Shown: piece by piece, positions 1-64,000 of the stretch | Layout of the letters: each line of letters begins with the position of its first letter | Position numbering within the stretch: position 1 is the first letter of the stretch | Origin: Neoechinorhynchus agilis | Taxonomy: Eukaryota; Animalia; Acanthocephala | DNA: 64,000 nt | NCBI GenBank assembly: GCA_051530055.1 | Contig: CM121341.1 | Span: 13,680,784-13,744,783 of the forward strand | Direction of reading: 5' to 3' | Position numbers and translations under genes: made by a program | The notes under the pieces: model-generated | What the model was told of the DNA's origin: nothing | What the model saw: only the letters and a program-made list of their open reading frames with translations | Database searches by the model: none

Positions 1-74
1 AGAAAGTGGATTCCCAATCGCGCATGTAGATGTCGGCCAAGGTCGGAGCTAATGGCGATCCCATAGCAACACCT

Positions 75-1010
75 GCTGGCTTTTACTCGCCGCAACTAGA
101 CTGACAAAAAGAATAGCTACAATCTTCAAACGTATATAGAAATCATATTTGTGTAATTATTTCTCAAAGAAACTATGAAGTACTATTTCTTAAATGCTGT
201 CTAATCGTTTCTCAGAAATAGCTAAATTCGAAAATTAGCATTTAGAGGCAAAAACAAGAGATAAGAGACTTTGGTTTCCAGTATTTAAAAACAATTCATC
301 CTTCCAATGTTAAAATCGTGTGAAGACAGTTGCGCGCACGTCAAATATTCATCTTGCTAATCTGGCGAGTAAAAAAACTATTTAAAGACTAACGATCAGC
401 CACTTTGTATCCATGGCAACCAAAGTTCGCCTACAAATGCGATCCTTTGGAGGAGCAAAAAAAATGAAAGACCAGCAAGAAAACAACAAGTCAGTCGTAT
501 TTTCAGGAATAGATTCGGACGCTGACGTGTCGCTAAGACAGTCAGAATTTAACAAAAGCCCAGATATAAACTTGAAACTTGGTGCAATACTGGGAGCCGT
601 TGAGGGCAGAGTTCGGTTGGTTGAAATTACCATAGCAAGCGACGAGACAAAGGTCAGTATGAAAATGTTTGAAAATGCTTCGACGGAAAGGATTAAAACA
701 TTGGAGATCAACGTTGGTCACCTCAGTCGAGAGATCAGTGATTTGCAAATGGGCGACAGTTGTAGAAGCTATAGTTCCATTTCTCAAGATCGGAATTATT
801 GTTCAAGTTTTAAAAGACCTCCAAGACGTACGATGAGCTCATGTGAGCTACACTGTTCATGTGGAAAATCTGAGTGAAGTGAATTAAAAGGGGTATTTTT
901 CGACGATTTCCGTGAGCCGAGATGAATGAGCTAGCCAAAGTTCCAAACACTCATCTTAATAGATGATAAAAGCTGCTAAGATCACCGGGAAAATTCGCAA
1001 ATGTCTCGAA
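75..1010 (+). repeat. Copy 1 of a multi-copy unit; segment B (75-365) is joined to segment A (366-1010), permuted relative to the other copies
   Basis: 75-365 matches ~45487-45775 and ~56107-56395. 366-1010 matches ~44740-45380, ~55405-56005 and the truncated copy from ~63950. Confidence 0.9.
413..877 (+). CDS. Unknown multi-copy 154-aa protein with a short coiled-coil-like stretch; the only copy here with this part of the frame intact
   Basis: Uninterrupted ORF with near-identical paralogues at 44825-45250 and 55463-55876. No recognisable domain. Confidence 0.5.
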   Translation: MATKVRLQMRSFGGAKKMKDQQENNKSVVFSGIDSDADVSLRQSEFNKSPDINLKLGAILGAVEGRVRLVEITIASDETKVSMKMFENASTERIKTLEINVGHLSREISDLQMGDSCRSYSSISQDRNYCSSFKRPPRRTMSSCELHCSCGKSE

Positions 1011-1211
1011 CAGAATACACCTGATTTTCGTTGCCTTCGAATAATCTGGCACCTTCTAGCAAGCTCGTTTTTTAATTTAGGACAGGCCGATCTCCGATAT
1101 TTAGATGGATCATGGCCACCGTCCACTTGGCCCCCCAGTATGCCTCATAAACGCCAGGTCCTTTCTTTAATTTCAGCGATGAATTTCGAAATCTATCGTT
1201 GAAGTCGGCGG

Positions 1212-1688
1212 CTAATAATCGGCACTCTTCTTAACACTGCCGTTCAATGCAACACCTTTGAACTTATCCATGAGTACTACATCGAGTTCCAGGTCAGATT
1301 TCGAATTTGCTTGTACAGCAGCGCGTATTCCGACAAGAGCTGGTTTGATAGCTGCGGTGCTGCTCGCTGCCAGCATTTTCTGCTTAATACTAGCACCACT
1401 TGGGGCCCAACTAATAAATAGAAGATCACTTTGAGGACGTCTGTCTGCTTCATAGTGCAGAATGGTGACTGCGTATCCGACTTTGTTGTCCTGAAGCATT
1501 GATATGAGTTTATACCAGTGCTCATTTTGTTCGGTCACTGGACATGATTCTCGAGTTTCCTCGTGAGCCACTACGATCTTATCGAAAGACTCGGTGAATC
1601 CGTAGATCACGAATGAACTTCTCTTCTGCATTTTGAGACGGTTAAAGGCATCTATACATTCATTGTCGATCTTCACACCGCTGGACAT
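1212..1688 (-). CDS. ADF/cofilin actin-depolymerising factor, intronless CDS
   Basis: MSSGVKIDNECIDAFNRLK start, FISWAPSGASIKQKMLAASS motif and length are typical of ADF/cofilin. Confidence 0.95.
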   Translation of the reverse strand: MSSGVKIDNECIDAFNRLKMQKRSSFVIYGFTESFDKIVVAHEETRESCPVTEQNEHWYKLISMLQDNKVGYAVTILHYEADRRPQSDLLFISWAPSGASIKQKMLAASSTAAIKPALVGIRAAVQANSKSDLELDVVLMDKFKGVALNGSVKKSADY

Positions 1689-2789
1689 CTTAAAAACAGG
1701 AACAGGGCAGTGAGTGGTAGGCTACGTTTCGAAGTGGCGTTCTTTCGCCATTTTATACGAAACGGCGACAGAGGATAATCAGATACCTTTTAAGGGTGGT
1801 TCAATATTTTCCACTTAAGATACCAGTAACCCGTTTAGGATTGACTTTCGTCTTACAGAAGTTCATAACGATCATTGTAAATTGATCTTTCTTTAGAATA
1901 AACGTTATCTACCAACTAGCTCAAAGGTGATCTTAAAATCATGTTTTATTGAACAAAAACTCCACTGAAACCTTTCCGGAAAATGGTAATGCGATAGTCT
2001 TGTGGTCAAGGACTCGGTGGAACTATCGCAGAGGCACTACTTATATCCCGGGCGGTTGAAAGGGGAAGGGATGATATTTCCACAAACAATGCGAATGAGA
2101 GGTCTGGACATCAGCTAGACAAAGACTCAGAACTGCCGCGCACTCTCGAAAATAAAGTTTTTCTTTGTTATTACAATAGCCCGCTCAAGTGTCCATTTTC
2201 GAAAACAAAACGTGATCAATCAGGAGGCTTGGAAATAGAGTAGTATTTCACAAGACTCCGTTTTTAGCTTATAAACATATGGTGAGCTGTTTTTGAAGTT
2301 TCTCTTTAATTTTTTTAGACTAATTTGTGGCCAATCAATTGCTCAATGTGTCTAAGTAGAAGTCTATAAGAAAATGAATTTATGGATCATTAGAATTTCT
2401 AAGAAAGCAGGAAGCTTAATCTGCACTGACGAGACTCGGATTTAATTACGACCTTTAGGATGGCGTCTTTCAGTACTGAAGAAAGTGAAAAATGCTCAAC
2501 GAAAAGTGTTTTAAAGGTAAGAACTTCAGTCACGTGAAGAAGATATTTGACACACCTCAGTTTTGAGGAAAACCTGAAGAAATTCGGCCACTTAAATGGT
2601 GATTCAAATGACATATTTTAAAGTAAGTTCAATTGAAAATGCCGAGGCTTGTGGATACTTTTCACTTATGTAGGTAAGAGTGAATCTATAGACAAAAATG
2701 TGATATTTCAATTATATGGTCCAACTACACGGACTTGGATCGCAATTATTACTTTCTCTTTGGCATCGAGACAATCAGATCGTTCGGTA

Positions 2790-2965
2790 CCTGGTTAAAC
2801 AATTGTTAAAGAGGAAAAAGACGAATCACTGGCGATCAGAGGGCAGGAGCATTCCTCCTACAAAACATAAGTCTACCCCTTCACCAAGGAACGCTGCATC
2901 GGTCCCTTCAACCATTGAGCCAGGACGGCAGCTGAGTGATCCGGAGCGGTGGCGTGGATGTTTAT
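2790..2965 (+). mobile_element. Decayed 3' fragment of the CRE-like non-LTR element
   Basis: Encodes remnants resembling the ...TGDQRAGAFLLQNISL... and GNAAS C-terminal motifs shared with the other copies. Confidence 0.5.
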
Positions 2966-3676
2966 AAACTCTTCTGGACAAAAAATAAAGAATTACCCCT
3001 CGTGACTCTCCATTCTATGATCTGACTAAAAAGAGTAATTAATTCCGCAAAATTCTGTTTCCACGAGCGGCTCGATATTCTCTAAATGTACCTTAGTAAA
3101 AGTAACGGGAAGGAGAGCAAGTGCTCAGTGAAAGGAACTCTACCGAAAAGGATGATATTAGCTTTAGTAGTAAGCTATAACCTGTATGCTGGAGAAATAG
3201 AATCCTCACCGTGCTTCTCTGCTAGGGATGGTAGGAGATAATGACGAATCAGAGGTGTAGTGTTGGTGTATGCAAAGAGAAATCGAGACACTCATGCGCT
3301 GTTAGAGACTGTCTGAAACGTTGACGGGATTTTGGATGTACCTCCTCTGAGACAGCGCAATACAATACGAAAAAGTTAAGGATGATTCTGTTTACCTAGT
3401 AGCAGGACGGCTATACCTGTGACCAGAGGATAATATGAAATAGGGGTTTGGGATCTAAAGCTCTATTGCTCTGGTAGTTATTGGAGAATTTGGCGGATAT
3501 CGAAAAACGTATGATGTGTATTTAGCTCGATTAGAAAGATATTGTCATGACTTTTGGACAAAAGATCGGCCTTCTCCATTTAACACGATCTTTAAAAAGT
3601 CAAAATTATCATATTCCCATGGCAACCGTCTTTTCGAGTTCAATCGCGACAATTTATTTTCAGGAACAGCGTAACG

Positions 3677-4324
3677 ATGGATAAAGATAATAGTAAAGAA
3701 AGTATTCATCGGACTAATCACGAGCAACAGGCTGGTTCAGCCGCATCCCTTGTAGCCTCTCGGGGGCCGCAAATAATTGGATTTGTAAAACTAAGTGATT
3801 TTACTGATGTTCAAAAAGCTCACGAAGTTACTCAATATCCATTGAACTTTCTCAAGAGTTTATATACACGCTTCTTGAACAATTTTCCAAGAGGGGAAAT
3901 TAACCGACGAGAGCTAAAAATTATACTTACTGATCTCTCTTTCGGTTTACGTAAGTCATCTCCATTTTCTTTAGAACTAATCACAGCTCTTAATTTAGTT
4001 TTATTAAAAGATCGCGCCGATGATTTTGTCGATTATTTGTTTAGACGATTTAAATCCGATAAAGACATATTACGATTCGACGAACTGATGATCCTCTTGT
4101 TTTCTTTATTTGACAATCACTTACATGATAGATTGAATTTGATATCGTTGGCTCTTAGCAATGACAGGAACGTTGTAAAAATCTCTGATATTCACTTTAT
4201 AAGTCGAATCGTTGGTAAAACGCGTTCTATTGACTTTACCGAAGAACGTTTTACAACATTGGGCGATTCCATTAAAGTGGACGATGTGATTGATATTTTT
4301 TGTCTTCATCGTAATGCAGAATAA
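3677..4324 (+). CDS. Divergent neuronal calcium sensor / KChIP-like EF-hand protein with degenerate loops, intronless
   Basis: LYTRFLNNFPRGEINRRELK...FVDYLFRRFKSDKDILRFDELMILLFSLFDNHLHDRL follows the recalled NCS/KChIP fold pattern. Confidence 0.6.
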   Translation: MDKDNSKESIHRTNHEQQAGSAASLVASRGPQIIGFVKLSDFTDVQKAHEVTQYPLNFLKSLYTRFLNNFPRGEINRRELKIILTDLSFGLRKSSPFSLELITALNLVLLKDRADDFVDYLFRRFKSDKDILRFDELMILLFSLFDNHLHDRLNLISLALSNDRNVVKISDIHFISRIVGKTRSIDFTEERFTTLGDSIKVDDVIDIFCLHRNAE

Positions 4325-4770
4325 AGTCTCTTTCTCTCTGTTGTTTAGTTTGCGAATGAATCCGAAATCATTCGCAAATCTTGCCGCTTATCGCGAGCCT
4401 ACTGCGTTTTTGTTAATTTACAATACACATTAAAATAATGTCGAATTGCTTCTGATCGTTTCGGTGAAACCACTTTAACCCTTCTTCAAACATACAAGAC
4501 TAGCTCGAAATCTAACCGCTGCCGTCAATTTTTAGTATTTTCCATGCTGATATTTTTTAAAGTACACTTCATGAACTGAACGATTGATACGTTGACCTTT
4601 CCCGGCGCTTTCTTATGCGACGAGAATATTAGCTTGCTTCATTCGCGCTTTTGTGTTTTATGCTTATCGCATATTAAAAGTGCTGATATTCACAGCTCGA
4701 AATGTGCGAGTTAATCACTATTTATGATTGTTATAAATTTGATTCCCCGATCTGACCAGCACAACTCACC

Positions 4771-5135
4771 TGCCGTCCTGTTGTAACGGTCGAAAATACG
4801 GATGCAGCGTTCCCTCGTTGTACAGCCAGACTTATGTTATGTTCAATCTCTTGGACAATTGCTTGACCGGGTCATACGCCGCGATATCAAACGGCCCGAG
4901 TGTCTCGACGCCAAAAGGAACGAAGTAATGATTCCGACTCAGGTCCCTGCATTTTGCCTTTTTGCGTTCCTCAGCGGCGGTGGCTACTTCCCATGGTTTA
5001 ACGGCGGCGAGTTTTATGTTGCTGGCTGCGAGCGTGGCGTCCCAGCGAAAGCATTTTCCTTCTCGCCACGGGAATACTGTGACACCGTCCGGTCTACGGC
5101 CATCGAGTCGGCAAAGATTTCTCGGTTCTAGAACG
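4771..5135 (-). mobile_element. CRE-like non-LTR retroelement 3' fragment (restriction-like endonuclease)
   Basis: LEPRNLCRLDGRRPDGVTVFPWREGKCFRWDATLAASN...[11 protein letters not shown] (RPDG/WD PD-(D/E)XK-type motifs). Confidence 0.85.
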
Positions 5136-5694
5136 TTTAGTTTTAAATTGAAATGCACAACTCTATTTGGTTAACGGCACTGAGCCTCTTTAATGTATTA
5201 CGATAAAGAATTTTAATTTTAACACGTAAACATCGGATTTTTTTTATTAGGAATAGATCTAATCTATGTTGAAGCAAGAAAAACTGAAAATTGCCAAAAA
5301 GACGTAATTTTAGAAATCAAAGCAACATACGTTTCCTCGGCAATCTACCAATTAGCCCGTCTAAATTTCTTATGCCAAGCCGAAACAAGCTCGAGATTTA
5401 CGACATCCTTATTTAGGCAAAAGTTGTTAAAATTACTTGTTCAGGTACAAAGAAGTATTCAATGCGTGTTAAAAAGTCAAACGAGCGACTGAAACCACTT
5501 GATTTGTTAGCTAACTGTAAGTCTTATATATAAATGAGAATAACATCACAAAATCCAAACGATGTTTCTTTTCACAGTGTCGATAAATCTTTTTTTCGTA
5601 ATGATTGTTTCTCATGAAACGTAAAAATTGTTAAGTAATATGCATACTTTTAAAAATATTGATTTAGTTAAGACAAAATATCTCGCTAGCAGTA

Positions 5695-5775
5695 CAACGG
5701 GGCAATGCTGCCAGCATGATGGCGACGGTCGAGGAAGGACAAAAGCTGGAATTCGGCGGGAGGTGGTGAGTGTGT
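5695..5775 (+). mobile_element. CRE-like element extreme 3' end fragment
   Basis: GGCAATGCTGCCAGCATGATGGCGACGGTCGAGGAAGGACAAAAGCTGGAA matches the termini at 14800-14890, 24715-24800 and 60570-60640. Confidence 0.75.
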
Positions 5776-6188
5776 TAATTGTCGAGAGATGAAGATTGAT
5801 TGAATACATTTATCATTTTAGAAGTTTATTGATATAGGAAAATAAAGATGCGCATGAAATCTAGGAAACTTGCAATGCCACAAGTTTGGTCTCGGTGAAT
5901 TTTTCGGAGCAATGATTTGAGAAGATCCAGTTTTATTTACCTAGCGCGATTGCGGCAAGAAATGCGTATTGCAACGTTCAATGGTAATCTGAATACTAAA
6001 GTGGAATGGTTGATGTCTCTAGTTTCACGTGAATAACATTGAGCATACCACAATCTCAAACATATGCGATCAAATTAGCACATTTGATTTTCAAAAAATT
6101 TACAAACCCTTTCGTTTTTTGTGTTTTGGAAAAAGCTCCAACGTTCAGTGCAACCAGATCTGGTTCACTTTAGTCTTTTTGTTGAACA

Positions 6189-9100
6189 CTAAACTTTGAA
6201 ATGCAGAACAGCATTCGCAGCGGTATTTTTAGTGTCCGAGAAAGGTGACACCTCCTCAGTGGGCGTCGTCTCACTATGCAGTCGTGCACCCTTTAGAGCT
6301 GCGAGTATCTCAGCGAACGTTGGCCTGTCGCAAGGTGATTCATACCAGCATTCAAACATCAACGCCCGAATGTGCGGGGACTGTGTGGCTGGAGCTTTAA
6401 GAAGGTTACGATCTCGAAGCCGTTCAATCACTTCGGGGTTTGTATGTCCATCATAAGGCCTTTCTCCGCGTGAGTAAAGTTCCCAAATTAGAACACCAAA
6501 GCTCCATACGTCCGATTGAGTAGTCGATATTCCACTGACCACAGCTTCAGGTGCCATCCACCGAATAGGGAGTAGTTGAAGACTTGGGGAAGCCGACGCG
6601 GAGCTCATTGGAGCCGATATCCGATAATAATCACGCATATATTGACTTCGGCATCTGCCAATATCAAATGAAAGCTTAGCTGACTGTCGAGACTCGTCTA
6701 CTAAGACATTTCTGGCTGCAATGTCTTTATGAACCATTTGCCGACCACTTAAGTACGTCATGGCTGAGGCGACCTGAATGAGCAATGGAAATAGTTCAAC
6801 AGTAGTTGAATCTCCGTCGGAGATGAGCTCATTGAGGTCAAATGGTAGATGATCGAACAATGTTGCAGGAGGATCCGAGCAGAATCCGAGTAGGTTGCAC
6901 AGATGTGGATGTCTCACTGGACTGGAGGTGAGAGCACCGGAATCCGCTAAGAATTGGTCTAAGCGATTCGAGTCTTTTAAGGTCTTTATAAGACATCGCT
7001 GCGATTTAGACGGAGTAGGCATTATCTCACCGATAAAACAAGGTCCGTATCGACCTTGACCAAGTTCAAATAAAAATCGAATGTGATGATACGGAATTTC
7101 CTTGCACCCATTTGACCCCAAGTCGTCTGCATTTGGTGGATGTGACAGGCTATTTCCGACAGATTGTAATGGACTATTACAGTTGTCAGTCATTGGATGC
7201 CGCGACCTGCGATTAGCAAGACAGCTTGAAATAGTCGGACGAATAACGGCCGAAGCTATAACAGGTGGACTAGGTCTTGCTAACATCCTGTCCGGAAACA
7301 CCATTGGGTCCCGTAGATACGAAGGACCAGTTGAACCCATCGACGTCCCTTGACTTGGATACCGTCTATTTTCAAGTAGTTCCGAGCACTCATCAGGAGG
7401 ATGATTAGATAGAAAAGTTGTTCCGAATGAAGTTTGACGTTTTGTTGATCCAACCAAACTACGTTTTGAATTGTTTGATTTTTTCTTCTGAACGGGATTT
7501 CGCCATTTTTTGCAACATAGAAGATACATAAATAAAAGAAGAAGTGCGAGTCCAGCCGGTACCATTATGCTCGGTAATATAACCATCCACAGTTCCGAGC
7601 GAATACCAGCGATAGATGATCCCGCTCCCGTTCCCGAAACAGCCGAACATTTTGGAATAGTGCAAGGTTCAGCGATAGGGTTTCGTTCTCCAAATCCAGA
7701 ATCGACAAAACACCAGGGTTTCCGTTCATCCAATCCATCTCGGGGGTGATGTCCGTAAGAGAAAGGAAACGAATGTATCGGGTTCCTGCAATACTGATGG
7801 TTACCTAATTCTGGATGAAATATGTAAGACAAATGAGCTACTTCTGGCTTATTTGAAGACACCACTGAGTTCCAAGGCAGACATGGTCGTCCACTTTGAC
7901 TCTGACTAATAACACCCAAGTACTCTGTAGTCGAATTGTAGCAATGATGATTGATCTTAGGGCCTAAATGTCGTAACTCGCTCAAGCTGAGACAATCAGC
8001 ATGGCTGCTGCTAGGTGGAAGTTCAGTACAAGTAGGTATTTTCATTCGTTTAAATGGATTAGAAAGTAAAGAAGATGGAGGTGAAGGTAACTTTGCCCGA
8101 GATGACTTTGAATTTTTATACCAGTTATCGACCTTAAGTCACCCAGACCGATCGCTGATGTACATGCGTCTTTTTCAATATATAAGCAGTCTGAAAGGCA
8201 CAGTTGACGTACTCTTGGCCTTTTTAACAGAGGCACAGGATGGACACTTTCATCACAAAGTGGAAATGCGTTGATACAAGCGAGAAACATCGTGGCTTCT
8301 TTACAGGGATCTCGAGCGGCCAACATTGACCCCGTAGGGTTGAATGAAATTGCCGTCGACGATTGGCGGTGATCAAAGTCTGATCCAGCACTCGCGAGAA
8401 GGCGTTCAGTATTCTCCTGCTGAGTGGCGCTGGTCACATAGATCATCCTACTGCCAATTAAGTGCCGGCAGATCCTTCCACGATATGGCTCACAAAAGGC
8501 GTTAGAATCTGTATCATCGGCGAAATAGACTTTATTGGCGAGATCCGGTTTTTCAAGAGTATCATCATCACCACTGTTATTTGAAAAGATGATGAATGGG
8601 ATCGCTAGATTTTAGAAGAAAACACTGACCTATCGATAATTGTATCCTGATATGGCAGATCACCTAAATCAGAACGCTGAGAAAAGTCATAGTCTTCAGA
8701 GTGGTCACCCGAGTCGTATTCATTAAAATCTTCGGACTCATCGCCATAAATATTTTCTTCGTCGACAATTTCAGTCGAGTTTGACAACTTGGACAAGGCA
8801 GTGTTCAAAGATTTCATTCGTTTCAGATTGCGCTCGTATCTATGCGTTTGGTGTTGGTGGTTGTCGAAGGTCAGCAGGCGTGTAAAATCGTTAATGGCAC
8901 CACGCGGCGACCGCAAGAGAGATATTGTGCCGATTAGCGTGTTTGGAATTGAAGGATGGCGCCGAGATTTAATGGATGTATTATGTCAGGAGGAGTATAG
9001 GCAGAAATGTTGTTCTCTCTGTAGTCCCTGAAAACATCTTCCTCCACCTGACGGGTTTTGTCGAACACGAACGCGGGGATATGCGTGATGGGTTGCAGAT

Positions 9101-9800
9101 GTGTCGGTTCCAGCCTAGAAAACAGGATCCGGTATTTATTTTTCTTAAGGGGCACCGATTGGTTCAAGGTATTCGGAATGGCTACAAAACCCCGGACACC
9201 GTTGGCGCGTACTTTTTGAGTATGTGTGTTCTGAATGTTTATTTGACCTGTTTCTCGTTTGGAAGGCATACAAAGAACGACAAAGGAAGTGCCGTTCTTA
9301 TCACGTGCAGTGTGTGCCCGAATCCCTTCCTCCACTTCAGTTCGTCTGTGTATGCGAGAACGAGATGAATAAAACTGACAAATTGGAGCGCCGCACCAAG
9401 TTGACTCTATGTCGTTATTAATATTTGGCTAGTCAGTTGTCCCGGGTGACCACTGCGTCTCCCATACTTACCTAAATTCACTTTTACAATTGAGCTGGCC
9501 GCCTCTTGAATCAGTCCGTTGTTGCAGTCCACTTCACACCGGTAGGAAGCCGAATCCAGGACGTCCGGTTGAAAGATATTAAGTCGTGAGTAAATAGTAT
9601 TTGGTTGGTTGGAGTAGTTGGCGTGGATTGTGTATTTCAAAGAATGACGAATCGGAACTGAGTTGGCAAACCATCGAATCGTGCATTTGAGTGTGGGATT
9701 TAAGGAATCCGGTTTGAGATGGCAGGTGAGTTTGAGTACAAATCCTGTTTTCTCAACGATAGTAACGTTTTTCGGTCTTTCAATCCAAATGAATTTCGCC
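6189..9800 (-). CDS. ROR: Ror-family receptor tyrosine (pseudo)kinase: Ig, Frizzled CRD, kringle, TM, kinase. 5' exons upstream of 9800 and the Ig-CRD linker are unresolved.
   Basis: Ig exon 9800-9472; CRD (FCEPYRGRIC...AFPLCDE...LCLSDC); kringle (CYNSTTEYLG...HQYCRNP...PWCF); TM; kinase HKDIAARNVLV, LPIRWMAPE, SDVWSFGV. Domain order is diagnostic. Confidence 0.93.
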
Positions 9801-12317
9801 CTTTTTAGAAGGAATGAAGTGTAATCTTTTTCTATAACTCAAATTGTCCTTACATTTTTTGACTTTTGGCAAGGTTATTCCATGGGCATTGATTGGTAGG
9901 TTTGTCTGGGAACGAGGAGGGGGCGTATGTAGAGCAAATGTATAAACATTGGAGGTGCGTGCGTTAGGACATCGAGAGGTGCTCCTTTGGAGAGAAAAGT
10001 AGGATTTTCTAGAGATGATGTGTTTTGCGTCTTCTTTCAAAAGTCTAGAGTCATGCCACTGTCATTCAAAGGTCTTCTTAGTATTATCTCCTTTTTGTGA
10101 TGATGACAAGGCTGTCAGGGTATTTGTGCCAAATCCAGATTTGTTCAATCCATCGAGCGGATGTTCTTGTAAAGGCATATGACAATGAAAGTAAAAATGC
10201 GAACTCCTGTACTTTGAGGAAAATGCTCTAATGTTAGCTAACATGTATTATGTTTAGTCTCTTTACACATAAGAGGCGAGGATGGAACAGTTTTTCATAT
10301 CAGAAGAGGCTTCAGGTCATGCCATTTGTGCCCGCATGAGATACAATCAGTAATTTTGCTCGGACAGTGGAGCTGACAGGATCTGCCATGGGGCGGGAGA
10401 TTTATTAAAGAGCCAAAACCGACCACGAGAAGTATGCTCTGACATGGATTCATTTGAAGGGAAAAAGTGCCACGCCGTCAGATCATCTTTCATCGTATGT
10501 CAACAAAGATTGTTCGGTTCCCCTCTAGTGCTTTAATAGAGAATAGTATTCGCCTAGTACGGCTATACCCTTTTCCAAATAGAAAATATCAGTTAAACAA
10601 TACCTTATCGAAATGTGTAAACCTATCTAGTTTCTCGACATACCTACTAATCAGTGTTGATTCTGAAGAAACCACCAGAAAAGGAATATTAAGTACTCAG
10701 TGGAAACATTTTATAGAAGGCTTTACCTTTGGATAGCATAATATGGCCTAACAGCCTTACCAGCCGATAAGCGCTACGTTATGCGGAGGAAATGCGCTTT
10801 CTGGAAGTGCGGAATGTTCAGGATTAGGCTAAAAATATCACTTATTAATGCGGTTTCTCGTCCTGGGAATTCAACTAATTTTTAGTACCCTTATTTACGT
10901 TCCTCCTAGTTCACGGAGCTCACGAAAGGAGTGATGACTGTTGCTTTCAAAAACAAAAAGGATACCCATGCGGTTCCGTGTCATTAATAAATGAATATTC
11001 TGGCCTCGCAGGATGCCTGCAACATGGGGACGGTTATAATATTTAATGCCGAGTTGAACTTTCCATGACGGAGGACAGTGGCCTACGTGGTCGAAAACAA
11101 TAGATTTTGGTGTACTGATTAATCTAGTTGTCAAGGATTTAGTAGCCGTTTCTATTGGCTTAGCATGAAAAAATAAAAATCCATGGTGTCCTTATGATTT
11201 ATGTGCCCTTAAGGATGATAATGCCACGATTTAAAAAAGACTTCTATTGAGCACCTCTTAAGCTTTATTGAAAATACCTTCTCGATGAATCGGTTAAGCG
11301 GAAATGACAACGTTAATTTGCACTTATGGAGACATGAAAATGCCACTTTGTTTCCAAATATGAAGCTTGTTTGGTTAAAACTAATTTCTTACGAAATATC
11401 CGGTTTTATAATCTTTTTATAAAGGTAAAGTTAATTTATAAGAAACATCCATCTCCCCACCAATTCAATTGGGTTTTGATTAAATTAAAGAAATTCGAGA
11501 AGTAATTGACATTCTCACCCTAAGCAAGAAAAATCGTTATACATTTAAAAATTTAATCTTCCCTCAACGGAAATGGCTTAAAAAAATTCTAAAAAAATCA
11601 TACCCTCTAACACCAAACCAGAATAGATACTTCCTTATATTTGTGATCGGTTGAATGGAAGCAGACGGCATTTACTGTCCATCTAAAAATACAAAAGATT
11701 TCCCCGTTACATTAAAGGTTGCGTATAAACGTTATCATTATCATTTGAGATTACGCGACCCATCATTGTAATTCAAAGAATTCGAAAAAAGGAATTTCGT
11801 CATTGGAAAGACAACTTTTCCGCACTACATGTTTCTACTAAGCACAAATGCTTTCTGTCTTCATTGCCTCCGGGTAGAGACTGTGCTCGAGCCGGGTGAA
11901 TTTTCCGCAGGTATTAATATCAATCCATATCAGTCTTCGCATTCATAGTGGTGCACGCACCAGATTACGATTCCTTCTCTTTTTCTGAAAGCTTTTCCTT
12001 TCGTGTAAGTTACTACCACATCAAGAAAATAATCTCAGTCCAGATGCCAGATTAATCACTTGTTCGCCGTACTCATAGTGGATCCGTTGGCACCGATTGA
12101 AGAAATGCGTCTGCGGGATGCGTGCTCTAGTGGGTTTATACCCACCCACCCCCGTCGCCGCTAGCACCACAATTCGCTCTCATTTATACATTCGAATACG
12201 CGACTGAACGACACTGTCAGTCATTCCGAGAATGTTTTAATATTCCATTCTCATTAGTCTTTTTCAAAAGCACTAATGCGTACTCAACTTTTCAGAATTT
12301 ATTAAAAACCTGAAATA

Positions 12318-12743
12318 TCAGTACATCGCCTCGCTAACTTCATTATCATACACATCATCCGTCGGCTCTGGCTTAGTTGCGGTTACATTATTGGTGGCGT
12401 TTATCATGGGTGTTGATCTAATTTCACTGTGCTGATCTTCTCTTAGATTCAAATTTGGTTGGAGATTTGTGGAAAGTGGAGATCGCTTTTGGAATCGAAA
12501 GTCCAATTCATCGGCTGCTTGTCTTTCAAAATCAGGGTGGTCGAGGGTATACGAACCACGATGGCTGCTAATTTTATCCATCATTTTCCCCATTTCTAGT
12601 TGAGAAAGGTCGAGTAGTGCTTTACAAAGACCGAGTTCACCTGAGTAGCGTGTCTTTTTTAGCCCGAGAACTCTCGGCAAACGTGTCTACATTGTGTTTT
12701 GCTAATGGACCTGCAGCTGCGCATTCAAGAAAGGTGAATTCAT
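12318..12743 (-). CDS. Unknown protein, tentative 2-3 exon model (MNSPFLNAQLQ|TRLPRVLGLKKTRYS|EMGKMM...)
   Basis: ATG at 12743. GT-AG introns of 24 and 45 nt are phase-compatible with the 120-aa ORF. No recognisable domain. Confidence 0.4.
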
Positions 12744-14799
12744 GTAACGAAAGTTGAATTTTGACGTCTTTGGAAGACGAAAAAAGGAGTTTCCGTGAAT
12801 GCTAATAACTTACTGAATCATTTATTGTCTATTCTAATGCTAGTAATTAAATGACCTATTCTCATTTTCATGACATTAAATGCGTCTGAAGACACTAATA
12901 GGTATTCTCTCAACATGGCACGCTACAATAACAAATGGATACAAAAAAGAGTTAAAAGCGTTCTGATCGAAGAAAATATATTAAAATTCAATCAGGAAAC
13001 TGATGGATTAAGTTTCCTGAAAAATATTTCTTGGCATGGACTTTAGTTGAGATCCTGATCATTGCCTTCTTGTTTTAGGAGCAATCAACGAACCGTGAAA
13101 TGATCCCTGCGTGGCCAATCAAAATGCTATAGTATGACAACGTTTCTGAAACATAGACTAATGATTTTGATTTAAAAGAAAATTATTCGGATCTTATATT
13201 AATCTAAAAAGATATTTCATTGGTATATATGCCTACATAATATTTTTAAAAGCGGGAAAAAATTCGGCACTTTTGTATTATATGGACAACTCGGTAGCTT
13301 TCTGCAGCTCAGCTGTGCTGTAGCCCCTCCAAAAATCAGAAAGAAAATAAGGTGTGGTCGATATAATACCTAAGTACCAAAAATTCCTCAGGCTTTTATC
13401 TGAGAATTAAGAAGGATTTTCCGATTGCTCTTAAAGAATAGTCTAAGAATACATTGAGTATTAAAAAATGTTTCTAACTTCTGTCAATTGCACCCTTGGC
13501 CAGAGTCGCATTCTATTTTTTCCATTCAAGAACTTCATACTAACACAGATCTTCACACTTCCCTCAAATATTACCCCGTCTTTAAGGTTAGACGATTCTA
13601 ATAAGTTCTTAAAACGCAGAGCTACTGCTATTTTACTGAATTTCCTGATCTCCAACGGATTCTGCAGCATCTCATAGTTTGTGCATCGAGGTGGCTTAAA
13701 AGGTACCCATAGACATAATCGTGAACGATCTTGATAAATCCCAACGAAAATCTTTTTAAATGCGATGACTAGAATTTGGAATTGCATTCACACCCAATGA
13801 ACTTGAGGAAAGACCCAACCTGACAAACTCTCCTACATAAATAACCACCAACTTACCCGTAACCCCAAAAATAAACAATCACATTCAGGGAACCTATCAT
13901 TTGGTTTGATTGTTCATGAGAACCCAGAAGTACATGTGGATCCGCTGCTATTATTGAATAGATATTTTAGCGTAAACCAACGATCCAGTTGCATCATTGA
14001 TCTTTTAGTTGACATTCATCTAGAAGGTTAAGTGATCAAAGCAGCATTACTAAAGATTCTATTGCCGTATCCAGCTTTGTCTGAGTCGATAGAATAATCT
14101 ATGACGCAATCTGGGGCCTTCGCTGTGGAATTTAATGGCAAGAAATTGCATCTCGTAATAAGTAGACGCGTTAAATATCATTGATATCTATTATGGTTTA
14201 ATAGAGCAATTCTATAATATCTAAAAGCTTCATTCAAAGAAGCATTGTCCTAATATCTATCCGTAGCATTAGATGTGGTGATTGATAAGAACGTTTGTAA
14301 GCGCTTTCAATGGGGTTTTCAACCTTGTTTTATAACTGCGTTTTTGGGGTTTAAAAATCAAAAGTTACTCATCCACCAAAAATTAATAAAACATGGAAGA
14401 TAATTCAAAATAAAAGCGATTAGAAGTTTTCTACTTCGTTTGGGCGACTATTTGATTGATAAGTGCAGTGATCATTCGTGTTGATCACTTATTTCAGATT
14501 TAAAGTTGCAAATGTTGCTGGTTCCTTTTTACTTAACGCGAGAAAATTAAAAATAAACACAGTTAAAATCGCTTTTCTACGTGCTAACCGATATTTAACC
14601 ATTTTAAATCTGTCATTTTATTCTGGGAGCATTTATTAATGTCTCCTAGCTAGTTTGTTTTTCCTTACGATTGTTTAAATCTTAAGCTCGCCACGAGTAA
14701 ATATCGTTTGTGACGGCACTGATGTTTTGCCATCAAAGTCAACCTCAAAACCGCACCAAAATATTCCAGGATTTTTTAACCATTAAATTTTATTTGTTA

Positions 14800-14890
14800 A
14801 AGTACAAAACGTGCAATCGCCACCGTCCGCAAAATTGGAGCTTGTCTCCTTCCTCGGCTGTCGCTATCATGCTAGCAGCATTGCCTAGTA
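14800..14890 (-). mobile_element. CRE-like element 3' end fragment
   Basis: Near-identical to 24715-24800 (CAAAACGTGCAATC...CAAAATTGGAGCTT...CGGCTGTCGCTATCA...GCAGCATTGCCT). Confidence 0.8.
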
Positions 14891-17800
14891 ATTCTTAAAC
14901 TTAAAGATTCAAGATTCTGATCTATATTCCGTTACTTTTTAAGCAATTTTTTCAAACAACTAATGAAATATGGATATTAAAAATGTTCAACTCCATATTT
15001 CGCTAAGTTTTGAGATCTAACCGGAATGCATGGCACCTACCTAGTGCACATCAGTATTCATTTAAAAATAAATTGGCTTCAAAATTGCAACTGAAACAAT
15101 TCATATCGACGTCAAAATTTCTCCTCAGTTAAGTATTTCAAATCGTCTTTAGTGTAACTATAATTTTAATCTGGCTTTAAAAAAACGTTTTCAAGTACAA
15201 ATGTTTAGGTTTAGGATATCCTTCCTTCACGTTTGTAGGAATTCCGATATATTATACCGCCAACTTATCACCACAAAAGGGTAATAAAAGCTAAACACAC
15301 CTTTTGCCATATTATCTATGTGTAAGCTATGAATAATGTTTCTCAGTTAAGGGTTCAGAATACCCGATGCATTTGCTGGAAAGTCTTGAGTAAGTAAGGG
15401 ATTTCCTGGATTCGCTTTTATCACAGTTGTAAGAATTTAGACAATTCACAGTCTCAAAGAAATTCATAACGAAGGATTAATACTCTTTTTGCAAAGAAAT
15501 ACGATATTTTCCCATTTAAACTTACTTCTGCTATCTACTTTAATTAAAAAGTTTTTATTTGTTTCAAGAAATGTGATAACGGATTTGATGGTCAAATTAA
15601 AAAGAAAGATGCTAACGGAGGATAATACATAATGCGGCAGTTCTATCAGCCATAGAATTTCAATTAACAACACCATACTTTTCTTAATGGTTCCAGATCG
15701 AAATTTAAGAAAAACTATAGGCGTTTCTTTGGCTTCGTCGTATTTCTAAGAACTTAAACTTCGCATTCATCATCTGATTTCTTTAGACAATTCTGATAAC
15801 GTATTTTCAAAATATAGTGTTTTAATCGTAGAACTATTTTTTGATAGGCTCGTAGTAAATTTAAGGCGCGTCTTTTGGATTTCTTTTCACCGAGTTCAAA
15901 TTTGTCCTTTGTGTTAAAAATTTTGAGCGCTATCCTGTAGATTCAAAAATGGCAACATTATTGAAAAGTTGTCCGACAATCTCTTCGAATAACGGATTCT
16001 ATATACTATTATCACCATTTCAGAATAGCACTCGACTTCAGAATAATTTTTAGAATCTTAATTCGCCAGCATATCGATTTTAAAACTATTTTTGCTTTTG
16101 CGACCGTGACACATTGTATGTCATTCCGTCTAGCTATCAAGCGTAGTGGAAGTCCCAATACCGTCATAATGTTGATTGTTCAAAATACAATTAAAATTTC
16201 AATTGCGTAACATTTGAATGCAGTCAGTGTGCATTTGATTTGCACATTCTAAACTCGAGGTATGTCGTAACGATACCAATCACGTCTCTCAAAACACGTC
16301 TTAATCTTGCTAACAAAAGAGATTTAATTTAGCGGAGAATCCTAAGTAGTCAAAAAACGCTACACCAATATTTTCGGGTCGCTTCAAAAGCGTTTTCATT
16401 AACAATCGAATGTCTAATGATTTTTCAAACTCCAAAATTGAAATCAGGTTACTCTGGCAGTTCCTTAATTGATTTTATCACTCTTTCAAACACAAGAAAT
16501 GAAATTTAGCGCACTCTCTTTTGGTGCCATTCAGACACTTATTGTTCGCTCGTTTCAGTACCCGGGGTTAACATGGTTTGTTGAAACACTTTATCGAGGT
16601 TTTAATTCGGATCCGTCGCCTTTAGCAGAATGTTAAAAACTTTCTAATGCACAAATGGTGAGTCCATTATTTATCCCTAGTATCAGTTTCGACTAAGTGA
16701 ACTAAAGAAGTCTGCGTTACTCTTAAAAGGATCGAAAATATTTTCATTTAACTTTATTACCTTGTATTTCTTCCTTAAATTTTAAGAAAAAGCCTAGGTC
16801 TTAAAATCTGCAATGCTTTTGATGGCCTCTCACTTGTTACACGCGCGTAAAAGAAAACGGATAAAAGTTGTCCGTATTTTTTAATCGGCCATTACAAGAT
16901 TCCATCACGTTCTGCATTACCTTTGCGGTAAACAATCCATTAAGTATATTTTTGACTTTATTTGCATGAGATAGTTCTAGGACGAAATTCAACTTTCCCT
17001 TGCGACGTTCAACTTAATCGAATGGTTTAGCAAGTGAAACATTCCACGATATCGCACCACAAATGTCCATTTCCTCGCTTGCCGTGCGATTTAAAAATTT
17101 ACTGAACCACTTATACTGCCATTAGCATCCTCTCGGAGAACCGGAGAAATTTCTCAGACTATCATTATCACAGAATTTTCTATCTTACATGTCAAATTTT
17201 AATTTCTTCGCTTTGAATTTTTAGTGCAAACTTAAGGCAAGATAATAATTTCAATAGTTTCCCGCTGCGTGTTTTAAAAAGGCAAAACGACACTTAACCA
17301 TGTAAAATTTCGAATATGCTAGCTCAAGAATAAATGGCTTCTCGCTTAAAAATTGTATTACGAATACCCTGAGAGATTGATTTTTGTCGTAAATCTTCGT
17401 GTGTTTCTGAGTTGGGAATCGGAGTATTGTACAAATGTAATATTGAAGAGATTTTTCTACAACTCTAAAAAATACAAATAAAAGCTCAGTGAGTTCAATA
17501 TATTAGAGATTTCATCATAAAAATTAAATAGTACAGCGATTAATTTCCAAAGGATGATTTTTTACGAAATAGGATCACCGTAACTGAGAACAAATTACGG
17601 CTTTTGGACATACTTTTTTGAAGCAAAAATAGAAAGACGATTATTGAGTTCAATTTTTTGCTAAGTTTGCGTAATCAGGCAATTCGTCTAAGTAAAACTA
17701 CCATAGTTGGTTGACTTTTATGCGGGAACAAACCAACGATCCATTATGCGAAACTTCGTTAAACCGATGCAAATGTTTTCGTTGATTTGGTTTGCTTTAC

Positions 17801-18647
17801 GTAACAGCAACTTTGATCCATAAGTTCGCTCTGTACAACATTAACCCATTTGCTTAGAATAATGTCGTTTCAACGATGTAGTACTAAAATACCGTGTTTG
17901 CGTCAAGCATTTCCAGGTATTGGAAGCATTTTTCTCATGAGAAGTACAATGGCTTGCGTTCACGTTGTGCAATGCTTTAATGTCAAGGAAATTAGTTCTG
18001 AAACATAAGTCTTTATTTCATCTAATCAACTTTTAGAACTCTATTGATGATTATTAAACCTTTAAATTTTATCTTTACTGGCGTAGTTCAGCTCAATCAA
18101 TATTTTTCATCGATTATCGCAATGGTATAAGTGTTTATAACTATGACCTTGAAAATTTCTCAACGACAGCTAAGATCGTAGTTTAAAATCTTTTGAATGC
18201 TAAACAACGACTTAGGTATTTTTGAACACTTTGCGATAAGCGATTAAATTTACCGATTTTTTATTGCGCATGCGAAAACTCGTCAAAACTCTTAAAATTT
18301 TCCAATTAATTCCATCGGTGCTACAGTACGTTTTAAATTTCTAAATATTTGTTTTCTAAGTGTTCAATAAATAAGAAAAGATTTATATTTTCGCACGTGT
18401 CAACGTGCTGATTTTTCATATTCCGAGTGTTCTTTTTCGCAGTACATTTTGAAAAATGATTCATTTTTGCTGCATTAAGTTTCCTAATAACCCCACCTAT
18501 TCTTTTCATACAAAACAAGCTGAACTTCTCATAAAAAACTCTCTTTTGCCGTCGTGACAACTCATTTAGCCGACGCTTTCGTGCATTTGCATTGCGAGAA
18601 AGCCTCTTTCTTCGTGTAGAACCTTCGAACATTCAAATGCCTTTTAG

Positions 18648-20621
18648 ATGGACAGGTTAGAACTAGAGGACCGACGGGATAACGCTCGGTCATTTCTAAC
18701 CCCAAACAAATCCTTACCGAACAAAGCACAATGGGCCGAATATTGTGAAGTAGGAAATCAATTATTGATAATTGATAAACTGTGAATCTATAGGAGAAAA
18801 TCATTAGTTCCCCATTTGGACCTTTGAGCGTTATCATTCAAGGTAAAAAAGGACTCACGCCGATTTTGACACTTCACGACCTTGGAATGAACGGTAATTG
18901 CTACGTCACCTATACTTTAGACTCTTGTACTCTTTTAAGGACCTAGTCAATTTTTCAATTTCTTTGAACACGACGAGATGAGAAAAATAATGGAACATTT
19001 CTGTGCCTATCATATTACGGCACCGGGCCAACAGGAAGGTGCCAAAACAATCGCTTCCAGGTACCACTGCATTCTTACTTCCAGTCTAATTGATAAATTA
19101 GTGCGAAATATCCCAATGTTGATGAAATGGCCGACATTGTGGACTATGTTGTCGACAATCTCAAGTTGTATTTATTTGCTCGCCGCTTTCACAACCTTCT
19201 GCATCTTTAGACTTATGAGAGTTATTGGTTTCGGTGTAGGAGTGGGTGCTCACGTAATGGCTAAAACCGCTTTATTTTATCCGAACAAGTTCATCGCCTT
19301 AGTCGCCATAAATTGCGTCTGCACGCCTTGCGGATGGGGCGAATGGGCTAATGCGAAGGTATTTGCTGAATATATCATCTTCGTATTGAATTGAAATGCG
19401 AATCACAGTCTTATTCATGATCTGTTTGTAAGCTCATTCTGCTCAAGCTAAAATATCAGATATCCATCCTCATCTTTTCAAAGAACTAACATAAATATCA
19501 GTCTGATTTCACCATCCTTGCAACTCTTTAAAATATATTAGAATCTAGTCTGTTCGATTCAATCATCCCACCTTAGTAAACCGAAAGGGCGAATTGCCGT
19601 GGATTTATCCTAAATGTAACTACAAGTGATGGGAAATCTGTAAAGTACATAACAATCAATGCGTCTGGGACTTGGAAGTTATGATTGGCGACCTAAATTA
19701 GTATTCGAAATTAAGTCTTTTCAAAATTAGCAAACTCGATCCTACCGGAACAAGAAATGTAGCTCAAAAAGATTTTTTGCTTTGCACCTAAAAATTTAAA
19801 ACTTAAACGAAATTCTCGACTTTAGCTGACCGCATTTCATCTAAGAAACGGAGTATTAACTCAAAATGTTCTCAACACTTTAATCACGCATCACCTCGGC
19901 TACGTAAGTTAATCCACATGCAAATTCAATTATCAACTCGCGCTCCTGCAAAAAGGAATCTTCAAATTCACGAACTGATCTTGTGAACATTCTGACCAAC
20001 TACTTTAAAACGTATTTAAATCCTGTTAATTTTGTTAGACTACTGGAAATGTACACCGGGTATCGATTCTCATCTATAAGATCCTTAATCTCGCATACAT
20101 TTTTGTTACTTAGACGCAGTCAATTATCGATTGAACGAAACGAAGAAGACAGCCATGATTATCCAAACTTCTCTTGCAGTGTTATGAATGTGACAAGTGA
20201 TTCCTCGCCGTATCTCGACGATGCAGTCGAATTTAATGGTAGACTGGATCCTTCCAATTCCACTTTCATAAAAGTACACAATTTGTTTCTCATTTTAATT
20301 TAAGTGATCGACTTTTTAAGTTGGCCGAATGCGGTGGACTCATTCTGGAGGAGCAACCGGTACGTTTCACGGAGGCGTTTCTGTATTTTCTTCAAGGAAT
20401 GGGATACGGTAAGCCGATTGCAAATATGGTAATCCATTTTATCTTTTTAAAACTAAGTGTGCAATTTGAGCGTCTCTGCGAATGCGCTCGCATCTAGGAC
20501 TCATCAGAAAATAATCTCAGAACGACTAACTAAGGCGAGGTCAAAAACAATGTGCATGTCCCAACTAAGAGCAGGAATGCATTTGGAAGACGTACAGCCC
20601 GTCCAACCTAAAGAAGTTTAA
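18648..20621 (+). CDS. NDRG: NDRG-family alpha/beta-hydrolase-fold protein, multi-exon; all resolved introns are GT-AG
   Basis: ILTLHDLGMN, HFCAYHITAPGQQEGA, VIGFGVGVGA, LAECGGLILEEQP, FLYFLQGMGY. Introns include 18750-18793, 18894-18939, 19061-19101, 19165-19210, 20060-20113 and 20274-20320. One small exon in 19360-19845 is unresolved. Confidence 0.93.
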
Positions 20622-23146
20622 AATCTTATTGTTGTGTTAAAGCGATCAATTAATTGCCTTAAGTCGTCTTGTTTTGTTGATTGGTGTCTAGGCATTTTTT
20701 TGTTCATAAAATTTACACAAGGAAAAGCGCGATGATTTTCTTAAAGTGTAATAACACCTTTCTTTGTTAATTAACAAAGAATGGGACCCATGTACCTTTG
20801 GATCCTCATGAACACTCAAGTTCAGATCTGTTCAATGAATGCGGTTGTAAATTTTGGAGTGGATTACGGGGTTCGATCAGGTGAGAATAGCCGGTTAGCG
20901 ATATCCGTTCGGGTGAGGAATAACGGGAAATCTTCAATAGATTGAAGGGTGGGTAGAGTTATTCATTTGAGCTAAATATAGATCATAGAACGGTTTATGG
21001 TCTAACGATAAATTATTGAACCTTTTTAGTTTCCGAATATGTTTAACCATCAAGTCAGACTTGTAAGAAAATTTATTGCGAACCGCATTTTATGTTTTAC
21101 TAACAATTGTATAATAAATTTAAATTTTGCAAAGCCTCTAAATCTGCACGGTTGATTTTCCCCCACTCGCCGAATGCCTTCATAAATTTTTTAACATATG
21201 TCGTCCCCGTTTCAAATGAGTACAACACTCGTAATCCCAATTCACTTCATCCTCCTATATCTCGCACCCCATCTACCACCGCTCCATTTTCCATACTGCC
21301 CCCACTTTTCCACCCGTCAGTACCCGTAATCCACTCCAAAATAAACAGCCACATTTATTTAACATATCATTTGGTTCGATTGTTCATGAGAACCCAGAGG
21401 TGCACGGTCCCCGTGCTTTGTCAATTCAAGCGTCAACAAATAATGTTATTTGCGCTTTTGTATTCTCTCTGCATCGTTTGATATAAAAGAAGGCAATAAA
21501 AATTATTGTTTTATCGAAAGCCATGGCAACGCTTAATAGTTAAAAATAGTCGTCGCGATTTTATTCAGTTGTTTGTTCCTCCTATTAAATCCACGGGCGT
21601 TCTTGTAAGTCAAAGAAGCGATTAGGCAGAATACACACATATGTCTTATTAACTACTGGCCGTTTTACCCGGCGTTAGTCGGAGGAGCTTAATCGAGGAT
21701 AGATAATCAGTATTCTATGATCGAAGCATAATAAAAATGCGCAAAATAAACACATTCCAACTTTAACTATACTTTGATTAATTCAAAAATTGCTTCCGTT
21801 ATTATGCTCGGCATTATCATCAACAAACACTCCTTCGACGTCTTCGATTTCATTTGATTAGATGCAAGTATTCTGCCGATAAGGTCGATATGTTCGCAAA
21901 CAAACTTGAATGTCGTTCACCACCAAAGAAATAATCTAATCCAATTGGAATCGATTTTCACTACTAAATTTTCGTTTTCTGGATTATCTGCAATGCAATT
22001 ATTTTGCATTACTGAAATGATAAAGACGCTTTTTGACAGTTAATAAGCTGGATAGAGAAAAAAGGAGACCCCTCATCATCGATATTTCATTTTTTTATGG
22101 ATAATAATTACAAATAGATTTGAATACCAATTGGTTTGAGGATCGCGTCAAAATCCAAAGCAGATTTTTAAATGTCGATATATGATGTATCGGGTTATAT
22201 GATTAGACTTAATGTTTAGGTCTTCACCCGGTAAATAATTTTTCATTAAAAGCATTTCAAACCCCGTCGGGTTCATCAGACCTTAACAATAATCCTTTTT
22301 AAATTCCAAACCAAGCAAATGACCATCCGACGTCTTAATCCAAGATTTTTGGGGATCAAAATCGGTACTTTTTTCTCAAAAACTAAGGCGTGACCACCCG
22401 ACGAGTAAAATTATACGTCACGTGGTCCACCAACCCGTGACCACATAAGCGATCCTGTGACTAAGCGATGAATACGATAAAGAAATTTCAATATTTTGCG
22501 AGGTCAAAAGGCTACATCAATAACATTATTGCATATAACTCACGACTTGTATTCCATTCTTTTAAGTCATTTTACCACTTTGTTAAACGATTCATTAATA
22601 AGCTTAAGATGGACTAATTATCCGTCACCTTATTGTGAGTTTGACAAAATGCGACAATTTAAAGGTCAAATTGTGCTTGACGAAAAATCTCATCGTTATT
22701 TCAATTCGTCGTTGATGGGTTTACCATCTTAACGCTCTATATTATGAAACAGTACTTAGAATGTTTCCGTCATCTCGATTTAGTATCGTGTTTGGTTGTT
22801 TTGAAGTAACCGAACGGGTATTTATCCGCTCAACGCCGAACATCCTACATTTAACATATCCTACTCGATAAGAACACTCATGTAGATCCTAAACTATTTT
22901 GAACTAAAATATTAGCAGCCCCTAGTGAATGTTTCTGTTTTATAATTGAAAGTACATGCCCAACAAAGTGTAGGGTAATTAGCCTAAATTTTTGTTTGAG
23001 TGACTTGTCTGTTTCCGTCCTGTGACTCATGGAAACTAAATGGTAACTTTATTTAGTTTCATCAGTACAAAAACTACATCATAATTTTGAATGTGAGATT
23101 AATTGCATTGCGTAAACTGAAATATTTTATAGATTAAGCTATTGGA

Positions 23147-23722
23147 ATGCATAAGCCAAACGAAAATAATGAACAACGAGAACAAACCGTGAATAATGGA
23201 CTTCAACTCAGCGTAGGCATCGACGATGAAACGGAGAGATTACTGTCAGCAGCTCTCAATGGTCTGAGAATAGATACAAATCAGTCGCAAACCAAAGAAG
23301 ACTCGTTTTCAGTGAACCAGGAGGAGTTGGAAGCAAGAATGCAGCGTTTATCGATTTATGGAGTTCATGCGCCGGCACAACCGGTAACAACTGCAACTTC
23401 CCGTATGCCTACACTTGACGATGCTCAGATTCGCAGCTTAGAGAATATGCTTGATGGTTTAAAAATCGGAGAGAGGACTTGGCCGGAAGAGATAGAAGCA
23501 AAAATCATGGGTGCAGTTGCGGAAAAGATCAATAACGGATATCGACCCATATTCCAGCAATTAAGAGTAAATATTCCAGCTCCTTGTGATATGAAAATCT
23601 ACGATTGGGTCTGTAAAGTAGGTGAAAGTCTCGCTGATCGAGGTGCTCCCACGAGTTTTATTATTGAAGTTGAAAATGACGCCTACCGGACCTATGCGTT
23701 TTATTCATATTACAGGCCATAG
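23147..23722 (+). CDS. Orphan 191-aa protein, intronless
   Basis: Long isolated ORF in AT-rich surroundings with protein-like composition. No domain recognised. Confidence 0.55.
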   Translation: MHKPNENNEQREQTVNNGLQLSVGIDDETERLLSAALNGLRIDTNQSQTKEDSFSVNQEELEARMQRLSIYGVHAPAQPVTTATSRMPTLDDAQIRSLENMLDGLKIGERTWPEEIEAKIMGAVAEKINNGYRPIFQQLRVNIPAPCDMKIYDWVCKVGESLADRGAPTSFIIEVENDAYRTYAFYSYYRP

Positions 23723-24699
23723 AAACTCATTTGTTTTTTGGTCACACTTGTAATAGTTGAATACCGGAATAATGATGCCCTGGAATTTTGCACATTCTGG
23801 TCATTTTATTAAAATTGTTCAAAGTTTCGAAGTCTTATCAAGTGCGTTTGGTTATACAGAAGGGATATACTTTTGGACATCCATTTTTATTTCATGCGCC
23901 CTCATTTTCATTAATCAACGCTGATATATTAAATAGACAAAAACAATCGATTGATTATCTCCTTAATTAAAACAAATAATGAGGCGTTGTTTAACGAATT
24001 CGCTTTCCAAAAAATTATCGATTTGCATGACATTTCAGTACATGGGCAAATTTTGTAGCCCGGAAAAAGGAGACAAATTCTGAATTAGAGACTAAGACAA
24101 TTTTGCAGAAAATTAACGCACTCTAACGCTCTTTTTTCGTTAACGAAACTCGGAAATTGTGTTTATATACATCAAGAACGTTTCTACATCAATAACACAG
24201 AATTCAATGATATATTCCGATAAACATTATTTCCTAACTTGACTTTCTGTACTAACCAACATGCCAGAAAATTACCCTAAATTAACTATAAAATGAAGAA
24301 TTCCGAATTAGAGATAAAACTTGACTAGTCTAAATCTAACATAGCATTAAGCAATTCAAAGCAAATATTGATATTTAAAAATGGAAATGCTGCCTTTAGT
24401 TGCTAATTTTGCAATACATTAAAAATAAAACCAATTAGATCCCTAATTGGAGCATGTCCTTAAATCTGCTGTTCAGCCGAAATGGCGATTATAGAAGCGA
24501 TTCGAGGTTAATATCTTGATTTTAAAGCATACAATTAAAGCTCACAATTTTTCCATTGTGGGAAGAACATTTTTCAGAGTTTTTCTTTGCAACAAAAGTG
24601 AATCTTTCGAAGACATCGATTACCGAAGAAATATGTTTAAAACTAGGCAGGCGGTGTCTCTGCTTCAAAGATTTTTTCCCAAATTTCATAGTTGTTTTT

Positions 24700-26065
24700 C
24701 AATAATAAAGCACAAAACGTGCAATCACCACCGTCCGCAAAATTGGAGCTTCTCTCCTTTCTCGGCTGTCGCTATCACGCTAGCAGCATTGCCTCGTTGT
24801 ACTGCGAGCGAGATATTTTGTTGCAGGAATACACCTACTCATGCGTCGCCGGTCGTTTCTCTCAATTTCTTCGAGAGATCCTGGAGCAGAGTGAGTGCGG
24901 AGCTGCCAAGCGCTCCATACGTCTCTACTCCGAAGGGGACAAAATAGTGGGCCCTTGCTGACTCCCTATATTTTCGTACTTTCCTCCCTTCGGCTGCACT
25001 GGCTGCACCTCCAGCGATTTCGAGAGAGAGTAGGGAATGTTGCTTACTGTAAGGGTGTCCACACACGTGGCGTCCCAGAGAAGGCATTTGCCCTCCCGCC
25101 ACGGAAGGACCGAAATTCCGTCAGGTTGACGACCGTCTAGTCGACAAAGATGGGCGGGTTCCAAGATCTCAGAATGGCGTGAGAACCTTCCTCCTGACTT
25201 TCGGCAAACGAGACCGTGTCGCCGGAAAGCATCAACCAAAGGCCCACATCGACAGCCATAGGGCAGAGACCAAGTCTTAAGGACACTGCGATCCTCGTTA
25301 CCTCATCAGTAAGAAGAGTTCCCACAGATGCTAGAGGAACAGCCTCCTCCAACCACCCCATCGCGAGTACCTGAAAGTAGGGAGCTGTGAGCTCTCGCGA
25401 CGAGAGGTCTGTCCCAGATCGAATGCCTGTGGCCATTCACGGGAACATGGTTAGCGCCTCCCTGCTGGCACCATTCTTCAACTGCCACCACAGTCTTGGT
25501 CAAGACAAAACTTTTCCCTCAGAATTTGCTTCGCCATCGGTTGACTCCCCTCATACGATCCAAGAAAGGCCGGCAAGGTCTACTAGCGCCCGAATGCCCA
25601 ATCCCCCAGATGACGCGGGCAATGATGATTGTCGCCACGTCTCATCTGAGAGCTGGACATTTAAAATACGCTCGAGACAAGCCCTCACCTTGTTGTCGAG
25701 CTTAGCCAATCCTTCCTTATGTTTGAAGAATGTTGCTGTGCGGGATAAAGAGTGCGTTCTTTATCAGAAATAACGCTTCGCGAGCCGAGAGTGCGCAAAC
25801 CTTATCGCACAGCAACGAAAGTTTCGGTATGATACGGCCGATCTCAGCATACACATTTGAATCAAAGACGCAACTACCCAGGAGGGTGAGTTGCTCTGGA
25901 GTCACGAGTTTCAGACCTGGAGCTACGACCGCGAACCCATCCATTAGCTCCTTGACTTTGGCCTCATCTGAGAGCTGGGCATTTAAAATACGCTCGAGAC
26001 AAGTCCTCACCTTGTCGTCGAGCTTAGCCAATCCTTCATTATGTTTGAAGAATGTTGCTGTTCTC
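24700..26065 (-). mobile_element. Degenerate CRE-like non-LTR element (RT C-terminus, zinc knuckle remnant, REL endonuclease) with an internal ~96-bp direct duplication
   Basis: [45 protein letters not shown]...[20 protein letters not shown]. ~25642-25739 is repeated at ~25964-26061. Confidence 0.9.
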
Positions 26066-26221
26066 GCAGTTCACTTAAAAGTTTAATGTCGTAAATTAAT
26101 GCTTCAATCGATTGTGATCACCTTCATAAATCTCAAAGCACCCGAAACCAAAACGTATAGATCGATAGAATTTTTAAAATACGTTACTCAAACAGTTAAT
26201 CTTAAATTTTCCCTGCCGTTT

Positions 26222-27941
26222 TTACTTAAGAAGTGCGACAGGCGTCAAAAGGTTCCACATAGATTGTGATTTCTCATAAAGAACTTCCGAAAGGGACACT
26301 TTATACGGAATGCAGCCAAAAGTTCGTTTGTGATCTTCTCGAACATAATCCAATTTCGTCTTTAGCTTTTCTCTGAGTACTTTGATACTAGGGCGCTCCT
26401 TTACGATTTTTCCTTTATCAAAATACAAATCTAAAAGAGATTCAACTCTCTTAGGTCTAACCCTCGCTCTTTTTGAAACGACGAAAGGGTGCCTGATAAG
26501 AAACTCTTTCCCCTCTTCAGGTGCTGGTTCATCATAAGACGTAAGTAGGTCACAAATAGCGATTCCATCTTCACCGAAGAATCTATAAGCTCGCTTCCTA
26601 TAGGGAAGCAGCATCTTAGTGAGATCGTCGCTTACTTTAAGTCTTGGAATGCCGTTTAGTTCGACGAGTTTATAGACGCAACCGAGAGCCGGTTGTTTGT
26701 AACAAGTAACAAGATGGGTGCCAACTCCAAAAGCGTCGATGGAGTTGCGTTGTTCTCTCATTGTAAAATCAGACAAAGACAATCAAACGAATACTCCCTG
26801 TTGTCTATGCTAACATAAAAAGAATATCTTCAGAAATATCGCTACTGGCAACGATCTGTAGATGCTCGAACTCCGGAATCGAATATTGTTTGGACACTTT
26901 TTTAAACCAATTTCGTGATTCATTGGACAAATAAATAAGATCCCCACTATCCAATCGGACACCCACGGGCTTGTAGCCGAGTAGGAAGAGACACAAAGCA
27001 ACCGAACAGAAATTCGCTATACCGCTTTTAAGAATATTGTAAGTATCGATCAAAACAAGAAACCTGTTAGGTGATGAAATTGCATAAGAAATCATAGCAG
27101 CGAATTCTCCCTCATTGCATCCATCTTGAGAACACGAATGTTTAAGCTACAATCCCAAACTAACATTCACGTTCCTTATTGGCATTCCGATCTTTTCTTC
27201 CAAATCGTTTCTCATACTCACACAAAAGTTCTTAAAATCTACCATTGCATTTGTCTTAAGGTTTCTAAGATACGTTGATCGATCACCCAAATCTTTCAGG
27301 TTCTGATAGCTCATAATGAAAGAGTGTGCAATTGTCCCAGACAATGGAATGCCGTATATCTTAGATGCCAAGACATTACTGGTAGAACTACAACCGCCAA
27401 GGAAAGCGTATCTCGATCCAGACAACGCTCCGTTTGGCCCATGAGCTTTGCGTGCTCCAAACTCGGCAATCGGTTTTTCGCCTGCAGCCTGGACGAATTT
27501 ACAGGCGTTCGTTGTTACGAGACTCGCGTAACCGACCAAATTCAAAAGGGCTGTCTCAAGAAGTTGTAGCTTACCAAGCGGACCGGAGACTTGGATAAGA
27601 GGAACATGAGGAAAAACTGGCGTTCCCTCGTCTATTGCATAAAGCTTAACATCATCCATTGTGACTGATTTTAGATAATCATAAAACTCCGAACATACAC
27701 CAGGAAACATCACAGATCGAAGCCACTCTGCATCGTCATTGGTTATTCTGAACTCTTCCAAAAGTTTAAGACAGTCTTCGAGACCTGCAAATACGCAAAA
27801 TTCACCTCCAAATGGGCATTTGCGGAAAAATATTTCGAAAATTGCATGATCGGTATGTTTTCCCGTTTGCCAATACGCGTGAACCATGGTGAGTTCGTAG
27901 TAGTCAACTAGAAGGGTAATCGGTCTTACGCAGTTGTCCAT
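26222..27941 (-). CDS. NAPRT: Nicotinate phosphoribosyltransferase, 3 exons; both introns lack a homology-preserving GT-AG placement
   Basis: DYYELTM, EFGARKAHG, GTIAHSF, LIDTYN, GVRLDSGDL, IDAFGVGTHLVTC, LGCVYKLVE. Confidence 0.95.
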
Positions 27942-28781
27942 CTATAAAGCGAATTTTTTTACGAGAGTCGCGCATTTGATTATTTAGAACAAATCGGACA
28001 TTGCGGCGAAATGTTTGTGTTTGTATCTGGCTTAAAAAATTAAAAGAATTTATGGATTCCAACATTTCACAGGCGCATTCTTATGCCTTTATCAAAGTTG
28101 TTAAAGTGTCTTATACAAATAAAATCGATTCCCGGTTAGAATACATGAACCAAATAAATTATTACCTAATTTCGATATCTTCTCATAGAATAGTCAAATA
28201 CGCACAAATGCGTTGCTCGGAAAAGGATGATCTTGCAGTCAAGAAAAAACGCGGAGGCGTACACGAATGACAAAGACGTCAAACGATCCGTCGGATGTAA
28301 AAGACACGGGAAAGTTAGGTCGATCCACCAGACCTGAATTAAGATCGCTTCGATATTTCCTAATTGCACGAAACTTCGTTCTTTCTTATTGTAAAGCCTA
28401 TTGGATAATGCAGAAATCGATAATCTTTCAAAGAACGGATTATGTTGATTTAAAACGTTTCATTAAATGTTTTTTCCGGCAAGCCGGTTCTATTGATTCT
28501 GATTTAGGGCATCCCTTCCTCGGCTTTATAGTTTTTCCCGTCTTGGTAAGAATCCACACCGATCTCTTACATTAGTTTCTTCGTTGGCTTTGGGAGATTT
28601 TTTAAATGGAACGCGTATTGACATTATATGCGATTATTAAACGCAATTGATAGATTGATTAATTTTTATAAGTTTCTTTTCTAAAAGGAAATGATGTTTC
28701 ACTGATTTTCGTTGTTTAAAAAATGTTACGGTGAAATTGTTCTTTGAACATTGATCGAAGTGAATGAAACTTTATATGAAC

Positions 28782-30275
28782 CTATTTTCGCGTTCTGAGT
28801 AGTGAAATATCCTAAGAATATCTTCAACAACACAAGTAGTGAATTTTATTTTTCCGAAATTACCTGGTTCATAGTTTCGTACATTCGCCTCATTTCAGCT
28901 GCTACATCCATAACCATTTCCCACTTTTGCCTCTTGTCCGCCTCCTCTTCCATTTTCGTTCGTTGGACTTCTCGCACTTTATCCACAAGACCTACAATTT
29001 GTCGATTTAGCTGTTCTCTGTACAACTGAAAATTTGCCGACTCTTTCTGATAATCACGGAGTACTTTACTTAGAGAGCTATTGTCTTTCTCGAGCCTCAC
29101 TATTATGAAGATCAGTTTCTTAAAGACTTTTTTGACATCTTCGCAACATAAAGTATTAAGAGTACAAAAGGTTTTTAAACAATCGGTGAGTGCCTCATAT
29201 TCTATCGCAATTGCGTTTCGGCTATTGATCAATCCTTGAAGCTCATATGCGGATAAATCCACTTCTTCGCTAATATTTGCATTATCGAATACATGGAGAA
29301 ATTTTGAAGAATCCATGTGTTCGGTTAACTTCCGAATGCCACTCTGATACTTTTCTAGTAAAGACAATTTACTCTCGAGCATTTTGTCTGTATCACGATC
29401 TACTATTTTGCTTCCAATTCTATCTTTCTTTTCAATGATAATCTTGTCGTCGAGTAGTTCTTGATAATCACGAAGCGAGTTATTTGAATCGCTCTATTTT
29501 TGAAAGAATAAAATTTATCAATAATACTTGGGGACCGTAATTTAAGTATCGTATAAAATTCAATATAGGATTATTTTACGAATACAAGCCCAAAATCTAA
29601 ATAAAAATAATGTAGAGCGTATCATTTACGCTCGAATTTGAGCAGCTCAATCGTCATCTCCTTTGAAGTTAAATCATTTACGTACTCCTTGTTACTGGAA
29701 TCCATCGCCACAGTCAGAGACCGAACGTTCTCCACTAACTCGTTATTCTTTGCTTTTTCTGACACCAATCGCGATTCCACTTCGTCGCGCGATGCCTTTA
29801 AGGATTCAAGTTCTTTTGAAAGTAAAACATATTCATCTCTACTTGTAGTCAGATTATCTTTCAGCAGCTTTATCTCCGTTTCCATATTTGCTTTCTCGAG
29901 CTTTAATCCTTGCAAACTCGTTTCACAACTCACGTGCTCCACTAAATAAGTTTCTAATCGTTCACATGCAACTCCCACTTCTGATCTGTACTTATTTGAC
30001 GCTAATTTTAACAAGAGATTTTCACACTTTAAATGTTCGTTAACTCGACGCAATTCCTTTATCTTTTCAGCACATTTCGACAAATCTTGTCGAAAACTAT
30101 GTTCAGTTGTGTTATAAAGCTGCTTATCAGTGTCTTTAAATACTACGGCGCAATCCACCAAATCACGATTAACTACCTGAATGTTCTTATGATTGTTCAA
30201 TTGACGTTGCTTTACACTTAAATCACTTGAATTATTGGACAACTTGGAGAGTTCGTTGCCCTTTCGTCTGCCCAT
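28782..30275 (-). CDS. Unknown coiled-coil protein, 3 exons
   Basis: Two long heptad-rich ORFs (29622-30275, 28846-29382) plus a last exon 28811-28782 after GT-AG intron 28863-28812. Confidence 0.7.
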
Positions 30276-30796
30276 CTCCGATAAAGCATTCGAAACAAAC
30301 GTTTTCGCTGGTTAAAGTGTCACTTAGCAACAAATGCGGATGAAGATTTTTTAAGGTGGTTAACGGCTTTCTCCATCGGTAAGTTTCTGTAAAGTTTAAC
30401 GAAACAAATTAAACGTGCTTTTATGTTTCGGATAGTGAACATATTGAATCGCAAAGTGATCCGCAAACGGCCAGGCAGCATTTCTGTAAAAATTATATTC
30501 GATCGTTCTTCAAGGCCTATGGCAAAATTTTAGAAAAATGATTCAATAGGATTGCTTTTCGTATCTAGAATATAATCAATGTACACTCCGCTTCTACTAT
30601 TAAGATTTTAGAAGCGATGAATAATGCTTAACTTTATTTTTGGCTGATCCTTAGATATAATCGATTTTGAAAACTTTTTTGTAAGAATTAACAACACTTA
30701 TGCGTGTTGATGGAATACAAACACCGAAATAGAAAAAAAGCTAGTTTCTCTCACATAAATCATCGGATTATGGACTGACAACAAACATTAACTATA

Positions 30797-31766
30797 TTAT
30801 CGTGGCCTGAAACGCGGCACCGGGTACCGGAATCTGGGCCTCGCAAATCGATACAATGGTACTCGAGGTCGTCTACCTCTTGCGGTTCTGTTAGATCCGA
30901 GCAGAGGAATTAAACTTGCAACTGCAGCGAGAATTCCAACAAGTCCAAAAAGTCCAAGAAACACCGAGGGCACAATTACGGCGGCACGGTAACGATTGGC
31001 GTTTGGATTTGTGGTAAAAGCTTTTGGACACTTTGAAGCATGAACATAACTCAAATAAATTACTAACGGCAAAATTCATCCGGAGAAAAGCATGGGTCAA
31101 AAAGATTAGTGGTATTCCCTGGACAAAGTACTCCTGTGCCACTTCCATCATAGAGAGTGCAACGTGTCAGAGTTTGGGTCTCACTACCTTAATTTTATCT
31201 TTTTGAGCGAAGATTGCGATCGATGTAAACTAACAACAAGTTGCTTGAACGATGGTTGAAGGGCATGAGACTTGTAAGTTGACTGGTATTGAAGTTCCGG
31301 GACATTCCGCGCGTCCTTTAAGAGGAAAAATCCAGTATGGTTATCCGCCAGGTGCAACTCACTGCATAAATCGGCGGTTTTAAAGCAATTACTTCCACTT
31401 GATGTGACATTGCCCGTACATAAGATTCCAGTACCGAAGTCGCAGGTTGTCAGTATGTTCGTACGGGAACCTAGATCCTAAGTTATTGAGTTACTTGAGG
31501 TATATAGAAAACGTACAGCAAATGACCGTGACTTGAACGCCATTACAAATGGCTTGTCCATTAATTTGAAAAATACCAGCAGTACCGAAACATGGATTTC
31601 CCTGCCCTCCTGTTAAATGTTAAATACTTTTTAATCATGAAGCAATCATGAGCTTACTCGCTGAAGGATTCAATAGAATTGACAGTAGAATCACGGCTAT
31701 TCAAAGTGCATATGCTTGGATTAAGAAAAATCCATAAATTCAAAAACACATACCTCCAATAAGCAT
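30797..31766 (-). CDS. Cys-rich repeat single-pass membrane protein (start uncertain)
   Basis: Phase-1 GT-AG introns separate alternating Cys-rich exons. The final exon gives AAVIVPSVFLGLFGLVGILAAVASLIPLL followed by an Arg-rich tail. Confidence 0.65.
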
Positions 31767-32184
31767 TCAGGAATTCTAATGAAAAAGGGCTGTTGGGCTC
31801 TGAGACGTATGTCGTTTCAAAAAATTGATTCATATTTAAAGGCAAATAGCAAACAGTGGCGAAGGAAAAGTTGATTCATTTCTTTAAACGGAGGAATATT
31901 TGTATAGAGAATTCTCACCAGCGTTTCGTGAAAATTCACTAACAATGATCGCTGCGGTAACTGTGAGTTTGTAAATATTAAAACATCACAAAGGAAAATG
32001 GCCAAGCGCAAAGTTATCGAGTGCTTGTAAAGTTCTTAATTTCCCAGAATTTCACAGCCAAGATTTACTACGATCTTTAGATAATTTCTAAAACGTGACC
32101 CCCAGATTATCTTCACATTGTAGCATTCATATTTACCCTTTAAAGTATCAGGCTTTCCAACCTAATGTAAACTCTTAAGTAACG

Positions 32185-32535
32185 ATGCAAGACGCGATAA
32201 GCAATTTAAGAGAACGATACCATCAAGTATTTAATTCAATCGATACTCCAATGCGATTAATGGGAAAGTCGTATACAAATAAGAGGCTGAAAACTGTGCA
32301 ATGTGCAGGGGGAATAAAAATGAAATCTTTGTTAGTCACATCTGAGAAAAGGCCATTCTTTAAATGTTTAGACGCTAAAAACCACTTTATTGTTAACTGG
32401 AGGCTCGACGAACGCAAAAAAAGATCTCGTTTAAAAAGTGGTCTGTTTTACGATAAGAAAACGCAGAAATTCTTAGACTCATTCTTAATAGTGACAAATT
32501 CCACATTTCGGCTGGAATTCCTTTGGACGAAATAA
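32185..32535 (+). CDS. Hypothetical basic 116-aa protein
   Basis: ATG-initiated ORF between two genes; no homology recognised. Confidence 0.3.
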   Translation: MQDAISNLRERYHQVFNSIDTPMRLMGKSYTNKRLKTVQCAGGIKMKSLLVTSEKRPFFKCLDAKNHFIVNWRLDERKKRSRLKSGLFYDKKTQKFLDSFLIVTNSTFRLEFLWTK

Positions 32536-32760
32536 GCATTGTCTTAGCGTGCGCAAATCATTTCGCAAAAATCACTCCTCTAGATCACAAATGGTTTTCG
32601 ATCATCCGGACGGCGCAAAATCAATAAAGTTCAAACAGCGAAACTGCAATGATTCCTATTTAACTGAAATGGTTTCTCCGTCAATAAATGGCGGAACATT
32701 ACTGAAAGAATGGAATGGATTATAGCCGAGATTCGCCGGTCACCTTCGGTTCCTAGCAAG

Positions 32761-35700
32761 ATGGTTGACATTGAAGATGCTGAAGAGATTGAGATAGATG
32801 ACATCGAGGCTTATGAACTTCCACCATCTCAGCAATATAATTTCTCGCAGTGTTCAAACAACGTGCCGGAAAATCGTCTAATAATCCATACAATTGAATT
32901 GGAAAACTTTAAGTCTTATGGCGGTCGACAGGTTCTTGGTCCGTTTCATGACCGATTCTCGTGCATCATCGGCCCGAACGGGAGTGGGAAATCCAACATC
33001 ATCGATTCGATGTTGTTTGTATTCGGCTATCGAGCCCAGAAAATTCGAGGAGCTAATCTCGTGTCGCTTATCCATTCAAGTCCTTCAATTCCAAACGCAC
33101 AAAACTGTTCCGTTACCATTAACTTCAGACTTATTAAACATATTAACGAAGATGTGGACGAAATCGGTATTGATCACCATGTGATCGAGGCTTTTACTAT
33201 TTCGAGAACGGCTTTCGCTTCCGGTGGATCGACTTATAAAGTAGGCAAAATGAATGTGGTATTCTCGGAATGTGGATTCGGAAAGTTCTTGCTGAATATC
33301 GCATTCGTTTTTGATAAATGGGCGCGAATCGAGGTTCACTGATGTTCAAAACAAACTAAAATCTTTTGGAGTTGATCTCGTTCATAATAGGTTCTTAATT
33401 CTTCAAGGTGAGGTTGAACAAATCGCCGCCATGAAGCCTAAAAAGGAACACGAAAACGGCACAGGGCTTGTCGAATACCTTGAATCATTAATTGGCACCG
33501 ATCGATATATTAGACCGATAGAGTTAGCTCAATCCAGGTACGATCAACTTGAAGATGAACGACTTGAGCACACAAATCGAGTTCGTATTGCACTCAGCGA
33601 GTGTAAAGCTCACGAAGAGTCTTACTATCGTGCGATTGATTTTATGATGAAAGAGAATTTACTCAATTCTCTACAAAAACGATCGTTTGAGCTGGAGTTA
33701 AACGAAGTTAATCATATTTTTGAAGACAATTCAGCTGCTTTAAAGGCTGCCGAAGACGAACTTGGACTAATAGAGCAGAAACTGAATCAGTGCAAAATGG
33801 ATCATGATGAAAAGAAGAAACACGCGGAGAAAGCGAATGCGAGTTTGGCCAACGATACAAAATTACTTGCTTCATTAAAGGTGAAATATACTAAAATGGA
33901 TACGCAGGATTCCCAAAAGCGTAGTGAGGTGGTTCAGAATGAGAAATCGATTGAGGAAATTGACAAAAAGGTTGAAAAAGATCGAAACGAACTTAAAAAA
34001 CTGGAGAAGAAAGCACAAGAGAAACAGAAAGAGTTTGAGAAAGGTAATAAATTAAACGAATTGGAGGAGCAAGCCAAATATGCGGCAGGGCGTTTAAATG
34101 AAATGAATGACAAGGCAGTTAGCGATACTCGCGAAATCCAGCAAAGACTCGAAATGGAACATGGTAAAATGATGTCTCACCATCCAGCATATTCTGCAGC
34201 CGAGCAAAAACTTGAAGGCGCACTGAATATCCAACGAGCAACTAATGATGATCTTGAAAGTGTTTCCCAGAAGCACGAGGAATGTCTTCGTCAAATCGAT
34301 GAAATTGGTGAAACACTTAGAAGACTGGAGGCCGACGAAAGCATGAAGAAGACAGAGTACAATGAAATCGTGCAAAAATTGAGACATTTAAATGAACAAA
34401 TAACATTGAAGCGGAAACTTTATAAGACAAAACGCGATGAATTTGAAACAGTCAGTGAAGAGTTAAATATTCAGAAGCGTTGGAAGGATGCGAACATGTC
34501 GAGAAACGCGGTTCTCGGATTTCTCAGGGATCAAGAGGGGAAGGGCGAATTGACAGGCTTGAGAGGTCGTTTAGGAGATTTGGCTTATGTGGATCCCAAA
34601 TATGATGTGGCCGTATCCACTGCAGGCGGTGGATATCTGGATTATATCGTGACTAATACCATAAATCAGCAATTTTCCAGCGATGGTTTTCGTATCTAGT
34701 TATTGAATTTATAAGCGCTATTATTTTCCACAGTTAATTGAGCAGCATAAAGAGGTCATAAGTTAATTTCATCTAAATAGAAAAAGTTGAATGATTGCTG
34801 AAATAAAAGAAGCTAATCGGTGCATTGAATTGCTCAAACGCCATAATGCCGGCCGTACGACGATCATAGCTTTGGATCAGCAGAAATCGAAATGGCAGAA
34901 TGTGATGTCTAGACCGTTCAATTGTCCAATGATTGACAACGGCGTAGAGAGGATATTCGACATTCTTCAGGTATCGCATCCAGATATTCTTCCTGTGTTT
35001 TATCATGTGTTTCGCGACACTCTAATGTGCCCCCTTTTGAACATTGCTGACCGAGTAGCTTTCCAAGGTTCAAAGCGATTCCGCGTTGTTACATACCAAG
35101 GTCACCTATTTGAGACAAGTGGAACCGTAACAGGAGGTGGGCAGCCGCGACGGGGTAAGATACTTACTTCATCCGGAGCAGGGCCAAAGTTAATGGACGC
35201 AAAAGATTTCTCTTCTCTGGAAAATCGAATCTCGCTTCTTCGAGCAGAGGTTGAAGATATTCGTTCAAGTGTTGAAGAGATGGAGAATGATCAGTCGGGC
35301 TTGTCGGTAAAATGGGAAGAGCTAAAAAGTGAGCTGGGACGAGTTAAAGTTGAACTCGAAACGCAAAGAAACCTTTTGCCAAACAAGAAGCGCGAGTTAT
35401 TGTTTTTGGCGTCAAAAAGGGATGAGTTGATTCAACAAAGAAACAAATTGAAGCATTACGATGCGGAAATTGAACAACTTAAGAAAGAGTTTGACAGTAT
35501 TGCCCAGGTGTACAATGCAGCCAAAGAATCGGCGGATCAGTTGAAACACGAATTAGAATCGAAGACGGAGGCGATTGTGAGTGATGCAAAACGCGAATTA
35601 GTTTTAGCCGAGGATGAAGCTTTAAGGGAGAAGAAAAGGTTTGAGAGCTTGCAGGTCGTACTAAAGTTAATACCTAAACAGAAGCTGACTATTGAAAAGC

Positions 35701-36860
35701 GAATCGGTGATAGGATTAGCGAACGCGACAAATTGATTCAACTAAACAAGAGATTGAACAAAGAGATTGAAAATTTATCGCAAATGTCAACTGAGTTGGA
35801 GGAAGAGAGAAAAACGGTGGAACTAAGATGCTCCGAATTGAATAATCAGATGCATCAATTGGAGAATGAATGTAGAAAGATATTTGAGGAGATATCGAGG
35901 TTCGAGAATCAAAATATTGATAATCGAGAGAAGTGTACTCGCCTTGGGAAAAAAGTCGATGAAATGAATGTTGTGCGAAAGCGAATTTTTGAGCATTTAA
36001 ATGGGCTCGTGTTTCATAAGATAGAGGAGGAGGAAGATGACGATCCAGACGACAAGGTAGACAAAGAGGAAGTGCATGATGATGATTTAAAAAAGAAGAT
36101 AAACGAGCTTAAATCTCAGTTAAAGAACGCAATGCCGAATCTCGGCGTTGTTAAAATTTATCGGCAGAAACGAGCTGTTTTTAAGAAGAGAGTAGCTGAA
36201 GCCAATGTGCTTAATCAAAGACTTGAATTAGTCTTACAAAAACTTCTTACTTTGAAAAATCGTCGGTTGGATGAATTTACGAAATGTTTAAACATGATTT
36301 CAGCTAATCTGCGAAATATTTTTCGACAACTTACAATCGGCGGAGATGCTGAGCTTGAGATGGTGGATTCTTCGGATCCGTTCAGCGAAGGAATTGATTT
36401 TAGTGTTCGCCCACAGAAAAAGTCTTGGAAAAAGATCGCTAATATTTCAGGAGGTGAAAAGACTTTGAGTTCATTGTCGCTGATTTTCGCACTTCACTTG
36501 TTCAAACGAACTCCTCTTTATTTTATGGACGAGATCGATGCTGCTCTTGATTTTAGAAACGTTACTATTATTAGGAATTATGTGAAGGAATGTACTAAAA
36601 ATGCACAGTTTGTCGTTGTTTCCTTGAGGCAACAAATGTTTCATGGAGCAAACCGAGTTACGGGTGTTTCAAAAATGGACGGGATTTCCCATACTGTCAC
36701 TTGTATAAATAATGTTCTTATTATCAAGACCAAAAGAAAGACGAATAGAACGATTTTCAAACGAAAAATCACCAAAGATGATGATGGAGATGAGAATGAA
36801 GGAAGTTGTGCTAAACAGTCAGCATCAGACACGGCATGCGAAGTGAAATCTGAAAGGTGA
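32761..36860 (+). CDS. SMC4: Condensin subunit SMC4, 3 exons, two non-GT-AG hairpin introns (start at 32761, or upstream in-frame ATG 32710)
   Basis: ENFKSYGG, Walker A GPNGSGKSN, HNRFLILQGEVEQIA, hinge GRLGDLAYVDPKYDVAVST, signature SGGEKTLSSL, Walker B YFMDEIDAALD. Confidence 0.97.
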
Positions 36861-38235
36861 TTAATGTTTTGGATGCGAACCTTGGATGGGGCAATGAATC
36901 TGTTTCGATTTTTAAGCACGTATTTCTTAACAGCCATTCGATAAGTTCTCTTCTTATCTGAGGTCTGAAGCTTACATTAATGATTCGGAAATTCTTGCAA
37001 TTGAACTTTTTAGTGGCATAATTTCTATAGATACTTTTGAAATGAAATAGTAAACATTTCACATTGGGAAAATTTCCTTCGAAATTGAAAACAAAACCTT
37101 ACACATTTTAGAATGCAACTAATGCTCATATATTAGAAATTATTAGGGACGACGAACACAGTATTTGGAGTTAAAAATCACGGCAGCGCCATCTTTGTAC
37201 GTTGAAACGATTTTATTTTTAGCTCTGGTTAGACGAAATCTTTATGCAGAGCATTTGATTCGAAGTTAATGGATTTGCATTCACAATTATTTTCTAAGAC
37301 AAGGTAAATTGACTGAGTTGATTGAGTATGAGCGTTGGCGCCATGAAAAAAATTCTACTGAATATTTGTTATACAGATCGTCAAAAAATTATTTACAATT
37401 TCTGAAGATTAGGATAAAAGAGTTAAGGTTAACCGTTCACCGAAATTTCAACAAGAAACGCTAAGTGACCATCGGTTGCAGTTTAACATTTTATTTAATA
37501 AGAATAAAGGTTTACAAGAAACAAAATACATTTTATTTTCAAAGTTAAGATTTAATATGCTAGAAAGTGTGTCGATGATGCTTTCTGAAAGTTCTGAAAT
37601 TTTAAGGCTTACAAGAACTTAGCCTGCTGCTTTGATAAGCTCGATTTTACAACTGTACGCGATGAATGCAAGAGCTTTCTTTATGAAGTGCGATTGAACA
37701 AAATAATCATTGCGTTATATCGTTTGAAGGGTGAGGTAGAGTAATTCCGCAATAGAAACAAATAACCAAGTATCTTATTGTGGACGACCAACACACACAA
37801 AACGTGAGAGACAAAAAAATAGTTGTAGTAAGAGACAAAAGCGATGTACCTCAATGTACTTGCAGCCGCTGGGATATCCTTAAGATGTATTCATTGATTC
37901 CTTTTATCACAGCATTCCAATTATCGCATTTTATTATATCCTGCATAAATTTCGAGGCCATCTTTTCAAATCTGTAATTTAATTGAACTCGAGAGCTTAA
38001 ATACTGAATGCGAACCTATGATATTTGTGGAATCAGAAAAAAATAAAGAATTTAGTCGCCGGTAGTTTGAAATAATGTATTCTGATTCCTAGTACTCCAA
38101 GTATGAATGCGAAATTGCGATGTAATAATCTTCAGTCCTCCTTCAATAATAACTTCATCCTAGAGGTAAGTCCGTTTATTGCGAATCTCTGATCGATTGA
38201 CATTCAGAAGACCCCAAAGGTATTGGTAGAAGATA

Positions 38236-38526
38236 CTAGTAACACTGGATGTTCAAAAAGTCAAAAGTGACTCTTTGACTATCCCATCTTTTTATGTGAA
38301 TTATTTCTAAGTTTGTTTTCTTTAAATGCTGCGTTTCAAATTTGTTGTATGAAACTAGGAATGCGATCGCTCTTAGGGGTTCTACATCCTCAGCATGGTT
38401 TTGTGGCAGCTCGCATGAATCCAATGAAAGCGATAAACACAGCTTAATAAAAGGAAGTTGACCGACTATCGATAATGTTTCAGTGGAAGTTACACATTTC
38501 ACAGCCTTTTGTTGATGATAACTCAA
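38236..38526 (-). mobile_element. Possible decayed hAT-like transposase relic
   Basis: YHQQKAVKC...SIVGQL...LRAIAFL loosely resembles the N-terminal region of hAT transposases; no termini seen. Confidence 0.25.
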
Positions 38527-38753
38527 GTCGACACATCCTTTTTAAGAACAACATTGCCTCCCTGATAACTGTCGTTGCTCATAGTTCATCGCACGTTCCG
38601 GTTTTCACTTGAACAAAGCTTTTCACGCCCTCTAATCAACAAATGAGTAATTTTCGTGCCTTAGATGTTACAAACATTCTCCAAGTAGTCCCAGTTCGTC
38701 AGAACTTCATTCAAAGATATTTTGGTCTTTAGATCTTTTCACTCCAAATTGCA

Positions 38754-40837
38754 ATGTGTGATCCAGAACAGCATATTAAACGCCTCATAGAAGAGCACGG
38801 CTTCGAAATAGATGATCCACGTGTGGCTGAGGTACTAGACGATCAAAACAAGGACGTTAATGAATTCAGAAAACGATTCCTCGTTCCTCATGTCCGTGAC
38901 CTTCCAGGTGATCGTTCTAGAAAAGCGTTTTCCCTATAACTCAGATCTGATTTTTATTTAGTCGAGATTGAATTACCGCCGGAACAAGAAATCGTGTACT
39001 TTTCGGGACAATCACTGGGTCTTCAACCGCGAGAAGTGATGGAAAATATCAGAGATGAATTAAATAAATGGGCAACGATGTAAGTGATTGAATATACAAA
39101 ATTTACTCGACAAAAAAACATCGGCACATGTGGGTCGGTGATTTGAAACTAAGGGCTGAATTAGTTTTAGAACTTGAGTATGTTAAAATGCAAAATGTAC
39201 TAGAGTTGCAACTGTAGGGTGAAATTAGTCAAAATTTAAAATGAAAGCTTTGAATAAAAAATTGTATCTAATAATATAGGGGAGCATTAGCTCATTCGGT
39301 TCCAAGCGAGCCGTTTAACGCCTGCGACAAAGTACCAATACCCCTCATGGCTTCGATGGTTGGAGCATTGGAATCTGAAGTTGTTCTTATGAACACCCTA
39401 ACAGCTAATCTTCACATAATGCTGGTTGGTCTTCTACTCATTTTCGATTTTGGACAGTTTCGAAATAGGAATTCTTTTATGAGCCCAAAGAAGAGAAAAA
39501 CAAAATCATTTACGAGGAACACATTTTCCCTTCTGACAAGGTATACTCGCTTTGTTTTATTTTCCGAATTCCAGCCAATCGCCGTACAGTACGCGATTGA
39601 TTCGGTTTGCCGGAACCATGGATTAGATCCAAATAATGTTTGTTTGTGCGTCAACACTTCTCAGGTTGCATCATATATTTTTTGTTTAATCTCATTCAAC
39701 TGAAAACAGCCGCTAAAATCAATTCTCGAATTCATTGACCATCACGGCCATGAAACGGCTTTGATATTGATTGGAAACGTTCAGTTTTATACAGGCGCAA
39801 ATGTCGACATTCGGGAAATAACCGAATGTGGTCATCGACATGATGCGATCGTTGGCTTTGATTTAGCCCATGCTGTACTCACAGCGATTCTTAAGGATTG
39901 CGCTTCTAAAATAGAATCGTTTGTTTCTAGGCAATGTTGCATTGAACTTACACGAAGATGACGTTGATTTTGCGGTTTGGTGTACTTACAAGGTATTGAA
40001 GTTTCTTCAGTCCGTATTTGTATTTCGGTCCTTAGTATTTGTCAGGTGGCCCAAGCAGTGCAGGTGGAATGTTCATCCATGAACGACACTTCAATCGAGA
40101 AGGCAACCGACTGGATGGATGGTGGGGAGCAACGATGAACTCTAGATTTGACACTAAACCTGGTATGAGATTTTGTTGTCTTAAAGAGTGAAAAAACCAA
40201 TTCAGCAATTGAGCGCGAGTACGGAGCTGCTGGTTTCAGAATGAGTCATCCATGCCCTTTCCAGACAAAACCGTTGCATACCTCTTTGAAGGTGAGTTGA
40301 GCCCAAAGGTGTACTTGAACGCTATTGATTTGTAAGTTATTTTCGAATTTTATCCCTTGAGAAATAAAGCAAACGAAGCCTTCATAAACAAAGAGTATCT
40401 TGTGTACTTTAATTATAATTTAGATCTTCGAAGAAGCAGGATTCGAAAAGTTGTACTCCAAAGGCAGGCTGATGTCACAATACCTTCTTATGTTGCTAGA
40501 AAAAAATGTCAAAGGTAAATCGTTCCTAGGAAATTATCTGAAATATTCGGTCATAAAAACAAGGAGTGGAAATCATAACTCCGTTGGACTCAAAGTTGCG
40601 TGGAGCGCAAATTTCGTTTCGTCCACCAGAGCCATTTGGTGTTGCGGAAATCAAATCAGAGTTGTATAGGCGAGCAATTATCGTAAGCATATATTGATAG
40701 ATCTCGAAAATATTACCAAATCAATATAGGTTGATGGTCGTGGAGATGTGGTTCGAGTTGCTCCTGTTCACGTTTATAACACTTTTGAAGAAGTGTTTAG
40801 ATTTGTCAAGGCCCTCAAAGACATAACGAATTGTTAG
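38754..40837 (+). CDS. KYNU: Kynureninase, 12 exons (10 GT-AG introns, 1 non-canonical)
   Basis: YFSGQSLGLQP, MNTLTANLH, FPSDKYAI, FDLAHAVGN, WCTYKYL (PLP lysine), RVAPVHVYNTFEEV. GT-AG introns 38908-38961, 39080-39279, 39425-39468, 39541-39589, 39665-39709, 39993-40035, 40163-40205, 40292-40423, 40515-40563, 40683-40729. Confidence 0.96.
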
Positions 40838-41574
40838 AATTCATGATCCTTAGAGATTCGCTTTGTCAATTGATCAGTTTAAAAATGTTTTTCATGTGGA
40901 ATCAAAGGAAAACAATTACACATAAGACATGAAACCCTTTATTTTTTGTCTCAAGCATTGTGTGGATCATGATTAACACAAAAATCTAAGATTTTTATCG
41001 AAAGGCTGCATTTAAAGGTTCAATCTATCCTAAATATTACCATAGAGTTTTGTGCGCCCGGTAATGGTTAAATTTGAAACGCTTACTTTAAAAAAAGTTC
41101 ATGAATCGAAAGCCCAAAATTGGATAGTGAGCATGAAAGTTATTTCTTAAATGTAATATGCGTCGTGAATTGAAAAATCGAATATTGAATTGCAATCCTT
41201 TAAAAATAGCAAGTGATGAGTCGAAACGGTAGATCGAGAAATGAATCCATTGAAGGATAGGGCCATAATCTATTAAAGATGCTCGAATTAAGATTGTCAC
41301 ACGTTGATTCATCGGTAAAAATCTAATAGAATCATCTAAAAAAGATTGATTTAACATCTAATAACTGAGAAAAATCGAAGTTTGAGTCGAAACATCACTA
41401 GTTTTAATTTTTGCGAACTTTAACACAAAAAACTAAATCTTGAGCTATTATTATGAAAATGGTAAAAAGAAGGCTTCAGTATTTTCTATAGAAACACGAA
41501 AAGTTTTCGGTTTTTTCAGATAAAATCACGTTTAGAACGAATCCTCAAATTTTTCAAATTTAAATAAAAAAATT

Positions 41575-41964
41575 CTATGATAATTTATTAGCTGTATTAT
41601 CGCCGGCAACAAACCAACTGCTATTATCCTTGGGTGCTTCTAGCAATATTCTACTTTCTTTATCTCTTTGCACTTTTTTTAATCGCTCAGTTTCCTCACA
41701 TACCTTTTTATAGCACGTAGGACAAATTCCAACTCGTTCGTGCCAAGTTCCACATTTGAAACAAACAATTAGATCCTTACGCGGCTTGCCATATTGAACG
41801 TACCGCGAGGTCATAAATGTTTCCATTCGGATTCTCAGCCTGTCTCGGATTGATCTACGATGCTTTTGAACAAGTAATATGAATTGAGTGAATATTCGAT
41901 TCAAAGTAGAAGATTGGAGAGCGGTGGTTGTTCTCAGCGATATCGCTTGTCTGACGATGCTCAT
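41575..41964 (-). CDS. MRPL32: Mitochondrial ribosomal protein bL32m
   Basis: Basic presequence-like N-terminus and CFKCGTWHERVGICPTCYKKV zinc motif. Confidence 0.85.
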   Translation of the reverse strand: MSIVRQAISLRTTTALQSSTLNRIFTQFILLVQKHRRSIRDRLRIRMETFMTSRYVQYGKPRKDLIVCFKCGTWHERVGICPTCYKKVCEETERLKKVQRDKESRILLEAPKDNSSWFVAGDNTANKLS

Positions 41965-42144
41965 TGGTTGATTATTTTTTCGTCTAGAGAATAAGCGATC
42001 AATGAGGATGCAGCATTGCCTTTCTGAATCACACGGCTGATAAAAATAGTTGGCTGCACGGGGAATTGTTTATCTAAAAGAATCATGTTTTTAAGTTCAA
42101 TATTAATATAGAATATTTTGCAGAAAGTAAACAAACGCGCGTCG

Positions 42145-42245
42145 TCTGTGCCGGGAGGTGCTGCACCTTCGGCGGCAAAGAAGGTGGCAAAATACGTCGA
42201 ATTGGGATTTGACCACGACTTCGTGCCATTCGGGGTCGTCGAATG
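42145..42245 (+). mobile_element. CRE-like REL endonuclease fragment
   Basis: Translates GGAAPSAAKKVAKYVELGFDHDFVPFGVVE. Confidence 0.75.
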
Positions 42246-42249
42246 AGGG

Positions 42250-42906
42250 AAACGAACGGCGGAGAGCTGGGTCGTGATTGATACTGTGAGTGTAATTAAA
42301 TTTTATTATTAAATAAGACTGAGAATTGCATTCGGGTGGTTAGATATGTATTGTTGTTTAGGTCGCTTGTTGACACCTGAGAAGAGGGATCGCGTTAAAG
42401 ACGAATTTATATATTTCGACCGGTTGAATCGGTCATGTTATCAATATAATTGTTAGTATTTTCCTTAATGATCTCTCTCGGGTATCGACAAGCGACCTAA
42501 ACAATAATATAAAAATAAGATTTACATCACAGAGAATTGCCGTCGGGGTGAATTTGATTCGAGTTTGGCGATGTTTTTCCTCCGGATTGTTGTAAAAGCT
42601 TACGAAATATTTTAAATAAATGATCAATACCAACAACAATCCGGTTGAAAACATCGCCAAACTCGAATAAGATTTACTTTCTTTTTCTTAGTTTTGTCAT
42701 CCAGGGGATTTAAATTCACTGATTTAGATTCGATATTTCGTCAACTTACGAGACAATGACAAACCTTGATGTCGGAATTATCCGACAAGTGAAATATCGG
42801 GGAAATAAATCATCAGTGAATTTAAGTCATCCAAAATAAAAATTTAAAAACATTAATTTCGACATGGGCAAAACTATTCGCCGGAGACTGGCAGTGGAAC
42901 CAATAA
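42250..42906 (+). other. Candidate micro-exon gene containing three long-hairpin introns (5' start not found)
   Basis: GT-AG segments 42286-42317, 42348-42532, 42548-42691 and 42696-42826 leave exons of 30, 15 and 4 nt. These join into ESWVVIDT|TENCIRVVRY|RIAVG|FFIQNKNLKTLISTWAKLFAGDWQWNQ*, with the stop 56 nt from the POLR2K stop. Confidence 0.45.
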
Positions 42907-42961
42907 GAAGCGAACCGGATAGGATTGTATTTTACATTAAAACTCTTTATTCGCTTTCAGA

Positions 42962-43144
42962 CTATCTTCCATCGAATAGGGTTGGCCGTTCTGTCCGTTC
43001 TTTTAGAAGAATTCGGCACCCACAAGCTTTACATATGGTGGAATCCTTTGTTCTAACCAGAAACCTCTTGTTGCAATCATTGCAAATGTAGTAAACATGA
43101 TCCGCTGTTGTCGTCGGCCTTTTTAACGGAGGTCGAACGTTCAT
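42962..43144 (-). CDS. POLR2K: RNA polymerase I/II/III shared subunit RPABC4 (RPB12)
   Basis: YICNDCNKRF...ICKACGCRILLKERT...FDGR zinc ribbon, 60 aa. Confidence 0.95.
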   Translation of the reverse strand: MNVRPPLKRPTTTADHVYYICNDCNKRFLVRTKDSTICKACGCRILLKERTERPTLFDGR

Positions 43145-43989
43145 CTGAAAATTAAGATGAATGCCATATTTCGAATGAACTTTGTAAAGTTAAATCGGTA
43201 TATTGGCGAGTCTTCCAGCATCGTCCCACACGATCTAAATTAAAAAGGAGATTGGATCATTGAAATATTGGAGTCTTTTACAAGCAATTTCGTCATGGTA
43301 TTTTAAAAAAGCGCTGCATTTACGGAAGAAAGAAATTTAAACGACGGTTTAAGTCCGCATTTTGTTTTGGCTTTTTCTGTTTAGTACTTAAGGCGCTGGT
43401 GGAGATTTGTAATTTCTCATTATTAGGAAAGATCATCAGTTCTTTTGGTTTGGTGGACAACAAAATCGGTACAATCAAATATTCGTTTCCGAAAACATTA
43501 GAATGAATTTTTGAATCTATTTTAAAAAACAAGCAATATTTCCAATTCAAAAAAGTTCCGATGGCAACGGATAAACATCTATATCCTCCATTGCCTCCAG
43601 TATGCATTCAGCATCCCTTTTTGAACAGCACAGCTCCTTTGATGCAATTCTGTTTTTCCCTTTTTCGGTACACTTTTCGCCACTTCACCGGCTCCTGAAA
43701 CTTCAAGGGACAAGTTGCCCTTCGTAACTGTATTCGAATAGGTGAAGTCGCAAGGGAACAGCATCATTCCAACGGAAATGTTGATGCCCCGTAAAATCGT
43801 TTCCCGTCATCTCGGCCAAAAACCGAGGTTGCCAGTATTAGAGCATTTGCGATTCTGTGGCGATTGTACCTGGTCATCGTTTTAGGGCTATTGATCCCGT
43901 GGTACAATGTCTTGTCCGTCGCTTGTCATCCTTCGACACTGTTTTGCCCTACCGAATGTCAATATCCTTCTTCACCAATTTTAGCAGCT

Positions 43990-44330
43990 TCTCCGCTACT
44001 TCACTGAGTTGATTTACCGAAGTCTAGGTTCACTATGGCGGAACGACCCTCAAGACCATGTTCGGCAAAAAACGTGACAGCATGAGCAGTTGCCTGGGCT
44101 CCTCCAGGAACACCAACACCGAGTTGAAATGGTAGGAGCATGTCGCCCAGCAAAGGGATGCGATTTTGCAGACAATCTGGCAGCTAATCGGCGGACGATA
44201 CAACCAACTGCAATGAGCCTCGCTAAACGCAATCAATTTCGCAAATGATGGGTATTATCGAAAGCGCAATTTTACCGCTGAGCAACACGCGAATAAGCTA
44301 AGCGGTCCCCGCCTGCACCAAAGACACAAT
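43990..44330 (-). mobile_element. CRE-like reverse transcriptase fragment, frameshifted
   Basis: LIAVGCIVRRLAA and LLPFQLGVGVPGGAQATAHAV...VNLDFGK motifs. Confidence 0.8.
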
Positions 44331-44553
44331 TGGTGGCATAACACTTTTGTTTTTCAAGAGTAAATAAGTATAAAAAAATTCATACTGAGTTTTAGTCGTA
44401 TCGACCAATCAGAGAACAAGAGTTCAATTTGCTCACATTGTGAACAACATAGATATACAGTAATAAAATGCACATAAAATGTAAAAATTGTTTATTCGTC
44501 GAAGTGCTTAAAATAGACAAAATTATCTATAAATATATTTTTGTTTAACAAAA

Positions 44554-45250
44554 ATGACAACTAGTCTCAATTTGACGCCAATTTACCAACTTCATCAAGC
44601 AAATTACTTAATTTCCTTGGTTAAAAATGAGCGCGCAATTTACAAGTTTACTTTTTTTATCCAGGCAGAGAACCACGAGGGTTTCAAAGCTAAAATGAAC
44701 GAATTAACAGCATTAAAGTTTAAAACGGACGAAAATCTGCGAGTAAAAAAACTATTTAAAGACTAACAATCAACAAATTTGTATCCATGACAACCAAAGT
44801 TCGCTTACAAATGCGATCCTTTGGATGAGCGTAAAAATGAAAGACCAGCAAGAAAACAACAAGTCAGTCGTGTTTTCAGGAATAGATTCGGACGTTGACG
44901 TGTCGTTAAGACAGTCCGAATTTAACAAAAGCCCAGATATAAACTTGAAACTTGGTGCAATACTGGGAGCCGTTGAGGGCAGAGTTCGGTCGGTTGAAAT
45001 TACCATAGCAAGCGACGAGACAAAGGTCAGTATGAAAATGTTTGAAAATGCTTCGACGGAAAGGATTAAAACATTGGAGATCAACGTTGGTCACCTCAGT
45101 CGAGAGATCAGTGATTTGCAAATGGGCGACAGTTGTAGAAGCTATAGTTCCATTTCTCAAGATCGGAATTATTGTTCAAGTTTTAAAAGACCTCTAAGAC
45201 GTACGATGAGTTCATGTGAGCTACACTGTTCATGTGGACAATCTGAGTGA
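44554..45250 (+). pseudogene. Disrupted copy of the unit-A gene
   Basis: Paralogue of 413-877 with TGA/TAA and a 1-nt shift at ~44825-44838. Confidence 0.65.
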
Positions 45251-45960
45251 AGTTAATTAAAAGGGGTATTTTTCGACGATTTCCGTGAGCCCGAGATGAA
45301 TGAGCTAGCCAAAGTAACAAACACTCATCTTAATAGATGATAAAAGCTGCTAAGATCACCGGGAAAATTCGCAAATGTCTCGGGCAAAATAATCAAACTC
45401 GTTCATAAAATAGCTGAACTCGACAATTAAAACGATAATAATAATAATCGATTTTGAGCCTAATTATGGATTTCAGTGTATTTTGCTGGCTTTTACTCGC
45501 CGCAAATAAACTTACAAAAGGAATAGTTACAATCTTCAAACGTACATAGAAATCATATTTGTGTAATTATTTCTCAAAGAAACTATGAAGTACTATTTCT
45601 TAAATGCTGTCTAGTCGTTTCTCAGAAATAGCTAAATTCGAAAATTAGCATTTAGAGGCAAAAGCAGGAGATCAGAGACTTTGGTTTCCAGAATTTAAAA
45701 ATAATTCATCCTTCCAATGTTAAAATCGCGTGAAGACAGTCGCGCGCACCTCAAATATTCATAATGCTAATCTGTAGGATTATGTTCTTCTCTACTGCTG
45801 AAAACACATACATTTAGATCAAAGGCTAATTTTGGCAAATAATATTTAAAACTTCGATTCTCATAATTCTTCGCAGCTTCACTTTTAAAGATAAATGAGT
45901 TTCACTTGCTCCTTCTAGAATGAATAATTCTTTATACTACACAGCAAACTTTGAGTCGCA

Positions 45961-46725
45961 ATGATGGCGCAGACGAAGAGACAGCCGTCGTTTGCGAATT
46001 TCCTATTTGACGAGAGTCAGCGAAGGGCTCGCATTCGCCAACACCTTCTGTCGATCAATATCATTGCTGGGATTATATTCGGTTTAACATGTCTCAGTGC
46101 AGGCGTTATGGAACAACAAGCAGATGTTCGAGCTGGCAATATCAGAAATGTTTATATCCTAGCGAATTTCCTCAGTTCACTGGCATCGATTGCGGTCGGT
46201 CGGCAGTCGAGAGCAAGCAGTCCAGCAATGTCCCTGCTCAGAGATCGTCTTGCTTCCTGCATTCTGGGAATCATCTTTATCAGTTTTTTTGTTTTAACCA
46301 TCAGTCTTAATTTCAGGGAAATGCTGGCAGCAACATAAGTGATCATACCTAACACAATGCTCTTTATACTGCTTCTTCATCTTCCACTTGGAGCTATCGG
46401 TCTTTTTCTCAAAATCACATTGTTCTTCTTCAACACAGCTTCAGTTTCCGATTCATATGTTGCTCAAGTCGTATTTGATTCTACAATCGATTTGATGGCT
46501 CTAGCCGGGGCCATGTCTCGATCACTAAAAGGAATCGCAAAAATCAAAATGACCTTAGTGGATGAGTTCCTTCAGGTTTTGTTGGCTATCGGACTACTTA
46601 TCTACGGTTCTAGATTGGTACGAATCATCCATTGGATAGATCCCGCTTTTTCGATGAACGTACGGAACATATATTGGTGGTATCTTCACTTAATGAGATA
46701 TACGTTCGATATGGGAAGTTTTTGA
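45961..46725 (+). pseudogene. Multi-pass membrane protein, copy 1 (in-frame TAA at 46336-46338)
   Basis: Five to six hydrophobic segments. A 27-nt deletion relative to the 56582 copy creates the stop. Confidence 0.65.
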
Positions 46726-47094
46726 GTGAAAAAAAGATTAGGAGATAATCTTCTTAAAAGTCGACTTACTCCTTTTGATAGTGACGATGAATACGATGGA
46801 GAATTCGAACAAATTTATAGCCGACAAAAGGAAGAAAACATGAAAAAGGCGTGCTATAGACGACGATCTTCTTCGAGTCTGTGATCAAATCATTTTTAGT
46901 TTGTACAGCATCATTAGAAACTATTGATAAAAATAATTCGACTTTCTAGAAAGCGTCAGAAGTTGAATTTTGTTTCGATCTCTCGTAAGGAAGCCTATTG
47001 ATCGCTCGGCAAAGAATAAGATAAAAGTGAATTTCAGTGATAGAATACTCACTTAAAGAACATTCCGTATCTATCTATGTTTGGTCTTTTTAAC

Positions 47095-47194
47095 GGCCGA
47101 TAATTTTTCCCTTGGGCACACAGCTCACCGATCTGGTTCAGGGAAGCGCATAGCAGATCAGTGGGCTGTGTGCCCAAGGGAAAAATTATCAGCC
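47095..47194. repeat. 41-bp-arm inverted repeat with 18-nt loop (MITE-like or structured RNA)
   Basis: GGCCGATAATTTTTCCCTTGGGCACACAGCTCACCGATCTG versus CAGATCAGTGGGCTGTGTGCCCAAGGGAAAAATTATCAGCC; 3 non-Watson-Crick positions. Confidence 0.9.
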
Positions 47195-47377
47195 ATGTAG
47201 CAACACAGAGATACCGAAAAGTTACCGACTAGCAAGGCTTCAAAAATAAAGATCATTAATAAGGATAAATCAAAGCGCCTGAGATGAATAAAAGATCAAG
47301 GATCTGACACATTTAAAACTTACAAACATAATTTGCAAACAATTAATTTACAAGCAAAAACTTACAAGCAATCGGCA

Positions 47378-49590
47378 TGTCAACGATTCCATCGCCGTCC
47401 CCTCGCTCCACTCTAGACTTAATTATCTCACCAAACCACGATTCGCCGCATGTCGCACCGCCCACGCTCGACGCTGCTGACGCAGGCCCCCTCAAAGCGC
47501 AACCTGTTGATCACGCGGATCACGAGAGGACCGACGCTGTGTACTCCACTTGGAGAGTTTTATTAAACAAAAAACAACGTTCGAATAATTAACGACAATT
47601 TAACTGTGCAAACAGGTACTAAACCGATCGACAATGTAATCGACCGTATGCACGCATTTACGATCGATTACGGATGACCACTTTTATCACATTCTGCCCC
47701 ATTTATAATTTCCCCCCAGGTTTTCGTATTCGCGACGATCTCCGAGGTTGTTGATTAGCAGTTGGTGACTCTAGAGATAATTTGTCTGTTCCAGCATGCG
47801 TTTCGTCCTCAGTTTCTTCCTTTTCGTAATCTTGTGGTGCATTGTTGTTAGGTGATAAGTGGGATATCTCTCCGTCTTCCGACTCTTGGTCGTTGTTTGA
47901 ATATGGGGCTAGCTCTGTAGTTGATATAATACTTTTGTGCCCGTCATCGAATTAAATTGTAGAATACCCATGATTGGCGTTTAGAAGATCGACTTTCTCC
48001 ATTCGGTCGTCATACTTGCTATTGCAAAACGGTTTTCTATGCCATACTGGACCTGTTTTTTGAGCCAAGTTGGAAGGAGATTCGTACTTCGTGCCTTTCG
48101 AGGGAAATTGAATAATCGTTCATGAGGAGTGGAGTTCGTAGTAGTACACAGTAACGACCTCATTGCATGAAGCGCCATTGGTAAAACGGTTTCCCATTCT
48201 GTTAGGGGCAGAGATTTTGACGCTAGTAGCATTCTGACGTTTCGCCACAATATTCCGACATATCTCTCACACTGACCGTTACCACGCGAGTTATACGGGC
48301 TGGAATAGCTATTCGCGACTCCTAAGTCCGACAGGAAAGATCTAGTATCTTCGGAGCGAAAAGAGCTTCCATTGTCGCTGTGAATTTATTCCGGAAGTCC
48401 AAATAAAGTAAATACTTGCTGTAGACAAGTTTTAACAGTCCGGCTTGAAGTGTCTTTACATGGGAACGCTAGCGGAAACCGTGAGAACTCATCTACCAAA
48501 AGAAATATAAATCTGTTGTTTGTCGAACTCGGTATCGGTCCCTTGAAGTCAACCACTAAACGCTCAAAAGGTTTGGTAGCTTTTACCACGTGCAGATCTG
48601 GCGGTTTATAAAATCTAGGTTTGAATTCAAAGCAGATCGAGCATTCCTCGCAAGTACGTATCACATTATTTAAGGAATATGGTAGGTTCTTGGTTCTCAC
48701 AAAGTGGGCCAGCCGCTGCACACCTGGATGAACCAATTCATTGCGTATATAACTTAGATCCTTCGTATTGGTGGCACGACAATCTAATCTTGAAAAAGCA
48801 TCTGCACTGACAGTCAATCGAACTGGTCGGTATTTGATCTCAAATTTGTAGCAGGATAGCTCTACACGCCATCTTTCGATTTTGTCGTTCTTAATCTTAT
48901 TTTTGTGATTGATATTGAACATAAAAGATACAGATTGTTGATCAGTAATGATCAAAACGCCCTTCCAGTTAGCCAGTGTCGCCACTTTCGTACACTTTCT
49001 ACAATTGCCTGAGCTTCCTTCTCAGTCGCAGGATGTTTTCTTTCTGTAGGTGAAAGAGTGCGCGAGAAAAAAGCTATAGGTTCCCGTTTTGACTCAGGGT
49101 AGCAGCGATGGCAACGTCCGAAGCATCGGTTTCTAAGACTAATTGTCCAGTCGGATTCAGACAGCTCAGAGCAACATTCCCGATTTCCTGCTTGATAGAT
49201 TCAAAACTTTCTAATGATTCTTGATTCAACTGGAATTCCATGGTGCGAATGATCGGGTTGATTTTGGTTGAAAAGTCAGATATCCAATTGGAATAGTACG
49301 AAAATATTCCCATGCAACGTTTCAAACCAGTCTTATCTGTTGGTGGTTTTAATGCCAAAAGACTCTCCATCCTTTCAGGATTCGGTTTTATACTCCGGTA
49401 AGAAATTAGGTATCCCAGCATTGCTATCTGATTAGTCCTGAAAATGTATTTTTATATTTCAATGTCAAACCAAGATATTCTGCGATTTTTTTAAAATTGT
49501 TTAAATTTGCATCGTGCTCGATATTGTCCAAATATGCATAGGTACCTTTCAGCTTGTTTTTATCAATGATCGACTTCATTATTCTCTGAA
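47378..49590 (-). mobile_element. Gypsy/Ty3 LTR retrotransposon 3' portion (RT-RNaseH-integrase, PPT, probable 3' LTR ~47378-47691)
   Basis: CMGIFSYYSNWI, LVLETDASDVAIAATL, ITDQQS, KPFERLVVDFKGP, LVDEFSRFP. Purine tract GGGGCAGAA precedes TGTGATA on the minus strand. The distal LTR end is uncertain. Confidence 0.9.
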
Positions 49591-49679
49591 AAACCGCTAC
49601 ACCGTTAGTGATACCAAATGGAATCCGAGTCCTCAGATCACTTCATCATATTGGGCGATTTTAACAAACTGCCGATCTC

Positions 49680-50130
49680 CATTTTTTCAATTTCAGCGGT
49701 ATCATTTTCTTTTGCGTCTGGTTCGATTTATTGTTGTCTTCAGTTTGCATTGTTGGTTTTCTCATTTTATCGCCTCCAGTGGGAGCCAATCTTTGTGTGG
49801 AAACCAATTGGCGATGACCATCGGAGAATTCAATCAGTGCATCCTTTTCATTGGTGCTGATCAGTCTCACTTCGTTCACCTGGTCGTCAAATTTCGATTT
49901 GGGTTCGTGTTTCGAAAGTAAGCTTTCTCATCGGACGAGATCCAGCCCGGTATGGGTGAGAATATCTCGCATCGTCGCGGGAAGTCGAACATTCGCTCAT
50001 GAGGGGTCTGACCAGTGTTCGTACAAAGTAGCATGCGTATTTTTGCGAGTGCCTCATGAAGTATATCGGACCATTTGCTTATGGACAGGTTCCTATCATT
50101 TAGTATTAGCTCAATTGTTTTCCAAATAGT
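49680..50130 (-). mobile_element. Second Gypsy-like integrase C-terminal fragment
   Basis: EVRLISTNEKDALIEFSDGHRQLVSTQRLAP parallels the integrase tail at 47900-48000. Confidence 0.65.
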
Positions 50131-50186
50131 TCCGTTGAGCCATTCACATTGTCCATTTCCTTGAGGATGATATGAAGTAGTATGAC

Positions 50187-52570
50187 TTAGACAAATGCGT
50201 TTCGAGTTGAGCCATTCGCGGAAGCGGAATATTTAGCTATATTGGTAAAGATTTTATCTAGCTTGGATGAACTACGCGAGACGAAGTTTACTAGTTGTAA
50301 GAGATCAGAGAGTGACGGTGGAGCAGGAAGACGGTTGAAGTCTCCTAGAATCAGGAAGTATTGAGAGTTTAACAATAGTTTATCATTAATTAAGGTATCG
50401 ATTTGTTCAGATGTTGCGGAGGGAGTAGAGGCAGGGGGACGATAAACACCGGCGACGGTCATTTCACGGCTGCCGTTACGAATAGAAAGAGAGAGTTAAA
50501 GGTGAACCCACTTGAGATGTTCTGATATAAAATAATGAGCGGTGGAGATGGTGTATGGTAAGGAGGACTTCAAGTAAATAGAGACGCCTCCTCCAGAACG
50601 ATCATCTCTAGTTAGGTGAAATGAGGAGAATCCGGGGATTATCTCAGTGTCCTTATTAAATTGGGAGAGCCAGGTTTCCGTAATGACGAGAATGTCGGCT
50701 TTAGTGGCCGTAGCGACTATGGACAGCTCGTCGATTTTTGGTAGGATGCTACGAATATTGGTGTATATGATTGTAGGGAACGGCTGTTTAGGTGGGATGC
50801 TCAGCAAGGAAATGGGTTGGAGAAACGAGATGAGTGTCAATTGGGGTGACGTTGTGGTTGCCTGTTCATCTAGGGTGCAAGTGGATTGTTCAAAGTTGAC
50901 CGAAATTTTTTGGGTTGGGCCTCCGACGGAGTGAAAGTGAGTGAAGTTAGGTATGACTGCGGTGTCTTTGTTTAAGTCACTGAGCCGGGTTTCTGTGGTG
51001 ACCAATATGTCTGAGGTGTGACGATTTTCTGACAAGGGATGGAAAACAGTTGTATGTCTAATTTCCGCAAAGGAACAGCGGGTTCTTTTGGAGGTATCCA
51101 AAAATTTACGGCAGGAGAAGGCGTGTGTTGAACGGACAATAACTTATTGACTGTCGGGCTGAAAATATCCGGTAAGGGAGGGGTGATTTTAGTAAAAGAA
51201 AGCGTTTGGAGATGTAGGCAGAAGCAGTGTCACGAAGGTGAAAGCTAACTTTTAGAAGGCGTGGACGAGAGTCAGATACGGGTGCCGGAAGGTTGTTATA
51301 AGGGAAGAGCGTACGGGTAATTTCGTTTAGATGTAGCAGATTGTGTTTCAACGCATTGAAACGGCTAGAAATTGGACATTCAGAAAATTCAGGAATACCG
51401 GAGATGAAGAGATTGTGGGATGGATCATATTTCGTATGTTTGTGTGAGAAAGCCGGATATGTTAGGAACAACCCTCGATTTGTTAGGCGGACGATTTTGT
51501 GATGCGCGAGAAGATTTCGGTGAGGGAGGTGTTATCTCCGGTAAAATCTGCTGAGAGGGAGGCTGAAGGGTAGACGTGGTTGAGAAGCGAGCGTAGTCTT
51601 GAAAGGACGGAAGTCGACGAGCGGGATAAGAAGGAGCTGCGCGGAGGGTGGATGTAAGGTAGGTAATATAAGTCTGAACCGGAGGTTTGAGAATCTGGAT
51701 TGAGTTAGGTCGAGGGTCCAGAGACGATTTATCATTTCCAGGTGTGGATGGCATGTTTGGGTTGTCACAAGATAGTCGGTTGTCCCTGTACGGAAACAGG
51801 TCACGCTCTTTGTCATTAATTAGATGTGAAATTAACGGACTGCTAGGAGCTGGTAAGGGATTCTTGACAATTGTTTGGTTGTGTTTTGGGGATATACTCA
51901 GTTGAGTGGGAAGTGTTGTGACGGGTGAAACGGGAGGAAAGAGATCGGGGTGGTGGAATGATTCTGGTGATGGGCCGTTGTTGGGCATCAGATCGGGAGA
52001 AATCTGTGAGATTGCTTCTGCTGTGATGTTCAAAGGCATGGTAGAAGGTGATGTTTCGAGGTTAGCGTCGATCGCGGTCGAAAGTGCCCTGCTGACAACT
52101 CCAAAAGGCATTCCAAACGGTATTCGATCTGGTGCCAATTCGATCAGCAACTTGGCGCAGCAGAACCCACTGATAAAGAACGGGCAAGGCTCTGGGATGT
52201 GCGTTGGGGCGATGAGGGTTGTTATCGAGCACCCTTGGCACGAGCAGGTGATCCTTTTAGAGGCTGGGTTACGGGACTTTTTACCATGAAGGTGAGCGCG
52301 GCGATGAAGATTTAATTGTATAGCCAATTATTTTCGACTTTAGAGGACGTTCACGCGAGAGAGGATGGTAACGAGAGATATGACGTTGACGATCGTGGAT
52401 GTTGACGATCGATTTGTTAAAGTTGCGAGAGAAAATAAAGTTATGTAGCTTTTTCGCAATGAAAGATCGTTAGCGAAAACAATGTTCGTTAGCGGTTCAC
52501 GAGAGAGAGGACGTTGACTTTCACGAGAGAGAGGACGTTGTCGGTACGGAGCTGCGACCTCCCTTGTATT
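50187..52570 (-). mobile_element. APE-endonuclease LINE (CR1/Jockey-like) 5' part: repeat-containing UTR, Pro/Ser-rich ORF1, partly duplicated APE domain
   Basis: YTNIRSILPKIDEL, DILVITETWL, RSGGGVSIYL, VYRPP, ILGDFN. TTCACGAGAGAGAGGA-like repeats at ~52350-52540. Confidence 0.8.
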
Positions 52571-52574
52571 CAAC

Positions 52575-54110
52575 GATCACATCATTCCACCCGAAAGAGG
52601 CGTTCAACAGGGAGACCCATTTGGTCCCATTGGTTTCGCGCTCACAGTGAACGAATTAGCGCATTCTCTTGATGCGGAATTCAATGCTTGGTACCTGGAC
52701 GATGCTACGCTGGGAGGCGATCCCCAGGTAGTAGTTCTTCGTGACCTGGAGAAAATCATGAAGGGGCAAGCAAGGTGGGTATTAAGTTGAACACAGAAAA
52801 GTGCGAAATTCTATTGGGATCGCCTCCCAGCGTAGCATCGTCCAGGTACCAAGCATTGAATTCCGCATCAAGAGAATGCGCTAATTCGTTCACAGTGAGC
52901 GCGAAACCAATGGGACCAAATGGGTCTCCGGCCCGCAAAAGACGTAACAAAGCGCGACTTCTATAATTTTGCACCCGGAATAGAAATGATCGACCTAGAC
53001 CGGCTTAAGCTTTTGGGCAGTTGCGTCTTTGATCGGAATGTAGAAAACGAAATTAACAGCCTTCTAAAGAAATTATCGGTGCTTTGCGATAGGGTCTGTG
53101 AGCTTGGATCACACGAGGCTCTGTTCGTGATAAAGGACACCCTCTTCATCCCCAAGTTCCTTTCTGCTCTACGCACTGCGCCGTTTTACAAGCACGAGGT
53201 TCATCTTGGCAAGCTAGATGGCAGATTGAAGGACTGTCTCGAGCAAGTTTTTAATGTCAAGCTGTCAGAAGAGGCATGGTGACAAGCATCCTTGCCTGTA
53301 TTCTGGCGGGTTGGGCATCCGGAACACAGCAGACATATCCCTGCCCGTCGCAAGAGTTCAAAGCTCTCTAATCTGACTCAAGTGACGACGTTGTCCGTGC
53401 CAGATTGTTGGCAGTCTCCACTAGAGAATCAGGTGCTTGGTTGAACGCGGTGCCGCTGGCATCTGTGGGTACTCTCCTCTCCGACGATGCAGTACGGGTC
53501 GGAGTTTCAATGAGACTAGGACTACCGATGTGTCATCCCCACCGTTGCCGCTGCGGTGCAACTGTGGATTCGTCGGGACTTCATGGTCTCATCTGTAGAA
53601 AATCAGCCAGCAGATTCGCAAGACATGCCAAAATTAACTTTGGTGCTGAGCCGGGTACATGTTACAATACATGCCCCTAATATTTTGGAACCGGTAAACC
53701 TTTGTAGCGACGACGGGCGTAGACCTGATGGGGTGACCACTTTTCCGCGGCGGGAGGGAAAATTGCTCCTCTGGGACGCCACTTGTGCCGATACACTCGC
53801 GGCCAGCAATCTCAAGTTCTCGGTAGATCAAGCTGGGGGTGCAGCGAGCGCTGCGGAAGGACGGAAAACGGCGAAATACCTCGATTTAGCCTGGGCCCAT
53901 GTGTTTGTGCCTTTTGGGGTTGAGACCTACGGATCGCTTGGTAGCGATGCTCTTCAACTCCTGAGGGATCTGAAGCGACGCCTTCAGGTTATAACCGGTG
54001 ATGCAAGTTCAGGTCAATAACTGGTTCAAAATATCAGACTTGGCCGTGTTGAGAGGCAACACGGCAAGCATTCGGGCGACAATTGAGGATGAGGACGGCG
54101 AATAATTATG
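52575..54110 (+). mobile_element. CRE-like non-LTR element: RT, CCHC knuckle and REL endonuclease, degenerate
   Basis: [56 protein letters not shown]. Confidence 0.92.
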
Positions 54111-54199
54111 TACTAGGGAATAATAAATCATTTGAGCTTAATGATAAAATCCATGAGTATGTGGAAGTGGGGAAAAGTTATATATCCAAGAATAACTAT

Positions 54200-54244
54200 A
54201 ATTGAAATATTTCGTCCAATCACACTGAACTTCTTCATTCAATT
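54200..54244 (-). ncRNA. Degenerate minimal hammerhead ribozyme (core ATGAAGA)
   Basis: AATTGA-ATGAAGA-A-GTTCA/TGGAC-GAAA-TAT-T-TCAATT. Confidence 0.55.
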
Positions 54245-55013
54245 ATCTGAAAAGGAATTTAGAAACATCATTGCCTTATTAGGAGGTATCCTCAACTTTA
54301 GGGAATAATCTGTCTTGTTTCCCTTGAAAGCATCGGCTCCCTGAATGTACATGGCCTCGATAATAACACGCACAACCTTGTGGTCATTGCGTACCAACAC
54401 ATATGCGTCGTTAATATCGATCTTGTGGCCCGCATTCAGAGCGTGGGAAACCACAGCGGAGTTCGTGTCCTGTTTCTTAAGTGAATAGCGATGTTCCCTC
54501 ATTCCTGGCCAATATAGCAGCGATCACAATCCGAGCAAGGTACTCTATATACTGCACCACTTAGGCCTTCACAATTGCTCGAACAGATCAGACCATGAAG
54601 ATTCCTCCTTCGTTTGGAATAGAAGAACGTACGTTTGCTATGGTGGCCTGATCTGTCCGAGCAATCGCGAAGTCCCAAGTGGTGCAGTATATAGAATACT
54701 TTGCTCGGATTGTGATCGCTGCGATATTGACCAGACAAATAACTTTGGGAGGAGGATGAGGGAACATCGCTATTCACTGAAGAAACAGGACACGAACTCC
54801 GCTGTGGTTTCGCACACGCTGAATGCGGGCCATAATATCGATATTAACGACGCATATTTGTTGGTACGCAATGACAATAAGGTTGAGCGTGTTATTATCG
54901 AGGCCATGTTCATTCAGGGGACCAATACTTTCGGGGGAAACAAGATAGATTATTCCCTAAAGTTGAGGATACCTTCTGATAAGACAATGAGGTTGCTAAA
55001 TCAATTTTTAGAT

Positions 55014-55058
55014 AATTGACTGGAGAAGTCAAGTGTGATTGGACGAAATATTTCAATT
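55014..55058 (+). ncRNA. Degenerate minimal hammerhead ribozyme (core CTGGAGA)
   Basis: AATTGA-CTGGAGA-A-GTC...GAC-GAAA-TAT-T-TCAATT; overlaps the ORF stop. Confidence 0.55.
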
Positions 55059-55277
55059 AAAGTGATTCTTGGATATATAATTTTTTCCCACTTGCACATA
55101 CATTTGAGCTTAAAAACAAACAAACGCGCATTAATTGTATTTTCGTACAAACTTTAATAAGATTATAACCCGTATTAACCAATAACACAATGCATCTAAA
55201 GTCCATTAAACCCTTTATACCATTTAGAGAACCGACAATCCAATTTAATTAATTAAAATTATCAAGAAGCCTCCGAA

Positions 55278-55876
55278 ATGGCAAACAGTAACCTATCTGC
55301 AATTTACAAGCTTACTTTTTTTATCCAGGCAGCGAACAACAAGGGTTTCAAAGCTAAAATAAACGACTTAACAGCATTAAAGTTTAAAACGGATGAAAAT
55401 CCACGAGTATCCATGGCAACCAAAGTTCGCTTACAAATGCGATCCTTTGGACGGGCATAAAAATGAAAGACCAGCAAGAAAACAACAAGTCAGTCGTATT
55501 TTCAGGAATAGATTCGGACGTTGACGTGTCGTTAAGACAGTCCGAATTTAACAAAAGCCCAGATATAAACTTGAAACTTGGTGCAATACTGGGAGCCGTT
55601 GAGGGCAGAGTTCGGTCGGTTGAAATTGCCATAACGAGCGACGAGACAAAGGTCAGTATGAAAATGTTTGAAAATGCTTCGACGGAAAGGATCAAAACAT
55701 TGGAGATGAACGTTGGTCACCTCAGTCGAGAGATCAGTGATTTGCAAATGGGCGACAGTTGTAGAAGCTATAGTTCCATTTCTCAAGATCGGAATTATTG
55801 TTCAAGTTTTAAAAGACCTCTAAGACGTACGATGAGCTCATGTGAGCGACACTCTTCATGTGGACAATCTGAGTGA
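55278..55876 (+). pseudogene. Copy of the unit-A gene, frameshifted at ~55450-55462, lacking the 34-38 nt intervening segment
   Basis: MANSNL...DENPRVSMATKVRLQMRSFGRA* followed by MKDQQENN... in another frame. Confidence 0.65.
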
Positions 55877-56581
55877 AGTTAATTAAAAGGGGTATTTTTC
55901 GACGATTTCCGTGAGCCCGAGATGAATGAGCTAGCCAAAGTAACAAACACTCATCTTAATAGATGATAAAAGCTGCTAAGATCACCGGGAAAATTCGCAA
56001 ATGTCTCGGACAAAATAACCCAACTCGTTCATAAAATAGCTGAACTCGACAATTAAAACGATAATAATCGATTTTGGGCCTAATTATGGATTTCAGTGTA
56101 TTTTGCTGGCTTTTACTCGCCGCAATTAAACTTACAAAAGGAATAGTTACAATCCTCAAACGTACATAGAAATTATATTTGTGTAATTATTTCTCAAAGA
56201 AACTATGAAGTACTATTTCTTAAATGCTGTCTAATCGTTTCTCAGAAATAGCTAAATTCGAAAATTAGCATTTAGAGGCAAAAACAGGAGATCAGAGACT
56301 TTGGTTTCCAGTATTTAAAAAAAATTCATCCTTCCAATGTTAAAATCGCGTGAAGACAGTCGCGCGCACCTCAAATATTCATAATGCTAATCTGTAGGAT
56401 TATGTTCTTCTCTACTGCTGAAACACACATACATTTAGATCAAAGGCTAATTTTGGCAAATAATATTTAAAACTTCGATTCTCATAAGTCTTCGCAGCTT
56501 CACTTTTAAAGATAAATGAGTATCACTTGCTCCTTCTAGAATGAATAATTCTTTATACAACACAGCAAACTTTGAGTCGCA

Positions 56582-57336
56582 ATGATGGCGCAGACGAAGA
56601 GAAAGCCGTCGTTTGCGAATTTCCTATTTGACGAGAGTCAGCGAAGGGCTCGCATTCGCCAACACCTTCTGTCGATCAATATCATTGCTGGGATTATATT
56701 CGGTTTAACATGTCTCAGTGCATGCGTTATGGAACAACAAGCAGATGTTCGAGCTGGCAATATCGGAAATGTTTATATCCCAGCGAATTTCCTCAGTTCA
56801 CTGGCATCGATTGCGGTCGGTCGGCAGTCGAGAGCAAGCAGTCCAGCAATGTTCCTGCTCAGAGATCGTCTTGCTTCCTGCATTCTGGGAATCATCTTTA
56901 TAAGTTTTTTGTTTTAACCATCAGTCTTAATTTCAGGGAAATGCTGGCAGCAACATGGAGAGAAGGTGTTAAAGTTGAAGCTAAAGTGATCATACCGAAC
57001 ACAATGCTCTTTATACTGCTTCTTCATCTTCCACTTGGAGCTATCGGTCTTTTTCTCAAAATCACATTGTTCTTCTTCAACACAGCTTCAGTTTCCGATT
57101 CATATGTTGCTCAAGTCGTATTTGATTCTACAATCGATTTGATGGCTCTAGCCGGGGCCATGTCTCGATCACTAAAAGGAATCGCAAAAATCAAAATGAC
57201 CTTAGTGGATGAGTTCCTTCAGGTTTTGTTGGCTATCGGACTACTTATCTACGGTTCTAGATTGCACGAATCATCCATTGATAGATCCCGCTTTTTCGAT
57301 GAACGTAACAAGAGATGGCGGTATCAAATTAAATGA
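56582..57336 (+). pseudogene. Multi-pass membrane protein, copy 2 (1-nt frameshift in the T-run at ~56905)
   Basis: Paralogue of 45961-46725; retains the 27 nt missing from copy 1. Confidence 0.65.
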
Positions 57337-57724
57337 GATATACGTTCGATATGGGAAGGCTTTATAAAAAAGACAGGAGATACCCTCTTAAAAGTCGACT
57401 TACCCTTTGATAGTGACGATGAACATGATGAGAATCGAGAACAAATTTGCGGCCGACAAAGAGCAACAAAACAAGGAAAAAAAAGGAGAGATTATTATTC
57501 CTTTTATTTCAGATCAACCATTTTTAGTTGCAGGTTGCATCGGCTATAAAACTATTGATAAAAATAATTCGGATTTTCTAGAGAAAGCGCTGTAGTGAAT
57601 TTTGTTTCGATCTCTCGTAAGGAAGCCATTGATCGCTCGGCAAAGAATAGATGTTGTTGAATTTCAGTGATAGAATACTCACTTAAAGAACATTCCGTAT
57701 CTATCTATGTTTGGTCTTTTTAAC

Positions 57725-57823
57725 GGCCGATAATTTTTTTCTGGGCACACAGCTCACCGATCTGGTTCAGGGAAGCGCATAGCAGATCAGTGGGCTGTGT
57801 GCCCAAGGGAAAAATTATCAGCC
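57725..57823. repeat. Second copy of the long inverted repeat
   Basis: Matches 47095-47194 with small changes in the 5' arm. Confidence 0.85.
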
Positions 57824-58006
57824 ATGTAGCAACACAGAGATACCGAAAAGTTACCGACTAGCAAGGCTTCAAAAATAAAGATCATTAATAAGGATAAATC
57901 AAAGCGCCTGAGATGAATAAAAGATCAAGGATCTGACACATTTAAAACTTACAAACATAATTTGCAAACAATTAATTTACAAGCAAAAACTTACAAGCAA
58001 TCGGCA

Positions 58007-59340
58007 TGTCGACGATTCCATCGCCGTCCCCTCGCTCCACTCGGGACTTAACCATCTCACCAAACCACGATTCGCCGCATGTCGCACCGCTCACGCTGGA
58101 CGCTGCTGACGCAGGCCCCCTCAAAGCGCAACCTGTTGATCACGCGGATCACGAGAGGACCGACGCTGTGTACTCCACTTGGAGAGTTTTATTAAACAAA
58201 AAACAACGTTCGAATAATTAACGACAATTTAACTGTGCAAACAGGTACTAAACCGATCGACAATGTAATCGACCGTATGCACGCATTTACGATCGATTAC
58301 GGATGACCACTTTTATCACATTCTGCCCCATTTATAATTTCCCCCCAGGTTTTCGTATTCGCGACGATCTCCGAGGTTGTTGATTAGCAGTTGGTGACTC
58401 TAGAGATAATTTGTCTGTTCCAGCATGCGTTTCGTCCTCAGTTTCTTCCTTTTCGTAATCTTGTGGTGCATTGTTGTTAGGTGATAAGTGGGATATCTCT
58501 CCGTCTTCCGACTCTTGGTCGTTGTTTGAATATGGGGCTAGCTCTCTAGTTGATATAATACTTTTGGTCCCGTCATCGAATTAAATTGTAGAATACCCAT
58601 GATTGGCGTTTAGAAGATCGACTTTCTCCATTCGGTCGTCATACTTGCTATTGCAAAACGGTTTTCTATGCCATACTGGACCTGTTTTTTTGAGCCAAGT
58701 TGGAAGGAGATTCGTACATCGTGCCTTTCGAGGGAAATTGAATAATCGTTCATGAGGAGTGGAATTCGTAGTAGTACACAGTAACGACCTCGTTGCATGA
58801 AGCGCCATTGGTAAGACGGTTTCCCATTCTGTTAGGGGCAGAGATTTTGACGCTAGTAGCATTCTGACGTTTCGCCACAATATTCCGACATATCTATCAC
58901 ACTGACCTTACCACGCGCCGATTTCCTGCTTGATAGATTCAAAAGCTTCTAATTATTCTTGATTCTACTGGAATTCCGTGGTGCGAATGATCGGGTTGAT
59001 TTTGGTTGAAAAGTCAGATATCCAATTGGAATAAAACGAAAATATTCCCATGCAACGTTTCAAACTAGTCTTATCTGTTGGTGGTTTTAATGCCAAAAGA
59101 CTCTATCCTTTCAGGATCCGGTTTTATACTCTGGCAAGAAATTAGGTATCCCAGCATTGCTATCTGATTAATCCTGAAAATGTATCTTTTATCATTCAAT
59201 GTCAAACCAAGATCTTCTGCGATTTTTTTAAAATTGTTTAAATTTGCATCGTGCTCGATATTGTCCAAATATGCATAGGTACCTTTCAGCTTGTTTTTAT
59301 CAATGATCGACTTCATTATTCTCTGAAAAATCGCTACGCC
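58007..59340 (-). mobile_element. Internally deleted duplicate of the Gypsy fragment
   Basis: Near-identical to 47378-48288 and 49180-49590. Confidence 0.9.
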
Positions 59341-60430
59341 GTTAGTGATACCAAATGGAATCCGGGTCCTCAGATCACTTCATCATATTATGCGATTTTA
59401 ACAAACTGCCGATCCTGCCCTCGCTCTCGCATCTCTCCTAACTCGTTACTTTCCCTACACGCTTCTCCTCCCGCCTTGATAAAATTTTCTCAAACATCAG
59501 GCAATATTCGTGCACTACCAAACTTCCCCCGATCGCCTCGTCTGACCGTTGTTCCATCCTTCCCTCCCCCACATCGCCTTAAAAACGTTCCTTTTCCGAC
59601 CCCTACGTTGTCTTGGGTAGGTGATCATCAACCCAATCCTTTGCTGCATGTGTCAGTTATCTTATCACGCAAAACCACTCTACCACCTTTGGCCCTTACC
59701 CCTCGATTGCAATGGGTTCTTTGTTAAATCTAATAGAATCTGCGATCAAGGCCCCCTTGGCTCGCAAAACAATACGAATCTCGAACCGCGATCCTCCATG
59801 GTTCTCGCCTTTTCTAAAAACCCTTCAAATACAGGTTACCAAAGCTTTCCGGTCAGGTAATCCTGCTTACCCCTCCCTCCATTCCACACTGACAAAACGC
59901 ATCTTTGTAGCTCTCAAATTATTCCTCTCATCTCGTCCGTTCCCAATCGAAACTGGTGGCGTGAAATAAAAAATGTCACTGGTCTTGGTAGATCCACCCC
60001 CTTCGCATCTCTCCCTAAATCTGATCTCCTCTCAATCCTTAACTCCATGAATAAAAACCTGTCCGTCCAAAACCTCCCATCCATTGTCCCAACCTCCCTT
60101 CTCACTTTCTGACCCGCCCATTCATACATGCCCTACCTTAGTTTCCCCTCTCGAAATCTTAGAGATCCTTAAACGCCTGCCCGCCATTCTTCCCCTAATT
60201 CGACTATCCCAAATTGGGCCATTCGTTTCATCATCCCGGAACTTATCGATCCTTTAACGCACATAACGAACCTTATCTTTCTACTGGGCTTTTTCCCATC
60301 GTATCTTAAAGAAGCCCGTGTCGCCCCCCTTCCCAAAAACGATAAGCCGATTTCCCCCACATACTTTCTCTAAAATCTTAGAAAAATGTTTTAAAACCCG
60401 CCAACTTCCGTTTTTCCTCAAAAACATCTC
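59340..60430 (+). mobile_element. Degenerate APE-type LINE segment (APE end to RT start)
   Basis: FIILCDFNKLP, NRDPPWFSPFLK, WWREIKNVTG, LKEARVAPLPK. Confidence 0.7.
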
Positions 60431-60559
60431 CCCTTCCCAATCAAGCAGATCTGCCACAAGTTGAGACCAAAATCGGAGCAGGCCCGGAGAAGAAGTGAAT
60501 GTTCCTCTGAGTCGAAAGCTTTAGATCGTCATACAGTTTTCTATTTGGTTACTTTTCTT

Positions 60560-60790
60560 TACATTCACCACCTCCCACCAAATTCCAGCTTTTGTCCTTC
60601 CTCGACCGTCGCCATCACGCTGGCAGCATTGCCCCGTCGCTTTCCGTCCCAATTACTCTTGTTCTGATGCTCTCCTTTGCATCTACGATACGCTTGTGTG
60701 CAGCTTAGATTCCAGCCCAGCATCTAGCGTCCGTCTCGTGCAACTGGATAATCCCAGAAACTTGTCCTGCTAACGAAGCCAGGTGTTATA
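60560..60790 (-). mobile_element. CRE-like 3' fragment
   Basis: CCAAATTCCAGCTTTTGTCCTTCCTCGACCGTCGCCATCACGCTGGCAGCATTGCCCC is the reverse complement of the 5695-5775 sequence. Confidence 0.75.
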
Positions 60791-60869
60791 ACTGCCAAAA
60801 AAGTATGCATTTCGCTAAGATGTGCAGATCCAAAAAAAATTAGAATTCTATATATTACCTGACTTATGA

Positions 60870-62297
60870 TGTGACATTATGTTGGGCTTGCCCTTTATCA
60901 AACTACACAAGGAATTACGAGTAAAACTGAGTGGAGAGGGAAACATTCTCGAATTGACAGCCGCCGTTACCGATCATACATCAAGCGAGACCGTATTCAG
61001 CCTGACCCTTTTCGAAAATTTGAGCGCTGATTGCCGGCCGATCGCCACGAAATCTAGATCGTATTTTGGAACGGATTTTCAATTTATCAAATCGGAGATA
61101 GGACGCATGCTTAAAGATGATATTATAGAGACTTCAAACTCGCCATGGCGTGCTCAAGTTGTCCTCGTTAAAAAAAGAAAACGACAAAAAACGACTTGTT
61201 GTCGACTTTTCTCAAACGATAAATAGGTTTACATACCTTGATGCCTACCCGTTACCGAAAATTGAAACCATAGTTAATGATATCGCAAAGAATACAATGT
61301 TTAGTCAAATTGACTTGAAGGATGCATACTATCAAGTTCCGAAAGACCAGGCTCTAACAGACTTAAGCCTTTCGACGACTTAGCGACTCCCACCGACAAG
61401 AAAACGCTTTAACGATTAATGGGATTTTTCGCGTACTACAGTCGGTGGATTCCGAATTATTCGAAGCGAATACAGCTCCTGGTATCGAATCACATAAAAT
61501 TTCCCTTGTCCAATCAAATAACGACCTTGATCCAGTCCCTAAAAGCCGATATCAAAAATGCGGTGATTAATAGTATCGACGAAGGAAAAGAATTTGTCTT
61601 TGAAACAGATGCTTCGGAAAACGCCTTTGGAGCGGCTTTATTCCAAAGTGGACGTAATGTGGCCTCCTTTTCGAAGACATTGAAAAAACACGAAAAGCGA
61701 TACCATATCGTCGAAAAAGAAGCGTATGCTTTAGTTGAAGCTGTGAAACATTCTAGATATTTTTTGGCCATTCGACCATTCACTCCAGTCATTGATCAAA
61801 AATCAATCTCATTCATGATGAACTAACAACATTCCAAAAAAATTAGAAACGAGCGAATCCTTCGTTGGAAGTTAGAACTATCCCTCTATAAATATACATT
61901 GAAATATCGCGCCAGACGAAAAAATCTAGCAGCCGACGTTCTGCCATGCGATAGTTGCGCAGCAATAAATGACGGAGAAAATGGTTCGAGACTTCGACGA
62001 CTCCACGAAAACCATAGAAAACTTGGTCATCCAGGTGTTACAAGAATGCAGCATTATACGAGGCAGAATAATATTGCCTTCTCTTTACAGGAAATCCGTG
62101 AAGTTATCGCCGCTTGCCCTGTTTGCTGTCGTATTAAACCGAGGTTTTTCAAGCAACAAGGTCTACAACTCGTCAAGACCACAAGACCTTTTGAACGTCT
62201 ATCAATAGACTTCAAAGGACCGCTTCCTCGTACGAACAATGAGTACCAATTTCTAATAGTCGCCATCGATGAATATTCCAGGTTCCCGTTGGCTCAA
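60870..62297 (+). mobile_element. Degenerate Gypsy pol (RT, RNaseH, integrase), a different subfamily
   Basis: SNSPWRAQVVLV, LVVDFSQTIN, DAYPLPKI, FSQIDLKDAYYQ, FETDASE, IVEKEAYA, PFERLSIDFKGP, IDEYSRFP. Confidence 0.9.
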
Positions 62298-62375
62298 TAA
62301 ATTGTTATAATATATGCCTGAACTAGACCTGAACTAAGTTTTATTGAGCCAACGAAACGAAATAACAAAACGGAC

Positions 62376-63454
62376 GTGCGCACATTTGATTCCGCCACTA
62401 TCGATCGGTCAATTGTGACGCTCAATATCACAATCACCCCCCTACAATATTGTTTCTTCCGAACTAGGAGGATTCGGGTTACGAGAGACCAACCTTCGGA
62501 CTACCTGCCATTCCTCAATCTCCGCTTCAAATCCGACGATGTATACAACTTCAATTGGTATCGAAAGCCATGCAGGAAGTCGATTGTGATGCACCGAGAT
62601 TCTCACCATCCTTGGGCGATGAAAGCGGCGATATACGCTGGTGTGCATAAATCGGCAACCACCTGCTCATCGTCGTTGGAAGCGAAGCGTGGAGCGGTGG
62701 AAGCAGTAAACAAGATCTTCGCGGACAACGGATATTCGACAGAGATCGAAGGGTTCGTGCGAGAAGTGGAAAATAGAATTAGACGGGCGTTGGACCCATG
62801 AGTGAACGAAAGGACGATAGGCCGATCCTACGAATTCCGTACGTGAGTGAAATGTTCACGAAGAGAGTCAAAGTACTGCTGAGGCAAGCGATATTGAATG
62901 TGCGTATTGTGCACAGAGGGTGTAGAACGCTGCGGAAGATGCTGACGAGAACGAGGCATCATGAGAATCATCAAGAATGCCCTCGGTCGTACCTAATGTG
63001 CAGATACGCAGCAGGTGCGAGGATGGACGAGGAGCGTCAGCAAGCAGTTGATCGTGACTGGAAGATGTGCGATCAGAGCAGTGTGGTTTACGAAATCCGG
63101 TGTGAACGGTGTCGGATTGACCGTGGCCACTTGGTCACGTACGTGGGCAAAACAGAAAGGCCACTTCGCCAAAGAGTAACCGAGCATGTACGAAACTCGT
63201 TGAACCTAAGTGCGCAATCGTATGTGACGACACCGTGGGCGAAACATTATTCGCGAGTCCACCCGGATCGAACAGTTCGGCTGTCCACGCGCATAATGTA
63301 CAAAGCGCAGGATCCCGACGAACTGTCGATGGCGGAAGCGCCGATCATCTCCCGAGAGACCCGGGATCGTGAGGACTCTAGCGGGCATCGGTCGGTCGGT
63401 AGAACACTCATTAACCAGAAGGATGAGTTGTCTGCCGTACTGAATCTCCTGTGA
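62376..63454 (+). mobile_element. 5'-truncated Penelope-like element (RT thumb and GIY-YIG), frameshift at ~62798
   Basis: LPFLNL...WYRKP...SHHP, LRIPYVSE, VVYEIRC...YVGKTERPLRQRVTEH. Confidence 0.9.
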
Positions 63455-63486
63455 ACCTCCACTCCACTCCACTCGCATTGCAGATT

Positions 63487-63525
63487 ACACCCTGAAGAAG
63501 CCGTTGGACGGCGAAAGCTTGGTGT
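63487..63525 (+). ncRNA. Minimal type I hammerhead ribozyme of the Penelope-like element
   Basis: ACACC-CTGAAGA-A-GCCGT(TGG)ACGGC-GAAA-GCT-T-GGTGT: intact core, stems I and II, palindromic AGCT in place of stem III. Confidence 0.85.
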
Positions 63526-63689
63526 TTGAATAAAATCTATCTTTCAGTCGGATTGTCTATCAAACAATCATCACTAGATAAAACATGCGGCTGAACAACC
63601 AAGCAGCGCTTAGTAATTTTATCCAAAAAAAGTCATTTTTGTAATTACACACGAAAAAGTGCTGCCTTATTCAAGAAAAACTTTCCTTT

Positions 63690-64000
63690 TGAATTATTAA
63701 CCAATAACACGATGCATCTAAAGTCCATTAAGCCCTTTATACCATTTAGAGAACCGACAATCCAATTTATTTAATTAAAATTATCAAGAAGCAGAAAGTT
63801 TTAAAATGTTTATCACCGCCTCCTTCGAAATGGCAAACAGTAACCTATCTGCAATTTACAAGCTTACTTTTTTTATCCAGGCAGCGAACAACGAGGGTTT
63901 CAAAGCTAAAATAAACGACTTAACAGCATTAAACTTTAAAACGGATGAAAATCTGCGAGTAAAAAACTATTTAAAGATTAACGATCAAATTTGTATCCAT
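63690..64000 (+). repeat. Copy 4 of the unit-A 5' region, cut by the window end
   Basis: Matches ~55170-55400 and ~44640-44790. Confidence 0.9.

Follow-up and report, generated by a model that had tools for sequence, protein, structure and literature searches.

Hairpin-forming inserts in four conserved genes of Neoechinorhynchus agilis point to structure-guided RNA excision alongside ordinary GT-AG introns

Introduction

The closest described system to the elements reported here is SOS splicing, a hairpin-triggered, RTCB-dependent and apparently spliceosome-independent pathway that removes transposons with inverted repeats from RNA in C. elegans and in human cells (Zhao et al., Nature 2025, PMC12779559). 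Its substrates are exonic rather than intronic; the excision points fall within or close to the ends of the repeats, and few of them are GU-AG (PMC12779559). The hairpin elements of N. agilis resemble these substrates in their animal host, in inverted-repeat pairing as the putative trigger, in their exonic position, in the rarity of GU-AG ends and in the restorable frame of the interrupted gene. They differ in that the demonstrated SOS substrates are Tc1, Tc3, Tc4 and Hsmar2 insertions, either recent or engineered, whose ITRs are long (54 nt in Tc1), whereas the N. agilis elements are tiny, unique, diverged (G·U) and fixed in conserved coding exons. SOS splicing is also imprecise, with many isoforms, and its three validated endogenous C. 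elegans targets are UTRs or a pseudogene, while the N. agilis genes would need largely precise removal. The initial annotation of this DNA, in listing known systems, missed SOS splicing (PMC12779559).

Non-canonical introns of the dinoflagellate Amoebophrya carry inverted repeats of 8-20 nt at their ends and direct repeats of 3-5 nt at their boundaries, as the present elements broadly do, and have no consensus dinucleotide (Farhat et al. 2021, PMC7789003); a hairpin has been proposed to join the exon ends, and canonical introns coexist (PMC7789003). More than 60% of introns are non-canonical there and some belong to repeated families (PMC7789003), whereas the N. agilis elements, in an animal, are a minority (six, where the window has at least 19 canonical introns) with no family copies seen. 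In the protist Euglena, nonconventional introns are co-dominant (72%), lack GT-AG ends, require pairing of the intron ends and have short direct repeats that make their junctions slidable; they follow a code of a 3-nt spacer, CAG...CTG, a 5-nt spacer and an exon that starts with a purine (PMC12501133). Among animals, Fritillaria borealis has abundant non-GT-AG introns and short introns, and transposon-derived introns are discussed as a source (Henriet et al. 2019; PMC13326754). Non-canonical introns make up 95% of the total in that species and have been ascribed to a modification of the U2 spliceosome (U2AF, snRNA m6A), and end-to-end hairpins are not given as a defining feature (PMC13326754). 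In the literature we found no report of hairpin-bounded non-GT-AG introns in Acanthocephala. The 2019 work on Fritillaria by Henriet and colleagues is said to have raised a possible link to MITEs or hairpins.

Results

The window, 64,000 nt of chromosome DNA from Neoechinorhynchus agilis (Acanthocephala), holds the genes Ror, NAPRT, SMC4 and KYNU, whose identities were confirmed with Pfam and homologues. Six small hairpin-forming inserts interrupt them, one in Ror, two in NAPRT, two in SMC4 and one in KYNU; all six interruptions named in the initial annotation are present. Five are frameshifts, while the first NAPRT interruption is an in-frame TAG only.

6189..8817, minus strand: Ror receptor tyrosine kinase gene (Fz CRD, kringle, TM, kinase), as far as annotated; ORF 100% identical to NCBI ACOME3_003218 of N. 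agilis, Pfam Fz match in the ORF at 8045-8611, tblastn alignment with Pomphorhynchus laevis Ror
8096..8148, minus strand: Ror hairpin element; frameshift between the last CRD cysteine and NPFKRMKIP
26222..27941, minus strand: NAPRT gene; Pfam NAPRTase_N and NAPRTase_C, translation, homologues
27129..27175, minus strand: NAPRT_a hairpin; 14-bp stem with 3 G·U around the in-frame TAG
26765..26816, minus strand: NAPRT_b hairpin element; 52 nt, six registers within 26764-26820
32710..36860, plus strand: SMC4 (condensin) gene; Pfam, homologues; 1311 aa after excising both elements
33241..33313, plus strand: SMC4_a hairpin element; GT..TG in its only register, 73 nt, stem of about 18 bp including 3 G·U
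34661..34802, plus strand: SMC4_b hairpin element; 142 nt, six equivalent registers, up to 34666-34807
38754..40837, plus strand: KYNU (kynureninase) gene; 12 exons, 10 GT-AG introns (43-200 nt) plus the hairpin element
39877..39928, plus strand: KYNU hairpin element; 52 nt, 11-bp stem, TA..TA flanks, three registers in 39876-39929

Homology fixes the excised segment at four of the six sites, namely the 73-nt and 142-nt elements of SMC4 and the 52-nt elements of KYNU and NAPRT_b, and their removal gives gapless alignment to orthologues; none of the registers permitted at these four sites is GT-AG, GC-AG or AT-AC. Excision of SMC4_a restores STYK|INGRESRF with no gaps against seven orthologues, that of the KYNU element restores the invariant DLAHAVGNV, and that of NAPRT_b yields a length equal to that of human, P0177 and P0179. 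SMC4_b splits the Pfam SMC_hinge, positions 2-37 of which end at 34660 while position 40 restarts at 34809. An example of a hairpin-defined junction is ...tcgacttataaa|ataaatgggcgc... The view that stops and frameshifts are cured by excising 51-142 nt with non-GT-AG ends holds at the four sites fixed by homology, but not distinctively at NAPRT_a. Because this last interruption is an in-frame TAG only, its excision must be a multiple of three, of about 54-60 nt somewhere in 27111-27182, and the segment first proposed, 27117-27177 (61 nt), is out of frame, off by one. A 60-nt GT..GAG intron, 27170-27111, fits as well as any other excision, and from its sequence NAPRT_a can be an ordinary GT-AG intron. 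The Ror excision has a length of 2 mod 3, with 53, 56, 59, 62 nt and so on all permitted, so that its ends are not fixed; a GT-AG excision that keeps RQLCLSDCLYIEKDAC and the Frizzled CRD cysteines was sought there and none exists.

The element ends pair at all six sites, with stems of 9-18 bp where 8-18 bp had been claimed; that of Ror has 13 bp with 3 G·U and runs from the element's first base to 8095, and the terminal stem of SMC4_b is UCAGCAAUU/GAUUGCUGA. Comparison of end-pairing energies within the window gave a mean of -14.9 kcal/mol for the six elements versus -6.5 kcal/mol for 19 GT-AG introns (Mann-Whitney p=2.3e-5); relative to random segments of matching length from the window, the p values of the individual sites were 0.012-0.17. 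In a strand-symmetric alignment of the arms, mismatches comprise nine G·U-type versus one A·C-type transitions on the transcribed strand (p=0.011), which bears out the reported G-U compatibility of the stem deviations, and the sense MFE is far below the antisense in five of the six elements. This bias fits a constraint on RNA structure, not the decay of a DNA repeat.

Direct repeats of 4-5 nt, claimed for three of the elements, were recovered as 5-nt repeats at SMC4_b (ATAAA) and NAPRT_b (TTTTA, spanning both junctions), but KYNU has 2 nt (TA) and SMC4_a has 0 nt, yet with ATAAA on both exon sides. The TA..TA flank of KYNU and the two 5-nt repeats look like target-site duplications, one copy of which would be kept in the mRNA. 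One register of SMC4_b, AAU-CAG...CUG-AAAUA|A, matches the Euglena code exactly, and NAPRT_b (AUGU-UAG...CUG-AUUUU|A) and KYNU (ACU-CA.A...UUG-UUUCU|A) come near to it, whereas SMC4_a, Ror and NAPRT_a fall outside it.

In P. laevis the exons are uninterrupted at three of the sites. NAPRT, in which the two hairpin elements are the sole interruptions in N. agilis, is a single intronless exon in P. laevis, and KYNU of P. laevis lacks an intron at the element site, although at least six other intron positions are common to both species; the elements are therefore lineage-specific insertions. No second copy of any element was found in the 64 kb, the elements have no sequence in common and no recognisable transposon termini were seen in the six, so that a transposon origin is unproven. 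The genes are under selection: each SMC4 element is followed by an ORF without stops, of 467 and 689 codons, and the conserved domains go on beyond every element.

Discussion

The intact long downstream ORFs in four conserved genes, the gapless restoration of motifs, the end-to-end stems with strand-specific G·U pairs and the empty P. laevis sites together point to hairpin-guided removal from RNA at non-GT-AG sites, in a genome that also has ordinary short introns of the GT-AG kind; we infer both the excision in RNA and its exact junctions from sequence. The reading we favor, with a probability of about 0.55, is that fixed inverted-repeat insertions are lost from the RNA through structure-directed splicing, to which SOS splicing comes closest. 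On this view, the lineage of N. agilis would have acquired single-copy insertions with inverted repeats, only about 52-142 nt long, within coding exons, and these would have gone to fixation. In the transcript the two arms would pair into a hairpin and so place the ends of the flanking exons next to each other; the RNA would be cut within a few nucleotides of the stem base and rejoined at non-GT-AG sites. The most likely candidate machinery would be the animal SOS route, in which paired inverted repeats are recognised, the RNA undergoes endonucleolytic cleavage, and RTCB, with AKAP17A and CAAP1, ligates the ends. SOS-type removal would run constitutively and precisely enough to give in-frame mRNA, and, with each element gone from the transcript, the host genes would keep their function.

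As to the second, structure-guided splicing route originally proposed, the sequence evidence fits hairpin-guided RNA removal, but this does not extend to NAPRT_a, which may be GT-AG, or to the Ror ends, and the route is probably not new as a mechanism, because SOS splicing already gives animals a hairpin-triggered, RTCB-dependent one (PMC12779559). The novelty, if the reading is right, would lie in the taxon and in the constitutive action of such a route on elements fixed within conserved coding exons. Several features sit uneasily with an SOS-like route: the stems span 9-18 bp against 54-nt ITRs, published SOS splicing is imprecise where essential genes need mostly precise products, SMC4_a has no junction repeat, and NAPRT_a is explicable without it. 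At four sites the inferred 5' junction has a GT no more than 2 nt away, and the lengths are intron-like, which a hairpin-assisted spliceosome would fit too.

Such hairpin-assisted splicing, in which a lineage-relaxed major spliceosome would use non-consensus sites juxtaposed by the stem, as proposed for Amoebophrya and Fritillaria, we consider possible but unlikely. The element lengths (about 52-142 nt) fall within the canonical range of 41-467 nt, SMC4_a and the Ror element as first annotated start with GT, a GT lies 2 nt from the 5' junctions of KYNU and NAPRT_b, and Amoebophrya non-canonical introns combine the same classes of inverted (8-20 nt) and direct (3-5 nt) repeats without a consensus dinucleotide (PMC7789003). 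However, the 3' ends of the elements have no AG or pyrimidine-tract signature, the putative GT donors of NAPRT_a and KYNU lie within or adjoin the stem, and the spliceosome does not look relaxed, given that the 19 canonical introns found in these genes start cleanly with GTA... and end with YAG or AAG.

Ordinary GT-AG introns as in the NCBI models, with lineage-specific protein indels and incidental hairpins, are improbable. Frame-preserving alternatives exist at five of the six sites, all but Ror, where none keeps the CRD, and that of NAPRT_a fits as well as any excision; those of KYNU and the SMC4 N-terminal part are used by NCBI models. Among the alternatives, 33285-33333 at SMC4_a adds 8 aa and destroys the Y-x-I-N-G motif, 34686-34809 at SMC4_b adds 6 aa, 39875-39914 adds 4 aa inside the invariant LAHAVGNV of KYNU, and the 58-nt GT..GAG of NAPRT_b, 26814-26757, deletes 2 aa. 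The 4-8 extra residues would stand inside invariant motifs uninterrupted in every orthologue, three of the alternatives need a GAG acceptor, used by 0/19 canonical introns of the window, and BRAKER uses neither that at SMC4_b nor that at NAPRT_a. End-to-end stems at all six sites and the G·U bias would be left unexplained.

A cause in the DNA itself (assembly artefacts, polymorphic null insertions, recent pseudogenisation or germline-limited, IES-like sequences eliminated from somatic DNA) is very improbable. The boundary repeats TA..TA, ATAAA and TTTTA are the footprint expected of transposase-type precise excision, and the DNA came from whole worms (PMC12690905). The assembly is, however, a hybrid MaSuRCA assembly polished with Illumina reads, the six sequences are distinct, with none adapter-like or repeated, and old pseudogenes would not have kept such long ORFs beyond the elements; the strand bias of the G·U pairs indicates RNA, not DNA, and six null alleles in four conserved genes, SMC4 included, within 32 kb of one haplotype are implausible. 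Translation without RNA removal, by ribosomal bypass as in T4 gene 60 or as split polypeptides such as SMC4 halves, is scarcely credible: the direct repeats would let take-off and landing codons match at SMC4_b (AUA/AUA) and NAPRT_b (UUU/UUU), and SMC4_b has an ATG at its 3' end in a gene that NCBI annotates as two, but matching codons are absent at SMC4_a and KYNU, the cuts would pass through the KYNU PLP site and the SMC4 hinge, and we know of no report of cytosolic animal ribosomes bypassing 52-142 nt.

The hairpin elements already break the public gene annotation of N. agilis. BRAKER/NCBI models fail at every site, with SMC4 split, NAPRT truncated and fused, KYNU lengthened by 4 aa and the end of the Ror CRD lost; BRAKER, run with RNA-seq hints, identified no canonical intron that it could use at SMC4_b or NAPRT_a, and its models end at stops inside the elements. 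The transcriptome scores higher than the genome in BUSCO completeness (metazoa 54.9 versus 47.1%, eukaryota 71.0 versus 58.4%; PMC12690905), a difference that we count in favor of RNA-level excision.

Six interruptions in conserved coding exons

Six short elements interrupt four genes identified by Pfam matches and protein homology as Ror (Fz, kringle and kinase domains), NAPRT (N- and C-terminal domains), SMC4 (SMC_N and hinge) and KYNU. All six fall inside conserved coding sequence, in exons and outside the spliceosomal introns:

8096-8148, minus strand: element in Ror
26765-26816, minus strand: element in NAPRT (NAPRT_b)
27129-27175, minus strand: hairpin of the other element in NAPRT (NAPRT_a)
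33241-33313, plus strand: element in SMC4 (SMC4_a)
34661-34802, plus strand: element in the SMC4 hinge (SMC4_b)
39877-39928, plus strand: element in KYNU

The long Ror ORF (6192-8138, minus strand) matches the N. agilis NCBI protein ACOME3_003218 at 100% identity, and its next relative by protein homology is that of Pomphorhynchus laevis, at 38% identity. In addition to several retrotransposons, the window carries the genes for cofilin, NDRG and POLR2K and an upstream gene for a coiled-coil protein; neither an Rfam scan nor a tRNA scan of its whole length gave a match. KYNU (38754-40837), rebuilt by hand, has 12 exons; ten of the interruptions between them are GT-AG introns (43-200 nt) and one is not. 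With seven further GT-AG introns in NDRG, one in Ror and one in the coiled-coil gene, very short spliceosomal introns of the form GTA.../[CTA]AG are therefore the majority class. At 18894-20320 and 38908-40729 these canonical introns are extremely short (mode 41-56 nt), with GTA-rich 5' ends, TAG, CAG or AAG at the 3' ends, and scant pyrimidine tract and branch-site consensus.

Protein homology fixes the excised segment at four sites. At SMC4_a, frame 3 upstream finishes with ...STYK and frame 1 downstream starts with ING RESRF...; excision of 33241-33313 (73 nt, GT..TG), which has a sole register (placement of the excision), is gapless against seven metazoan SMC4 proteins and regains the Y-x-I-N-G motif. 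The sole frame-preserving GT-AG option (33285-33333, GAG acceptor) adds eight residues and loses this motif. At SMC4_b the Pfam hinge model halts at position 37 (nt 34660) and restarts at position 40 (nt 34809); with 142 nt removed the alignment reads TNT/IKEANRC without a gap, in six equivalent registers allowed by an ATAAA repeat, none of them canonical, while the GT-AG option adds six residues. Removal of 52 nt from KYNU (three registers, through TA..TA) regains DLAHAVGNV, which is unbroken in every homologue aligned, namely a 63%-identical relative, P. laevis, bdelloid rotifers and a bacterium; the NCBI model takes a 40-nt GT-AG option that places NRLFL where V should stand. At NAPRT_b the spacing equals that of human NAPRT and of the homologous proteins P0177 and P0179 once 52 nt are removed (six registers, through a TTTTA repeat), and a 58-nt GT..GAG option loses two residues. 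The junctions predicted from homology after excision are tcgacttataaa joined to ataaatgggcgc for SMC4_a, gtgactaatacc to ataaaagaagct for SMC4_b, agcccatgctgt to aggcaatgttgc for KYNU and gatattcttttt to acaatgagagaa for NAPRT_b.

The initial annotation described all six elements as having non-GT-AG ends, and this stands at the four resolvable sites, where no register has GT-AG or GC-AG ends; at NAPRT_a such ends are possible. The sole defect at NAPRT_a is an in-frame TAG, so the 61-nt excision proposed there cannot be right; a comparison of spacing with P. laevis points to about 60 nt, and no choice fits better than a 60-nt GT..GAG intron. Because the flanking protein sequence is variable, homology settles the length class of the Ror excision (2 mod 3) but not its ends; a search for GT-AG excisions that keep the last cysteines of the Fz cysteine-rich domain found none. 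The NCBI model of Ror (6189-8817) drops RQLCLSDCLYIEKDAC, loses the Fz Pfam match and lacks the end of the domain. NCBI/BRAKER models split SMC4 (32710-36860) into two genes of 646 and 689 aa, and the NCBI model of NAPRT (26222-30311, 678 aa) joins its N-terminus to the upstream coiled-coil gene and stops at the TAG inside NAPRT_a. BRAKER, which used RNA-seq hints and canonical sites only, has a wrong model at all six sites.

Two database matches are recorded here in their own right. The top SMC4 match, an 'UNVERIFIED_CONTAM' Acipenser entry, was considered as an acanthocephalan contaminant and rejected, being a fish SMC4 with a duplicated hinge. The metaclust kynureninase P0052 (449 aa) is 63% identical to the N. 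agilis protein, against 41% for P. laevis, and presumably comes from an unsampled acanthocephalan or close relative.

End-to-end pairing of the elements

A terminal stem of 9-18 bp joins both ends in 6/6 elements, with end duplex energies of -10.7 to -17.4 kcal/mol that random same-length segments of the window reach at a frequency of 0.012-0.17 per site. The mean duplex energy is -14.9 kcal/mol for the six elements and -6.5 kcal/mol for 19 GT-AG introns of the window (best -11.3; Mann-Whitney p=2.3e-5). In a strand-symmetric alignment of the arms, nine transition mismatches are of the G·U type and one of the A·C type (p=0.011), and the sense strand folds much more strongly than the antisense strand in five of the six. 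This is the pattern expected from pairing kept in the transcript, and not from a decaying DNA inverted repeat. The end pairing of all six elements and the G-U compatibility of its deviations on the transcribed strand, both noted in the initial annotation, are borne out, as is the contrast with GT-AG introns, noted there for KYNU.

The signal sits in the end-to-end pairing; whole-element MFE z-scores against shuffles are weak. An ungapped stem scan of the whole window gave a modest excess over shuffles (e.g. 24-28 against 12-14 at the top threshold), which indicates that hairpins of this size are not rare genome-wide and that only site-specific tests are meaningful. A search for junction duplexes in pairs of adjacent ORFs was discarded because its windows overlapped. 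At the four resolvable sites the junctions predicted from homology are 0-6 nt beyond the base of the stem. A fixed rule of cutting 3 nt and 5 nt from the stem works only when the closing pair is picked by motif; it is not robust and hence a lead only.

Proposed removal of the elements from RNA

The six interruptions are real, as first observed, and differ statistically from the surrounding ordinary introns; a putative structure-guided removal from RNA is the best reading of their sequence and predicted pairing. A homology search for transcript-derived N. agilis proteins (Logan, TSA) matched only genome-derived NCBI models at ~100% identity; the RNA-seq project dates from 2025. BUSCO completeness is higher for the transcriptome than for the genome, which is expected from interrupted exons, though not specific to them.

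A serious rival is that the spliceosome, aided by the hairpin, removes the elements. Four of the 5' junctions have a GT at the junction or no more than 2 nt away, and the elements are of intron-like length. Branch-site motifs are uninformative, since they are weak even in the canonical introns. For minor spliceosomal removal of the AT-AC type, neither the [AG]TATCCTT 5' site nor the TCCTTAAC branch site was found in or beside any element. The CNGNNGN motif of IRE1 (XBP1/HAC1-type) processing is absent at both junctions of all elements, and the junctions flank one long stem, with no sign of the bulge-helix-bulge of tRNA endonuclease substrates (two 3-nt bulges with a 4-bp helix between). Indel errors are unlikely because the hybrid assembly was polished with Illumina reads, and at KYNU and SMC4_a a canonical intron could not be regained through any single indel. 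Long, conserved stretches free of stops follow the elements: they measure 467 and 689 codons in SMC4, and in NAPRT, KYNU and Ror they take up the entire C-terminal half. Old pseudogenes are thereby excluded.

Relation to known hairpin-dependent systems

The closest known system is SOS splicing, in which exonic DNA transposons of C. elegans and human cells are excised from mRNA once their inverted terminal repeats pair; the several excision sites, rarely GU-AG, lie within or close to the ends of the repeats. SOS splicing spares intronic copies, depends on AKAP17A, CAAP1, RTCB and SUT-2 and is apparently independent of the spliceosome, and its endogenous coding targets and evolutionary role are stated to be open (PMC12779559). 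All of its features that sequence can test are found in the N. agilis elements, namely pairing inverted repeats, exonic position and, at the homology-inferred junctions of the four resolvable sites, non-GU-AG ends near the termini. By contrast with SOS substrates, the N. agilis elements are tiny, unique, diverged with G·U pairs of the compensatory type, and fixed in conserved coding exons, and their excision would have to be mostly precise; SOS splicing as published is sloppy and yields several isoforms.

Two protist systems offer parallels. Amoebophrya introner elements have inverted repeats of 8-20 nt with non-canonical ends and boundary direct repeats of 3-5 nt; in line with this pattern, inverted repeats occur in 6/6 N. 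agilis elements, and three of the four resolvable ones also carry direct repeats, two of 5 nt and one of 2 nt. The nonconventional introns of Euglena follow a code of paired CAG at +3 and CTG at -8, with spacers of 3 nt and 5-6 nt and a purine opening the exon. One register of SMC4_b matches it exactly (AAU-CAG...CUG-AAAUA/A) and NAPRT_b and KYNU come near; SMC4_a, Ror and NAPRT_a do not fit, so this likeness is only a lead. The downstream exon can begin with A at all four resolvable sites (33241-33313, 34661-34807, 26764-26820 and 39876-39929). Three elements finish in a Euglena-like YUG plus 5 nt (CUG-AAAUA, CUG-AUUUU and UUG-UUUCU); SMC4_a does not.

By analogy, structure-guided removal would probably follow the SOS splicing pathway, which was published in 2025. 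In the full proposal, hairpin-guided, spliceosome-independent cutting and RTCB ligation of the SOS type would serve as constitutive and precise intron removal for conserved N. agilis genes, and inverted-repeat insertions would thereby have become a second, stable intron class in an animal, with the partly Euglena-like geometry suggesting that hairpin splicing is ancient, widespread in eukaryotes and able to create introns. We regard this proposal as tentative, with a probability of roughly 0.3. If structure-guided removal does occur, these elements would be natural substrates for SOS splicing, and the pathway would be able to let insertions persist within conserved exons, a route from transposon to intron. 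N. agilis would also represent, next to the larvaceans, a second lineage of animals with its own class of non-GT-AG introns, here structure-defined and alongside normal-looking spliceosomal introns.

Fixed, hairpin-defined introns in conserved animal genes appear to be new: a full-text literature search on Acanthocephala and non-canonical introns found nothing relevant, and the word 'intron' is absent from the published descriptions of the N. agilis genome and transcriptome. The public annotation of SMC4, NAPRT, Ror and KYNU is wrong at the element sites; canonical-only gene finders may therefore account in part for the very low genome BUSCO and for the massive gene loss published for acanthocephalans.

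Origin of the elements

In P. laevis, NAPRT is one uninterrupted exon (WNNJ02002970.1, 2001-3713), and the KYNU exon is continuous across the element site, with at least six other intron positions common to both species. At least three elements are therefore lineage-specific exon insertions. In Ror of P. laevis, a canonical phase-1 intron of 2.4 kb sits nine codons from the element site; the Ror and KYNU genes of that species span 25 kb with long introns, and its NAPRT is intronless.

The initial annotation reported direct repeats of 4-5 nt at the junctions of three elements. Repeats of 5 nt are present at SMC4_b (ATAAA) and NAPRT_b (TTTTA), KYNU has only 2 nt (TA..TA), and SMC4_a has none. 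At KYNU, SMC4_b and NAPRT_b the flanks resemble target-site duplications that would leave a single copy in the mRNA. Of two further hallmarks of MITEs or DNA-transposon relics, an empty site in a relative is seen (P. laevis NAPRT and KYNU), and multiple related copies are not seen within the 64-kb window, where a search for a second copy of any element found none. The six elements have no sequence in common and no shared or recognisable termini; as they are also single-copy in the window, a transposon origin is no more than plausible.

Other repeats in the window were noted. A 3.5-kb segmental duplication (44781-48288 and 55407-58917, 95% identity) carries an unknown ORF family of 141-163 aa, of which another, partial copy lies at the window start (74-1021), as well as a TM-like ORF, also unknown. 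A 27-nt indel at 46337 in one copy of the duplication adjoins an in-frame stop (46336-46338). No hairpin-type filled and empty sites were found between the copies, and a search with the repeated 141-aa gene for further N. agilis sequence matched only the window itself. An unknown gene, probably for a membrane protein, at 30800-31477 (minus strand) has no homologues and is split into ORFs 31187-31477 and 30800-31075; an inverted repeat with 19-nt arms (31088-31106 and 31197-31215) spans the break and is a candidate seventh element. Nested MITE-like inverted repeats at 42340-42830 (arms of 17-43 nt, including some of 30-43 nt, 73-94% complementary) lie just downstream of POLR2K, an intact single-exon gene (~42962-43145, minus strand), and may be in its 3' UTR. 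Two large, near-perfect inverted repeats, at 52611-52929 (114-nt arms, 99%) and 54505-54734 (91-nt arms, 89%), sit in the retrotransposon-rich, GC-richer 47-63 kb region, which contains reverse-transcriptase and integrase-like ORFs.
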